The translations under genes and the position numbers were made by a program. A stretch of DNA of 64,000 nucleotides from Pseudogymnoascus verrucosus (taxonomy: Eukaryota), in NCBI GenBank assembly GCA_001662655.1, contig KV460257.1; one strand, written 5' to 3'. Positions 1 through 64,000 of this stretch are shown here, piece after piece (within the stretch, counting starts at the first letter, position 1; every line of letters starts with the position of its first letter). The notes below the pieces were generated by a model. The model searched no databases, was not told the origin of the DNA, and saw only the letters and a program-made list of their open reading frames with translations.

Positions 1-831
1 TTCACAACTTCCTGCTACTACCTCACAACTACTCCTTCCTTACCTCTACACAAATTCGAAAAGTCGTGACAATTACGGCAATACTATCCAAACCGCTCCC
101 TCGAAACCGTAGTAAGGCTGCCAGTAGAGAAAAGACGTTTTAACATGGACAATATGTTGGTAACGCAAACATACGTAAATGCCTTCAAGGCTGTTGTGAC
201 GAGTCAATGTGCTTTGTGGGTTATCATCTTCACCTCCGCACTGGTAATAATATAATTCCGAAGCAGGTTATTTGGAGATGCTCACCATCACCGTCCATTT
301 ACCATAATGATGCGTCATATTCATGTATGTCTCAGAATATCACTCCCATCAATATGTGCTGGCCGAGGCAGAACGAAAGCCCAACGCAGGTCGTGAGTAT
401 GGTTATATCGAAGCTGATCACCGAAAAAAAGCTTTCATGTAGCTCAACACGCCCTAGTGTGGAACAATATCGTCTCTGGGTGGATTGGAGGCGTTAACCG
501 TGCATATACTCGGATGCGGCCGTCCCTAGCGGGAAATCATCATCTGCAAGGCGGGGTGGAGTAGCGACGTGGTCCTCTGATTATCAGGGTCAGAGCAATG
601 CCCATTACATTTTGATAATTTTCAAAGATGGAGAATTGATTTATGGTATCGAGATATTTTTTTTAGCAATTTGGTATATATAGATTTGTCCCTTTAATGA
701 AATTCAAGTTATCTACAGCAGTCTACCTCAAGCCATTCTCACTTTACGATCACAATTGCTCTTCCTCATCGGTCTTCTTCTTCCATCCACATCCACCTAT
801 CATCACCAACACTTCAAAGCCATTTCCTAGT

Positions 832-1563
832 ATGAAGTGTACCATTTTCAGCAATGGCAGGCTCGCCCTTTTTGCTCTCGCCATCACACAATTCAGCCCC
901 ATCCTAGCCCACCCTTCCATAGTCGAGCGCGGTTCCCCCATTGCCCTGGGAGCTGCCAAAACATACGGAGCAATCGCAGCCACGACTCTCACTAGCACAG
1001 GCAACACTCGCATCACCGGCGACTGCGGAACCTGCCCTGGAACATCAATCACCGGCTTCCTCCCTGGAGTGTGTACCGGAACCACATCAGCGGGTGGGAA
1101 AGCAGCTTGCGCCGCAGAAGCCGCTTGTCTTTCCGCATACAACAATGCTAGAGGTCTTGCCTCTACCGCTACAGCTCTCCCATCATCGGACCTCGCAGGC
1201 TTAGCATTGGCTCCAGGCGTCTACAAATTCCCCACGGCGGCAGCCACTAATTCGGCCACTCTGACACTTAACGGAGCTAAGAACACCATGGGGCAATTCA
1301 TCTTCCTCATCGACACAACCTTAACAACTGCCGGTAGCTCCAAGGTCGTGTTGATCAACGGCGCACAAGCTTGCAATGTTTATTTTATTGTTGGCTCATC
1401 TGCTACTATTGGAGAGTCAAGTGCAATGACCGGAAATATTCTGGCGCATACTTCTATTGGTCTGACCAATGCTGCGAGTAATAAAGGTACTCTCTGTGCA
1501 CTCAATGGAGCTGTTACTTTGATCAACAACTCCCTCACTGCTCAGACTGTCTGCAGTTCATAG
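832..1563 (+). CDS. Secreted ice-binding protein, DUF3494 (IBP-1) family, intronless, about 243 aa
   Basis: ATG at 832 is followed by a signal peptide (MKCTIFSNGRLALFALAITQFSPILA). DUF3494 motifs: DLAGLALAPGVY, LTLNG..QFIF, VVLINGAQACNVYFIVGSSATIG, GNILA..SI, GAVTLINN. TATA-like sequence near 675. Confidence 0.88.
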   Translation: MKCTIFSNGRLALFALAITQFSPILAHPSIVERGSPIALGAAKTYGAIAATTLTSTGNTRITGDCGTCPGTSITGFLPGVCTGTTSAGGKAACAAEAACLSAYNNARGLASTATALPSSDLAGLALAPGVYKFPTAAATNSATLTLNGAKNTMGQFIFLIDTTLTTAGSSKVVLINGAQACNVYFIVGSSATIGESSAMTGNILAHTSIGLTNAASNKGTLCALNGAVTLINNSLTAQTVCSS

Positions 1564-2491
1564 GCTTTCGTGCTTGTTGCGATTTTTCTTTCTGGTTGTT
1601 TATCAAGATTTAGTGTACTTTTACTAGTTACAGATCAGATCACCACAATGTATTCTAGGGAACGAATTGAAATCAGTCTTTTGATCTCTCCCCTGCTTGT
1701 GATTGACCCTGGCAGTCTCCTTTTCAAGCGGGAAGAGCAACATGTCAATATCTGCATAGCGATACGGTTATATGAGTTAGGGGGACTGGACAGTTGAAGG
1801 GAGGTGGTGATTATACAGGGCTTCTGGGATGGAATTAACAACGCGCGCGCTAAGAACCTAGGAGGGATATCGCAGGCGCCTGATTGGGTGAGGAGGGAAT
1901 CTTCGTTCAGGTTCATTTTCGAAACTTCCATGCCCTTATTAATATCGCGGCAGCCGTGGGACATCAGAGGTTGAACGGGGAAGGGATTAAGAGCTTTAAG
2001 ATGGTTCTGTAGCAACCCCAGTCCGCTGACGAAGTGACGAAGTGTCGCTGGGCTGTATCCTGGGCGAATGGCTGTCGTCAGCCAGTTTGTATGGCATGAG
2101 TAATGCGGGGTAAGTAACTACCCCAGGTTATCCGCTCGTGGCGAGAGTGAACTGTAGGAATGTCCTTCAACGTTCGTACTATCCAATTTCGGCACCACCT
2201 ACTAACGGACCACATACCTTCGCGAAAAGATTGATAGAATGGAATGAGGTTATGAGTCCAGCCGACCCCGCCAATCGCGCCCGCCAGTCTAGCATGTCGC
2301 TTTTGAGGACTATCGGATGCCTTCCACCTCTCGATCTTGAAAAGGAGCTTGAACAGTCCGAGAAGTCTGAGGGGTTCAAAGACGAGTTTGAAGGATTGAA
2401 AAATGAGCTTAACAAATTCCAAACAGTTAGCAATAACCTTCTGGCACTTTTTGAGTCGACCAATCAACATTTGTCCAGAGCTTCGCTCTAA

Positions 2492-3400
2492 TTAGTGTTT
2501 AGTTCTGCCAAAAATATAATCTACTATCCTCCCCAATCCTTGAATGTCACCTTCAACAGTCCCTGCTTTCTCCCTATCAAACCAGCCTTCTGTGAAACCA
2601 CCTCCAAAGTCAATGATCCATGCATCCATGTTTCTGTCAACCAAAACGTTTGCTGCCTTTGCATCTCCCCACACAATGCCAGCTTCATGAAGATGCTTCA
2701 AAGTGCTAATGACTTGATCCGCCCAGCGCTGTCGCAAGTGCTTCGGGGTGTCAGCACGGACGGCGCCTTCCAGCGTCCTGCCATCACAGTCGATATACGA
2801 GAGCAGTAATCCCATGTAAGAAGAGCCGTCTTCCCCTTGGACAAGGCCCAAAATACGTGGAACACGTAAACCATCCTCCACATTTAACTGATCAATACGT
2901 AGATTGGCGTTGAGTTCATGAAGAGCTTCTCGCTAACATCCGCTTTGAAGTAGCAGATAGTCTCGTTATTTGCAAGCACCATTCTAGGAAATTGGGTGAG
3001 CGCGTCCTTTGGATCCTTATTGCATATCGATATCTCTGATGGACGAAATGGTGGCCATGAGAAAGAGAGATCGGAGGGAGCCAGGTCCACCCCTTGATGA
3101 CGCGGCCTCGCATTATTATCGTCATCTGGGCTCGCAGCCAATATCCCATCAGCAACGTGGAGCTTATACTTCAACGTGACTGGATTGAAGTAATCGTGAA
3201 GGGTAAATGTCTGTTCGTTCGTCGGATTCGAGTCAATCCGTCGGAACACAGGTGAAAGAGGGTCTAAAGACTAATCGTACAAGTCCTCCACAGTAACGTT
3301 GAGATCATCAGCCTCCAAAGCGTCCAGGTATTGGAGATACTGGTCCTTGATATTAGGTGCTTCCTGGAAGTTTTCTGTTCAACTAGGTAACGTGAAAACA
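2492..3400 (-). pseudogene. Fungal protein-kinase-like gene, disrupted
   Basis: C-terminal part reads LHEAGIVWGDAKAANVLVD..WIIDFGGG. Upstream part NFQEAPNIKDQYLQYLDALEADD..LYD*SLDP has an in-frame TAG at a likely Trp. Frame breaks around 2880-2945. The 5' limit is approximate. Confidence 0.7.
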
Positions 3401-4810
3401 TGTGCCGTTACACATCACCGTTATATCGGACTTTTTCGTCCCATAATGGGTCCGAAATTGGGTGACGGTGTACAATGGTCGGTGATCCATCGTGAAGGCG
3501 CATCCGTAAAGGATGTAGATTCAAAGCGACGTTGATATCGTGGATGAAAAGAATCAGAAGTTTTGAAGTGTTGGACCAGAAGAGAGTGTTTATATGCGCC
3601 GCTACGCATAAACACACACTCACAGACCTGGGTCCCAAAAGCGAACGGGGCCGCGACAGGGGTACGTACCCCGAAAATAGATGGAGTTTAGAAAAAGGCA
3701 CAACTTTAGCGTTAAAATGTGGAATGGGGTCATCATCTTTAGTGTCCATAGATGTCGTATCGTGTGCTGGTTTTGACCGCGCAGTGAACAAGTCGTTGAG
3801 ACGAAAGATAGTAATAATTTCAAAGATTCTCCTATATCAACATATGTTACCGTTGTAAATGATGCTGCTATATTGTTTCGAGAGGACCGGTGCAAGTGAA
3901 AGATGTTTGCCGATTGGCCAAGAAACCGCCAGGCTTTCCACTCCAAGAGTGTGACGCGGAATTTGCCGGTCGCGTATCAAGCGTCATAACAACACAACCG
4001 GTCTCCAGATTGACTCTTTCCGAGCACACAAAGTATATACATTATCGTCTCGTTTTTCATGTCTGCAAGGGATGGCATGAGAGGCGTGTCACCGTCGCCT
4101 AAAGTCAGACCCCCTGGGAGTCTGATCGAGCTGCCACCCTCCCCTCCAAGCACAGGGAGGAGCGCCCATGCACTCTCCCGCAGCCGTCTCGAGGCATCCG
4201 TACGACGGATTCAAACCGAACCGATTGAAGGCGGACGCATTAAATTATCCCCTGGTGATTTCTCTACAGCGTTGGATTATCTTCGAGAGTCTGATCCAGA
4301 TACCTGGGGTCATCCCAGCCCTGGATGGCCTAAATGAGACAGAGACAATCGCATCTAACTAGTGCACCTCTTTGCAAATGGGGACAAAGCTGAGAGCAAA
4401 TTATGAGTCGTCTCTTTCGAGAAGATCAAAACAGCACGTTGCTGAGATCCTGTTTCTTGTTCAAATTCTATGTTTTCGTTCCCTACTCCTTAGGATTCCA
4501 CCTTCACCTGAACGCTGCTTCAGTAAAATGAGCCAGAAAAGCTGGTAAGTTAAACATCCTCTTTATCTCGACTTGCCAAGCTAATTATTTCTCGCAGCTT
4601 CGACATCGACAAGGGTGCAGTCCACGTAATCGAGATGAAAGCCCTATTGAAGTCATCGAGACTAGCCCAGTTATAACGCCTTCACCCATCACAATCTTCC
4701 ACCAGCACCTTCGCCAGGCAGAGTCAGTGTATGCCGTGCATATGGAGCTGAATGAAAAGGTTCGTTCATATCTCGGAAAGAGCCCGTTGTAGAGAAACCT
4801 GACATGTATC

Positions 4811-5419
4811 TGTTCTTTACCACGACATCACGATGTTCGCCAAGGAGTTTGGCGTCGATGAAGTCCCTGGCACACATCCAGGACACGATTCTTTCAGCTT
4901 GGAAAGGCCGTTCATCAACCAGAGATTCGATTTCGTCATCTGCGATGGCCAAGTCTTACGAACACACAAGCGACCTAAATACCGGGAGCGAACCGAAGCA
5001 AGCCGACTCACAAGCTCACAGCTAATTTTAGCGTTGCAGCGCATCCGACATGGAGGGACATTAGTCATACTATTGCACAAGATCGAGGCGTTGGATACCA
5101 TGGAGCTTCTATATCTATTCTCCCAGTTTTCCGACATCGAAGTATTCAAACCCTTAAGGAAGCATCGACGTTCTATCTCATTGCGAAGAATGTTCAGCCG
5201 AGTGTAGAATCTGCAAGAGTGGCAGTCATTGCTTGGAAGAAGGCTTGGTGGAATGCAACCTTTGGTGGGGAGCAGGGTGTAGGTGCACAGAGACTCGATA
5301 AGGATGATAAATATGCACAGGCAATCATTGACTCTTTCAGCGATAGGTTTACTACGCTTGCTAGACCAGTCTGGAAGATTCAGGCAGACGCTTTGAGTAG
5401 AACAGACTTCACTCAGTAA
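4811..5419 (+). pseudogene. FtsJ-like methyltransferase, C-terminal fragment, frameshifted
   Basis: Reads DITMFA..FDFVICDGQVLRTH..SQLILALQRIRHGGTLVILLHK..FKP, then a frameshift near 5165 into STFYLIAKNVQ..WKKAWWNATFGG. No 5' half found. Confidence 0.7.
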
Positions 5420-5539
5420 TCTGTAGAGGATTGGAAGTCAGTCATGAAAAACATGGATGCACCTGACCGTATTGGATTTTATTACTAACAAGCCGTGGGA
5501 CCTTGGAGCCAACAAAGACATCTCACTTCCCTAGCGGCA

Positions 5540-6357
5540 TCATTCAGGTCCTACTACTTGAGCTACTTGATCAGAATCCATCGAGGAATCTATTTCGGAC
5601 GAGACTACATACATGGGTTGCTTCCTAGCTTTAGGGAAGTTGCAGCGTGTGTAACCCTCTGTGAGTCTTCAGATGCCTTTAATGCTCGTTCTTGAAGTAT
5701 GCGCGATGTTATCAGTAGAACCTCCCGTGCTTTTTCATGTTCTTAGATCTGCGTTGCTTCTTCTTCGCAAAGGGCTTTCATCTTAGTCAGCAGTTCTACA
5801 TTCTCTCCTTTAATTCCTATCATCTTGATCTCTAGAGCCTCTCTTATAGCCACTTCTGCATTAAATTTCTCACGCCATTCCTTAGCACTATATTAAAAGG
5901 TAATTATATCTCTAGAAGGATGTTCTCTACTTTTCTCTAGTGCGTCAAAAGTTGCGCTTGTTGTAACGAGTCGCATTTCTAGATCATAGTCTACAGTACC
6001 TTTTCCGAGCATAGCCTTAAAATGAACTCTAACTCTATTACATAGGTCGATATAGGCCCTAGTCGAGTGCTTGCTTAGTTGTTTATTAAACAGTACAGCC
6101 TTTCTAGCTGTTAAAATACTCTATTGATACAAGTCCTCTAGTTTTGTTATGAGCTTGACATTAGTTAGGAGAATTATAAGCCTAAGTTGGGAGTCTAGCT
6201 AAATGACATAATTAGACATAGCTTATTATATACTAAGTACACTCACGAATGTGACTGGCTAACTTCTCCCTGCACTCAGTTCGCCATTTAGCCCTTTCCT
6301 AGTTGCTGGTTTGAGGGCAATTCATTCTGAATCTAATTACATATTTCACTGCCGCTA
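5540..6357 (-). repeat. Inverted copy of 17172-17981 (coiled-coil gene with part of its upstream cassette A)
   Basis: Direct sequence match over about 0.8 kb (e.g. the SFRSYYLSYLIRIHRGIYFGRD-coding stretch occurs in both copies). Many differences are transitions. Confidence 0.92.
5605..6325 (-). pseudogene. RIP-inactivated paralog of the 17205-17915 coiled-coil gene
   Basis: Begins ATG AAT TGC CCT CAA ACC AGC AAC TAG (CAG>TAG). Intron in the same position as in the paralog; another CAA>TAA stop near 5893. Confidence 0.8.
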
Positions 6358-6395
6358 TTCTCTCGCCTTCAATATTTTATATATTAGATATCTCT

Positions 6396-6830
6396 ATGAT
6401 GAATCTAGTCTACCCGCTTATCGCTTTTGCCTGTCTCGCCTCAGGTTCAACTGCAAACCCATTTTACACCAATTCTTCAGCCACCACTCACATTGCAACT
6501 TAACATCTTCAACTGCGAATAAGGCCCAAACGGATACCAATTCTCCAATTGTTCTTAAAAGCTGGTCAGGGTTAGGCTGTAAGCATAATCAATCTAATAC
6601 CCAGATGCATTCATAGCGTCTAATTATCCTCAAGGCACAGGGCAAATGACTGAGTTTGATTTATCAGCACTATATGGGTGGAATGTTACTTGTGACCCTA
6701 GACCATTTTCCAGCTTTAAACTCAGTCGCCCGCTAAAAGAGAGAGAACAGCTTGATTTCAGTCGTATGTCAGAATCAGATGATTGTGGTCGCTTCCTGCA
6801 CTCGTATTAGCCACGAGATTCACTAGGTGA
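6396..6830 (+). pseudogene. Small secreted (effector-like) protein remnant
   Basis: Signal-peptide-like start MMNLVYPLIAFACLASGSTANP. Downstream reads LYGWNVTCDPRPFSSFKLSRPLKEREQLDFS..DCGRFLHSY*. Interrupted by stops or a frameshift. Confidence 0.4.
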
Positions 6831-7112
6831 GACGGGTGTAGGAAGAAATCCACCAAAAGCTAACACAGAACAGCTGGATGTGTTAATCTAAGCTCATTTT
6901 GGTGCGTTCGAATCTGGCTTAACTAGCTAGAGCGCACCGCCAACCGGATGGACCACTAGATGGACCCTGGAACGAATGGATGACTCCAAATGTGGCTCCT
7001 ACAGCACAGAGCGGTAGACATTGGTCGCTCATGGAAAGTCCTAGAAGAGCGTAAAAGAGCGCTACACTATACTTGAATTAAGAATAGAATTTGAACTCAG
7101 CCACATGACCCA

Positions 7113-7198
7113 TACCTATACGTGGTGGCACTTTGTAGCAGAAAATTGAGGGCCGTGTTCACCGGTATCATCAGGTGGTAGCCAGCAGATCGCTGCTC
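7113..7198. repeat. Distal part of upstream cassette A (matches 9655-9736 and, inverted, 17048-17135)
   Basis: GTGGCACTTTG.AGCAGAAA..GGTATCATC.GGTGGT..CAGCAGATCGCTGCTC is shared among the copies. Confidence 0.8.
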
Positions 7199-8307
7199 GT
7201 CTTTGCTCGTTCCCTACCTCTCACCTTGGCCTGTTTGATATGTACTAATTAGTATTTCGTGTCCTCCGACTGGTACAAAAATTGAAACACTATTATTATT
7301 TTTCAGTAACTACTATAAGCGATAATAGCTACTTCCGCACAAAAAACACATATAAACGGAACTCAAGAAACCGGGGCCATTCAAGAGTTTGAGCAAGCAC
7401 AGTGAATTACACACTACAGCTGCCTAAGAACTCTAGACCTCCACCCACTATCTTATGTCTCAACAGACCCGTTTGGGACAGATATCGAACTACCGGAGTA
7501 TAAATACATCAAGTAGGTACACCCACGATGTGATAGCAGCATGCTAGCCGGACCTCAGTAATAACTTCGATAAACTGGGAAGATTACGAACCGACGACGA
7601 GCCAAGGCAGTTGCCGTGGCTTTGGGAGTAACTTGAGCTTGGAGACGTAGGCGTTCCATCTCCTTTTCTAGTGACTCTAAATCACCGGTAGAAGTGTTAG
7701 AGATGTCGTCGTTGCGAGGATCCTGAGGAATAATAGGTCTAGAAGATATGATTCTGAGGTAGTGGAGACGTTGTTTGTCATTGCGAAAGGTAGGCATTTT
7801 ATAGCCTTCGAATGCCATTTAGTTGGCGAGTTGTTTTACTGATGGTATCGGAGGTAGTATATGAGAGGTGAAGTGAAGAAGTCTCGCTAGGGAATTGATG
7901 GCCTCTTATAATGTTAATGGACCCTTGCACAGCGCTAACCCTTTGTAGATGTCTGAAAAGCAATCTGCCTTGAGATGACAACCCATACTCCGTACTCATC
8001 CCGAAACAACCCATCTCCGAAGTTGTAGAGTGCATATTCCAAATTTGCAGTTTCCAGCATGAAATCTAATGCGATGACTCTGGGAGGTTCGGTGCCATTC
8101 TGGAGAGCGGGTTACCTTCGTGCGTTAAAGTGCTTTCATGGGTGCTCTCGTCAGAGATTCGGACAGTCTCCCCTTTCTGTTCACTCTCTAGAATCCGCGA
8201 GCCCATTTGCTTCCCGCCTACGCCCACGCCACTGTGGTTAACCTCATATGGATAATAGACCGAGGACCCCTAGTATCCACACTTCACACCAATTTGGCAA
8301 GGGGACG

Positions 8308-9583
8308 CTAGCTTGGCAAGAGTCTGTGGCTTCCAAGTCCAGCTCGTTGCAGCTCATCATATTTTCTCTTAGCAGAAGTTCCTGTGGAAAGCTGCGAGCA
8401 GTCGTCGCCAAACATCAGCCGCCATCCCTCTTTCCGCCAGAGAAGACAGCCGCAATCAGCCGCTCGGCATAGCGTGGACTGTGGCACACCTAGCATACGG
8501 CAAAGCATGCTTGCCGACAGCGGAGTATTGCTATATAGGCGGTTCAACCCAAGAATTCCAACGTCATGAAAGCCAATAGAACGAATGGATTTCTTGTTGG
8601 TCTCGAAAAAATCCTTGGTGACCTTTTTAGGAGCCACCACTCCACACATGTCAAGCTGATGCAGATCAAATGCGCAGTGAGACAGCAGTTCCAGAACACG
8701 TTCGGAGACCCCACGCACGCGCAGGACCTTGACGTTCTTCAGCAGCTGTCTTAGAGACTCCGATAGAGGGCCTAGATTTGGTTCTTCCCACTATGAATCG
8801 TAGAATGGAAGCTCGAAGTGCAACAAGCTAATGGTATGAATGGCAACGCCTGCCTTCTAGCACGCTGAATGGCGCTCGAAACGACTTGTAGATGGTGTTT
8901 GTAAAACTCATTTTTTATGACCATGTCTGGGATCAACAGCCAGCCGTCATCTTCCAGCACCTCAGAGAAAGACAATCTCACCTCCTGCAACAAAGGAAGT
9001 GCACAGAAGACAGATGATAAAATCAGGTCAGCACCCTCATCGACAATGCTGCGCTGCTCTATACAATGCCGTGGACAGTTTTGTATATGGCCATGTACGA
9101 ATGGAACTCATCTGCTTCATACCCCACATCGTAAAAATCTTCGCTTGATCTACGTGGCTGTCGGGAGTTAGAATATCAGACCTAAAACGGTCAAAATCTA
9201 GTATTTCTACTCGATTTCAGGATTAGTATTAGCTTAAACTCAGCGAGCGACTGGAGATGCATACCAGTCTTTAGCAGTTCAGTGATTTCGTAGGTAAAGG
9301 AGGTAATATAGCCACAAACATTTGACTTCAAGAGGTCGTTGAGTCCTTCAATCCCGGCCTGAGAGAACTCAAACTTCACGTGACGAAAGAGGGTCGACAG
9401 ACAGGCTTGTCTGAGCCGTTTGCTGGCGCGGGAAAGATCTTTGATCTCCCAAACTGGAAGGTGGTCGACAACGGCGTGGAAAATCTCCGTCGGGAGCGTC
9501 TCAAGGTGCGTTAATTCTGGAGTGTCAATGCTCATTATGAAAACGTTGGAGGGCTCCTGGTTGCTGGTTCGAGGGCAATTCAT
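8308..9583 (-). pseudogene. F-box domain protein, frameshifted; chimeric 5' end from cassette A
   Basis: F-box motif LETLPTEIFHAVVDHLPVWEIKDLSRASKRLR. Intron at about 9207-9264. Frameshifts near 9135 and 9065; remaining pieces at 8772-8993 and 8308-8760. Confidence 0.7.
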
Positions 9584-9736
9584 TCTGAATCAAGTACACT
9601 TTTCACTGCCGCTATAGCGCCATGTTATATTTACGTGGCCATGGTGGTTTACTTATGCGTGTGGCACTTTGCAGCAGAAACTGGGGTGTGTGGTCAACAG
9701 CTGGTATCATCGGGTGGTGACAGCAGATCGCTGCTC
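9555..9736 (-). promoter_or_regulatory. Cassette A copy: upstream region plus first 10 codons (MNCPRTSNQE) in front of the F-box gene
   Basis: Matches 17048-17233 (inverted) and, in part, 6297-6357. Homology stops 29 nt into the coding sequence. Promoter role is inferred from position only. Confidence 0.7.
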
Positions 9737-10802
9737 TTTCGAATTGTGAGCCGCCAACTTGTTACCGCTCTCACTCACGTCCGCAACTGAGACGTAATCT
9801 TAGTTTCAGAGTGATGACGATTAACACCACGCCAACGCATCAATGGCTCTCCTCACAACATCGCCAGCCACAATTGGCAACCGCACCTGCAGTTCGAGTC
9901 ACGGTTTAATTTGCACTTAGAGAACGACAATAGTATTGTCTATGTTATGATGCCGTAGGTCCTCCATTTCTCCCCTCCACCTCCACCTTCTCATCCTCAG
10001 TCTTTGCCTTCTTGCTCACATACTTCAGAGCCTCTCTCTTCGTGTCTTGCACATATTCCTCATCATCTTCGCTCTTTCGTTTCCTGCTCACACAGTTTGA
10101 ACGTGGCTCTTTAATATAATGAGCAACCTGAAAATGGGCCCGGGAGTCTGAAGCGTTCTTGAGTGGTACGTGACATGAGGGATGTGGACATTCCTTTTCT
10201 GCGCCAGTCTCAAGGTGCTTGTCAGCATGAGTTGTCTTACAATTGATGATTCGGGAGGAGGCGGACGACTAAAACAAGTGCATGTCTCTGCGTATGGGGC
10301 CAGCATGGCTCTTCCAAAACAGGTTCTAGAAGGAGCGAAATCATTCAGCTATGATTTGTAGACTCAAGAAGTCTGCCAGCTGGAAGAGGTACCAGTTCCT
10401 CTGGGCTGTGTTTTGAAAGTGAAGGCTGAGGGGGAGCCTGTTGCAACCATATCAGATATTGCTACTGATGGACTCATAAAACGTCTTGCGGACTTAGGCC
10501 TCTGATGCAGTGCATCTTGAGTAACGCCGAACAGATAGATAGCTTCGCTTTGAACCAGACCTGTACCCGACGCTCAGTTAGCAGTCGCATGTTTGTCCTT
10601 CTGTAATAGCCATCAGGCCGTAACCGCCCACGCTGTGCAATCCAGATTGTCGGCGCTAAAACATTCATCCCGAGGGAAGAGGAAAGGCGCCTTTTCAGGA
10701 GGGATCCAACACAGCTAAAGCCAGCAATGTGATTATATTCAGTCATCCGATTATGTCCTCTACGTTTTTGATGCTCCGTAAACCTACATGCAATCTCTAT
10801 CT

Positions 10803-12117
10803 TCAGGTCTGCGAGCTTTTCCTGCTCGGCCGATCCCAGCTGTTCTCCGTCTCTGCCGTACTAGTCCTGTGCCTCATCCCTCTCCCATCATCCACACTAA
10901 CTGTGACCTCTCCCTTAACCTTGATCTTATCCAGTCCATACAGGTTCTCCACGCTGTCTCTGCCCTGACTCCACTGACCGCCGCCTAGCCTACTGGCGCC
11001 TCCGGGCCCCGCCTCGACCGTGGTAACCGTCCCAAAGGTGTGCCCCTTTCCCATGAATGCGAAAGTCTCCAGCCCGATATCATCTGACGGCGGGTATGCC
11101 GTCAACACAATGTCCGCCCTTGTAGTCGAATATAGCAAGACGTCAAGCCAGCCGTTGCAGGCGATCATCGACCCCGCTACGCAGAAATACGCCAATGAGG
11201 CCTTGTTCCCAGCCAACGCTACTATCCGACCGATAGCGAGTGGCGCAGTACAGACGATATAGACGACGGGGTAGAGGATCATAAGAGGTGTCACACGGTG
11301 GATCATCTGGCCGGACATATCCTCCCCCTAGGAGCGAGCGCGCAGGTAGATGAAGATGGTGGCGTAGATCAGGACGCTGCTAAACATGCAGACAAAGATC
11401 CAGAAATAGTGAAGCCAAAGACGCTCGTTTTGGTAGGCATCATTGATCTAGCACTTTCGGCCGAGTCAGTTGGGAAGTAGGAGAAGGGAGGTCAAGGAAA
11501 TACCTATGCGCTAGCTCGGACGTAGAAGTCATGCCGATGGACGAGGGGTCCGATGAGTGCCATCACGTATACGAATGTCTAAAGGCCGGCGCTGTAGCAA
11601 TAGAAAGCCACGGTGGGCAATCTATAGTCCTTTACAACGCCGAAGAATGTGTGGACGGCAATTGCGCATATGAATACGCTACTTGCGAGATCTCCAGTGG
11701 AAACAAACCTAAGCTACCGTTAGTTTCAACTTCGTCTAATCACTTTACAAAACGAACCATCCTTGCGCAAAACACATCGATGTTCCTACTTCAATTGCAT
11801 TGTGCCTTAAAGCATGAATGTTGAGGACGAAGGCAAGCGCTTGCTGGATATCTGCAAATAACATTTAGCAAGTGGCTTTAAATCGGCATGGAGTTCTAAC
11901 TAGCGAAGAGGAGGTTGTAGATAAGGAACAGGAACTGATTCATAGGCCCCTTCGCTGCAGATTTGCACCGCCATGATATCAAACGGAACATTAGCCATAG
12001 GAATAATGAAGTCGAGCAGATCAAAGACAATAAACCGAACGTCGACACCGGTATCAATCCATGAGAAAGGACAGCAGGGAGTGGTGACAATGACCTGCTC
12101 GCAGCGTCGAGTGCCAT
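10803..12117 (-). pseudogene. Git3/Gpr1 (cAMP-receptor-like) GPCR with four premature TAG codons
   Basis: Motifs NQFLFLIYNLLFA-DIQQ, CFAQGWF-VSTGDL, C*IND..ERLWLHYFWIF and MILYPVVYIVCTAPLA..NGWLDVLLYSTTR across 4 exons. TAG at about 11579, 11504 and 11448 (Trp sites) and about 11328 (likely Gln). Confidence 0.85.
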
Positions 12118-13261
12118 AGTGGCTTCTGCCAGCAGAGAAACAGAAACACCGAGGGATGTCAGATTTCCTGCAACACCGTAGCAATTTGTAGTAGTCCCAC
12201 TAGCAAGTAGCTTTAATAGGAAGGAAGCTCCTGTCTGTTCCAGGCTCTATAATTTCCTAGTCCGGATAGCATCTGCTACAGTGTAGAAGAAATAATGAGA
12301 TCAATTTTGGCGAGGTAGGACGAGTTTGCATGCCCGTCGAACGTCATTGATTTTAGAGATTTGGTTCGTTCTCCAAATCTCCAAATCACGTGAGCTTCAT
12401 GATGTAGTCACCGCTCTTAGTGGGTTGACGACGAACACTTAGCCCATCGCTTTCAATTGATAAACAAAGACTGAGCAGCTTAAAAGTAGCTAAAGCTGTT
12501 GGATGGCTTATTGCTACACTTGATGAAGCTCTTCGACAGCAACGTCAAACAGTAGCAGTCTAAACAAACGTACTATATTATCTACTAATCCATCTGTGGC
12601 TATTCGCTGAGTTCTCCTGTGAGCCCAGGAAGTAGGTGCTAGACTAAATGAACATACTCATCTTAGAATGTCTCATATATACCCGAGCACGTAACATGTA
12701 TCCAACTAACAAAAGCTGATTGATATTTAAAAGTCGCAGTTTAAAATAAGTGAACGTGTCTAGACGCGTCTCTCGTATTTCTGAATCAGGGTGAACGCGA
12801 ACCTGACGGATGAGTGAAGATGCAAGGGTCGGCATTAGCGTGGCGACCGCAGCAAATCAGGAAGGGGGAGAACCCTTGAAAACCGACATCCATCACGGCA
12901 CATGTTGACATTGTGCAGCAAAGTGATAAAATATGTGGATTGAGGGCAGGAGACCATCAACCTGGCTCCTAAACTGAAATGTAGTGACGGCATACGAGTT
13001 CTCTATCTAATCCTTTTGCTATCCTAATAATCGTCGGAGCCAACCTTTCGTTTCACTCGAGGTCGGGGTAAGCGAACAGCGTTCGTGGAAACAGACGGCG
13101 CTCAGGTACCATCACTAGCAAATTGTATGTGAAGGATCTTCGTGTTTGTTAATTTTCGCCAAAATGGTGTTCTCTTTACCTTGAACCACTACCTTATATG
13201 AGTCTCTTTTACTTGATTTATTGTCACCTAGACCTTAACATAGCTATTTAGATTCTATAAA

Positions 13262-13309
13262 ATGTGGTGTTTCACTCGCCTGGGCATTTCACTCGCATAT
13301 GGACTACGT
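13262..13309 (+). mobile_element. Probable pogo/Fot1-type terminal inverted repeat remnant
   Basis: TTTCACTCGC repeated with 17-bp period, ending in ..GGACTACGT. Same architecture as the end at 53695-53745. Confidence 0.45.
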
Positions 13310-13498
13310 CACACGAAATATTAAACTATGACATAAAAATACACACCCCTACCTATATCTAGCCCATCAGTTATACTCCGTGCCTCTACTCTTGTATATT
13401 GCTCTATATCCGCTTGTAATAATAGGCATTTACAATTTCCTGTGGTGACTGGGGAGGCACCAATTATAATTGTTGTCATCGTCGACGCAACATATCCG

Positions 13499-16374
13499 CT
13501 ACCAATCAGCCCACTCTCTCAGCACAACCACAACTTTTTTCACCTTTTCCGTACCTACCGCACTTGCCCTCCTGATCTTCTCTTCTCCCCAGCTACCCCA
13601 ACGTCCCCACCTTTCCCAGCCTCGGTCCTCATCTTCTTCACTCTGCCTCATTATATCAGGAATTCCGCTCTGCCGTCTCTGCGACTCGGGCCGCTCTTCC
13701 CCCTCTCTATCCCTGAAGTTCCAATCCACTACAAACCTTGCCTTCCTCACGACAGAAAGATATACCGGAAACACCAGCGCGACGCCAAGCAAAAGAATTA
13801 TGACCCAAAATGACCTCCTCAGACTCCGATTTCTCATCGCCCCAAATATAATCCACGGGCCCACCGTCCCTATACACCTCGAAGCCGTCAGCATTGCTGC
13901 CGCGATCCTCGTATTCCTCCCCATTCCCCTTAACGTTATAGCATAGACAAGGGGAAAAACAGGTGCTAGAAAGAGGAATATCATTATTCCAAGCACGGCG
14001 ACCAAGTTCGGGTCTTTAGCTGACTTGCCCTCTGGGAGAGCAACGAAGGCGATCGTGAATGCTAGGCTGCCCGCGAGGAAGAGCAGAAGAATGAGCCGCG
14101 GCCGCATAATAAGACATAACAAGCCGGCTACAACGCGCGAGAAGAACATCAAGCTGTAGGCCAAGAGGAGGTAGTTTCTAGGCGAGAGACTGAGGCCGTG
14201 GATCTTTTGTTCCGCGGGCGGCGGGGCGAGTACCTCGATGTACCAAATATTAAGGGCTTCCAGCGAGAGAAGGTAGATAGATTGCACCATAACACCAAGG
14301 GCAAGGGTCAAAAACACAGTTCTAATACCACCGATGTGCGTCGACGAGGCCGACCTCACGGCTCTGTTCATCGGCAGGAGGTGCGGCTGGAGCTCCTTTT
14401 GCAGATCTTCATCGCCTGCTTCGGGGAGCGGCATGTAGTAGAAGAAAAGAGCGATGACGATGGCGAAGAGCGCGACGCTAAAGTAAGTCCACTGTACAGG
14501 GATTAAGTTCATCTTCTTCTGTATGAGCGGGGCGAAACCTTTGTTGGCGATCAACTCGCTGACGGCTACCCCGCCTGCTTGCATGGCCTGCGCGAAGAGC
14601 AGCCGAATTTCGCCATACTGCGGGGGCCCGCAGAGAGTGATGAAAGGGTTCGCAGCCAGCTCCAGGGACGAGATGCCAATGCCGGTGATGACGTTTGAGA
14701 TGAGGAAGCCGGGTAAGGAGACGAACGATGCTGAGGGCCAAAGCATTAGGATACCGATGCCATAGAGGCAGAGGCTGACGATAAAGATTATTTTGAACCC
14801 TCCTTTTTTTAAGGCGTACCATCCAACGGTGAATGGACCTATAAGGTAGGCGCCGAAAAACGCTGTATGTAATGATATGGATTGCTTAGTGGTATATTGT
14901 GAGACAATCGAGATTTGATCGTTTAGGGCATTGAGCAGCCCGAAGGAGAACCCCACCATGAAGAACAGGATGGTGACTACGCTGCAATATTTCCACGAGT
15001 CACCTACAGACATCCTCAGCATGCATTTTGGGGGTTGAAGGTTGAAAAAGCCGAAGTAAACAGCGCTGCCGGCTGATTGAACTTGGAGCAGCGTTTGATT
15101 TCTAGCGGTGATATTGTTCTCCGTACGAGGTTGAGTAAGAAACTCCATCTGGTCCATCTGGATATCCAAATCACGAGCATTCGAGTGGATCGGTCTGTTC
15201 TCAGTGGGCGCCGTAGCCCCTGAAGTTTCATCTGTGGTACTTTGAACATCTGAAGTATGATTCCTAGATGTCGGCTTCGTCTTCGGCTTTGGCGACCCGC
15301 CACTGCTATGACTTCCGACTCGCTTAGTAAGCCAAGGCACCACTCTTCTCAATAACGGCCTCAGTGTTGGGATGCAAGCGCAGACGATCCCAGCATTAAT
15401 TTCCACAGCGGACCACATTAGCGCAGGCGCAACGAGGTATGCAAAATCCGCGGTGTCTTCGAAAGAATCTGTCAAGGTTGGCACTCGGCCCCCAGCTGTG
15501 ATGATTAATATGGTATTTTGCAGAACATTAATCCGAATCACATCGACAATCATCACAAAAAGCCACAGCGCGAATGTCAAAACTAGGATAATCTTCTGCT
15601 TCCGAGGCAGCTGCGTGCCAGTGAGGATGGGTATAGGCAGCATCAGAATGACAATGTCAGTTGCGACGTTTGTAGGCGAGGCTGCAAAGTAAAGAGTGAC
15701 GAGACGTATACACTTTTGTCCTGAGCTGTCGCTGAAAGTCTTGGTGATCGGATCACACAGGAAGATGCTGAAAAACGTCAGAATTGTACCGGCTATATTG
15801 ACCACCGCCAACGTTAAATATGTGGCGAGCCGGAAATATTTCTTATTCTTTGATAGACGTAGATAGAACAGTAATATGCTTGTCTTTGTCGCCATGAGCG
15901 CCGGGTTCTATGAATCGTTAGTCACGACTCTCTTCTATCACTTCTTGCAGTTTCCTCCACTCCCCCCCTCTTCCCACGACGAGAGGAACATGGCATTATA
16001 CGCACATAAAGCACAGAAAACGAATACACGCACTTCCTAAAGTCGTCCCGCGACTCGTGTGGAATATCCGCATCATGCCTCCCCAAACCATTCGCAACGC
16101 CAAACACAATCGAAAGTGTCACACCGAGCGCCAAGATCCAGCCAACGACAATCACCAAGTCATCCCATGTGGATTTCTTGGCAAGACCGAGACGAGTGAC
16201 CAGCCGGGCTACAACGAACAGCGTCGCGACACCTAAAGTGGTCAACGCCACGACCTCAACGGCGAGGCCGCGGCTTGGAAACTTGGCGGGAATCATTTGC
16301 GAGTCACGACCAGGCCTCGCGTCTGCCAATTCGATGACTGAAGGTCTCTGGGGAGCTTGATCTGTCGCCTGCAT
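13499..16374 (-). CDS. PTH11-like (fungal rhodopsin-domain) 7TM protein fused to a FucP-like MFS sugar permease, about 925 aa
   Basis: Exon 1 16374-16006, intron 16005-15908, exon 2 15907-13499. PTH11-type motifs: R...R..WDD, GLGRH, TKTSILLFYLRL, TDIVIL.LPIP, WSAVEINAGIVCACIPTLRPL. FucP-type motifs: LFFMVGFSFGLL, FFGAYLIGP, LELAANPF. Confidence 0.88.
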
Positions 16375-17047
16375 GCATCTGTATCGAGGTTGTCGGGTCT
16401 GTACCTGTATGTATAGGGAGTCGGTTTTTTATGACGACATCATGACATTTCCCCAAAGCTTTTGAAATGCCGCGTTTCTGCTGCACTTCCGGGTCTGGTC
16501 ACGCGATACTGCTTACTTTTGCCCCTCGCACTATCAGCAAGTATACTAGTCTGTCGCTGTTCAATATCGAAGTTATCAACAGCAGCTCGCATGCTCTTGC
16601 ATTGGCAAGCGAAAGCTGAGAATGTCTACTCTGGAGATCCAATACATGATCTCGAAAGCACCGACAAGCCAGGTACGTAAGCTAAAGCGGCCACACTCCG
16701 GTACTATTACGAATTTGACGCGAGAACTGACACGAGATTGACACGAAAACGATGCGTCGCCTCACCCCTTGCTCTTATTTTCCAGGTAATTCGCCATTTG
16801 TGAGCATACGTCTACACATCAACCAACAAGAGGCTAAATTGCGAGGCAATCTTCATCCACCTGCTGGTCTTGACTGTTTTGAATACCCGGCCAATTAATA
16901 AAGCGCAGATCCTCAGAGAATTAGCAGGTTGTCTGTTGGGTCCCGGGTAGAAGCTAACAGTGTAATATGCTTAGTTTAAGATCACATTGTCCGGCAGACG
17001 TTTCCCATGGAGAAACTCCGCTCAAAAACAACGATGAGTTTGGTAAT

Positions 17048-17233
17048 AGTAGCAAACTGCTGGTTACCACCGGATGATACCGTGATCACAGTGGCCACAC
17101 TTCAATTTTCTGCTGCAAGGTGCCACCACGCGTAAGTAAACCACTACGACCACGCAAATATAACATGGTGCTATAGCAGCAGTGAAATATGTAATTAGTT
17201 TACAATGAACTGCCCTCGAACCAGCAACCAGGA
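17048..17233 (+). promoter_or_regulatory. Cassette A, complete copy, upstream of and overlapping the start of the coiled-coil gene
   Basis: Matches 9555-9736, 6297-6357 and 7113-7198. AATATAA at about 17157, ATG at 17205. Confidence 0.65.
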
Positions 17234-17915
17234 AAGGGCCAAATGGCGAACTGAATGCAGGGAGAAGTTAGCCAATCACATTCGTAAGTGTACTCAAGCC
17301 ATATCTAATTGTGTCATATGACCAGACTCCCAACTTAGGCTTACTATTCTCCTAACTAATGTCAAGCTCATAACAAAACTAGAGGACCTGTATCAATGGA
17401 GTTATTTGACAGCTAGAAAGGCTGCATTGTTCAATAAACAACTAAGCAAGCACTCGATAGGGGCCTATATCGACCTGTGTAACGGAGTAGGAGTACATTT
17501 TAAGGCTGTGCTAGGAGAAGGCGCCGCAGACTACGAACAGGAAAAGCAACTCGTCACAACAAGCATAGGTTTTGACGCACTAGAGAAGAGTAGAGAACAC
17601 CCTTCTAGCGATGCAATTTCCTTTCAACTAAGCGCTAAAGAATGGCGTGAGAGATTTAACGCAGAAGTGGCTATAAGAGAGGCTCTTAAGATCGAGATGA
17701 TGGGTATTAAAGGAGAGAATGGGGAACTGCTAAGTGAGATGAAAGCCCTTCGCGAAGAAGAAGCAATGCTGATCCAAGAACTTAAAAAAGCACGGGAGGT
17801 TCTGCTGATAACATCGCGCATACTTCAAGAACGAGCATTAAAGGCATCTGAAGACTCGCAGAAGATTACACACGCCACAACTTCCCTAAAGCTGGGAAGA
17901 AATCCATGTATTTAG
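17205..17915 (+). CDS. Uncharacterised protein with C-terminal coiled coil, about 222 aa
   Basis: Exon 1 17205-17283 (MNCPRTSNQERAKWRTECREKLANHI), a 42-nt GTAAGT..CTAAT..CAG intron, then an open exon 2 at 17326-17915. Heptad-rich C-terminus. A paralog lies at 5605-6325. Confidence 0.65.
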
Positions 17916-19257
17916 TCTCGCCCGAAATAGATTCCTCGATGGATTCTAATCAAGTAGCTCAAGTAGTAGGACCTAAATGATACCGTTCTTGGCGCTTCAC
18001 GAACGAATTTGACTTGCATATTAGATCGATAGAGGTACCGCAGGAGGCGATATATTTGAGTCGGATCACACCGATAATACAAGCGCTGTAGTGCAAACTT
18101 TAGCAAAAAAACCATGACGAGAGCCAACAGGACCAGCAGACAGACTTACAAGGACCTAAGAGCAAACAGAAAGATCAGAGCAATTATCTTCTATGAGTTC
18201 AGACTCAAGTCTTTCAGCTCCCAAAACGTAGTGATGACAACATCCCGAACCTAGCAGCTGAGTAGACGAACGCCTAAGAGTTAGTGCGCCTTACATGCAA
18301 TTCAGATCCTAGACCAATGTGAGACTATAGCAGATCACCCACGGTGGCGCTCGGAGTGAAGGGGAAAGAACAAGGTTGCCAACGTCAGCCGTGAGGCGCC
18401 GCCAGAAGGGACGGCGAGGGACAAGAAGGGGGAGAGCCAGGAGAAACGGTGAAGGGGGTTGGTGTATGAGGTGATGGAAGAAAGTAGAGGTGCTGATGGT
18501 GATGGTAGTGTTAGTGGTGGTAGCAAGGTGGCAAAGATAAGGAGAAAGGAGGAAGCGTGAGCTGTGAGTGGGCCGTCCAGCCATATTGAGTGGGGATGTA
18601 GGCCTGGCTGCCCCATAACACCGACTTTGAGCGCCACCGTGAGTCTGGGCGCGGCTTTTTCAGGTCTTAACGTCTAGTCTTTCAGTGCGATAGAGGATAG
18701 TGTGGCGTGTCTATCATACGGCAGATGATATAGTACTGTAGTCTATCGTGTGGAATGAAGCTTTACAATTGATGATGCAAGGATCGCGTCATCCTCGGCT
18801 TAAACTCGAATCGTAGAACCTAGTCCATACCAGCATCTCCTGTTAAGCCATGCTAATGCCTTGGCTTCTTACCTTACAACAACTTCTACTTAAGAAAGCC
18901 CTTCTTCGACAGTCGGTTTTGACGGAAACAATTCCCTTCAAGTCCCCTTGTTGAAGTCACTCAAAGCAGCTCAGAATGGGAGAAAAGTGCTGGTCCAAGT
19001 CGTCTGCCTCGACTGTGAGATGTATATAGGACCTGGCTGAGCCACGCTTACATACTTGTTAGCCTCCATTGCTCTCAACTCTCCGTGTGTTGCTTAGTTG
19101 ATAGGGGTTCAGGTATCGAGGACATTGGCTAGGAATTTGCGAAGTTTCACAGATCACAACGAGAAAATCGAAAAGACAGAAAGAACATTTGGTCCACCTA
19201 GAAACAGCCACATCGCTTTCATCGCCGCGGTGCTCCACGGTCCTACAGGACGAACTC

Positions 19258-20208
19258 ATGCCACCTAAGAAGCACCTGCCATCGAGGCCTTTGAGCCTTG
19301 CCATACCCGTGAAACGATATAGTCCTCGAAGACCGACACTACAAGAAATCCTCGCAAACTCAGCACCACCGCCATGGACTCTAAGCGCCTTTACGGCCTA
19401 CCTTTCACAAAACCACTGCTTAGAGAATCTGGAGTTTACAATGGATGCTACGCTGTATCGGAAGCAATATGAGGCGCTACTTGCAAACTGCGGAGAGGAG
19501 ACGATAATGGCTTCGACCGAGGGGTGCGAGTATGTTCGCATGCTATGGCAGAAGCTGTTAGATGCCTACATCACGCCAAATGGCCCCCGCGAAGTCAATA
19601 TTCCCGGTGACGTCCGAGATCGTCTCCTATCATCCCCAAATCATTTTAGACCGCCGAGTCCGCTGCAGCTCGATAGTGCGATAATGGTTGTGTACGAGCT
19701 GATGGATGAGAGTGTTCTGGTCTCATTTCTGAACTCCGTTTCCCGAGGTTTCAGCAACTATACTGGTCCTTGGACATCAGTAGAAGATACATCGGTTATA
19801 CCTACACCGGATTCTCCACCTATGCCTCCCGCAGCGTCAACCCGGATAGGCTATGGCTCCACCTCAAGTAGTGGCCCGAGCCGTGACGCGCAAACTTCTA
19901 ACTCCGCACACTCGCATCAACCCGTGCAGCGTTCTCATCTTGCTGCCGCGCTGAAGCGCGGCGTGAAATTTATTTACCCGTCACCTTCGTCGAATAGTGC
20001 CAAGGAAAATAACGATTCCCTCATCAAATACACCATTAGCGCCGGATCATCCAGTTCTCTTGGCGAGTTCATGATTCCACTGATAATACCCCCAACCTAT
20101 AATTCGTTCACCGACACAAGCGAATCGAGTTCGAAAGTCAGTAGAGCAGGTGAGAGTGATTCGAAGAAGATGGGTTGGAAGTTGGGGTTAGGATTGAGGA
20201 AGCCTTGA
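19258..20208 (+). CDS. RGS domain protein (RgsA/Rgs2-like regulator of G-protein signalling)
   Basis: PTLQEILANSAPPPWTLSAFTAYLSQNHCLENLEF..WQKLLDAYITPNGPREVNIP..VYELMDESVL, followed by an S/P-rich tail. The start codon is uncertain. Confidence 0.85.
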   Translation: MPPKKHLPSRPLSLAIPVKRYSPRRPTLQEILANSAPPPWTLSAFTAYLSQNHCLENLEFTMDATLYRKQYEALLANCGEETIMASTEGCEYVRMLWQKLLDAYITPNGPREVNIPGDVRDRLLSSPNHFRPPSPLQLDSAIMVVYELMDESVLVSFLNSVSRGFSNYTGPWTSVEDTSVIPTPDSPPMPPAASTRIGYGSTSSSGPSRDAQTSNSAHSHQPVQRSHLAAALKRGVKFIYPSPSSNSAKENNDSLIKYTISAGSSSSLGEFMIPLIIPPTYNSFTDTSESSSKVSRAGESDSKKMGWKLGLGLRKP

Positions 20209-20309
20209 ACCAGTCATCCGTTGGCAGCAAACATTAACAGTGGCAGTTCGAAAGCGAACAATGTCAGAGAGTCCGACAACGCTCATAGGTAGTCAGAACC
20301 CTTACGTCC

Positions 20310-20621
20310 AGCACAACCACAGGTCTTCTGTGCTTTTGGTTCGCGTGGAGTGGGGAATACAATAGTGTTCACTAGATCGTGCCGACAATTGCCATAGTCT
20401 TCCTGGTCGCACCGATCCTTCTGGTCTTTGTCGCGTCCTTGAACTACCTCAAAGATACGTATCTGATGTATGCAGCAAGTGCAGCAAGTGCGGTTGCAGC
20501 TAACACCATCTGTAAATCAGCTGCGGGTGCATCTGCTCCACTATTATACAATATATGTTCTATGCTCTAGGAGTTGGAGGCGGTGGTTCGCTAATTGGCG
20601 GAATAGCCATACTGCTTGCTG
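20310..20621 (+). pseudogene. DHA1-type MFS transporter, C-terminal fragment
   Basis: FWFAWSGEYNSVH*IVPTI..LNYLKDTYLMYAASA..AANTICKSAAGASAPL, then a frameshift into YMFYALGVGGGGSLIGGIAILLA. Confidence 0.8.
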
Positions 20622-20752
20622 CGTGCGACGGAACTCCAATACCTGTATCGACGACTTCTGCGAGAAGAGTATGTGAATTTTCATCCCCAGCGGAAACCTT
20701 TGTAATGATCCGTATCGATTTCTGTTCTGTAAATTTATTGGCATTGCTGAGA
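20611..20752 (-). pseudogene. Histidine kinase HATPase_c fragment
   Basis: [15 protein letters not shown] (N box) and LLAEVVDTGIGVP (G1 box); only about 47 codons. Confidence 0.75.
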
Positions 20753-21090
20753 GGTATTTCATTGAGCACTTAATCGATGGAGATTTTGCCTCGAACAACG
20801 GTGGCTGGGGATTTAGTGCCTCTACAGGAGTCGATCCTTAGCCATATTTTAGAATCTTCAACCCCCTCTTGCAGAGCGAAAAATTGGACCCCGAGGGAGA
20901 ATATATCAAGAGATGGGTTCCCGAGCTGAGGGGTATCACGGGTAAGGCAATTCATGATCCGTATGATAGGGGAAAGGGGGTGGAGGCCAACAAGAGCGGG
21001 TACCCGAAGCGGATAGTGGATCACAAGGAAAGTAGGGACCGGTGTTTGGCTAAGTACAAAGGGGGCTTGGGACGAAAGACAGCCGAATTT
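20749..21090 (+). pseudogene. CPD photolyase, FAD-binding C-terminal fragment
   Basis: [71 protein letters not shown], with one CAG>TAG stop. Confidence 0.88.
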
Positions 21091-21527
21091 AGATTAGCAC
21101 TCTTCCAGGGCAAATGTTTGCCGTCCCATTGTAGTAGATACCTTGAAAGAAAATAGGTAAAAGTTGTAGACACAGGGCCGTGAAAATGTGTAAGCTGGTG
21201 ATAGGCCCTTTAACTTAGGTGAAGTGGTCAAAGTGATAAGAACGCTTTGCATTGGCTCCTTTTTCACCTCGAGATCCTCCGTGCATGAAAACCTCTCTGC
21301 CGCGGGAGCTAGATGTACCATTTGTTATAGCTAAAATAAAATAACAACGCGAAATATGGGGCTTTTTAGGCTAAGAGGCAAAAAGCTACATATAGAAACG
21401 CTGAGGACAGAAGCAAGGACGTTAGAATTGGCTGGTGTCAAAACGCCTAGTACGATGCAGACACCGCTAGACGGTATGATCCTCTTCGAAAGATGAAGCG
21501 TTCGGAGGTCTCATGCGCACTTCCCAT

Positions 21528-22399
21528 CTAGACAGCCTCCGTTGCAGTTTGCTCGAAACAGCAGTTGCTGCAGAACCTAGTCCCTAACCTGCCTAGAGTT
21601 CCGCACTGGCTACAAGCAAGCCCTTGTTGCGGTTGGACAAATGTTCTCTGCCCACCTAAACTTTCTTGATTTTGAGTAACTTCTTCCGTGCGATTGACGG
21701 TCTCATGAGGGTATACGGGCGTCATGCCACTAGCCATGTGGCTCTTCTCTTGTCTTTTAATATGCGTAGAATCTTCGTGCTTTCGACCGCGAACTCGACT
21801 TAAAACGATAATGCCCTTCGAGGTTATTAGTCATTTGTGAAAATGGGCAACGTGGGAATCCCAAAATAGGAAATCTCACCAGTACGAAACTAAGAAGCCA
21901 GAAGATCCCCCCGATAAAAGCCCATGCGATAGCTGCTCTCCAGCTGCTACATCCAGGATGTCCAACCTGTTCTGCTGTACCTACTCGATACCATCTACCC
22001 CAAGCCCAGCCCCAGTTGGTCCTAAACCAAGTTGAATTGCAGCCTCGGCTTCCAACAAGCTATTAACATGTTAGTTTAGTGAAAGGATATAATATTCAGT
22101 ATTAGAGTAAAAAAAATTCTTACATTGACAAGAAGTCCGAAGGCGACCATCCAGCAGACAAAGATTGCGAAGTCTAGGGGAAAGGCATAAAATGAGTAGG
22201 TTAGAGGTGGCGTTAAGACCAAGGCGAAGAATATGGAGATGCCTGCGATGGCGATCGCATACACGACTCGACGGTTACTGCCAACACCTGCTTCGTGGAT
22301 GTTATGTAGATAATGTCCTAGGGTGCCGGCGACAACAGCGGCGGAGACAAGCTGCATAAGCCGAAAAGCCACGGAAATAACTCTTGATCCAGAACCCAT
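21528..22399 (-). CDS. Four-TM MARVEL-like membrane protein with a C-terminal CxxC..CxxC zinc ribbon
   Basis: Exons 22399-22124, 22059-21880 and 21815-21528 splice in frame with canonical introns. FRLMQLVSAAVVAG, PLDFAIFVCWMVAFGLL, CSSWRAAIAWAF; tail CSQCG..FCSNC. Confidence 0.78.
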
Positions 22400-23257
22400 G
22401 GCTAATGATCTAAATTTATCCGTTTGAATAGTGGAGTTTTAACATTAAAAGTTGAAGTGATATTGGGACTTAGTAGTCGACGTTTAAAGCCGTAGAATGG
22501 GTCTGCTGTCAAGTTATACACATGGGACTCGTTACCTACATGGATGCCAACAGGTATTTTCGTTCGGGTGTGAACCCAGTATTTCCATATTCCCAAGGGC
22601 CAGACTCAAGAATCCTCTACCGTAAAGCAAAAATGGCCAAAACTAGGCAATGGTTGAGCCTAACTTAGCAAGTTGACTAGAGCGATTTGAGCTCGAGATG
22701 TCTGGAGTGTCGTAGGTGGCGGGTCGAGTCACCGATGCAGAATCACTAGAAATCGGCAATTGTGTAAGCGAAAGTGTCTGCGCCCTCATACAGTCTGGAG
22801 AGATCAACTAATGAGGGAATATTACAAGATGCCGCGCCGCTAACGTAAACCGTAAATGCGGGCTAAGATAGGTCATCCTTTTATACTGAAGGCCCAATCA
22901 TAAGCACGGTTAAATTAAATGGCGTCTGAGAATTCTTTAGAGTGACAAGAAGCATCATTCGTAAGTATAGTCAATTCCAACGGATTCTCACAGCTTGATA
23001 ATTCTACCTAAAGTATGGGCATCAGCTTTCACATTACGCAATAGGTTACCATATGCTACTAACATATCTATATAAGAATCGTCATAATTTGCTTCACGTG
23101 ATCTAAGCATGAATCTTTACTTCCTCTAGTGTAAGCTTCTAGCAAACGAGCGATTAAAGACAAACTTGTACTGCATTCTTGAGATTTCCTACTACAATCT
23201 ACTGAATAAGAATCTCGAGCTTAAAACAGACGAGCTAATAGCCCTATCGGATTCGAA

Positions 23258-23659
23258 ATGTTTGGGCGTCGCAGAAGACCAATGATGGCTAGCCCGCTGC
23301 TAGGCACAGCAATAATCATGGGGGCATCACGATCGTCGGCCAGACACGAAGTGGCACGCCAAGAACAGTATCATCAGAACAACCAGATGGCAAACGAGCT
23401 AAGAAGGCGCGACGAAGAAGATAGAGAGAGGCGTACGCAAGCCGCTATCGATGAAGCTATCGCAAAGGAGAGGCAGCGCGTTGAGCAAGTTCAAGGAGGA
23501 GAAAGTGGGACACAGACCGGACGTGTTGAGTCTCCGCCAGTATATAGCAGTGTTAAAGGAGCTGTTAACGCTGAGAAGTATTGCAGACGTTGTGGAGGTG
23601 GTTGCAGGGCGAGCGATAAGTTTTGCACTAGTTGTGGAAGTAAATTAGAGACAGCGTAG
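23258..23659 (+). CDS. Small protein: basic/hydrophobic N-terminus, coiled coil, C-terminal zinc ribbon
   Basis: MFGRRRRP..LLGTAIIMGASRSSARHEV, a charged helix, then YCRRCG..FCTSCGSKL. Single exon; TATAA at about 23069. Confidence 0.72.
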   Translation: MFGRRRRPMMASPLLGTAIIMGASRSSARHEVARQEQYHQNNQMANELRRRDEEDRERRTQAAIDEAIAKERQRVEQVQGGESGTQTGRVESPPVYSSVKGAVNAEKYCRRCGGGCRASDKFCTSCGSKLETA

Positions 23660-24332
23660 CTAAAGAAAAGCGAGAAGTATGAAGCTGTGATCCGTTAGGA
23701 TTAACTACGGTTAACAAGAGAGGAGATCATCTCTGGTGACCTTGCGGCCTTGATGAGAGTCTCATTGTTGTAGCCAACGGGGATAGATGCGATTTGAGCG
23801 TAACTGATAAACGTGAGCCATCCCAATTGCCAATCCATATTCTCAGCACCTACACATCCAAATACTTGTTTCCGTCTACATCGACAATGCTGAAGCTTTT
23901 ATCAGTAAACCATTGCAGAACGCAGTTTGTGGTGGTGTGACGTCATGCAGTGACGCCGTTGGTGGTGGGATCATATCAGTTATCTCAGAGTACTCTCCCT
24001 CGGAATTCTCGGATCCGACTATTCGTGGTAATGATTACCGTGTCGTGAGAACCTTAATCCAACATTCCTTCAGTAATTGTCAAACGTTCAGTTACTTCAT
24101 GATGACGCCGACGCATTCAAGTATGGGAGAGTTGCCAACGAATTAAAATCATGACACTGTACACACTAACCACAACCGGTCCTTAAAGGTTAAGGAGATA
24201 AGTCGTAGAAATAAGGAATGCGCATGTATTGGCACGAACTTGGAGTATATAACCCATTGTTAGGCGCAAGTAGTATAATCCTATATTTGGCAGCTTGCAA
24301 CTTATATTTATTACGGCGGCACTGCTAAGCTA

Positions 24333-26438
24333 ATGGATTCTGCCCAGTATTTAACGGACGGAGAGGTTGAAGAGTTCGTTAGTGACTTGGATAAAAATAA
24401 CGATGGGTTTGTTGACTATGAAGAGATTGAATCGAAACTGGATCAAGTCCACAACGAGATCGCGCCAGACGCAAAATCGCATCATCTACACCACAAAGAC
24501 CTGGATGATGAGCATCGCCACCATTTTCTACGCAGTGTGATTGGATCGAGCACATATCCAATCTCTCGATCCGACCTCGCAGAAGTAGTTAAGGGATGGA
24601 AAGTCCCTTCTTTAAAGCCGGATAGGAGAGCCGAGCAAAGCAATAGAAATTATATGAAATCAGTCCCTCTGGCGCGAAGACTCCGAGCCTATTGGGCGGT
24701 TAAAGGTCCTGAAATTTTGTTCATCACATTTGTTGTGTCAACACAGGTTGCCTTTGGGACGTGGCAAATGGTCAAATACATTATTGAGACGCAATGGCGC
24801 GCCGCTTTGGGATGGGGAGTTGTGTTGTCTAAGACGACAGCCGGCGCTTGTATGTTGGAACCTGATCTATCACCCCTGAAATAATGAGAGTGCTGATATT
24901 GGAATTCAGTGTATCCAACTATGTTTTTCCTCATAGTCTCCATGTCAAAGTATCTCCCTACTTTCGCAAGACGATCATCGGCCATCTCGCATTTTATTAA
25001 TTGGGACAAAACTCACGCGTTTCACATAAAGATTTCTATTGTTGCATTGGCCCTGGCCACTCTGCACGCCATTGGTCATCTAACGGGCACCTTTCTGTAC
25101 GGGAGCAGGCCAGCACAGCAGGATAAAGTTGCCGCTATCTTCGGTGAAGATGCCGTGCCTCGTTCCTACCGTGACTACGCTTCCTCCCTTCCAGGATGGA
25201 CCGGAATTGCTGCCCTGGGAATATTCTGGATAATAACGCTCTTCAGCATACCACCTGTTAGGAAATGGAACTTTGAGGTCTTCCAGCTAGTCCACTTGCT
25301 AATGTTTCCAATGATTGGGTTTCTCATAGCACATGGTCTGGAAGCCTTACTGCAGTTCCCCATGCTTGGATACTGGCTCGCATTCCCTACCCTTCTTGTC
25401 TTCCTAGAAAGAGCCCACCGTCTGCTAGTTGGCTTCCACCGCATTCGAGCAGAGATGAACGTTTTGGATGCCGAGACGGTTTGCATCAAAGCCACAATCC
25501 CAGAACGCCGACTTTGGCCATATCAAGCCGGCCAGTACGTTCTACTTCAAGTTCCGCAACTATCATGCTTTCAATGGCACCCTTTCACCATCGCCATCTG
25601 TGAAGGCAATACTATCCAAATCCACATTAAAACAGACGGTAATTGGAGCTTAAGATTACGAGATTTGCAGAAAGAAACGGGGCAAAGCCTCCGCTGCGTA
25701 GGTATTGACGGTCCTTTCGGTGCTCCAGCTCAGCGCTTCTATGAATTCGACCATAGCCTCATCATCGGATCTGGCATCGGAATTACTCCTTTTTCTGGAA
25801 TATTAAAAGATATGCAAACTAAAGCGGACAAGTTACTACTGTCATCCGCGATGCCATTAGCATCGACTGAGGGTCTCCCCGATGCTTATATAAACCAAGC
25901 CACGGTTTCCACAATCGATACAGGTCAGAACACGCCTGGTTTGCGACCCGTAAACAATCGGACTGTCGACTTTCACTGGATTGTGAAGGAATGGAACTCG
26001 CTATTGTGGTTTTCGGACCTTTTGAATAGCATTTGCTGTCCCTTGTCCTCTCAGCTCCATCACAATCCCCAGGTAGATATTCAAATTATAACTCACGTAA
26101 CACAAAAGCGAAAGAACATTTCGACTCATGTTTTTCGCTTCCTCCTAGAAATACATCGGACAGAGGAACATCCTGAATCTCGACTAACTGGCTTGCTGAA
26201 CCCAACAAACTTCGGGCGGCCGGATTTGGCACAGGTTATGGATGATCATTATGAAAGGATGAGAAAGCTACTTGTCAGTGGTGATGGATTTCAGAACAAA
26301 AAGAGAAAAGTCGGCGTGTTTTTCTGTGGTAACCCTATCATTGGTTACGAGCTGGCTGATCGATGTCGGATACTGACATTGCGGGGCAGGGAGGATAAAA
26401 GCCTTGTTCAATATCACTTTATGATGGAAGTATTCTGA
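24333..26438 (+). CDS. EF-hand NADPH oxidase (NoxC/Nox5-like), about 681 aa
   Basis: EF-hand DKNNDGFVDYEE; intron 24850-24909; heme His pairs (FHIK..LHAIGH and VHLL..AHG); FAD motif WHPFT; IDGPFGAP; GSGIGITPF; VGVFFCG; C-terminal EVF. Confidence 0.88.
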
Positions 26439-27199
26439 TTATCTGATATAAATTATATTTAGGAGCAGAAATATACTTGGCTGACTCGCCCTGATGCTCA
26501 GCTAAATAGCAACACAACTACAAAGGCTATCAAACTTCAACTTCCCCCGTGACTGACTCCACTCCATCCCTTTTGCGAACATGCACGCCGACCAGTAGTA
26601 GTCCGTTTTGAGAGAAAGTAGGCTGGGTATGAGGTGATTTGTTTAGGGTGAAGTGACACACCCCAAATTCTTGAAGCAAAGTAGCCCAAGGACTCCGGCA
26701 AGGATAGGGTGTAGGCATCTATATAAACGCCACCCGTCAATGTTTCACGAGAAAAAAGCCAAGGTTAATATTGTGTCCTAGCTTCTGGAGCGCAAGGTCT
26801 ATTTCTAGCGGCCATAGCTGTGATACAGCCCGCCCTTCCGCCGAACCTCGTGCAGTGCCCAGAACACCACGAGCAACCAACCCTGTCCCACCCGCTGAGC
26901 TAGGAAGCCGATATTCTCTCCTCATCCGAGAACAGCCAGGCCCGACGTCATCGCGCACGCCGGTCACTTCTAGCAGGGCGCGCCTAGTCGCGAGGACAGT
27001 CTTTGTTAATCAATTGAAAGCAATGACACAAATGTGCGTCGTTCCTTGACAGGTTTGCAGAGTTTGTGGCTCAAGAGAAAGGAGCAAGATTTGTTGCTCC
27101 TCCGGCGATGGAGGAGCAGGAAGCAGATGCCACTATCTGGATTTCAAGGAACGAGGGTTTCAAACCCGGGGACGTGGGGTTTTTCGAAGAGTTCGCGCA

Positions 27200-27350
27200 A
27201 CTTTGGTCAGCAAATTGATGATATGATGCGGGCTCATAATATTCACATTACTAAGAACGACTTCTTTCCTCCCTTCTACGCTGCGTTTATATTGCAATGA
27301 CTAAAAGCAATATTCAAGGAGGGTTTTAAGGTACTAGACTTCTTCCATAT
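27200..27350 (+). mobile_element. pogo/Fot1 DDE transposase fragment
   Basis: FGQQIDDMMRAHNIHITKNDFFPPFYAAF / MTKSNIQGGF resembles the region after the DDE domain in Fot1-like transposases. Confidence 0.6.
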
Positions 27351-27959
27351 ACCTGCACAACTTATCTTCTTATAACTAACGATGAATCGCAGGTTCCATC
27401 TTCGATCAACCGTCTATCCACACTTATTGATCCCTAATACCTATCCCTCGGCTTGAATTATGCTACGGCTTTTGTTATCCCGCTGTAAGGGTTCTGGAAC
27501 AGTGAGGACGGGTTTTGTCAGCACGTTGCAAGTCAGCGGTATGAAGTCAGCACAGTCGTGTTTTGGGGGGGGGGGGGGTCAGCAGAGAATGGTCATAATT
27601 TCATGGAAGGGTGAGATTCTAACTGAGATGACAGGGTTCAGGTTCGATTGGATGTCAGGGTGAGGGTTATGGACAAGATTGGGGAATAGCACCCATCAGA
27701 GCGGCCACCCCCGGAGAGAAGAGGCATTATAGGGTTAAGGTTATGTATCACATTGGTGTTTGGGAGGAAGAGACATGAATGTGAGACACGGGAGGCTGGG
27801 ACGGGCGGAAAGCGGGGGGGTTGAAAACGTTATATATTCTAAGAATCAGTTCTTGCAAACTTTCAAGACTTCTACAACTACACCTACATCCAGTATGAGT
27901 TTAGAATTCGAAATATCCGCATGGATAATGATCGTTCATTGCCATTAGATGGAGACTTT

Positions 27960-28290
27960 AGCAAATGGCATAAGAAAAGGGGACTAAGAGTTGATTGATG
28001 CCCTCATACACATGAATCGAATATTGCAAGCGGGCGTTTAGGAAAGACGCTCATAAACCGCCCTACTGCAATGAGTGGCTCATTGCCAAGATATCTCTGA
28101 CCTGAAATCTTCAGTGCGGCAGGATATCTGCTAAATAGATCTCCAAACCGAGGGTTAGATTGGGAAACTCTAATTGGACATCTCCAGCGTCTATCAAAGG
28201 TTACTAACTGGACCGAGAAGCCTCATTTGGCTCATTTTCCAGTCTATGGATGTCTTGTTTATCCATTCATCAAGACGAGGCCCAAGCTAA
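27960..28290 (+). mobile_element. Ty1/copia integrase fragment
   Basis: LPRYL*PEIFSAAGYLLNRSPNRGLDWET..KPHLAHFPVYGCLVY. Confidence 0.7.
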
Positions 28291-28334
28291 AATAATATCT
28301 CTTCACAACTAATTAAATGTTCGTTTCGTTTATG

Positions 28335-29663
28335 TTAGACACGCTGAGTCGCATCAACCTTGTACAGATGTACTTTTGCTAGGTTTTCCTGACTCTCGTT
28401 ATCTACCCAATCCATCTCTCTTGCACTATTAACATCATCCCCAATAGGGCCTTTTGTTTTTGCTCTAAAAGTATTGCGGTGGCGGTTCTGTCTTGAGCTC
28501 ATTTGGTAATTGCCCACACTAGGAGTGCTATCCGTGCAAGGCGAGAAGTGCTTTTGGAGGATGCGTTGGGTGAGCGCCTTAAGAGGAGGTGCGGATGCAC
28601 AGACTATACCTAGGTTCACCTCTATGGCTTCCCAGGTATACATGTAGTAGCCCACCCAAGTGCTATCGTCAGACGTCTGGGTGGCAATCGTGTAATATAA
28701 CCGTATCCCACCAGCAACGCAGACCCTAGTGATAAAAGAGTCAGCAACGTAGTAATGTACTTAAAGCCCCTAGCATTTGCGTTCGTTTGCATCATATCTA
28801 AGCTTGATCCTTGATTCAAGAACAAAAGCGCGATATATAGGGTTGGCATAAGACTTACAAGAACCCAGCTCCAAAGATGCCAACCAGTTCAAGTCTCTTG
28901 CGTTTTGGTAAGTTTGTTTTCCAGACCAGTCTCATGGGCAAGACATAGACGTAAATGTCCGTAATTGTATTGGTAAGTCCATGCAAGAAAAGAGCTATTT
29001 CAGCAGGGTAACAATTCTTAGAACTCGGATCCCAGTAATCGCTCACTGGATTACATTGCTACAACCCAGTTAGATCCCCCTTATTGGCTTTAAATGAACC
29101 CGCTACCGTTTAATACGTACAAAGATGATAAGAGCGCAAAACGCGATAGTCCAGATGACAATAAATGCAATGCTGCCGTATATCACTCTTTTCCAGGGCT
29201 TAGTGACCGCGATACGGAGGTAAAGGAAGAGGATGGAGATCTTCACGAGTGATGTCGTGAGAGTAAACAAAATCTCGGAAGCAAAGATGTTTTGAAGAAT
29301 AGGGCTTAGGTTTTCCCGCGGGATTGCAGAGAGGTGTCTGGCCCAGCCGAATTTAGTACCGACACAGGTATTAACAGCCAGTGCAAAACTGAAAAACTAC
29401 ACAGAGAAGTGAGTTCACGGTCCGAAGTGTAGGTTACCATCCTCACGAGCGCTCTAGATTAGCAATGGAAGGGGCAAACTAACTAGCGCAGCGCCCATGA
29501 GCCAGTCATCAGTGCCTATCGTATCGAGAATACGAGCGCGTGTGTATATTCGAAGGCCATAGAAAACTGAGGCAAAAACCACCAAAACCACCTGCAAGGC
29601 AATCAGAGGTAGTGCCCGCGACGCGTAGTCTGGTGGAGGCAAATGATCTTGGATGAGAGCCAT
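28335..29663 (-). CDS. PTH11-like (rhodopsin-domain) membrane protein, 4 exons, apparently intact
   Basis: LRIYTR..GTDDWL, FGWARH, LVKISILFLYLRI, QCNPVSDYWD, TDIYVYVLPM, WEAIEVNLGIVCASAPPLK. Confidence 0.85.
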
Positions 29664-30847
29664 ATCTAATAAGAACGATTAGGAACGGCATCGCAGGAAA
29701 CAGCCATATAAGTGCAGAAAGATGTGGCGCTCTGGCTAAGAAAGGAGCCTTGAGTCGCTCTGTGACGGGACGCGGCATGATGGTGAAACCACCGCATATC
29801 GAGTTTGCCGCGTTTGAGGTGGTTGGCTGTCGAATCAGACAGCACCTGAGTTTCCCCTGTTCTAACCAAGACTAATGCCCGCATGGTGTAGCCGAGGCTG
29901 TCCCGTCCCGTATAATGCGATAATTCACGTGGCATGTGACAAGGACACGGCAAGCGGCTTGTTGGTATTCCAGGCACTTTCGTTGAACACACTTTGCGAC
30001 GCAGAGTTGGCCGGCCGAAGTGGACGCGGGCCAGCCATGTTGGCCGCAAAGTTTGTGTAGGGTGCTTTATAGCCAATCAGAGAATTGGAATAAGTCGTTC
30101 AACAAATGACTAGTATCATTTATTGCAAGAGTCTACAGCAATCATCGTTTGCAAATGAATCTTTAACCTTATAGGCTGCAACTATCATGTCACGCACGAT
30201 TGCTTGTAACTGCCGCTCTTATCTTTGCGCACGGACAGGCACCGTATGCAAATCAACACGGACCAACAACCTCCGTCCCGTCTTACGCCATAACTCTTCG
30301 TACCAGGTCTGTGCACGAATTCCAGCAAAAACCGCTTAATTTAATGCAACACATCTAGCACATTAACAAATACTCTGGCTGCTAGGCGCAGGCCATATTG
30401 ACAAGAGTAACGTTACCGCCCGCAGCCTGCCCCACCCCTCATTTAGGTATTTCGGGAAGGAATTTCCCCGCAATGTAGATCAAGTGTGTGGAGGTTTGAC
30501 AGGGGAGGAGTACAGAAGCAGGTCAGTGCGTACCAAATCACATTGCATCATTCATCCAAAGCTACGAGCCACGAGCCTACCATCCCTTTCTGTGTTGTCG
30601 GAAAGCGTGGATGATTGCCCTTGTATGCTCGAGTGTGCATGGAAAACGCGGACGCAAAACGTTTACAGGAGTTTTGAAATTGCAATTCGGAAGGGACGGG
30701 TTTGACCAATTGTATGGTGTCCTGTCCAAAAGGAATATAGATACAGGACAGCTTTCCCATGCTTCTATTTCGCATCCACTTTACTTGCCTTTCCGCAGAG
30801 CAATATTCATTTGGCCACAGGCATCACGATACTCTACTCATGTCGCT

Positions 30848-32255
30848 ATGGATGCCTTCTCAGACATCAAACCGGTGCCACCGGATGTGATCCTCAGCTG
30901 GCCAAAACCGAACTACACAGATCCTGATCGGCGTGGCCCTGCATTATTGATTGTCAACTGCTTCTTGTTACCGCTTGCGATGGTAGTAGTTGGGATGAGA
31001 TTGTACACTCGATTGATAATTGTGCACTCCGCTGGATTGGATGATGTGTTCATAGTATTTGCTTCAGTAAATTCTCCATTGTCACGCTACATTGAATCAA
31101 TAGCTTACACCTTTCTTGATTGCAGCTGTTGGTTTGACTATAGCAGTATGTCTTGGTAAGTCCTTTGAGTCACTAAGTGATGACCTGCTGACGATCAATC
31201 ATGAAGCTGCATCTCAATACGGATGGGACCTGCATATTTGGGACGTTCCAGAGGCAGATATCATTCCAGGTCGTATAGTATGCTTCTACCTCCCTAGAGT
31301 TAGTAATCCCAGAACTGACCTTGACTACAGGTCACTTGGGTGGCTCAGTTAATCTTCGTAGCAGCCACAAATTTCACAAAACTGTCGATTCTCCTCTTTT
31401 ATACACGCTTGTCAACTGTTGGTATCCGAACACCATTCGACTACGCTGTGTGGGGCACGATTGTTTTCGTCATCTTGTACATCATCTCATTTTCAATCAG
31501 CGTCATCACCGCGTGCAAGTAAGTCGAAGATTCCGTGTACTTTCCTCTTGCAACGACTGCTGACGGAGTTGGCCAATGCTCTAGCCCCGTGAGAGGTTTT
31601 TGGGACATCACAATCCCACATCACTGTGATGAGCAACGAAAATTTGAAATGGCCGCTGCCGTCGTCAACATCATAGTAGATCTTGTTGTAATCCTTCTTC
31701 CGCTTCCAACAGTATGGAGATTGAAGTTGCCGAGGAGGCAGAGGTGGGCGCTTAGCGGGGTTTTCATGTTAGGGTTTTTGTATGGCCACCATACTTAGTC
31801 TATAGGTCCATGATGGCAACAGCTGACGCACTGGACTATTCAGTGTCATCTTAGTATCAACAATACGCGCGTATTGGGTCAATATTATTGTGAACGTGAC
31901 CTATGATACCACCTGTGAGTTATTTTTCCATCTTATCACCAACTTTCGAAATATCATACTATTACGAGACTTTATAGGGGAGGGTTTCATACTCTGGATC
32001 TTGGTAGCCCTTGAAGTCGACGTTGCACTTATCTGTGCCTCGGCACCAACACTCAAACCTACCTTCAGGCGCTACTTTCATAGTCATAATACTCATTCGT
32101 CAAGCCATTGCGTAAACCACAGACTCTCCTCGACGCATCTAGGTAGTAATAACCTCACAGTCGAGCTGCTCGCTGTAGAGAGTATAAAGCCTTGGGATAT
32201 AATACGAAAGCCTCTGCCCGCAATTCCAGCAAATAATAAATACTATAGTCATTGA
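30848..32255 (+). CDS. PTH11-like (rhodopsin-domain) membrane protein, multi-exon
   Basis: SWPKPNYTDP..MRLYTR..GLDD, YGWDLHIWDVP, TKLSILLFYTRL, PVRGFWD, VDLVVILLPLP, LEVDVALICASAPTLKP. Exon joins were not all verified. Confidence 0.8.
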
Positions 32256-33119
32256 GAGCGATTATGCAGGAGGTAGAAGGGGATAATGAGAAGACATTAG
32301 AGGCTGCGGGGGCTATAAGGTCTCGTCATATTCACAAATTCTCGGCTTTAAAATGCTCACTAGGGGTAAGGAACCTCGGTCAAAGGTTTGGCTCTTTATT
32401 TGAGGACGGCGAAAATTTATTTTACTCATTTTTCACAAGTGATAGGAGATGTAGTAGCATCGAGCGACTTCTAAAGATATAATTGGCCAGGCGTGCACGT
32501 ACAGGTCGATAGCTTATGGCACCCTACAATATCTTCCCTTTTGCCAGGATACTCGTATGTCAAATATCACTAATCCTAGTAATTTCTCGTAAGCTTTACA
32601 AGTAAGAAGCTTACTACTATGTCTGTCTGACAGGTTTCAGGGATTAATCTACAAAGGCGAGTTTAAAGAGGGACCTGCAAGCAAACCGACGATGACTCGG
32701 TATTAACCAGACTCACGGTGTTGCTTAAAGTGAGGGGAAAGGTGGTGTGGCGCGACTAGTCGAGTCAGTTGTGCGTGGGTGGGCCGTGAGTCCTAGTGCT
32801 GGTTCATGCGGAATACGTACTGTCTTCACTAATAGGTCTATCTTCGCCCATCTTCCCCAATTCTCCCACTGTCCCGTCCCTACAAATACAATAGTATGGG
32901 GGAAATATGGAGCTAAATGGGCCGCAATGGACCGCAATGGTACATGTAGATGCCGTTCATTTCGGTCCGAACAATTGAAATGGCCTAGCCTCCGTGTCCC
33001 TATTATCCAGCCTTGACCATTCGTCAAACATGTCCGCGATTAGCTTGGTCGACATCAATTTTATATGACCAGCGTGTGTCCCCTGTCTCTGTATCCAGAA
33101 TTGACAACATGCATGCACG

Positions 33120-34868
33120 ATGCGTGTTCGGGGAATAATCGCGACTGTTGCCCTTCTCTTCGGTGCTGCTATCGCAGATGTCAATCTATCATAGGCGCTT
33201 GCGCAGATTCCTACGTGCACTGTAAGTTCCCGCCTCCGCTTGTGCCTCGGCATCTTTTATTTACGCCTCCGTAGCAAGAATGCGGTGTCAACTTGCTGGT
33301 ACCCGCGCAGTGTTAATTGGCCGACCTGTCAAACTGTCTTTGCACGAATTGCACCTTGCAGTTAGAATTTGCGCTCTGCGTCCTAGAGTCGTGCGACCTC
33401 GCCGACTAATTCGGTATGTTTGCACACATATTTGCCACCCGCTAAGGTTCAAACCTGACCTTGACAGTGTCTTCGACCGTCCTTCAAAATGAGATCTGCA
33501 AGGGTGTCCTAATACCATCACGAAGCGCAGAGATTATACGAGATGTTATCATCATCTCAGCCTTTACCTACGTGATCATCGGATTGCGATTTTATTCAAG
33601 GGCTCTTGTAACGAGCGAGATGTGGTGGGATGATTGGGCCATTGCCCTTGCAGCTATGAGTTCTCGAGTACATTGTAGTCTTAGTAGTACAGCTGTTAAC
33701 AATGCTAAACAGCTCCTCATGATTCCCATGACTATCATTCTGATATTTAGTAAGAGCCTCGTTACTAAAGTATCCCCTATGCCGCGATACTAACGTATTT
33801 TAGATGCAACACGCAGCTTTGGGAAACACTTCTAGAATGTTCTACCTCAAAACCTAGTTCTACTCTAAAAGGTACGATCTAGAGTGCATTCCTTTCTACT
33901 AACAAATACTTACTTAGAATAGCTCTACTATATCTCCCAAATATTATATGTTATCGTACAAAGCCTAGCGAAATTCTCCATCCTACTCCTCTACCTTCGC
34001 ATCTTTCCCAGCAAGCGATTTCGCCTTATTGTAAAGATAGCGATAGGGTGGATGATTTGCCATACTCTCGCATTTGGGATGGTCGTATCCTTCCAGTGCG
34101 TACCTGTCGAATTAGTCTGGGATCTTACAGTGCGTAGAAGGTGCACCAATTCTCAGGCGTTCGTCTACGCGGCTGCTGGGTTTAGCATTTTTGAGGACTT
34201 TATCATCATGATGCTCCCTGTTTGGGAGCTAAAAGACTTGAACTTGAACTTGAGGAAGAAAATTGCGTTGATCTTTCTGTTTGCTCTTAGATCTTTGTAA
34301 GTGCAATCATCTGGCTGGCTTTGTTATTGCGTTCTTACTAATGTTGGTATTATAGCGCTTGTATCACAAGTATGATCCGACTTAAATATATCATCGCGTA
34401 CGGGACATCTGTCGATGTAACATGTAATTCAAATTCGTTCATAAAGCGACTTGGCCTAGAATGCTAACCCGTTCAATAGACCGCAATGTCGACATTGTTT
34501 TATGGAGCGTGCTCGAAGATTATGTGGCAATCATCTGTGCCGGCCTCATGTGTTTCCGGCCACTAGTTATTAGATTTCTGCCCTCAATGTTGCCAACCAC
34601 CAGCTTGAGCGAAAGCAAAAACCCTGGGAGTCAAGCCTAGGCCCAAGCGAGAGGGAATTCAAAGTTGGCAAGCAAGTTGGGAGCCGGTGTCAAGGGGTAT
34701 GAACTGCATAGCCAGAACGATGAGGCGAAGGATAGGCAAGGAAAGGCTATTCGGGTGCAGAAGACATGGTTCACGCAAACCAGCAGTGCTGAGGAATTGC
34801 CGGAACGAAGTTATTTAATAGATGGTCATGGGAGAAGCGAGGAGTTGTGGCAAGACCGTCGGACTTGA
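33120..34868 (+). pseudogene. CFEM-domain PTH11-like receptor, RIP-inactivated
   Basis: Signal peptide plus a Cys-rich CFEM (IPTC..EC..C*LADLSNCLCTN..CVLESC). Then LRFYSR..WWDDW, FGKHF*NV, KFSILLLYLRIF, FQCVP, EDFIIMMLP. Several TAG/TAA stops at Gln/Trp positions. Confidence 0.85.
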
Positions 34869-35099
34869 GGGCATGGGCATTCATATTGCTTCATGTTAAT
34901 TTCGAGGACGTTCTACCAATTGTGTGGAGAGATCGTGCAATACGGCAAGAGCCGGCGGCGTAGGTAGACCTCGTCCAGAACGAGAGCCAGTTCCCAAAGA
35001 GACGCAGGACGACAGCCTGCATTTTAAAGACGACGCTTGTCACGCCAAATCAATTCAGTACAGCGAATAGTGCATCACACAACTCAGATAGACAGCAAT

Positions 35100-35728
35100 C
35101 ACCATGGCGGCTTGTCAGGCGCAGACCGGACGGCTTCTACTCGGAACAATGGCCTTGCTGCGACCAAAGCTCTTCGCCATGCTTGCTGAGTCTTCTGAGT
35201 TCAGTTTCCTGTCCAAGGCGGGTAAATCCTGCTCTTCTTCCTCTTTGACGTGGTCTGAAAGGTTGCTCATGATGGCTTTGATGGTAGGTAGAAACTCTGG
35301 GGACCCGACCTTGAGATTTGGAACTTCTTGAGCTCTTCATTAACCTGTCACGTGTTAATATCAGCAAATTAAAGGTGATTCCTTTAGAGATAAGGTGAGG
35401 GCATACGGTTTGATGGTCAGCGCGGTCTTTATCTGCTTTCGTTGTTGACCTAATTGCTTTTCAAAACCAGGATATACAACCAGTTCTTCACTAATGGAGT
35501 GGCGGGCAAGCTCCTATATAAACTGATTCTGCCAGCGAGTGGCCTCGTCGCTGTCCTTAGCGTTGATAATATGTTATGATATTGCTCAAGCTCTCGGTGA
35601 TCCTTCTTCATAGCATCGCTAATTCTAGACATCTTAACAGTGGATGCAGATAGTAAGCGAATATTTTGTGGTTGGATTGGACGGACAATAGTGTTCGCTG
35701 AAAGGGCCGGGGCTAATCTGAGTTTCAT
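35100..35728 (-). pseudogene. Hemerythrin/HHE domain protein, disrupted
   Basis: ISDAMKKDHRELE, WQNQFI*ELARHSISEELVVYP, HVKEEEEQDLP, SFGRSKAIVPSRSRPSAPDKPP. Contains frameshifts and a TGG>TAG stop. Confidence 0.82.
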
Positions 35729-35872
35729 CCTGGCTTTGTAGAATTGGAGACATCTTCAATGTGTGTATGTTGCTATCAAGGGGAATGAAAGTAACTTGAA
35801 TCAGGTTATGTGCCGCGACATGAGAGGCACTCATCAAGCCCTTCGAAGATGGTAGGCAGGCTGATTCAGGCG

Positions 35873-36037
35873 TCAAGGGTTTGTGCTATGCGCAGCTTCT
35901 CGCGGGGGCGCTTCAGGGAATGAGGGAAATGAATAGTTGAGCTCGGCGCGACGACAGCCTTCTCCACAGTAGGCTTTGCCATCTGTCTGCCTGTCACAAC
36001 CGAGGCAGACGTCTTGTGAAAAATTCGTTTCTCCCAT
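35873..36037 (-). pseudogene. Ecl1-family (life-span regulator) N-terminal Cys motif; short ORF or fragment
   Basis: FSQDVCLGCDRQTDGKAYCGEGCRRAE matches the CxxCDR..YCxxxCR motif. Confidence 0.55.
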
Positions 36038-36483
36038 TATGAGCTGTTTTGAGTGATTTCGACAAAGGGTGAGAAAAGGAATTGTTTGGTCCAAACGACC
36101 GTTGCGGAATGTTTTTATAAAGTAGAAGTTGTTGTTACGTGGTCAAGTACAGTTTCGTTAGGAAGCCTACGTACTGGCATGGCTTCAGTAGTAAACGAGG
36201 AGATGCTAGTATGGACTGTGCCCTGCGACTTCAAGTGATATTGCCGTGATGGGATGGTGGCAAAATGATATTGCCACGCCAAGGATGACATAATCCCATC
36301 ATCATCAATTGCAAGGCTTCATTTCAAACGGTACACATAGTACTGTAGCCGCTACCGTACTGTATCCTTTAGAATACATATGGGCCAATTCAAAGAAGCG
36401 GCGACCCATGTATAATCATATTACGTCATTTAATAGGAACATGCAAAGATGGCGTTTCCAGCAGTGCAACGAGGCTTCTGCAC

Positions 36484-37262
36484 GGTAAGTACGTAGAAGC
36501 TGAGGCCAGACGATTAAGCTCAAGGAGACGGTGCTTGGGAAGGATCACTTAGACACGCTCACCAGCATGAACAACCTCGCAATCGCGCTTAAGGAGCAGG
36601 GAAAGTACGCCGAGGCCGCAGCGATGCACCTGAAGACGATGCAGCTTAGGGAGATGATGCTCGGGAAGGATCACCCAGACACGCTCGGCGGCATGAACAA
36701 CCTCACAGTAGCGCTTGAGAAGCAGGAAAAGTACGCGGAGGCCGAGGCGATGCACCAGCAGACGCTGAAGCTCAGGGAGACAGTGCTAGGGAAGGATCAC
36801 CCAGACACGCTCACCAGTATGAACAACCTCGCAATATTGCTTCGCCTGCAGGGAAAGTACGCGGAGGCTGAAGCGATGCACCGGCAGACGCTGCAGCTCA
36901 GGGAGACAGTGCTCGGAAAGGATCACCCAGACACGCTCGACAGCATGAACAACCTCGCAGTAACGCTTGAGAAGCAGGGAAAGTACACAGAGGCCGAAGC
37001 GATGCACCTGCAGACGATGCATCTCATAGAGGCGGCGCTCGGGAAGGATCACCCAGATACTCTCACCAGCATGAACAACCTCGCAGTAACGCTTGAGAAG
37101 CAGGGAAAGTACGCGGATGCCGAGGCGATGCATCTGTAGACGCTGAAGCTCAGGGAGACGGTGCTCGGGAAGGATCACTCAGACACGCTCGGCAGCATGA
37201 ACAACCTCGCAGTAGCGCTTGAGGAGCAGGGGAAGTACGCGGAGGCCGAGGCGATGCACCAA
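36484..37262 (+). repeat. Tandem 126-bp repeats (about 6) encoding 42-aa TPRs; orphan NLR-type C-terminal fragment
   Basis: GKYAEAEAM units start at about 36600, 36726, 36852, 36978, 37104 and 37230, each containing LGKDHPDTL.SMNNLA. CAG>TAG at 37137. No NACHT/NB-ARC domain upstream. Confidence 0.9.
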
Positions 37263-39164
37263 CGGGCTTTATAGTATAACAAACCTGCAAATCCTATCCT
37301 CCAATATATCCATCTTGTTAAACTTATTATGCTGCCCATGACATGGCCAACAAAAACCGATTCCACCCAGTAATCGAAAGCTCCCGTGTCAACTCCGAAT
37401 GGAAAGCCGACCCCGGCCTCTCAAACCTCATACATGAGTCGGATGGCTGCGTAAGCCCTTCAACCCGATGTTACGGCGTAAACAGGCTAATTGATACATC
37501 AGAGCCCAGGTGTCAACCGCTCTAACAAGGATGAGCCGTTGCCCGAGTCACACCTTGCTCAGGAGGTGGTTGATAACATCTTTGATTATTCTACGAATGG
37601 TAATGCCTATCTTCTTCTACCCACTCATGTGACAGGTAATCAACGTTTCTCGTGGGAACATGTTCCAAGGAGACGTCTTCCCATCCTCGTGAGACTACTG
37701 TTCAGGTAAGAAGTGAGATGGTACCGCAAGTTGCCGGACCGACACATTGTAAATCGGCGAGGAGCTGGCGTATCGCCATAAGTTCTGATGGATTGATAAT
37801 TTGCCCTTTGATGAATTTTGTTGCATTGTACGAATGGACGGCACTACTCACGATGGTCAAGGTCTCTATTTTCATGTGGGGCAAATAAGACTTTATGGAA
37901 AACAGCAGATAGCTGTCCTTGTCTTGAATTGTCCATGCTAAATTACCCGTTGGGACCGTTTAACGCTGATCAATCGTAAACTTCGGAAAGCATGGTGCGG
38001 ATTGGGTCGATTGATTCTGGTCAATCGAGAAATGGTGAATGGTCTCATGGTGATAAGAATGAGGCCACGCTAACGGCAAGTCGCACAAGCAATTCGCCCT
38101 CTACATCACGCTTTCATTTGTAGCTCAGGCCGAAACACCTCTTGCGTCACGAACCGATTACATCAACACTCCCAATATCCCGTCAATGTAGTACTATGTC
38201 CGCCTGCTGATGCTGTGTGTGTTGGACGTTCAGCACCTTAGACGTCTCATTGTATGCTATGCTATGTACTATGCCACTAGTGGCCCTATTCCCACTGCAC
38301 TCAATCCGAAACCTACAATAGATCGTGTTGCTGGGTGATTTTTAGTATTTTCTTACTGTTTCACCGTCTCATGATCCAACGACTACATAGCAAAAAATAT
38401 GGGTTCTAGCTAACGCGATGCCGGAGACATATATCGTAAGTCGCTTTGCCTCATAGTATGATGTGTCCAGAAAGACTTACTGTAACAAGATAACGTTTAC
38501 GGATGAAGCTACAGTCACAGGCAAGCAGCTGTATGCCTACGCCAACGATTCAGTTTGCCTATAAACAGGGCGCTAATAAGTAATGCGTACAAGGATAAAA
38601 AAGGAGGTAACCAGCGTTGGAGGCATCATAAATCATGAGCACTCGTTGATTTCTTCCATTTCGTAAGCATCCACCCAGTCACGTAAACATGAAGGTTTAT
38701 ACAAAAGAAAGATGGCCCAATTCACGGGCAATGCGCTTATTTTATCCGCAGGATTGAGCTACCTGATGGTCCAACTTATGCATTCGCAAATAACCCGTAC
38801 ATTAAATCTTGGGAGAAAACGCAAGGGCTTTGTAGTAGCAGGTAGAGATCTTGTAATATATAAAAATGTACCAGTGATTGATCATATTCCACGAGATTTG
38901 TTATCGTTCTACAGCGTACGTGGGTCGTCATCCGAGAAATCTCTCTTCTCATCAATCTCCTCGTCTCGATCTGTCACTTACTTTATCCCATTGGTTCTGC
39001 CGCTAACAAGAACCGCAATTTGAAGTAGAATGCACTGGGCCGGCGCTCTAAACAGTTACTAACTGCGGCCTAATTCCCCCTATGCATAGATAATATCCTT
39101 CTCCGACACTTACCCCAGCTTCCCTTCTGGATCATACTTATTGCTAGGTCGGAATCGAAGAGTT

Positions 39165-40176
39165 TTAATGAACAGGGTTGCGCAAGAACTCGCCATTGTC
39201 AATATTGAGGACCTCGCCGGTGACAGACCGATTTTTTGCAAGGAATAGCACGCCCTGCGCTATTTCGCTCTCAGTCCATTTCTTTTCCCCAGCCGGGTCC
39301 AACAGAGTTTGTTCCTTCGACGGCCTACCCTTATGGGCGGTACCCTCTTCCTTGTCATTGGACGGGAAGTAGCCAGGCGCAATACAGTTGACACGCACAT
39401 TGAAGTCCTTGAACTCGTACGCCATCATCTTGGACAGGTGGACGGTGGCGGCCTTGGAAGCGCTGTTGGAGAAGTAGCCACTTAGGTGGGATTTGAGGCC
39501 TGACATGGAGGCAACGACGATAACGGAGGCTTTCGCGTGCCCGTCGCTACTGCACTTCTGGAGCAGCGGCAGGAAGGCGACCGTCTAACGGCATCAGTTT
39601 AATAAGCGACAGGACGATGGGAATTAAGACATACTGTGAAGTACATGGCGGACACGTTGGTGTTAAATGTCGAAATCCATTTCATCTGGTCTTCGGCGAA
39701 CAGCATCTGCTGCAGCTCCTTGGCGTCCATTTTGGGCGCTGTGCTGCGCTCGCCTTCAGACCCCGCCGCAGTGACTAGCAGGTCGACGCCGTAGCGCTCA
39801 CGTTTCTCGATCTGTCCCACGAGGTGCATTAGATCCTCCTTGTTGGTTACGTCGCATACAATGCTGGGCTACGTCAGTGTTCTGTTGGACCAGGGACACG
39901 AATGGAGGACGGACGGTATAATTGACCCGCCTTAGGAGGCCCGGTGGCTCTCAGCTGTCTGTACGAGCGCCTCGCGGTTGCTGCTTACGATGTAGACTCG
40001 TGCGCCGTTGGCGATGAGTGCTTGGGTTGCCCTGCCTGATTTTAGAAGCAGTACGGAGCGAGGGGTTACTGCTGGTTGTACATGAGTCCTATGCCAGTTC
40101 TACCGCCGGTGACTACACAGACATATTGTTTGAACGAGAAGAGCCTGTCCCCCCTAACACTTTCTGGATATGACAT
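39165..40176 (-). pseudogene. Short-chain dehydrogenase/reductase, probably inactivated
   Basis: VCVVTGGRTGIG, CDVTNKED, VIVVASMSG, RVNCIAPGYFPS across 4 exons. In-frame TAA at about 39932; the YxxxK motif reads NSASK. Confidence 0.78.
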
Positions 40177-41064
40177 CTCAAGCTACTAGGTGACTGCCTG
40201 TATTAGAAGTGAGGATTTTGACGGCTGGTGTCCGAAGAGGCAAGATTGATAGATTATTGCTCCGTCTATTATTGCTCAGTCTACAGTAGAAATTCCTGAC
40301 AATTCCAAACAAGAATTACGTCATTAGATGCTATACTAACTGAGGGGCCGAACCTGTGGCAGTTAGCTATCGAAGTCATGATTAATTAGAAAAGTCGACT
40401 TAATTGGTCGTAAATTTAGTTGAAACGAACGAAGGCCACGGTCAGACCTCATGGTGAACCACAATTGAATACAGTTCGGAACCACTACCTTTTGAGAGAA
40501 GAAAGGCTATGCCACCACTTTATCTCCGAAGGGTCAACTTTCTCTTGCGGATATTGAAATGTGTAATGCCATTTCCGTATTACACAAAATAACTGCATAA
40601 ATAACTCCAATAACCAAGCACCCCTTTCAGACCATAGTGGAGGGCTAACTTTACTATCTTCGGAATTGGTTTCTCGCAGGCAAATCTTCTTGCTTCGCGT
40701 TCTAGTCCGAGCAACCAGGGGCTGTTTTGAGTTCTCCGGCAAGCTGATTGGGATATCCCTTTGACGCTGTAGCTGGCAACTGCTGTCACAAATTCCAAAG
40801 GAAAGCAGTAACTTACTACAAAATCTCTTATATACTAGAGATGACATTCAAATCTGCGTCAATATTCTTCGAACTGATTTTCGAAGGTATCTCATACGGA
40901 AGTGTTCGAGCGAAGTACTAGCTAAGCCCCAGAAGTTCCTAAAGTTTACTATTTACATGACGTGCCTGGGACTCGCGTTACGTATAGAGATACCGACTTC
41001 AGAGCCCCTGTAAATATTGTTGAATACTATAGTGGAAAGCTCTCTACGCTGAAGCCCTATCGTC

Positions 41065-43578
41065 TCACTTTAAACGCCAATCGGGTGGCTGGCCCCCCAG
41101 TATCAGGTTGCCTTGTGCACTGAGAGATGCACCATCGCAGCTAATCCCAATGCTGTTATAAGTTTCTCTCGTATAGACAATCTCATCTTCCGCGACTCCG
41201 AGCTCGTCCCTTGGAATCCATAGGACTAGAGGATCAGAAGTAAGAGTTTCGTCTTGACAAGGATCTTGAAATATCTTTGTTGCAACGCGCATATCTTTGC
41301 CTTTACTTCCGGTTTGAGCCGTTAGCTGCTTGAAAATGGGTCGCGAGGATAGCCAATGTAATCCACTTCTATGATCTAACGAAAAATGAAACAGTGCAGT
41401 AAAGGCCATAGTAACAATCATAATTATCGCTTGTGTAGTGCATGTGGCATTGCCGTTAGCATCGCGGAGGAGAAAGAATAGGCCAGCAAGGCATAATTCC
41501 ATAAAGTATATGCCTGTCATTAGCTAACGAATTGCTGTTAGGTAAAACAGGCCGGTAGCACTAAGATCCAAATCAGAGAGCTTTAGAGGGTAGAACCGGT
41601 ATAGAACCCAAAGCGCCCTAAAGTAGATCATGCTAAAGACTAAAATAAGAGGAGCGATGACTAAATAGATAAGTCCTATGCAGTTAGTATTATCTCAACA
41701 GTAGCTAATACAGAAAATATACCTATACACGCTATATTTGTGAAGACTAGGACAAAGGTACCCCATTTTTAAAGTCCTAGGCTCTGTCTTCTCATCTACT
41801 TTTACCTTAGAGATTTGTCAAACAAAGGAGAGAGAACAAACATGCTTATAAGTCTAGTAATCTACATAAGAGTGAAGGCGAAGGTCATAAAAGTGTGTAT
41901 CATAATATACGAGAAGAAATAATTAGACGCCTTAGGCAAATTCTAGGCAAGCAGCGTCAGTATTGCTTCAACTATATCTAGCAACTGTCCAATGATGGTG
42001 GTGATACCAGCCGACAACGAGACGGCAAGGAATACCTACACAAAAAGGAAAGAGAAGTAGTAGATCTAAACGTAGTTCTCTACCCTCTAACAAGAATGTA
42101 GTCCTTGCATATTTGCAAGAAGACGTAGTACGCTTAGAACCATAGCAGTGATGAGAGATAGTATTGCAAGGGGTAAGACTCCTTAAATAGTCGCTAGGGC
42201 CTAACTTAGGAGCGATTCTAGCCGTCTTAGCGAAGGGACAACATAAGTTAGGTATCCAATCTAAGAAAGTGAGCCTGCGATTGCTACTAGAAGTGCGAAG
42301 CCAAGCGTAAGCGAAGCAGCAAGGGAGTACACGAAAGCTGTCTAAATAATCTGTTACCACCAGCTAATCGAGACATTTGACCATATAATATCTGCAGCAG
42401 TTGTCCCTTGTTTAAACGTCTAGGACGGAGGGGCTTGCGCTTTAATCGCAAGAGCTATAGATAGCGTTGAGAGATCTTTGTTGAAACGAACAAAGGCCGA
42501 ATTCACCTTAGGGAACTCATCGAAATGCTGTTGGCTCCGCTGTATCTCAGTGTTATACCGAGCAACTTCTATACAGAAGTAATAGATTGTATTGACCTTA
42601 GCCCTAATAAACGGCAGAGAAGGCAGCCATGAAAAGGCTAGAAGTCGTGTTGATAGACAATCCTTTCAACATAGATATTTCATCCATAGCTCTAAGGAAT
42701 GGGGGTAACTTTCGTCCTTTCCATATAGCGTCTAATGATTTTTTAGACAATTTGCTTTTTATATAAGACGCGTCTCAGCAACCTCTAGATTGCTTATAAA
42801 CGCATCTCGTTGTAGTAGCTTGCAATGTAAGCTACTATAGTCTCGATTTATCAGTATACTATTAATGCCACTAGAAATGCTATGGAAGTGCCGCTAAATT
42901 TCATCAACAGAGAGCTGCTGCCCCTTTGATCTCAAAACGATGAGGAGAGATGATTCTTTAATGTTCTTTAATGCTTAAAAGATGCTTCGAAGTCTAGAAT
43001 AATCCTAGAGCTCCTGTTGAAGGGTATAGCAGACCAAAACAACTACTAATATTACAAGTAGAAGATGCGCCCAGTACTTGTCTGTGTGCGAGAGTCTTAA
43101 CGTTTAAAATACTTAGCAGATCTAACCCCTTTACACCTCTAGACGCGTTCTTGCCATAAGCGACATTTAATAGAACGAGGATAGGCATTATAATCAAGCA
43201 CAATATAATGAAAATCCTCATAATGGTATGCAAATAGCGGTTAAAGAGGTAGTTTTTAAACCTAGATGCGTGTTTTATATAGGGGTCTAGTACTAGCGAA
43301 AGAAGCATTTGTAGGGACATCAGACGTAGTTTCCATTTCGAATTAAAGACTCTATAGGCTCGCCTGTAGCTTTATTAATTAGCATTTGGTTCCTTACTAA
43401 ATAGGACCACTACGTACTAGTAGTCTGGGAATTTAAGTTAAAGTAGTATGTAAGCGGTTATACCAAACCTAAAGATTGCTCTAGAGGTTGTGAGAGATGC
43501 CAAAAAGGTGCGTAGCGATTTGCCATGATTCTTATGTGCCTTGCCTACAGCATTGTCAAGCATATCATTAACGCTCAT
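41065..43578 (-). pseudogene. CSC1/OSCA (DUF221/RSN1) channel, heavily RIP-mutated
   Basis: Starts MSVNDMLDNAVGKAHKNHGKSLRTFLASL. Also YLFNRYL..GVKGLDLLS, FPKVNSAFVRFN, LMTGIYFMELCLAGLFFL, LWIPRDELGVAEDEI. Many TAA/TAG stops. Confidence 0.85.
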
Positions 43579-43765
43579 AACTTGTATATTTAAGTAAAGA
43601 TGAAGATGAAGGAATAGAACTAGAGATTGTCCCTATATATAACTAATACTTTCGACATACGCGGCTAGCGTCAACATCTTGATGCTGATGGCCCTCCACT
43701 AATAATGCGATAATCTAATGATACTAATGAACCACCACCTAATAATGGCCGCCTTGAGCTGGAGT
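43545..43765 (-). promoter_or_regulatory. Cassette B1: upstream region plus first 11 codons of the CSC1 gene
   Basis: Matches 49455-49678 and, with a deletion of about 39 bp that removes the ATG, 45265-45416. Confidence 0.7.
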
Positions 43766-44153
43766 CATGCCATACACACAATTCTCTAGAAGAACCGCCG
43801 GATGCACATTCATTTCTAGATGATAGTAAAGTACCCAGCTCGCCCCACCACGCAACCTAATGACTAATTTACTTCCTATAACCCTCTCTAGGGTGATGCT
43901 TTAGATTTGGACACAACTCCTGTTAGAACTCGGCTAGGCACGTAGCGCAATATAAACTGCGAGATCATAATGCTGGTAGAGACAAGGAATCAATTCAAGA
44001 GCATTTATATATTATGCTATCTCTGCTGCTACATTCAAGTCCCTCCGTGCTTCCCAGAGAACCTCTTTCATCCGAGAATATAGGCCTCTATCTTCCTTCT
44101 CCATCTCCCGCCGTTTAGAGATACCAGCTTTCGTAATCGATTTAGGAATTTAG

Positions 44154-44993
44154 TTAAAAAAGTGCCTCTTCCACAGACACTTCTTCCAGAGGCTGCTCTC
44201 GCACAGGCTGAGCCACTTCCTCTTCCCTAAGCAGACTTTCGCAATCGTTATGACGCTTTGATTCGGTGCGTAACATGGTTCCTAGTATGGGATACGGATA
44301 TGGGCACATACCCATACTTAGACTTCTAGCATCGTGTATATCTCTGTAGTCGTGGAAGCGACATAGCCCACCATAGCCGATCATGGACTGCGCTTAGGCA
44401 GTCTGTACTTCTCGGAAATAATCCCAGCCAAGTTCAGCATGCTTTTCAAAGACTTTTTTCCATTTTAAGGGGTCAGTGTGTCGTCTGATCAAACTCAGGC
44501 TCACAGAGCATAGATCGCGGATAATTGAGCGAGATGGTACATTATTATAAACCGTAGAGACGTCGCGTGGCTTAAGCTCCCACCTGCCATTGAAAAATCC
44601 AGCGCGGAGAATATCTGAAGTTTGGTTCTTTAAATGACATATTATATATAGCTCGGCGAATATAGCTAGATCAAGAACAGATTCGAGAGATTCAACATTT
44701 ACGCTCGGCTCGAGGACATGTATCCAAATGAAAAAGTCTTCAAAAGTCGATATTTTCACCTCTAGCAGTTTGATGATCCACGTCTGAGATTCCTTGAATT
44801 CAGATTGACACATCCTTCCTAATGGCGGGGAATACTGCATTAACAGAGCTTCTGGAATAGAAAAGCTCTTTTCGGTAGGTCCTACGAGGATTGTAATGCG
44901 ATCACTCTGCATTGCCCTATTTAATAATTTAGAAGCATTCATATGTAAGCTATAGAATACTGACGTAATGTACGATGATATACTTTTTCCCAT
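44154..44993 (-). pseudogene. BTB/POZ domain protein with a premature stop
   Basis: ITILVGPTEKSFSIPEALL..SP..EFKES..TFEDFFIWI..LAIFAELY..LKN. TAA at 44394 is followed in frame by GGLCRFHDY. A likely 48-nt in-frame intron lies near the start. Confidence 0.75.
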
Positions 44994-45416
44994 AGTGGCG
45001 GTAGATATAAAAATAGGGATAGAGACAAGAAAAGCAATACAGCGTGGTGTAGTAGTATTTATAGAAGTCCTAGGCCTCCAGCCATGCGCAATAAACAATA
45101 TTTTCTTGAGTTGACGATTGGTGGCCTCAAAATAATGACCCCAATGATACCAATGATCCCCCTCAATATTGAGATCCGAATGATACTGATGATCCCCCTT
45201 AATAATGAGATCCACATCGACGCCTTTCATTTTAGCCTCAGGCACCAATCTCCGAAAATCGAAACTGCAGCATTGTAAAGATGAAGGCATGGAATCTGAA
45301 GATTGGCCCTAACATATAACCAATACTTCGACTTTCGCGGCTAGCGTTGATTCTGATGACCCTCCACCGAATAATCCAATCATCCGATGATACATGAACA
45401 CCACCCAATAATGGAT
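44979..45416 (-). repeat. Composite cassette B1(deleted)+B2 upstream of the BTB gene; direct repeat of 49166-49678
   Basis: Near-identical over about 430 bp, including CTATAAATA on the minus strand, an internal 36-bp duplication and the palindrome CTCAATATTGAG. Confidence 0.92.
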
Positions 45417-45656
45417 GTTTCTAAGGTGGTGAAAGCATCGTTGCGGATTGTGTGGGATGACAAGCCACCTAGGCAGGTCAAGTGTATGGCTGACTTTTCG
45501 GACCAGTCTTAGGTACCGTGGAATCAGGAGTTTGAATCTAAGAGTTAAATGTAATATGTAATGTAGGACTAGACTATATACTGACTCTCATCTCCATGAC
45601 TTAACAGACGCATAGAGAAGAAGATGACAAAGTGCCTAACAGTCCTGATTTACTTA

Positions 45657-47261
45657 CTAATACTCAGTCAGCGGTAACTTGCCAAATTTGACTAATCCCC
45701 ACTTCGCCGATAAATCGCAAAGATACGACCTGCGTTTCCCTTCGCGTTCTTGTCCGACGTAATGTTGGATCATCCATAGCAATAAGTCGTTGCAAGTTCT
45801 AGTCTTCATCCTCCATAATGCCTTTGCAATATGATATCCCTTCGCGAAGACCTCCCCCCACCTCTGTTTCCACATGGACTGCTCCCATTCCGAGTCAAAA
45901 TGGCTGATCATGTTCTTTAGCTCACCCCCTAAGTCAGCAAGTTCTTCGTATGAGACTAGCCCTTAGTGATGCGCGGCCGAGTCCCACATTGCTTAGAGCA
46001 TGACTACTACCTCATTGTGGCTCATCGTCAGTTGTACACGTTACAAATGTATCGCAATGCTAAAGGCCTCTAACCACAAGCCTATTTTGATCGCTATATC
46101 CCACATAGTCTTGAGCATTTGCACTACACCATCACAGTCGTTCTCAACTATGTTCCATGCCACAGCGAAGGCACCTTCCCATCAGCCTTTGCTATATTCC
46201 TCATGCCATGCCTTTTTTAACATGGGAATTGTCTGTTTGCCTTGTAGTGGTACTATTTCCTTCGTTGCTGTGGTAGCACTGTCCTAGTCGTATTTCTAGG
46301 CGGCCTCATCCCAGAGGGTTTGTAGTATGTGTACTACTTCGCTGTTATGGTTTCTGATTTTGAGTTATTTAGCAAGGTGTTTAGCTAGATTGAGGGCAAC
46401 CTGCCACTAGTTGTGGAAGGCTTACAGAGCAATATAATCCCACATGTTTTAAAGCGTGCTCATAAATTCCTCGTTAACATTTGAGTTATCTCTAACGGTC
46501 CCAAGTACACTTACTACTCTGTTAACCTCGCCCCACTAACCCTCTAAAATAGCGTAGCTGCAAATGATTTCCAGAATATGTACCACCGGTCGAGTATTTG
46601 CATTCGGCCTTATGAGTTTAGATGCCTAGCATAAAGCGTCTTGCCATTCATGCTCCCGTACGGCAAGATCTAGCGTCGCTTTAACCACTTCGGCTAGTTC
46701 GTCACTGTTTCTTCTTAGATAGATCTGTAATTGCTTAGACACAAAGTAGACATCTTTCCACTAGCATGTAAAGACACTCTAGCCAACTATGTCTCGCCAT
46801 CCGACAGCTACTCGGTCTCGAACCAATTGTTGCATCATGATTCCAAATTCGTCTTGTAGGAAATCTGCTGCAGTAAATGTAGCTGCCTAAGCGTCCTATA
46901 ACCTATCGACAAGAGCCCTTTAACAAAACCTTCGGAGTGGCTCCACTACATCGTAATGCTTGTTATGTAACTCTTAATCAAGTTTAACTAAGAAATCAAA
47001 GGCGTCTTTCCACCTCCTTGCAGTGCATAGGCCCTTCTAATAACTTTCAATAAGTTTTAAAGTAGATATTAGATGCTCGTTTATGCGACTAGTAATAGTG
47101 TTGCAAATGGTGTCGATATCCAATGTATGCTGACCCTGTCTACCTTCCCTAGTATAAGCGTAAAGGACTAAAGGCCACCTTTTGCTCTTAAATAACGTTT
47201 GAAATTGTTTAGAGAGCAAGGATACATACGAGAGCGTTCGTTGGTCTGAAATATTGAACAT
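45657..47261 (-). pseudogene. Intronless Trp-patterned helical-repeat protein of about 534 codons, RIP-inactivated
   Basis: ORF pieces 47261-47037 and 45911-45657 are in the same frame. The frame between them shows repeats such as VVQMLKTMWDIA..WLEAFSIA, with more than ten TAA/TAG/TGA stops. Confidence 0.65.
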
Positions 47262-48202
47262 GATCTAGAAAAGCAATTCAGTAGGCAGATTAGACAATTG
47301 AGTAGAACAAGATGAGGAGGATTCTTTCATGTTAACAGAAGTCGGCTGCTTGTGTCAGGTTACTTCGTGATCTTCAATTTCAATAGGGTTCTCTATTCAT
47401 TTTAGCAAGACTTCCGAAGTGAATACTAGGCATTCTTACCTTAACAGCCATTAGCCGGATTAGGGTGAGGGTAATTGTCACCTTAACCATATATTTTGAA
47501 GTTGAATGATGCCATAGTCTGACTGCTTTGAGGCATAAGACAAGGTTTTGGTACCAATGGCTTAATGTTGGTATCCCGTGAGCTGGAAGTAGCAGGCAAT
47601 TAGGGTCGGTATGTGGATTCGTATATTTGGTGAAATTAGCCGATTTCTCCCATTTCTAAAAACGCGAGGAGGGGGGCCTACATATATAGGGAAGAGAGGT
47701 CTACCCACCAGAGTGCCTGGCGCCCCTCCTTATGCTTTCTCCACTCTTGCGATCCGCCATTCAGGTAGCAAGATCACATTTACTAACCATCCGAGCCCAA
47801 ACCGTTACATGGTGCTCCTTAAGCGAAATTAACCCTTCATTATTTTGGAAATGATAGCTCTTACGATGTTTGCCAATAGAGGGGATTAAAGATCATAATG
47901 GATTAGCTCGATAGAAGATAAGTTCACCGAAACCTTAATATAGCTAATTAAAAATGCCTGCCAAAGGTGATCTGAGATTAGGAACCCATAATAATGTTTG
48001 AGAATAACTAGTGTATGTAAGTCTAATTTATTTGCACGGTCCGTTAATAACTCCTACATATGTCCCAATCCCATGTACAAGTTCAACCTCGAATAATTTT
48101 CACGATTATGCATCTATAACAATATGGAAGATTACGTTCCATCGGACATGAGAATACAAAATAAACCAGTCAAGCTCATTGTTCGCATATACTAGATCTT
48201 CT

Positions 48203-49180
48203 CTAATGAAACTCTTTATCGAATTTTACCTTGGACATATCAAGACGAGACAAGATACAAAGAGGCGTTAGGATCTTTGCGCTGCTCGAATAGTGGGCGA
48301 TGAAGACGTGCTAGTCAGCATTAGCAGGAATTAGAAGCATAGATTGCAAAACTAACATCGGAGAGTTCATAAGGAGCGGCCCAAGGAATTGCCTCTACAA
48401 AACTGATTGCCTCAGCCGACCACTTCCCTAATTAAGAGTTCAAAGTCTCAACCGTCTCACGCATCAATTGTAACACGAGAACCCTCAAAGAATCCATGTC
48501 TGCCGAGCTGTGGTCTTTAGGAGAAGTCACATGATCTGCAAGTATTCAGTCAATGAAATTGCATCGGTTTAAGAAGCTTACTAAGCTTGACCTCGCCGTT
48601 TATAGACAACTGAATATTTCGTGTAGATATACGGACGTGACTAAGTTTCCTTAACTAGATAAAACTTATGCCGGCCAAAACCTACTACGTTAGTAGGATA
48701 GGAGGAAGACAGTGCTCGACTTACTTGGCTGATAATATATGCTATCTCAGTCTCCGAGAAACAAATGGATTTTTGCAGTAGGTCTTCGAGGGAAAGCCCT
48801 ACATACTCAACAATAGCAGAGTATTCCCCTTTAAACAAGTATGTCTCGTAGATATTAACAAAGTTTTTATGCCGTATTAAGATGTATGGAGATTCGTTTA
48901 GAGGTGCAATGTTAAAGTCTCTAATCTCTCGCACTGCCGTTCTATCATTGCAGAGGACTAGCCTCATCCCTAAGCTAAGCTTTAAAAACGGCTCGTATAA
49001 GTCCTACGGATTGCAAGCAAATGATGGAATCTCTGTCAGTCCTGCGGACCAGAATTCTTTCTCGCAGGAGGGAGCATGTCCTAGAGACAATAGGCGAGTA
49101 GGACGAGCAATAGGACACTCTTCAAGACAATCTGCAATGGGCAATCTAGTCATCCCTACTGTCTTTGTGCTTTCTCCCAT
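48203..49180 (-). pseudogene. Divergent kinase-like protein, disrupted
   Basis: LIRHKNFVNIYETYLF..IVEYVGLSLEDLL..FSETEIAYIISQV, NIQLSINGEVKL, WSAEAISFV. Contains introns and in-frame stops (e.g. 49004). Confidence 0.7.
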
Positions 49181-49678
49181 AGTGGCAGTAAATAAAGAAT
49201 TAGAGATAAAGACAAGAAAAGCAATACAGCGTGGCGTAGTAGTATTTATAGAAGTCCTAGGCCTCCAGCCATGCGCAATAAACAATATTTTCTTGAGTTA
49301 ACGATTGGTGGCCTCAAAACAATGACCCCAATGATACCAATGATGCCCCTCAATATTGAGATCCGAATGATACTAATAATCCCCCTCGATAATGAGATCC
49401 ACATCGAATGAGATCCACGCCCTTCATTTTAGCCTCAGGCACCAATCTCCGAAACTGCAGCATTGTCAAGCATATCATTAATGCTCATAATTTGTATATT
49501 CAAATAAAGATGAAGGCATGGAATCTAAAGATTGGCCCTAACATATAACCAGTGATTTCGACTTTCGCGGCTCGCGTCAATTAGATGGCCTCAAGATCTT
49601 GATGCTAATGATCCGATGATCCGATGATCCGATGATACCAATGGACACCACCCAATAATAGCTGTCTTGAGCTGGAGT
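49166..49678 (-). repeat. Composite cassette B1+B2 upstream of the kinase-like gene
   Basis: Matches 44979-45416 and 43545-43765. Contains (GATCCGAT)x3 near 49610. Confidence 0.92.
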
Positions 49679-50149
49679 TGATTATGAATTTACCCTCAAC
49701 GATATTTAAGTACAAGCACGGAATTACTCTGTACAGCCTAGAAAAAGTTACTTTCTAGGGACCTAAATTCTATAAGAATCGTCGCAGCAGCTGGCGGAAC
49801 AATATCTATCTATTTACCTTTTGAAGTGGCTGCTTAAAAGGTTTAATATGGAGAAACCTATCACTATAAAAATTCTCATGATTCATGGTACTTGCTCTAA
49901 TCAGAAATATTTGGGTCGGGCATAGACTAACCTTGACTTTCAGGCTATAGGCAATCTGGACCGCTTCTAGACATAAAGACGTCTCGACTCCAACATGCGC
50001 TACAGGAAGCATTTACGAATCATACCAGGACATGCGAAGTTCGGTTCTGTTTTCCTACTGCTCCATGCAGAATCCTAGTGCCAAGTATACGTGAACCTAA
50101 GGAATCACCAACTAGAGGACAACTTGAGAGTCTAGATATGTAGACGTGG

Positions 50150-50713
50150 TGTATGGATTATAGTTCAGGGGGAAACAAATTCTTCGACGAAAACAAAACA
50201 ATTTCTGACTTAGATAACGCCTTAGATTCAATTGTAGAGATAATACGACAATATGGGCCTTTTGATGGAGTCATAGGCTTCAGCTCAGGTGCCTGCATTG
50301 CTGCGTTAATCGCCTCGCTCCTCAAAGAGGGAAGAAAGCAGGCGTTTGAAAAATGGGAATCTAAAAATGGAATGCCTTATCCAAATAGCTTTCTGCGAGA
50401 AGGCAAGTCTGATGGCAAGCACAACGTACTCTAGTCGCCATTGAAATTTGCAGTATGCTACTCCGGGTTCAGCCTCGAACACCCTAAGTATTCAGCATTC
50501 TACCAACTGCAGATTTAAACACCGATACTACATGTCCTAGGTAAATGGGACACAGTTGTTGAGGAACAGCAGTCATTAAGTCTAGCTAGGAAATGTAGAA
50601 GAAAGCCAACACTTTTCTATCATCTCGGCGTTCACTTCGTACCACAACAGAGTTGTTATATTTCAAAGGTCACAAGTTTTATATTAGATGCCTATGTAGC
50701 TAAGATGAATTGA
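50150..50713 (+). pseudogene. FSH1-type serine hydrolase, disrupted
   Basis: GPFDGVIGFSSGACIA, PLKFAVCYSGF, TPILHVLGKWDTVV, HLGVHFVP. Stops at about 50432 and 50516. Confidence 0.82.
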
Positions 50714-50959
50714 AAACATAAGTCATTCAAGGAGTTTTACCCATAATGAGTCATCGTTTGAACAAGCGCAGCTGAAGTGTATATGTGGGTGCTAGGAGGT
50801 AGGAGTTCTATTCAGCTCTAGTCGAGGATTTATTAAATGCGGGCATAGCCTCAATACCCCTACCCCTAGGCTAGATAGTATAAGTACCAATGAATCCCCA
50901 CGTTGAGTCCGGCTCACATCCTCTTTTAACTTTCATCAGACACAAGGTTACTTCACGCC

Positions 50960-51968
50960 ATGTCGTTGCCACTACAACTAAAAGATGTGGATTTGTCTAG
51001 TTCGAGGACTACTATAGAAAACTCTCTAAGGTCTACACTTGGCTTGAATCAAGACCAAGAGCGATCACCGACATCTGATTTGAATCCACACCTAGAGGAA
51101 GAGTCGGTAAATAGTAGCACCATTGACCCTAGCGAAGCGGCAGTAAGTCTTGACAGCAGTGACGCTATAAGGTATCAAAGATTAATAATTACTAGGCTTC
51201 TAGAAACTATGTTATAGTAATAATACTACAATGTTGGTATTCTTCAATTTATTGCCTAACAACCACTAATGCATTCAGCATTAATCGCAATGTTTCAAAA
51301 AAGAGAGCGCAATTTATGCTTCGGCGAAATCCAAAATGAAACAGCCGAATTAGCTGGACAAACTGCGAGTAGGCTAGAGGCCAGCCTTCGTGAGAGCTTC
51401 CACCACAGGAGTCCTACTTTCCTAGCTAACTTCCTCTATAGAATTAACCAGCGAGCTAATAGCATCCGACGTCTAAACGCAAGGCAAGTCATCACCTCTT
51501 CACGCCATCCACACTTCAGGAAAGAAAATTCGGCACTCCATGGTAAGAAACTTGGTTTCTTTATGAAATATAAACCAAAAAAAGCTAATACACCATCTAG
51601 AAACAATCTAGGATCTTTATTAAAAGCTCATTTACAAAATAGGTATGCAGCAAATGCTAAGTAGCTGTCTAATTGTTCATAGGTCAGATGAATTCGCTCC
51701 GTGCAGACTATAACCAACTCTGCATTCACAATACAGGACTTAATGATAAGATTCCTATAATCATCTAGAACGCTTCCATTCTTACTTCCTATAGACAAAT
51801 TAAGAGCTTCGGAATTTGAAATCAGTAAACTGCGCAAGAAGAATGAAGCTCTAAAGACGATACTCTACAAGGTTCTATCTAATGATGGGAATGGAGGAAA
51901 GAAGGGTGGAGATATGGCTAGAAGTGATATCCACGTGAGTGTAGGGGTTAGGGGCAAGTTTAAATAGC
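50960..51968 (+). pseudogene. Unknown protein, RIP-damaged
   Basis: ATG in good context after a TATAA; codon-like frame broken by TAG/TAA runs; putative intron at about 51232-51278. No family recognised. Confidence 0.4.
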
Positions 51969-52149
51969 CAGGCGTAGGTAGGGATTTAGATGGGCTCTCC
52001 GTTTCTTTAATTTTTATATAACGAATCATCAGGTTAGAATAGTAGGAGGCAAATATATTTGTACCGTCTTCCCTTTCGTTACAACGGAGATTTATTAACC
52101 GAGGTCGAAAGGCGTATTTTCAGTGGCCTATGTGTTTGAGAAATACTCA

Positions 52150-53240
52150 CTTTTACAACATTATGCACACTAAATCGGAGTAGCGCAAGCTACAAGTAAT
52201 AATTTCGCTGTTTATGGTTATATTAAATTTTAGCTATTTAGACTCAGCCATTAAATCCCGAATCTCCAGGACCGTCATCTCCTGAGAAACTAACGAGGCA
52301 TCTTAATAAGGAGGGTTTATCAAAACCCAATCTCTCTCTGCAAGTAGCTTCTCTATAGCACATTCGATAGTGATTGTCTAAGTAAGTCTAAGAGCCGAGA
52401 TACAGGATTCGATATCACAAAGGTAGGCCCGTTGACTAATGGACATTCCGTTTCTAGAAAGAACAGCGCTAGCTTCTTTAACATCTGCCGTAGGAATAGA
52501 GAAAGAGTCTTAGGACTGCTCTAGAAGTTGCTTAACATTTGCATCCGTGAGTCCGTGGAGATGTGCCTGCTAGACGTTATAGAGCTAGTTCTTGTCTCTA
52601 AGTGCATTATACTAAGGACCACCGCAATCGAATCCTTGTCTTTCTAGTATAGATAAGGGATCGCTAGTCCGACCCCTCTTTCTCTTCTATGACTTGTCGT
52701 CAGAGGTTTGCTTTAAGGGGACAGTGCCGTGGACTATTACTAAGCAGTCTATTTCTCTATTAACAACATGCAACGCTTATTTAGCTCATTCTTTACCTAA
52801 GAACATCCATTGTCGCTGTGTTTCACTGAGTGAGAATCGGTAGCTAACATCGTCAAGAAGGTCCTAGAAATAGCGGGATGTTGTTATCGAGGAAAGTTAG
52901 AAGTGAGGTAGTCTAAAGAGCAGAAGCGATGTTCTTATAACAACGAGCGGATAATGGCGCAGCTACAAGAGCTCTTCTGAGTCTAGCGGCTTGAAATGAC
53001 TTCAGCCGTCATTAGATGCTCCCCGTCCCCTTTTATGTTCAGTTGGAAAGGGGTTTGCACTGCCGTTGTACTCGATCTTAGCGCTGTCCAAGTGTTTGAG
53101 GTGGAGATACCTTTGAACCGCTCGTATCTCTTTAAAAATGGTAAAGCTAGCTTTCTTGAGATAATAGTTAAGTACTCTTACTAGATGGCAAGGCCAAGAT
53201 AGCTCCGCATCTCATCGGCCCTGTAGGTACATATGGCCAG
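52150..53240 (-). pseudogene. Unknown protein, RIP-damaged
   Basis: Long protein-like frame (EMRSYLGLAI**EYL..LCDIESCISALRL..) with scattered TAA/TAG stops. Limits are approximate. Confidence 0.35.
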
Positions 53241-53529
53241 GTCGGAGGCACTGCCACAGGACGGCTAGCGCAGATGATGTGACTGGAAACGCAAGTCATG
53301 ATGCATGGAGGAGCATATAAAAAGGCGGTCTCCCACTAGTAAAGAGCAATATCCCTCCAAATTGCCTCCTCACCATCCATCGTTTAGATCTGTTACTCAA
53401 TCAACATGGCCCCGTCAACACCGACATTAGAGGGTAGGCAAAGCCAAATCATTGCAGAGGATTGCTCTACAGACAGCACCGATTCCGACTTTGACGGGCT
53501 ATTTTCGCAAAACACCATGTCGGAAGCCA

Positions 53530-53745
53530 CGGGTGGAAATGCATGCACGGCGCTGTGGCAACTGTGCCCAAACTGGACATAATGCGCGCACGTGTCAGGA
53601 GGATGTAGACATGTCTATGCAAGAGGATTCCGAGTAGTTTCAATTGTTATATTTTGTTATGATAGAATTGTTGTGAAGTTTGTTGCGTAGGTGTGTAAAA
53701 GTGTCGCTTTCGCTATGCTGTCGCTTTCGCTATGCATGTACGTTA
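53530..53745 (+). mobile_element. 3' end of a pogo/Fot1-family DNA transposon
   Basis: Transposase C-terminal zinc knuckle RRCGNCAQTGHNARTC and stop at 53637. TIR carries (TGTCGCTTTCGCTATGC)x2 and ends in ACGT followed by TA. Confidence 0.8.
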
Positions 53746-54274
53746 AGCCTTCTCCTTCTTACACTAACGCTAGATGCAGGAGAACAAACGCTGCCAGGTT
53801 AGGCAATAAGGAGATTAGGAAGGACAATCTTTCGATGCGCAGCTGCATTGAAATAATTTAAAAACTCAATGTTAGGAAGGACGCTGTAAGCTAGGCAAAC
53901 TTTGGTACCGACTTGGTGCACTGTCGCTGTGACAGAGAAAGGGATCACAGAAGAAGGAAAAGAGGCTGATAGAGAAAGGGCTTACAGAAGAAGGATAAGA
54001 GGCTCACGCTCACGATCACAAAAGTACGGTGGTCCGAGTGATGGTGATGAAGTCTGATTGAGAGGAGGTGGGTGGCTAGTTAGCTATATATCCCTTATAG
54101 GAGGTCCGTAGCGCCTGCCACGGGACCTGCTCCCCTAGCATGCCCCCTACCCCTAAGGGTCTGTCCGCAGATCCCTGGAAAGTATACGAAAAAAAAAGCC
54201 TGATCGCGGAGCCGAAGAAACGGTGTGCCAAGGGCTCAGAAACAAAGAAAGCGGCGTAGACCGGAGTTGTTGAT

Positions 54275-56350
54275 CTATGTTTCCAATCCAACATATCCGG
54301 TCTCCTTTTCCCTCAACCACTGGACTCCGAAGTCCTTCAGCTTGTACTTTTCAATCTTTCCACTGGCAGTCAACGGCATTTGCAGCACCCAAAAAATGTG
54401 TTTTGGGACTAGCATTTTACTCAATCTCGCCTGCACCCAACCTCTTACAGAATCCTTCGACAGTGATCCCGCAGCCGCACCGTGTTCTTCATTCCCATCG
54501 CCCTTCACAATGATAAATGCAGCAACGACTTCCCCATATATCACATCCGGTAGCCCCACTATACTGGCATTTAAAATCAGAGGGTGCTGAAGGAGAACAT
54601 TCTCGATCTCAGGTGGGTAAATGTTCTCACCACCACGAATGATGATGTCTTTAATGCGGCCTGTGATTCGAATGTATCCATCGGGCTGAATTAAAGCTTC
54701 GTCTCCGGTGCGAAACCAAATCTTCCTCTCCTTTTTTTCGCCAGGACAATTCTCCTCGTTCAAAGCTTCACTTGTTCTACTTTCATCTTTCCAATACCCC
54801 GCCATCACGCAGTAACCGGAGATCAGAAGCTCTCCTTTTTCTCCGTATCGTAATGTACGGGTGGGGTCGTCACGGGAGACAATTTTGGCAAAGGTGTGGG
54901 GAAGCATTCCGCCCACGGTGTTCAGCTTCTGCTCTAGGGTGTCAGACGAGGTTGTCATACAGACAATAGGGGAGGTCTCAGTCAGGCCATAACAGCTCGC
55001 TAAATCCGAAAGGTTGAGCTTCTCGTGGAGAGTGAGTCGCAAGGAAGAAGGGATTGGACTGCCTCCTATGATACCTGTCCGTAAATGGGAGAAATCTTTC
55101 TTTGTAATGAATCTGTAAAATCTCTTGGTTAGTGAATGAACATGAGGTGGGTAGAGGTAAAATAACCCTTGGGAAAGCAATTCCAACTCGGCGAGAAACA
55201 TTGTCGGGACACCATAGAGGGCGGTTGGTCGATCGTTTTCGATTGATCTAAGGACCTCTCTTGCGTCAAATGCTTCTGATGGCAATATGATGCATGCTCC
55301 TTTCGAACTGTCAGTACTTGGTATCTCTACTCACAATCGAATATTTTTTTGAGTGAGTGGGTTGGGCGTTTGTAGAACGAGGAACAAATACCATGTGTCA
55401 TTACAGCCAAAAGGCCAAGGACGAGTCCAAAGCAATGATACAGTGGAGGTGGACAGCACACAATATCCCGTTCAGTTAAGTCCATTCCTCTGCCAACGAG
55501 AAACCCATTATTCAAGATACTCTTGTGACTCAAACAAGCAGCTTTAGGAGCCGATGTAGTCCCAGATGTAAACTGTATGGTAGCAATATCGCTGTTCCTC
55601 AGATGGCCTTGGTTGGGTAATTGTCTACCATGGTTGTCGGAAATGAGCTGATCATAATCTATAGTAGATTTGAATATGGGCTTTTCAACTTGATTTATAG
55701 AGTTCTTTATTAGGAAGACATGCCTGAGAGAGTTGACAGGTAATGGACAAGAATTCAGTTCCCTAGTGCTTCCCAGAAGAGATTCTAGAAGAGGTGCTGT
55801 TGATGTTGGTGGTTTGTATGGTAAAGTGATATCTGTGCTCAAGAAAAGACAGCTTGCTGAGATATGGTTTAGGGCTGAAATCACTTGATCGGGGGTGTAC
55901 GCAGGATTTAGAGGAACAGCAATAGCCCCGATTTTGAAGCATGCATACGAGACCTAGTACCAAAATCAGTCACCAGAAACCATCACACGATATAGGGGAA
56001 AAGCTGACCACAGCGTATGGAATGCCGTTTCCAAGGCTTATCACGACTCGATCCCCTGTTTTGATCTTGAGAGTCAACAGTCCTGTTGCTAAAGCTTCAC
56101 TCTGCTCATCCAACCCCTTGTACGAAAGTTGAGAATTAGGAGTCTTTATTGCAATTCGATCAGGGAAGGCATTGCATATGGCCGAGAATTTTTCACTGAA
56201 GGTTTCCTCCAACAATGCTGGCTTTGATAAATCAGTGTTATGCCAGAAAGAGGCACGGTGGCAGTTACGTACTTCTACAGGTCCAGATATTTGAGCCAAG
56301 GAGTCACTCCTCCAGAATGTGTCTTCATTTCGTGCTCGGCTTAGGGACAT
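54275..56350 (-). CDS. AMP-dependent acyl-CoA synthetase/ligase (ACSF2/4CL-like), multi-exon
   Basis: IQFTSGTTSAPKA, PPLYHCFGLVLG, YGLTETSP, GELLISGYCVMAGYW, FRTGDEA, GRIKDIIIRGGENIYPPEIE, PLTASGKIEK. Confidence 0.9.
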
Positions 56351-57500
56351 TTTGTCTGACAAACTTGCAACAATACAAGGCTGTTTAGAGCAAATAGTTG
56401 TAAGTAGCCGCCTTGGTAATGATCTGAAGCTGACCTTCACTGCCTTGATTAAATTTTGATGAGCTATACAAGTCTATCATTATCGTCGGAGAAGTAGCGA
56501 GCCTTGGTGGGCCATCTTGTGCCAAGTTTTGTTTAGCGCCGTATGTCTCTGTAAGCTCGTTACGAGAACTACTCTCCACATGTACTCGTAATTATCCCTA
56601 AGTCATCATGAGGCCACCTGCCTCAAGGGGTTAGGGGAAACAAGGATCCGTTGGCGTTAAGTTTAGATGGCTTAGTGTGACAGCAGCGGGGCCTTCCTTC
56701 CTTCATTGCTACCTTTTTTGGACTAGGAGAAACACACTAGTTGCATGGCGAAATAAAGGCGAAATTGCAAATTACGAGGTACCAGCCGTGGGAAGAGATA
56801 ACTGATGGACTTTTAGGATTGCTTTCCCATCGATTCAATAAAGTTACCAGGAGGTCAAGATGTCATCTAAGATTCAACGAAGTTCAGGGCTACTTTTCTC
56901 TCTGCTAGCAACTCAATCTCGATCAACTCCGAACCTTGGTTCAAGAAGACAACTTCATGAATTGTAAGGTGCTCTTTCAGGTCAATTTTAAGAATTTCTG
57001 TGTCTAAGGAAAATTACAAGACAAAAGATTGACTTTCATAGCTTGGTGATAGTGAGGGATTCCAGGGATATCCAAGATCTGGGTTTGAAGCCCACTTTCG
57101 CTGGAAGGGTGCTATCGGAGGAGACCAAAGCCCCAAGGACAGTGTTTGCTTGTCAAGCTGCCAGTGTTGAGGCTGTAAAGAAGGCAATGGAGAAAAATGT
57201 ATGGTTGAAATTCAATTCAATATTCGATGCTTCCAACGGACTGTTTTTGAATGCTGATTGTGATCTTAGAGCTCATGTGACTTGTCGACCGTGACGATTC
57301 TGCCGCTTCAAACAGTTCACACAAGTAACTTACAGGAGTCTAAAGAGACAGCTTGGTCGGTATGAGGAATTAGCTATCGAAATGATTATCTAAAGTTGGC
57401 CATTATTTATGAGCCATCATTTTTCTTCATTCTTTCTCTCAAATGATGCAAAACGTCTCGTCAAGTGATTAACATTTAAACCACATATCAAAGCTCCAAT

Positions 57501-59018
57501 CTATTCCTTCTGGGACACGGAGTCAAAACCAGCCCGTAGGCGTTCCGTCAGGTATTCTGCAAAGTTATTTATGATATCCTCCTCAACGCTGCCTTTCTGC
57601 CAAGTCAATGTAATCGTCATTGGCCCCCCCGGAATACTTATGCAGTTGCAACAAAAAACTGGACCAGTCACTGATCCACACTGAGAGACCACTACCTTTT
57701 CCAAACTCAAAGGTGCGCCTTGCAATTTGTCACTCTCAACCACCTCGACATTGCCGAAATTTGACAATTCATAGGTCAACGCTCGCTTCTTCCCCAATTG
57801 ACTCAGTGACGGTCCATACCAATCGTCAATGCCGAACATTCCAGCCCAAACGTTGTTTTTGGGACTTCTAGCCAACTCAGCAGCCATGTGTCGTCGATAG
57901 TCCGTCGCGATGCCGATGATTAGTTCAAGTTCCTGACTTGAGTTTGTGGGAGTGGTGCGGATTGCGCTGGCCAACTCGTCTGGTGAATCAACCACTAAAG
58001 CTGAGGCATGATTGCAAATCTCATCGTCGGCAACTTTTGTTATATGTCGCATGGAATATGGAATGACTGCCCGAAACATGTGCCCAGGAGCAATGGCTCT
58101 AGAGAGGTAGGTGACCAGAAGGCCATGTATCAGTCCAGTCAAAGTAATTTTGCATGACTTGCAGAATTGCAGGACTTTGCCCAATTGTGCTAGGGGAAGA
58201 TTGACTAGGCGGAGACCTGACTCATACTCCTCTATAGATGACAAAAACATATTGGCACCCGACCATATATTTGTGGAGTCGTAATTTATATGAGTGTTGT
58301 CGTTTTCGTCCCTGGCCTGCAAATCGACAACTTCTTCCAAGAGTATGGGACAACGAAGATCCCTGGGTACCTGATATGGCCAGACCAATTCTTCCGGTTG
58401 GGAACTGTTGAAAAAATGAAAAAAAGTCTTGTGGAAGTTTGTATGGCTGAGACCATCGGCAATGGCATGGCTCGCGAGGAAAGCAATGCTGAGTTTCTGA
58501 ACTGATTGGCCTAGCTGCTGAGATTCAGATCCCCATTGACCACCATGTTTGAACACGACAACTCTCCATGCTGGCTTGCAATGTCCTTCTGACAAAATCC
58601 GGGCGTGTGACTTTTCTAAGAGCTTGATGGTTGAAGTGTCATCATCGTTCTGTCTTGCTTCTTCCGGAGTTTGTCCACAGAATTCTGCGACATCTTCCTT
58701 ATAGACAACTTTCAATCTCAGGAAGTGGGCCTCTCTATCCGGAGTCTTGTCCACGATTCCATAGCATAGAGAAGGGTGATATTGCACGGTCTGATACAAT
58801 GCACGATCGAACCGCTCCATGAAGGAAGTGTCTGGATGAGGAAGCCCAGCTGTAGAATAGGTGCATACTGCAAGGGCCGAGGTGCAGCGGTAAAACCCCA
58901 AAACATTTCGGCACGAATAGAATCGTCCTAGGACACCTTTGATGGGCCAAATCAGCCACGAAGTCTGTATGAGATAGAACGAGTAGTTACCCAAATTAAC
59001 AATATCACGTGACTCCAT
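57501..59018 (-). CDS. Alcohol acetyltransferase (AATase/Atf-like)
   Basis: HPSL, PAWRVVV, HAIADGLS (HxxxDG), TLTGLIH, YELSNFG. Probable in-frame 54-nt intron near the start. Confidence 0.82.
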   Translation of the reverse strand: MESRDIVNLGNYSFYLIQTSWLIWPIKGVLGRFYSCRNVLGFYRCTSALAVCTYSTAGLPHPDTSFMERFDRALYQTVQYHPSLCYGIVDKTPDREAHFLRLKVVYKEDVAEFCGQTPEEARQNDDDTSTIKLLEKSHARILSEGHCKPAWRVVVFKHGGQWGSESQQLGQSVQKLSIAFLASHAIADGLSHTNFHKTFFHFFNSSQPEELVWPYQVPRDLRCPILLEEVVDLQARDENDNTHINYDSTNIWSGANMFLSSIEEYESGLRLVNLPLAQLGKVLQFCKSCKITLTGLIHGLLVTYLSRAIAPGHMFRAVIPYSMRHITKVADDEICNHASALVVDSPDELASAIRTTPTNSSQELELIIGIATDYRRHMAAELARSPKNNVWAGMFGIDDWYGPSLSQLGKKRALTYELSNFGNVEVVESDKLQGAPLSLEKVVVSQCGSVTGPVFCCNCISIPGGPMTITLTWQKGSVEEDIINNFAEYLTERLRAGFDSVSQKE

Positions 59019-59724
59019 AACTTCGCGAATTGGGCTGACAGATTGCTGGCGTTTCCTTCGTCTCCGTATTCAAAATCACCAAGTGCTTCTTAAAAAATTA
59101 ACGAAGGCGGCGAATCTAAAATAGGAAGCAGCGCCCGTAGCCCTCTGAAAATTCAAGTGACACTTGGCATACCATGCTGCCCATCTTATCTTTGAATTTC
59201 CCCATTAAAATATCCGGAATCATTCCGATAGAGTTGAGGGGCAAATTTGACTTCACAGCATCAAATATTCTTAGTCCCCCCAGACTTATGCATGGGGTAG
59301 GTCCCTACAAAGGCCACAGTTACGTTACAGGTACGATAGGCTAAGCGTGACGGAGTCATGTACTCAATACTTGATTTGGCAGACTTTCACCTTCCCCTTT
59401 GTGTCGTCGCAGCGCCAAGAGAACGGGTACAAAACAATAATCTGAGGGAATAGGAATACGAGCCTTTTCAAGGGCATTTCGGTACGGCTCGGGCCTACCG
59501 ATCGAGAACATGGAGTTGTGTGGGTTTTGTAGCAATGTGGATCCATACGGCCAACTCACAACACCACCGTGCGTGACACGTCATTGGGAATACGAAAAGC
59601 GACCTGTGAACTCTTGCCGTCCTAGGTCCAAGGAAATTCAACAGACGTCCTCTTCAAAGCATTGTGTATCTCACCAAAGTGCAGAGATACGCCTGACTGT
59701 GTCACGTGCTTGAACTTCCCGAAA

Positions 59725-61441
59725 ATGTCGACAATACTCTACTCTTGGATGAAGACAGTTCTTGCGTTAGGTACAGCAACATGCTTCTGGTTTCTGTTCA
59801 AACTGCTGAGGGAAAGGCGACGGTTTGCAGGCCTAGTGAGTCTTCCCTATGAAATAATTTTCATCTAATAATTTTCATCTACTTACCCGGACAGCCTGGT
59901 CCTCCCCACCACTGGTTATATGGCCATCTCCCGATCATTAAGAAAATTAAAGAAAAGCTTCCAAGTGACGCCCATATAAATCTGCTTCATGCTACTCTGG
60001 CACGCGAGTACAACTTGGGACCAATCTATTATCTTGACCTGTGGCCCTCGTTCGATCCTATGGTCATAGTCCTTGATCCAGCTTTGGCTGCTCAAGCCAC
60101 ACAGCTCAAGAACCTACCAAAACATCCTATGTATAGGTTGATGGAATATACTGTCGGGACGCAAAGCATCATCACGACGACGGGCCAGCAATGGAGGTTC
60201 TGGCGAAAGGTCTTTGACCCAGGTTTTTCAAGCACGCATCTCGCTACTCTTACCCCGATGGTTGTGGAGCGAGTTCAAGTATTTATCAAGAAACTGGAAG
60301 CTCACGTGGAAACTGGGGATGTATTCCCTTTGTTGCCTTTGACCAAGAGCCTCACAATTGATGTGATAGGACGTGTTACAATGGCTTCAGATTTTAATAC
60401 TCAACAACAGTCCAATGAAATCGTGGATGCTTTTTTGCTGATGCCTAAATATATTCCCCCTATGGGCTTTGATCCAATCAGACTTTTGAGCCCGACCAGA
60501 ATCTGGAATGCAAGGCACTATCAAAGAAAGCTAGATAGACTGATTGGAGAAGTTGTTGATCAGCGATTTCGCGAACGGAGAGCGGGAAAAGTTGGACCTT
60601 CTGAAAAGTCTCTTGTGCATCTGGCACTAGACACCTACGAACAGATGGGTGATACTGGAGATGCTAATCTTGTGACGGATCCTGTTTTCAAGAGAAATGC
60701 TATCCACAATATTCGAGGCTTCTTCTTTGCTGGGTAAGTAAACTGTTGTTGAGTAGAGGGTTTGGCAAGGTGCTAATATATGTATCTAGCCATGCGACCA
60801 CTGCAGCTTCATTATGTTACTTGTATTATGTTCTATACAGGAACCCAGATGTCATGCTTCGACTTCGTCAAGAACATGACGAGTATCTCGGAGTGAATCC
60901 GGATGATGCCAGCGCCCGTATCCAAGCAGAACCTACTCTTTTGAAGAGGATGCCTTACACCACAGCGGTCATCAAAGAGTCATTGCGCTTGTTTGTGGGT
61001 GCAGGGACAATGCGGAATGGGGTCAAAGGATTCAGCCTAGTAGATCCAAGCACCAACACTGCGTATCCAACCTACCGGGATGGGCCATTCCCTATTCTAG
61101 TCCGAGCTTTTCCCATCCATCGGAATCCTGCAAACTTTGCGGATCCAGATTTGTTTGACCCTGAGCGCTTCTTGGGAGCGAGAGTAACCACCATGACAAA
61201 GGATGCATACAGACCGTTCGAAAAGGGGTCACGGGACTGTCCTGGACAAGAACTCTCAATGATGGAAATGCGAGTCACACTAGCGCTCACCATACGCATA
61301 TTTAATATTGAGGCAGTGTATCCAAAGGATTCTCCAGAGGTTATGGGAGACCCCGCATATAATGTTATGTATTCGAGTGCTGGTCCAGCTGCTAGCTTAC
61401 CAGTGAGAATCAAGCTCGCAAAGAGAGAGGAGGAAGGATGA
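59725..61441 (+). CDS. Cytochrome P450, 3 exons
   Basis: N-terminal TM followed by PGPPHHWLYGHL; FFAG/HATT I-helix; KESLR (ExxR); FDPERF; PFEKGSRDCPG heme motif. N-terminus resembles StcS/VerA-type P450s. Confidence 0.92.
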
Positions 61442-61802
61442 AGTGGAAGAAATCAGAGGGATCTTCATTGGCGAGAAAGCACGTGGCGAACAGAGAATTG
61501 ACCTCAATTTCGAAGTATATGGCATTTAGCAAGAAGTTTCCAGCCAACTCATTGTTCGTTTTCTCAACGCTTCCCAGTGCCCCATGAATTGACCAATTAG
61601 CACCACATTTAAAGAGGCTTAGTGATATGATTAGCTTAACCGGGATCGGCACTTTATCAAGCGAGCAATTATTCTACTAAAGGAAGCGTTCCACTTTCGT
61701 ATTGTGACTGCACTCGAAACTTACACCTAGTCAATACTTGATAAAATTCAATTCAGAATAAAAAAACTCAAACTGACTTAGGTATCCCTTATCTTATCGA
61801 AG

Positions 61803-63200
61803 ATGGAATACTTTAAGCACATCGAGCTTTCTGAGCTGGATCAGATCATGCCACGGCTGTATGTACGGTGGTTACTCTGCTTTCCTATTTTGAAAGATTC
61901 GCCATCAAAAGAGAGGATCATCGATATTATTAAGTCTGGGGTCAGGACTACTCTAGAGGCACTTCCGATTCTGACTGGCAATGTGGTTCCCAAATCCTCG
62001 GATCCCTCTCGGGTCGAAGTCCGGGTCCCCACCTCTGAGATTAAACGAGACTTCAAATTACAAGTTAAGAGTTATGATGAGGTGGAAGATCCGACCATGC
62101 CAACATACGAGCGTCTGAAGAAAGGCAATTTTCCCGTTTCGGAACTTCCAGATAAGCTTCTTGCTCCTGCCAATACGCCATCGACCCCAGTTTTCGATCT
62201 CCAGGCAACATTCATTCGTGGTGGCTTGCTACTCTGCATCAAGTGTCATCATGCAGTAATTGATGGAGCTGGTTTGGGTTTGGTTATCAAACTCTTAGCC
62301 CAGAATTGCTATCTCCACGCGAACCCTCACATTCCAGGAGAAGCTCCTAGTCTCCCGTCTATGGAACGTTCCGTACTACCCCACGGCTTGAAGGACCCTA
62401 GACTCAATGAACTGGGATTCAATATCTTGGTGGGTTCCAAGGGCACCGAAACTGCTGCCATTAAAGAATATGAACCCATGACCTCTCATATCTTCAAGTT
62501 TTCGGCAAATTCACTTCGGCAGCTCAAAGCTGCGTGCATTACCAGCTCTGTCAACTTCACTTCCCATGATGTCCTGACTGCACTACTGTATAGTGCTGTC
62601 TCTTATGCCAGGTCACTTCGCCTGTCAAAAATCTGTGACCAGAGATCTAGTGTTCCTTCTACCATGGGCATTGCAGTAAACGGGCGACGCCGTCTGAAGC
62701 CACCCATGGCCGGTTACGCTGGAAATCTCACCCTCTACGCTGCTTTCTCAAGCCCACTATCGTTACCCTGCGACCCAATACCAAGTGAAAAATCGACAGA
62801 TATCACTTATCTCTCAACTAGGCTCAATCTTCCATATCTAGCCAGTCAAACCCACGCCACCGTAGCCTCGGTGACGGAGCCCTACATCTTGTCTACCATG
62901 GAACTCGCTTCTTCTCTCTCAGATGTCTCAAAACTGGTCCCATCATTCTCAGATTTCTACCAAGGGACGGACTTTTTCATTACCAGTGGTGCTGACCTAC
63001 CCGTCTTTGATCATGAATGGTGGCCTGGCGGATTCGTGGAGGAGATGAGAATACCATTGAAGGCTCAGTGGGATGGGTCGTGTGCTGTGCTCGCAACAAA
63101 AGATAAGAGTACTGGATTAGATGTGCTACTTGGGTTGAGGGAAGATGATATGCTCGTTGCAAAGCGTATTTTGTTTGCATTTGGTGCCTATATTGTTTAG
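61803..63200 (+). CDS. Tri101-like / BAHD-type acyltransferase
   Basis: LSELDQIMPRLY, LPILTGNV, QATFIRGGLLL..HHAVIDG (HxxxD), AVNGRRRLKPP..YAGN. Single exon. Confidence 0.85.
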   Translation: MEYFKHIELSELDQIMPRLYVRWLLCFPILKDSPSKERIIDIIKSGVRTTLEALPILTGNVVPKSSDPSRVEVRVPTSEIKRDFKLQVKSYDEVEDPTMPTYERLKKGNFPVSELPDKLLAPANTPSTPVFDLQATFIRGGLLLCIKCHHAVIDGAGLGLVIKLLAQNCYLHANPHIPGEAPSLPSMERSVLPHGLKDPRLNELGFNILVGSKGTETAAIKEYEPMTSHIFKFSANSLRQLKAACITSSVNFTSHDVLTALLYSAVSYARSLRLSKICDQRSSVPSTMGIAVNGRRRLKPPMAGYAGNLTLYAAFSSPLSLPCDPIPSEKSTDITYLSTRLNLPYLASQTHATVASVTEPYILSTMELASSLSDVSKLVPSFSDFYQGTDFFITSGADLPVFDHEWWPGGFVEEMRIPLKAQWDGSCAVLATKDKSTGLDVLLGLREDDMLVAKRILFAFGAYIV

Positions 63201-63260
63201 ATCATTTTGTGGGTCTAATAAAACGCTTTTAGGAGGCGTAAAGCAAACTTATTTCTAAAT

Positions 63261-64000
63261 CTATGACCAAAAAATCAATCTCGGCCGCTCACCCGAAGAC
63301 TTCGCTGGAATCAGCCCCATAAAACTGCTCAACGTCAACCTCGCCCGCTGCTGCCCTGACCTGCCATCCTCCCCAATCTCTGGTTCGACAGGAAAAACTT
63401 GATGCATATTCCTTGAGTTGAAAATGCACAAGTCACCAGGCTGTGGTTGAATAGTAACCTTCTTTCGTCCTTCCACCAGCTTTTCCAGATAACCATAAGA
63501 CGAACGATCCCGAAACTCCATCGCGTCTTCAGTCCACTGACAGTCATGTACTTCGGTCTTACCACCTTTTACCTGTGTCAAGTAAAGGTTGAAAACTGCC
63601 TGCTTAGTCACCTGATTGATGATCCAATCTTCAGTCCGGCTGTCGTAAGGTGACCAGTCGCAGTGGATGGGTGTTGAGTCGTTGATTGCCCGAAAAATTC
63701 CTGAGAAGTACTGCTCGCCGGTCCTTTCTGAGGCGACGGCAACATCGTACTCAGGCAGCAATGAGGCGATTTTGTCGATGATTGTGCGCCATATGTTTTG
63801 CCCCACAACCTTCCTCAGATTCTCATGAAGTTTCTCGTGCTTCTTGGTTTCCAGGAAGTATTGCTCCTTTTCTGTTCAAATCTTAGTCAAGGTTTGCGGG
63901 ATAGGATGGGAACCCTACCATTACCGTCACTGGACCGCTGATTCAGCTGGTCGTCTGATATTGCTTGATACTCGAATTGCGCAACTCCTACTCGTAGAAG
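63261..64000 (-). CDS. 2OG-Fe(II) dioxygenase-like protein, 5' end outside the window
   Basis: PIHCDW (HxD), GDLCIFNSRNMHQV (distal His), RLTLSSF (2OG-binding Arg). Intron at about 63870-63920. Confidence 0.72.

What the first reader, a model, noticed from the sequence alone, without database searches (positions are those of the whole stretch)
5540..49678. Reusable 'upstream region + first codons' cassettes placed in front of unrelated genes (three independent cases)
Seen: three different upstream sequences each recur, and each time homology ends just inside the coding region. Cassette A ends 29 nt in (coiled-coil gene vs F-box gene). B1 ends 34 nt in (CSC1 gene vs a short dead-end frame at 49488). 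B2 ends about 15 nt in (BTB gene vs kinase-like gene). I saw no TIRs, LTRs or target-site duplications on them. Inference: three breakpoints within 35 nt of a start codon look non-random. This suggests promoter capture or cassette shuffling that puts diverse accessory genes under one expression programme, loosely like a gene-cassette array. Duplication-deletion followed by selection for expressed chimeras is the simpler alternative.
Basis: partly seen in the sequence, partly recalled or inferred. Interest (0 to 1): 0.8.

Follow-up and report, generated by a model that had tools for sequence, protein, structure and literature searches.

The report
Copied gene-front fragments in fungal repeats
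Short copies of the front end of one gene (promoter plus the first few codons) sit in front of other genes in this fungal chromosome piece, but they are old, local leftovers of repeated, mutation-riddled DNA, not a working cassette system.

Summary
The repeats are real at the stated coordinates, and I found a fourth case. The window is Pseudogymnoascus DNA; gene A2 matches P. verrucosus VE01_10827.

- **Cassette A** is the 5' 189 nt of a ~0.94-kb genus-specific multi-copy unit. It encodes an orphan coiled-coil protein (96 homologues, 15-16 in single strains).
- **A copy before the F-box gene:** it is truncated at +29 and also present, diverged, in a related fungus. There the cassette ATG is absent and the F-box gene uses its own conserved ATG 48 nt downstream.
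- **B1 and B2** are not independent. They form one ~500-bp block lying in a ~10-kb segment that looks multi-copy in two sibling species.
- **B2** is native to the kinase-like gene. In this genome it replaced the promoter and first ~32 codons of a BTB gene.
- **Downstream genes:** all three B-region genes carry premature stops with a directional C>T/G>A (RIP-like) signature. The CSC1-like copy has 20 stops.
- **Fourth case:** an Ecl1-like 5' end (+44) is copied upstream of an RGS gene.

Four of five partial-gene fragments end 11-45 nt after an ATG. That clustering looks non-random and remains unexplained. I found no evidence for a shared expression programme or a cassette-array mechanism. Best reading: partial duplications and chimeric fusions in repeat-rich, RIP-affected DNA.

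The parts
17045..17985 (+). Repeat unit A2. It holds cassette A (17045-17233: promoter region, ATG 17205, first 29 nt of coding sequence) and intact gene A (ATG 17205, stop 17913-17915, two exons), which encodes an orphan coiled-coil protein.
   Evidence: Exon 2 is identical to P0002 (P. verrucosus VE01_10827). The 5' edge is shared by 4-5 copies with different flanks.
9555..9738 (-). Cassette A3: a copy of unit A truncated at +29 (ATG 9583) and fused in frame to the F-box gene leader.
   Evidence: It is 90.4% identical to the L001 cassette in front of gene A, but only 78.0% identical to the L001 F-box upstream region.
9194..9535 (-). F-box gene exon 1, starting at the conserved ATG 9535. The gene body continues to about 8340.
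   Evidence: Pfam F-box-like E=1.1e-5, 25.5 bits against a cutoff of 24.3. The ATG is conserved in L001, where the cassette ATG reads ATAAAT. The gene is 91% identical to L001 over 1243 nt.
7113..7198 (-). Cassette A4: the distal part of the second unit-A copy.
   Evidence: 78-81% identical to A2, A3 and L001.
6359..7112 (.). A 755-nt segment that replaces 34 nt of the cassette in the A4/A1 copy. It is absent from L001.
   Evidence: No Pfam hit. TpA/ApT is 1.04-1.16.
5535..6358 (-). A1: pseudogene copy of gene A (ATG 6325, TAG at codon 9).
   Evidence: It is 86.7% identical to A2 over 824 nt, with 71 transitions and 22 transversions, and C>T 25 against T>C 5.
43545..43765 (-). B1 copy Z: the upstream region plus the first 34 nt (ATG 43578) of the CSC1-like gene.
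41679..43578 (-). CSC1-like pseudogene (RSN1_TM, PHM7_cyt, RSN1_7TM; the PHM7_ext part extends to about 41068).
   Evidence: Pfam. tblastn against P0125 gave 82.6% over 472 aa with 20 in-frame stops. 61 of the 82 differences are C>T/G>A-only towards the window, against 7 in the reverse direction.
44983..45418 (-). Locus Y: B1 remnant (lacking 39 nt that include the ATG) plus B2 (TATAAATA at 45063, ATG 44993).
44157..44993 (-). BTB gene with a replaced 5' end (MGKS-ISSYIT|intron) and a premature TAA at 44394-44396.
   Evidence: It is 95.8% identical to P0098, and 9 of the 11 differences are C>T/G>A-only towards the window.
49455..49678 (-). B1 copy X (ATG 49488, dead-end frame), lying directly upstream of B2.
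49170..49454 (-). B2 copy X: TATAAATA at 49250, a CT-rich leader and ATG 49180. This is the native front of the kinase-like gene.
   Evidence: P0123 from another organism reads through the same B2 plus kinase-like arrangement.
48587..49180 (-). Kinase-like pseudogene with 2 in-frame stops, for example TGG>TAG near 49005.
   Evidence: Pfam Pkinase E=2.3e-5, which is below the family cutoff. tblastn against P0123.
35994..36359 (-). Donor of the fourth case: the Ecl1-like gene's upstream region plus its first 44 nt (ATG 36037).
   Evidence: (Pfam Ecl1 E=6.6e-6).
18717..19018 (+). Copy of the Ecl1-like 5' end (ATG 18976, a 16-codon dead-end ORF). It ends 240 nt upstream of the RGS gene ATG at 19258.
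   Evidence: 76-78% identity.
17993..18318 (.). Internal coding fragment of a PTH11-like (Fung_rhodopsin) gene, copied from or related to 34448-34111. It serves as a counter-example, because both of its breakpoints lie inside a coding sequence.
   Evidence: 72% over 344 nt; Pfam on 33923-34297 and 34428-34637.

Best explanation
Each 'cassette' is the front end of a donor gene: 160-490 nt of upstream DNA, the leader, and the first 4-15 codons. It was copied as a short DNA fragment of about 190-500 bp and joined into the 5' region of another nearby gene.

This happened in a stretch of a Pseudogymnoascus chromosome that is a patchwork of genus-specific repeats. That stretch was later hit by repeat-induced point mutation (RIP)-like C>T/G>A damage.

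What each cassette is:
- Cassette A is the 5' end of a dispersed ~0.94-kb repeat unit that carries its own promoter and a small orphan gene. The copy in front of the F-box gene is a 3'-truncated unit copy.
- B2 is the native promoter and start of a kinase-like gene. One copy, dragging a B1 remnant with it, overwrote the promoter and first ~32 codons of a BTB gene.
- B1 (CSC1-like gene front) and the Ecl1-like front are truncated copies. They lie further upstream of other genes and encode only dead-end mini-ORFs.

Shown:
- the duplications and their exact ends;
- donor and recipient polarity for B2>BTB;
- the multi-copy nature of unit A;
- the age of the events, which are shared with relatives;
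- the pseudogene state of four of the genes involved.

Inferred:
- the joining mechanism, which I take to be end-joining or template-switch repair of breaks in gene 5' regions;
- that the copied promoters drive, or once drove, the recipient genes.

The clustering of ends just after the ATG is real, but its cause is not established.
For: Organism and repeat status:
- All named hits among the 96 homologues of gene A are Pseudogymnoascus. There are 15 in strain VKM F-4520 and 16 in F-4518, many on short contigs.
- 19 of 96 start with the MNCPRTSNQ-type peptide and 7 carry it internally. 9 translate cassette-A distal DNA behind at least two different upstream contexts.
- The unit's 5' edge is the same in 4-5 copies that have different flanks.

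A related fungus (L001, found) has the same order: cassette A, F-box gene, cassette A plus gene A.
- Its F-box upstream copy lacks the cassette ATG (ATAAAT) and has two extra blocks.
- Gene A exon 1 is conserved there, with 3 synonymous changes in the T-E-C codons.

B2>BTB:
- BTB orthologues in 4 Pseudogymnoascus proteins, plus Stipitochalara and Rhynchosporium, share a long native N-terminus. It is missing in the window exactly where B2 homology ends.
- P0123 shows B2 followed by the kinase-like gene in another organism.

Decay:
- CSC1-like copy: 20 stops; 61 of 82 differences fit C>T/G>A towards the window against 7 in reverse.
- BTB: 9 of 11 against 0, with 1 stop.
- Kinase-like: 14 of 43 against 8, with 2 stops.
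- A1: TAG at codon 9, and C>T 25 against T>C 5.
- TpA/ApT is 1.0-1.24 and GC is 40-44% over 40-44, 46-49 and 50-53 kb.
- In one search table 3, 30 of the 40 listed differences are window A/T against read G/C transitions. 5 are the opposite transitions and 5 are transversions.

Repeat status of the B region:
- 457 contigs of run X3 and 570 of X4 lie on 38-54 kb, against 42 (X1) and 48 (X2).
- Summed depth is 77-624 over 40.7-50 kb, against about 23-33 for the flanking single contigs.

A RID homologue is listed for P. destructans in PMC6709928 (passage read).
Against: - The near-ATG clustering (4 of 5 fragments) is not predicted by random duplication-deletion. It needs either a break-site bias or selection, and neither was tested.
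- I had no whole genome and no RNA data. Genome-wide copy numbers of the cassettes, promoter activity and transcript starts are therefore unknown.
- Unit A could not be classed as any transposon type. I saw no TIRs, TSDs or Helitron ends, and no transposase or reverse-transcriptase domain appeared in the B region, even when stops were read as X.
- Summed contig depth is not a copy number by the tool's own caveat.
- The overall X3 change counts are nearly symmetric: A>G plus T>C is 576, against C>T plus G>A at 518. The directional signal therefore rests on the best-supported rows and on the protein comparisons.
- Locus Y with the BTB gene, and locus X, have non-RIP dinucleotide indices (44-46 kb and 49-50 kb).
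- The native status of the B1 ATG for the CSC1-like gene is inferred from the reading frame only. Pfam did not recognise that N-terminus.
Confidence: 0.6

Rival explanations
1. A break-site bias produces the pattern. Promoter-centred DNA fragments are released or copied at recombination or replication-stress hotspots in gene 5' regions. Candidate routes are SPO11 double cuts in meiosis, or template switching at stalled forks. The fragments are then inserted at other such hotspots. Both donor and recipient junctions would then fall in promoters, leaders or first exons. This is a mutational signature and not a functional system, and it is compatible with the best explanation.
For: - Donor ends lie at +11, +29, +34 and +44, and the upstream ends lie 160-490 nt before the ATG.
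- All recipient sites are also gene 5' regions:
  - the F-box leader, about 20 nt before its ATG;
  - BTB codon ~32;
  - 285 nt before the kinase-like ATG;
  - 240 nt before the RGS ATG.
- The 17985-19250 spacer is a patchwork of three unrelated copied fragments in both orientations.
- In mouse, SPO11 double-cut fragments of 15-349 bp are inserted at other hotspots with 0-2 bp microhomology, and tandem duplications also arise (bioRxiv 10.1101/2020.06.23.168138; abstract and section 12 read).
Against: - There is no hotspot or nucleosome map for this fungus.
- That fungal hotspots sit in promoters is recalled from yeast work and was not tested here.
- The fragments (189-496 nt) are at or above the top of the size range reported in mouse.
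- Only five fragments were examined, and they were noticed after the fact.
- Cassette A3 starts exactly at the 5' edge of a dispersed repeat unit. That fits a truncated unit copy better than a random double cut.
Confidence: 0.2
2. This is functional promoter capture under selection. The copied fronts were kept because they place the F-box, BTB, kinase-like and RGS genes under the donor genes' regulation, giving a co-regulated accessory set.
For: - There are two in-frame fusions with no intervening stop: the F-box 16-codon extension and BTB MGKS-ISSYIT.
- B2 keeps a TATA box and a CT-rich leader and is 93% identical between X and Y, while the adjoining B1 part is less conserved.
- The cassette A / F-box arrangement persists in a related species.
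Against: - The cassette ATG is not conserved in the related species' F-box gene.
- The BTB, kinase-like and CSC1-like genes carry premature stops.
- B1 and the Ecl1 copy give dead-end ORFs upstream of another promoter.
- Each cassette fronts only one foreign gene in the window.
- F-box exon 1 shows 4 synonymous against 11 non-synonymous codon differences to L001, so there is no sign of strong constraint.
Confidence: 0.12
3. The cassettes are fragments of a conventional transposable element, such as a MITE, solo LTR or Helitron, that happens to carry promoter-like sequence.
For: - Unit A is dispersed and multi-copy, with a sharp 5' edge.
- Copies sit next to ankyrin, TPR_10 and GH15 genes in other genomes.
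- The B region looks multi-copy in runs X3 and X4.
Against: - There are no terminal inverted or long terminal repeats and no target-site duplications.
- The unit ends are not 5'-TC...CTRR-3'.
- No transposase or reverse-transcriptase domain was found.
- Each cassette is demonstrably the native front of a cellular-type gene: gene A exon 1 is conserved with synonymous changes, the Ecl1 profile starts at residue 8, and B2 fronts the kinase-like gene in P0123.
Confidence: 0.08

Closest known systems
Partial and chimeric gene duplicates that recruit a foreign promoter and first exon (described in Drosophila and C. elegans duplicate surveys; recalled, no paper read here)
   Same: - The donor keeps its full gene.
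- The copy holds only the promoter and the first codons.
- The recipient gains a new start in frame, as in the F-box and BTB cases.
- Copies are local and few.
   Different: - The fragments here are very short.
- Four of five end within 45 nt of the ATG.
- Two of the four do not fuse to a coding sequence at all.
- Several of the genes involved are already pseudogenes.
RIP-degraded repeats of Pezizomycotina (Neurospora-type repeat-induced point mutation; recalled). A RID homologue is listed for P. destructans in PMC6709928 (passage read).
   Same: - There is a directional excess of C>T/G>A changes.
- Stops arise mainly from Gln and Trp codons.
- TpA/ApT is raised and GC is lowered over the duplicated DNA.
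   Different: - The signature is mild and patchy; loci X and Y are spared.
- RIP has not, to my knowledge, been demonstrated experimentally in this genus. My search found 14 papers holding both terms, none of which appeared from titles and abstracts to be on this subject.
Insertion of SPO11 double-cut fragments at other hotspots and hotspot tandem duplications (Lukaszewicz et al., bioRxiv 10.1101/2020.06.23.168138; abstract and section 12 read)
   Same: - Short fragments are copied from one break-prone site into another.
- Either orientation occurs.
- There is little microhomology: about 1 nt at the single junction I could reconstruct.
   Different: - That work was in mouse, with PRDM9-type hotspots and fragments of 15-349 bp, seen as de novo events.
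- Here the events are fixed and ancient, the fragments are 189-496 nt, and no hotspot data exist.
Integron gene-cassette arrays
   Same: Only the loose idea of modular reuse of DNA segments.
   Different: - Integron cassettes are promoter-less genes captured behind one promoter by an integrase at attI/attC sites.
- Here the repeated module is the promoter itself.
- There are no recombination-site repeats at the edges, and no integrase was seen.
MITEs in promoters of fungal effector genes (mimp elements of Fusarium; recalled) and Helitron or Pack-MULE capture of promoters and first exons (recalled)
   Same: A repeated sequence lies upstream of unrelated genes. Unit A is dispersed and multi-copy.
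   Different: - There are no TIRs, TSDs or Helitron termini.
- Homology runs through a genuine start codon of a donor gene.

Membership tests
Partial / chimeric gene duplication | The donor locus retains the complete gene, while the copy holds only its 5' part. | tested here: met
   - A2 is intact against A3, which holds 189 nt.
- The Ecl1-like gene is intact against the 18717-19018 copy.
- B2 plus the kinase-like gene is seen in P0123, against B2 alone at BTB.
Partial / chimeric gene duplication | Orthologues of the recipient gene in relatives have a different, native 5' end. | tested here: met
   - BTB: 4 Pseudogymnoascus proteins and 2 proteins from other genera share MA(N/K)KKAKK...TEPDLR before ISSYIT.
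- F-box: L001 has its own TATA-bearing leader and lacks the cassette ATG.
Repeat-induced point mutation (RIP) footprint | A directional excess of C>T/G>A transitions in duplicated DNA, with nonsense codons. | tested here: met
   - CSC1-like: 61 of 82 against 7.
- BTB: 9 of 11 against 0.
- 20, 1 and 2 stops in the three genes.
- A1: C>T 25 against T>C 5, of which 13 are at CpA.
Repeat-induced point mutation (RIP) footprint | Dinucleotide indices: TpA/ApT above about 0.89 and (CpA+TpG)/(ApC+GpT) below about 1.03 (thresholds recalled). | tested here: inconclusive
   TpA/ApT is 1.0-1.24, but the second index is 1.02-1.24 over 40-53 kb. The bins at 44-46 kb and 49-50 kb are normal.
Transposable element (MITE / solo LTR / Helitron) | Defined termini (TIR, LTR or TC...CTRR with a hairpin) and target-site duplication. 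| tested here: not met
   Searches showed none at the ends of unit A, at the 755-nt replacement, or at the joints seen in X3 and X4.
Transposable element (MITE / solo LTR / Helitron) | Many dispersed copies in a genome. | tested here: met
   - Unit A: 15-16 annotated homologues in single strains, next to different genes.
- B region: 457 and 570 contigs laid in X3 and X4, against 42 and 48 in X1 and X2. This is depth-based, so it is indicative only.
Integron-like cassette array | A site-specific recombinase plus conserved recombination sites at the cassette borders. | tested here: not met
   - No recombinase domain appeared in the Pfam scans of ORFs across the window.
- The cassette borders share no common motif; cross-alignments of A, B1, B2 and E give z below 1.5, except for a low-complexity B1/B2 similarity.
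SPO11 double-cut fragment insertion | Donor and recipient sites coincide with meiotic break hotspots. | not testable with these tools
   No hotspot or nucleosome data exist for this organism. The only observation is that all junctions lie in gene 5' regions.

The most novel reading that the evidence does not exclude
The near-ATG ends could be the fixed footprint of a specific mutational process in this fungal lineage. Promoter-centred fragments, running from about -160 to -490 through +11 to +45, would be excised or copied at break hotspots in gene 5' regions and re-inserted at other gene 5' regions. The process would repeatedly create promoter swaps, upstream mini-ORFs and N-terminally chimeric genes. 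If a genome-wide peak of duplication breakpoints just downstream of start codons exists in Pseudogymnoascus, it would be natural-history evidence for hotspot double-cut or template-switch insertion shaping gene regulation in fungi.
Probability: 0.15. Interest if true: 0.7.

Novelty: new member of a known kind. Interest (0 to 1): 0.3.

Why it matters
As it stands, this is an ordinary picture: partial duplications and chimeric gene fronts inside repeat-rich, RIP-scarred fungal DNA. Three points are useful mainly for annotation.

- **F-box start codon:** the conserved start is 9535, not 9583.
- **Pseudogenes:** the BTB, kinase-like and CSC1-like genes are broken or truncated.
- **Gene A:** it belongs to a large genus-specific orphan family whose gene models are often merged with neighbouring genes.

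The open point is the clustering of fragment ends 11-45 nt after start codons. If it holds genome-wide, it would point to a break-site bias that rewires promoters. That is cheaply testable on the roughly 20 public genomes of the genus.

Tried and rejected
- **Whole genome:** none is held for this window, so no genome-wide copy count was possible.
- **Earlier notes of this scan:** nothing by place or by either cassette sequence.
- **RNA evidence:** no RNA holder is listed among the 21 runs. Nothing can therefore be said on expression or start sites.
- **Metagenome scan with a 22-nt B2 TATA-core pattern:** 0 hits.
- **Searching the record behind L001:** not held, so only 5057 nt of that 35.5-kb contig were seen.
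- **Transposase or reverse-transcriptase search:** I scanned 45.3-48.3 kb and 50.7-53.7 kb in six frames with stops read as X. There were 0 Pfam families in 12 translations.
- **Pfam on the putative CSC1-like N-terminus:** no hit.
- **ESM Atlas for the gene A product:** best score 0.78, so no lead.
- **AlphaFold2 of the gene A product from a 24-sequence alignment:** mean pLDDT 67.8, one confident long helix (residues 111-198) and the rest below 50. I did not run a fold search on a single helix.
- **Similarity between B2 and the Ecl1 cassette:** they share ATGGGAGAAA at the start codon. The local score of 20 is within the range of shuffles (maximum 32), so I treat it as chance.
- **Splice-site explanation of the breakpoints:** considered because the ends read CAG|, CAG|GA and AAAG|. 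Rejected because the reading frames run through the junctions and the downstream exons belong to unrelated families.
- **Simple tandem-duplication model for [cassette]-insert-[cassette+gene]:** rejected because no second copy of the insert lies upstream.
- **Long target-site duplication model for A3/A4:** judged less likely, because A3 begins exactly at the repeat unit's own 5' edge.
- **Literature on RIP or repeats in the genus:** searches returned 14 and 39 papers (14 and 15 of them listed). None of the listed ones appeared from titles and abstracts to be about this. PMC12222008 (passages read) describes only repeat-masking methods.

Full report
**What the window is.** ORF and Pfam scans show an intron-bearing filamentous-ascomycete chromosome segment.
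- Families found include several Fung_rhodopsin (PTH11-type) receptor genes, RGS, NADPH-oxidase-like, a TPR_10 repeat protein, F-box, BTB and CSC1/RSN1.
- At 54-64 kb there is a secondary-metabolite-like cluster.
- No tRNA genes were found.
- A search with the exon-2 ORF of the 'coiled-coil gene' returned 96 proteins, and every named one is from Pseudogymnoascus. The best (P0002, P. verrucosus VE01_10827) is identical over exon 2.
- No whole genome is held for the window.

**Check of the observation.**
- Cassette A: 17045-17233(+) against 9738-9555(-), with ATGs at 17205 and 9583 and homology ending at +29.
- B1: 49678-49455(-) against 43765-43545(-), with ATGs at 49488 and 43578 and homology ending at +34.
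- B2: 49454-49170(-) against 45257-44983(-). A TATAAATA box lies 70 nt upstream of the ATGs at 49180 and 44993, and homology ends at +11.

The three-way alignment shows that B1 and B2 are contiguous in loci X and Y. They were duplicated as one block. Y has lost 39 nt that include the B1 ATG. The 'three cases' are therefore not independent.

Cassette A has further copies. 7113-7198 and 5535-6358 together form a second whole copy of 17045-17985, in which 755 nt replace 34 nt.

**A fourth case and a counter-example.** The self-BLAST also lists 18717-19018(+) against 36359-35994(-). One search shows this is the upstream ~320 nt plus the first 44 nt of an Ecl1-like gene (ATG 36037; Pfam Ecl1 E=6.6e-6 with the profile starting at residue 8).
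- The copy lies upstream of an RGS gene (ATG 19258).
- There it leaves only a 16-codon dead-end ORF.

Next to it, 17993-18318 is an internal coding fragment related to the PTH11-like gene at 34111-34448. So of the five partial-gene fragments in the window, four end 11-45 nt after a start codon and one does not. A more sensitive self-comparison found nothing else except a 46-nt pair.

**Cassette A is the 5' end of a dispersed repeat unit.**
- The gene A family is strongly multi-copy within single genomes: 15 hits from VKM F-4520, 16 from F-4518 and 7 from F-4519. Many are on short contigs or partial.
- 19 of 96 start with the MNCPRTSNQ-type peptide and 7 carry it internally.
- 9 are merged gene models that translate the distal cassette DNA (..QRSAGHHPVIPAVD..). 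Upstream of that point, at least two different contexts occur.
- In the DNA, four to five copies (A2, A3, A4 and two in L001) share the same 5' edge with unrelated flanks. The unit ends about 70 nt after the stop codon.
- In other genomes, copies abut ankyrin, TPR_10 and GH15 genes.
- The product is an orphan. It has no Pfam family and no Atlas lead. The AlphaFold2 model is essentially one long confident helix.
- I could not class the unit as a transposon. There are no TIRs, TSDs or Helitron ends.

**Comparative evidence for cassette A.** A degenerate pattern built from positions conserved in three cassette copies hit one metagenome-collection contig (L001). This is the syntenic locus of a related fungus.
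- Its F-box gene is 91% identical over 1243 nt.
- An uninterrupted cassette A plus gene A follows directly.
- Gene A exon 1 is conserved there with three synonymous changes, so the cassette ATG is a real start for gene A.
- Upstream of the L001 F-box gene, the distal cassette is present. The proximal part differs: ATAAAT stands in place of the ATG, there are two extra blocks, and a TATA-like motif is present.
- Homology to the window resumes about 20 nt before an ATG conserved in both species (window 9535).

So the breakpoint lies in the F-box leader. In the window, the cassette ATG adds an in-frame 16-codon extension that the relative lacks.

The window's A3 is 90.4% identical to the L001 gene-A cassette but only 78.0% identical to the L001 F-box upstream copy. 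This suggests an old copy that was later overwritten by gene conversion from the neighbouring unit in one lineage (inference).

A merged gene model from another species (P0016) reads from the 3' end of the upstream GPCR gene through cassette A straight into gene A. That species therefore either never had the F-box segment between the two cassette copies, or lost it. The direction is unresolved.

**Cassette B2 replaced the front of a BTB gene.** Homologues of the BTB ORF show a native N-terminus, MA(N/K)KKAKK...TEPDLR-ISSYIT. It is followed by an intron and then AMQSDRITILVG. It occurs in four Pseudogymnoascus proteins, and in similar form in Stipitochalara and Rhynchosporium.
- The window reads MGKS-ISSYIT.
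- Similarity to the orthologues starts exactly where B2 homology stops.
- P0123, from another organism, is a read-through model of B2 followed by the kinase-like gene.

B2 is therefore native to the kinase-like gene, and the BTB gene is the recipient.

**B1 is inferred to be the native front of the CSC1-like gene.** The frame from ATG 43578 runs into a transmembrane-like segment. Pfam did not recognise that short N-terminus.

**The B-region genes are decayed.** tblastn and substitution typing gave the following.

| Gene | Compared with | Differences / aligned aa | C>T/G>A-only towards window | Reverse | In-frame stops |
|---|---|---|---|---|---|
| CSC1-like | P0125 | 82 / 472 | 61 | 7 | 20 (14 Gln, 3 Trp, 2 Arg, 1 Leu) |
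| BTB | P0098 | 11 / 262 | 9 | 0 | 1 premature TAA |
| Kinase-like | P0123 | 43 / 251 | 14 | 8 | 2 |

- The A1 copy has TAG at codon 9 and C>T 25 against T>C 5.
- GC falls to 40-44% and TpA/ApT rises to 1.0-1.24 over most of 40-53 kb. Loci X and Y are spared.
- A RID homologue is listed for P. destructans (PMC6709928, passage read).

I read this as a mild RIP-type footprint.

**The B region in relatives.** No RNA run was listed. Contigs of four DNA runs were laid on 38-54 kb at 80% likeness or more.
- Run X2 (71% of the sampled words) has long contigs with few differences (6-34 per 2.7-4.1 kb) and the same contig breaks at the repeats.
- Runs X3 and X4 gave 457 and 570 contigs, against 42 and 48 for X1 and X2.
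- Their summed depths are 77-624 across about 40.7-50 kb, against about 23-33 for single contigs in the flanks. This is consistent with a multi-copy segment, although depth is not a copy number.
- Structural variants were seen. For example, an X4 joint runs from 43884 to 45749 and skips locus Y and the BTB gene.
- The Y-type 7-nt insertion at the B1/B2 junction is present in X3.
- In X1, total depth at that junction equals about three contigs, and one contig diverges beyond 49470. This suggests a third B2 copy elsewhere in the source genome.
- Of the 40 best-supported differences listed, 30 are window A/T against read G/C transitions.

**Interpretation.** The cassettes are short copies of gene fronts embedded in old, repeat-rich, partly RIP-mutated DNA.
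- Two copies made in-frame chimeric starts.
- Two copies are inert-looking upstream relics.
- Nothing indicates an organised cassette system: there is no recombinase, no shared border motif, no many-gene reuse, and there are several dead recipients.

What remains notable is that four of five fragment ends, and all recipient junctions, lie in gene 5' regions. As a rough estimate, about 20-25 genes in 64 kb give about a 1.5% chance per end of falling within 45 nt after a start codon. That makes pure chance unlikely, even allowing for after-the-fact selection (inference).

One candidate cause is a break-site bias in promoters. Mouse SPO11 double-cut fragments of 15-349 bp are known to insert at other hotspots (bioRxiv 10.1101/2020.06.23.168138; abstract and section 12 read). 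The other candidate is survival bias for copies that do not disrupt the recipient gene. Neither could be tested here.

Noticed in passing
window 45450-47300 (-): With stops read as X, one frame gives a long quasi-ORF. It has an F-box-like start (..LSNLPTELLF.IMFNISDQRTL..) followed by W/A-rich helical repeats and many in-frame stops. This is another decayed gene, lying between the kinase-like and BTB loci. No Pfam hit.
   Followed up: partly
window 36507-37310 (+): Five or more tandem 126-nt (42-aa) TPR_10 repeats at 77-88% identity, typical of the repeat arm of fungal NLR-like proteins. One gene-A family model in another species (P0074) is merged with such repeats.
   Followed up: no
window 54278-63875: A secondary-metabolite-like cluster: an AMP-binding enzyme in three ORF pieces, an AATase-like gene, a cytochrome P450, a TRI-like acyltransferase and a 2OG-Fe(II)/WelO5-like oxygenase.
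   Followed up: no
window 13502-15907 (-): A single 802-aa open frame combines the C-terminal two-thirds of a Fung_rhodopsin (PTH11-type) domain with a full MFS_1 transporter domain. This may be a real fusion or two adjacent genes without an intervening stop.
   Followed up: no
window 49180 (-) and 36037 (-) / 18976 (+): Cassette B2 and the Ecl1-like cassette both start their coding part with ATGGGAGAAA. By local-alignment score against shuffles this is not significant.
   Followed up: yes
window 49300-49640 and 43640-43740 (-): B1 and B2 both contain imperfect runs of a GGATCAT(C/T)GG-like motif, and the B1-B2 local alignment has z of about 7. This could be a shared binding-site cluster or an older duplication.
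   Followed up: partly
window 7986-8325 versus L001 1585-1673: The window has about 340 nt between the F-box gene body and the next conserved block that the related fungus lacks. It is an indel of unknown polarity.
   Followed up: no
window 12428-12473 and 26997-27042: An isolated 46-nt inverted pair at 83% identity, with no further homology around it.
   Followed up: no
window 43963-44388: In run X1, an extra 408-nt contig matches this stretch (downstream of the BTB gene) with a 126-nt skip, and the bin depth is about three times single copy. This points to a further copy elsewhere in the source genome.
   Followed up: no
window 697-1563 (+): An ice-binding-like protein gene (PF11999, E=4.8e-47), which fits a cold-adapted soil or cave fungus.
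   Followed up: no
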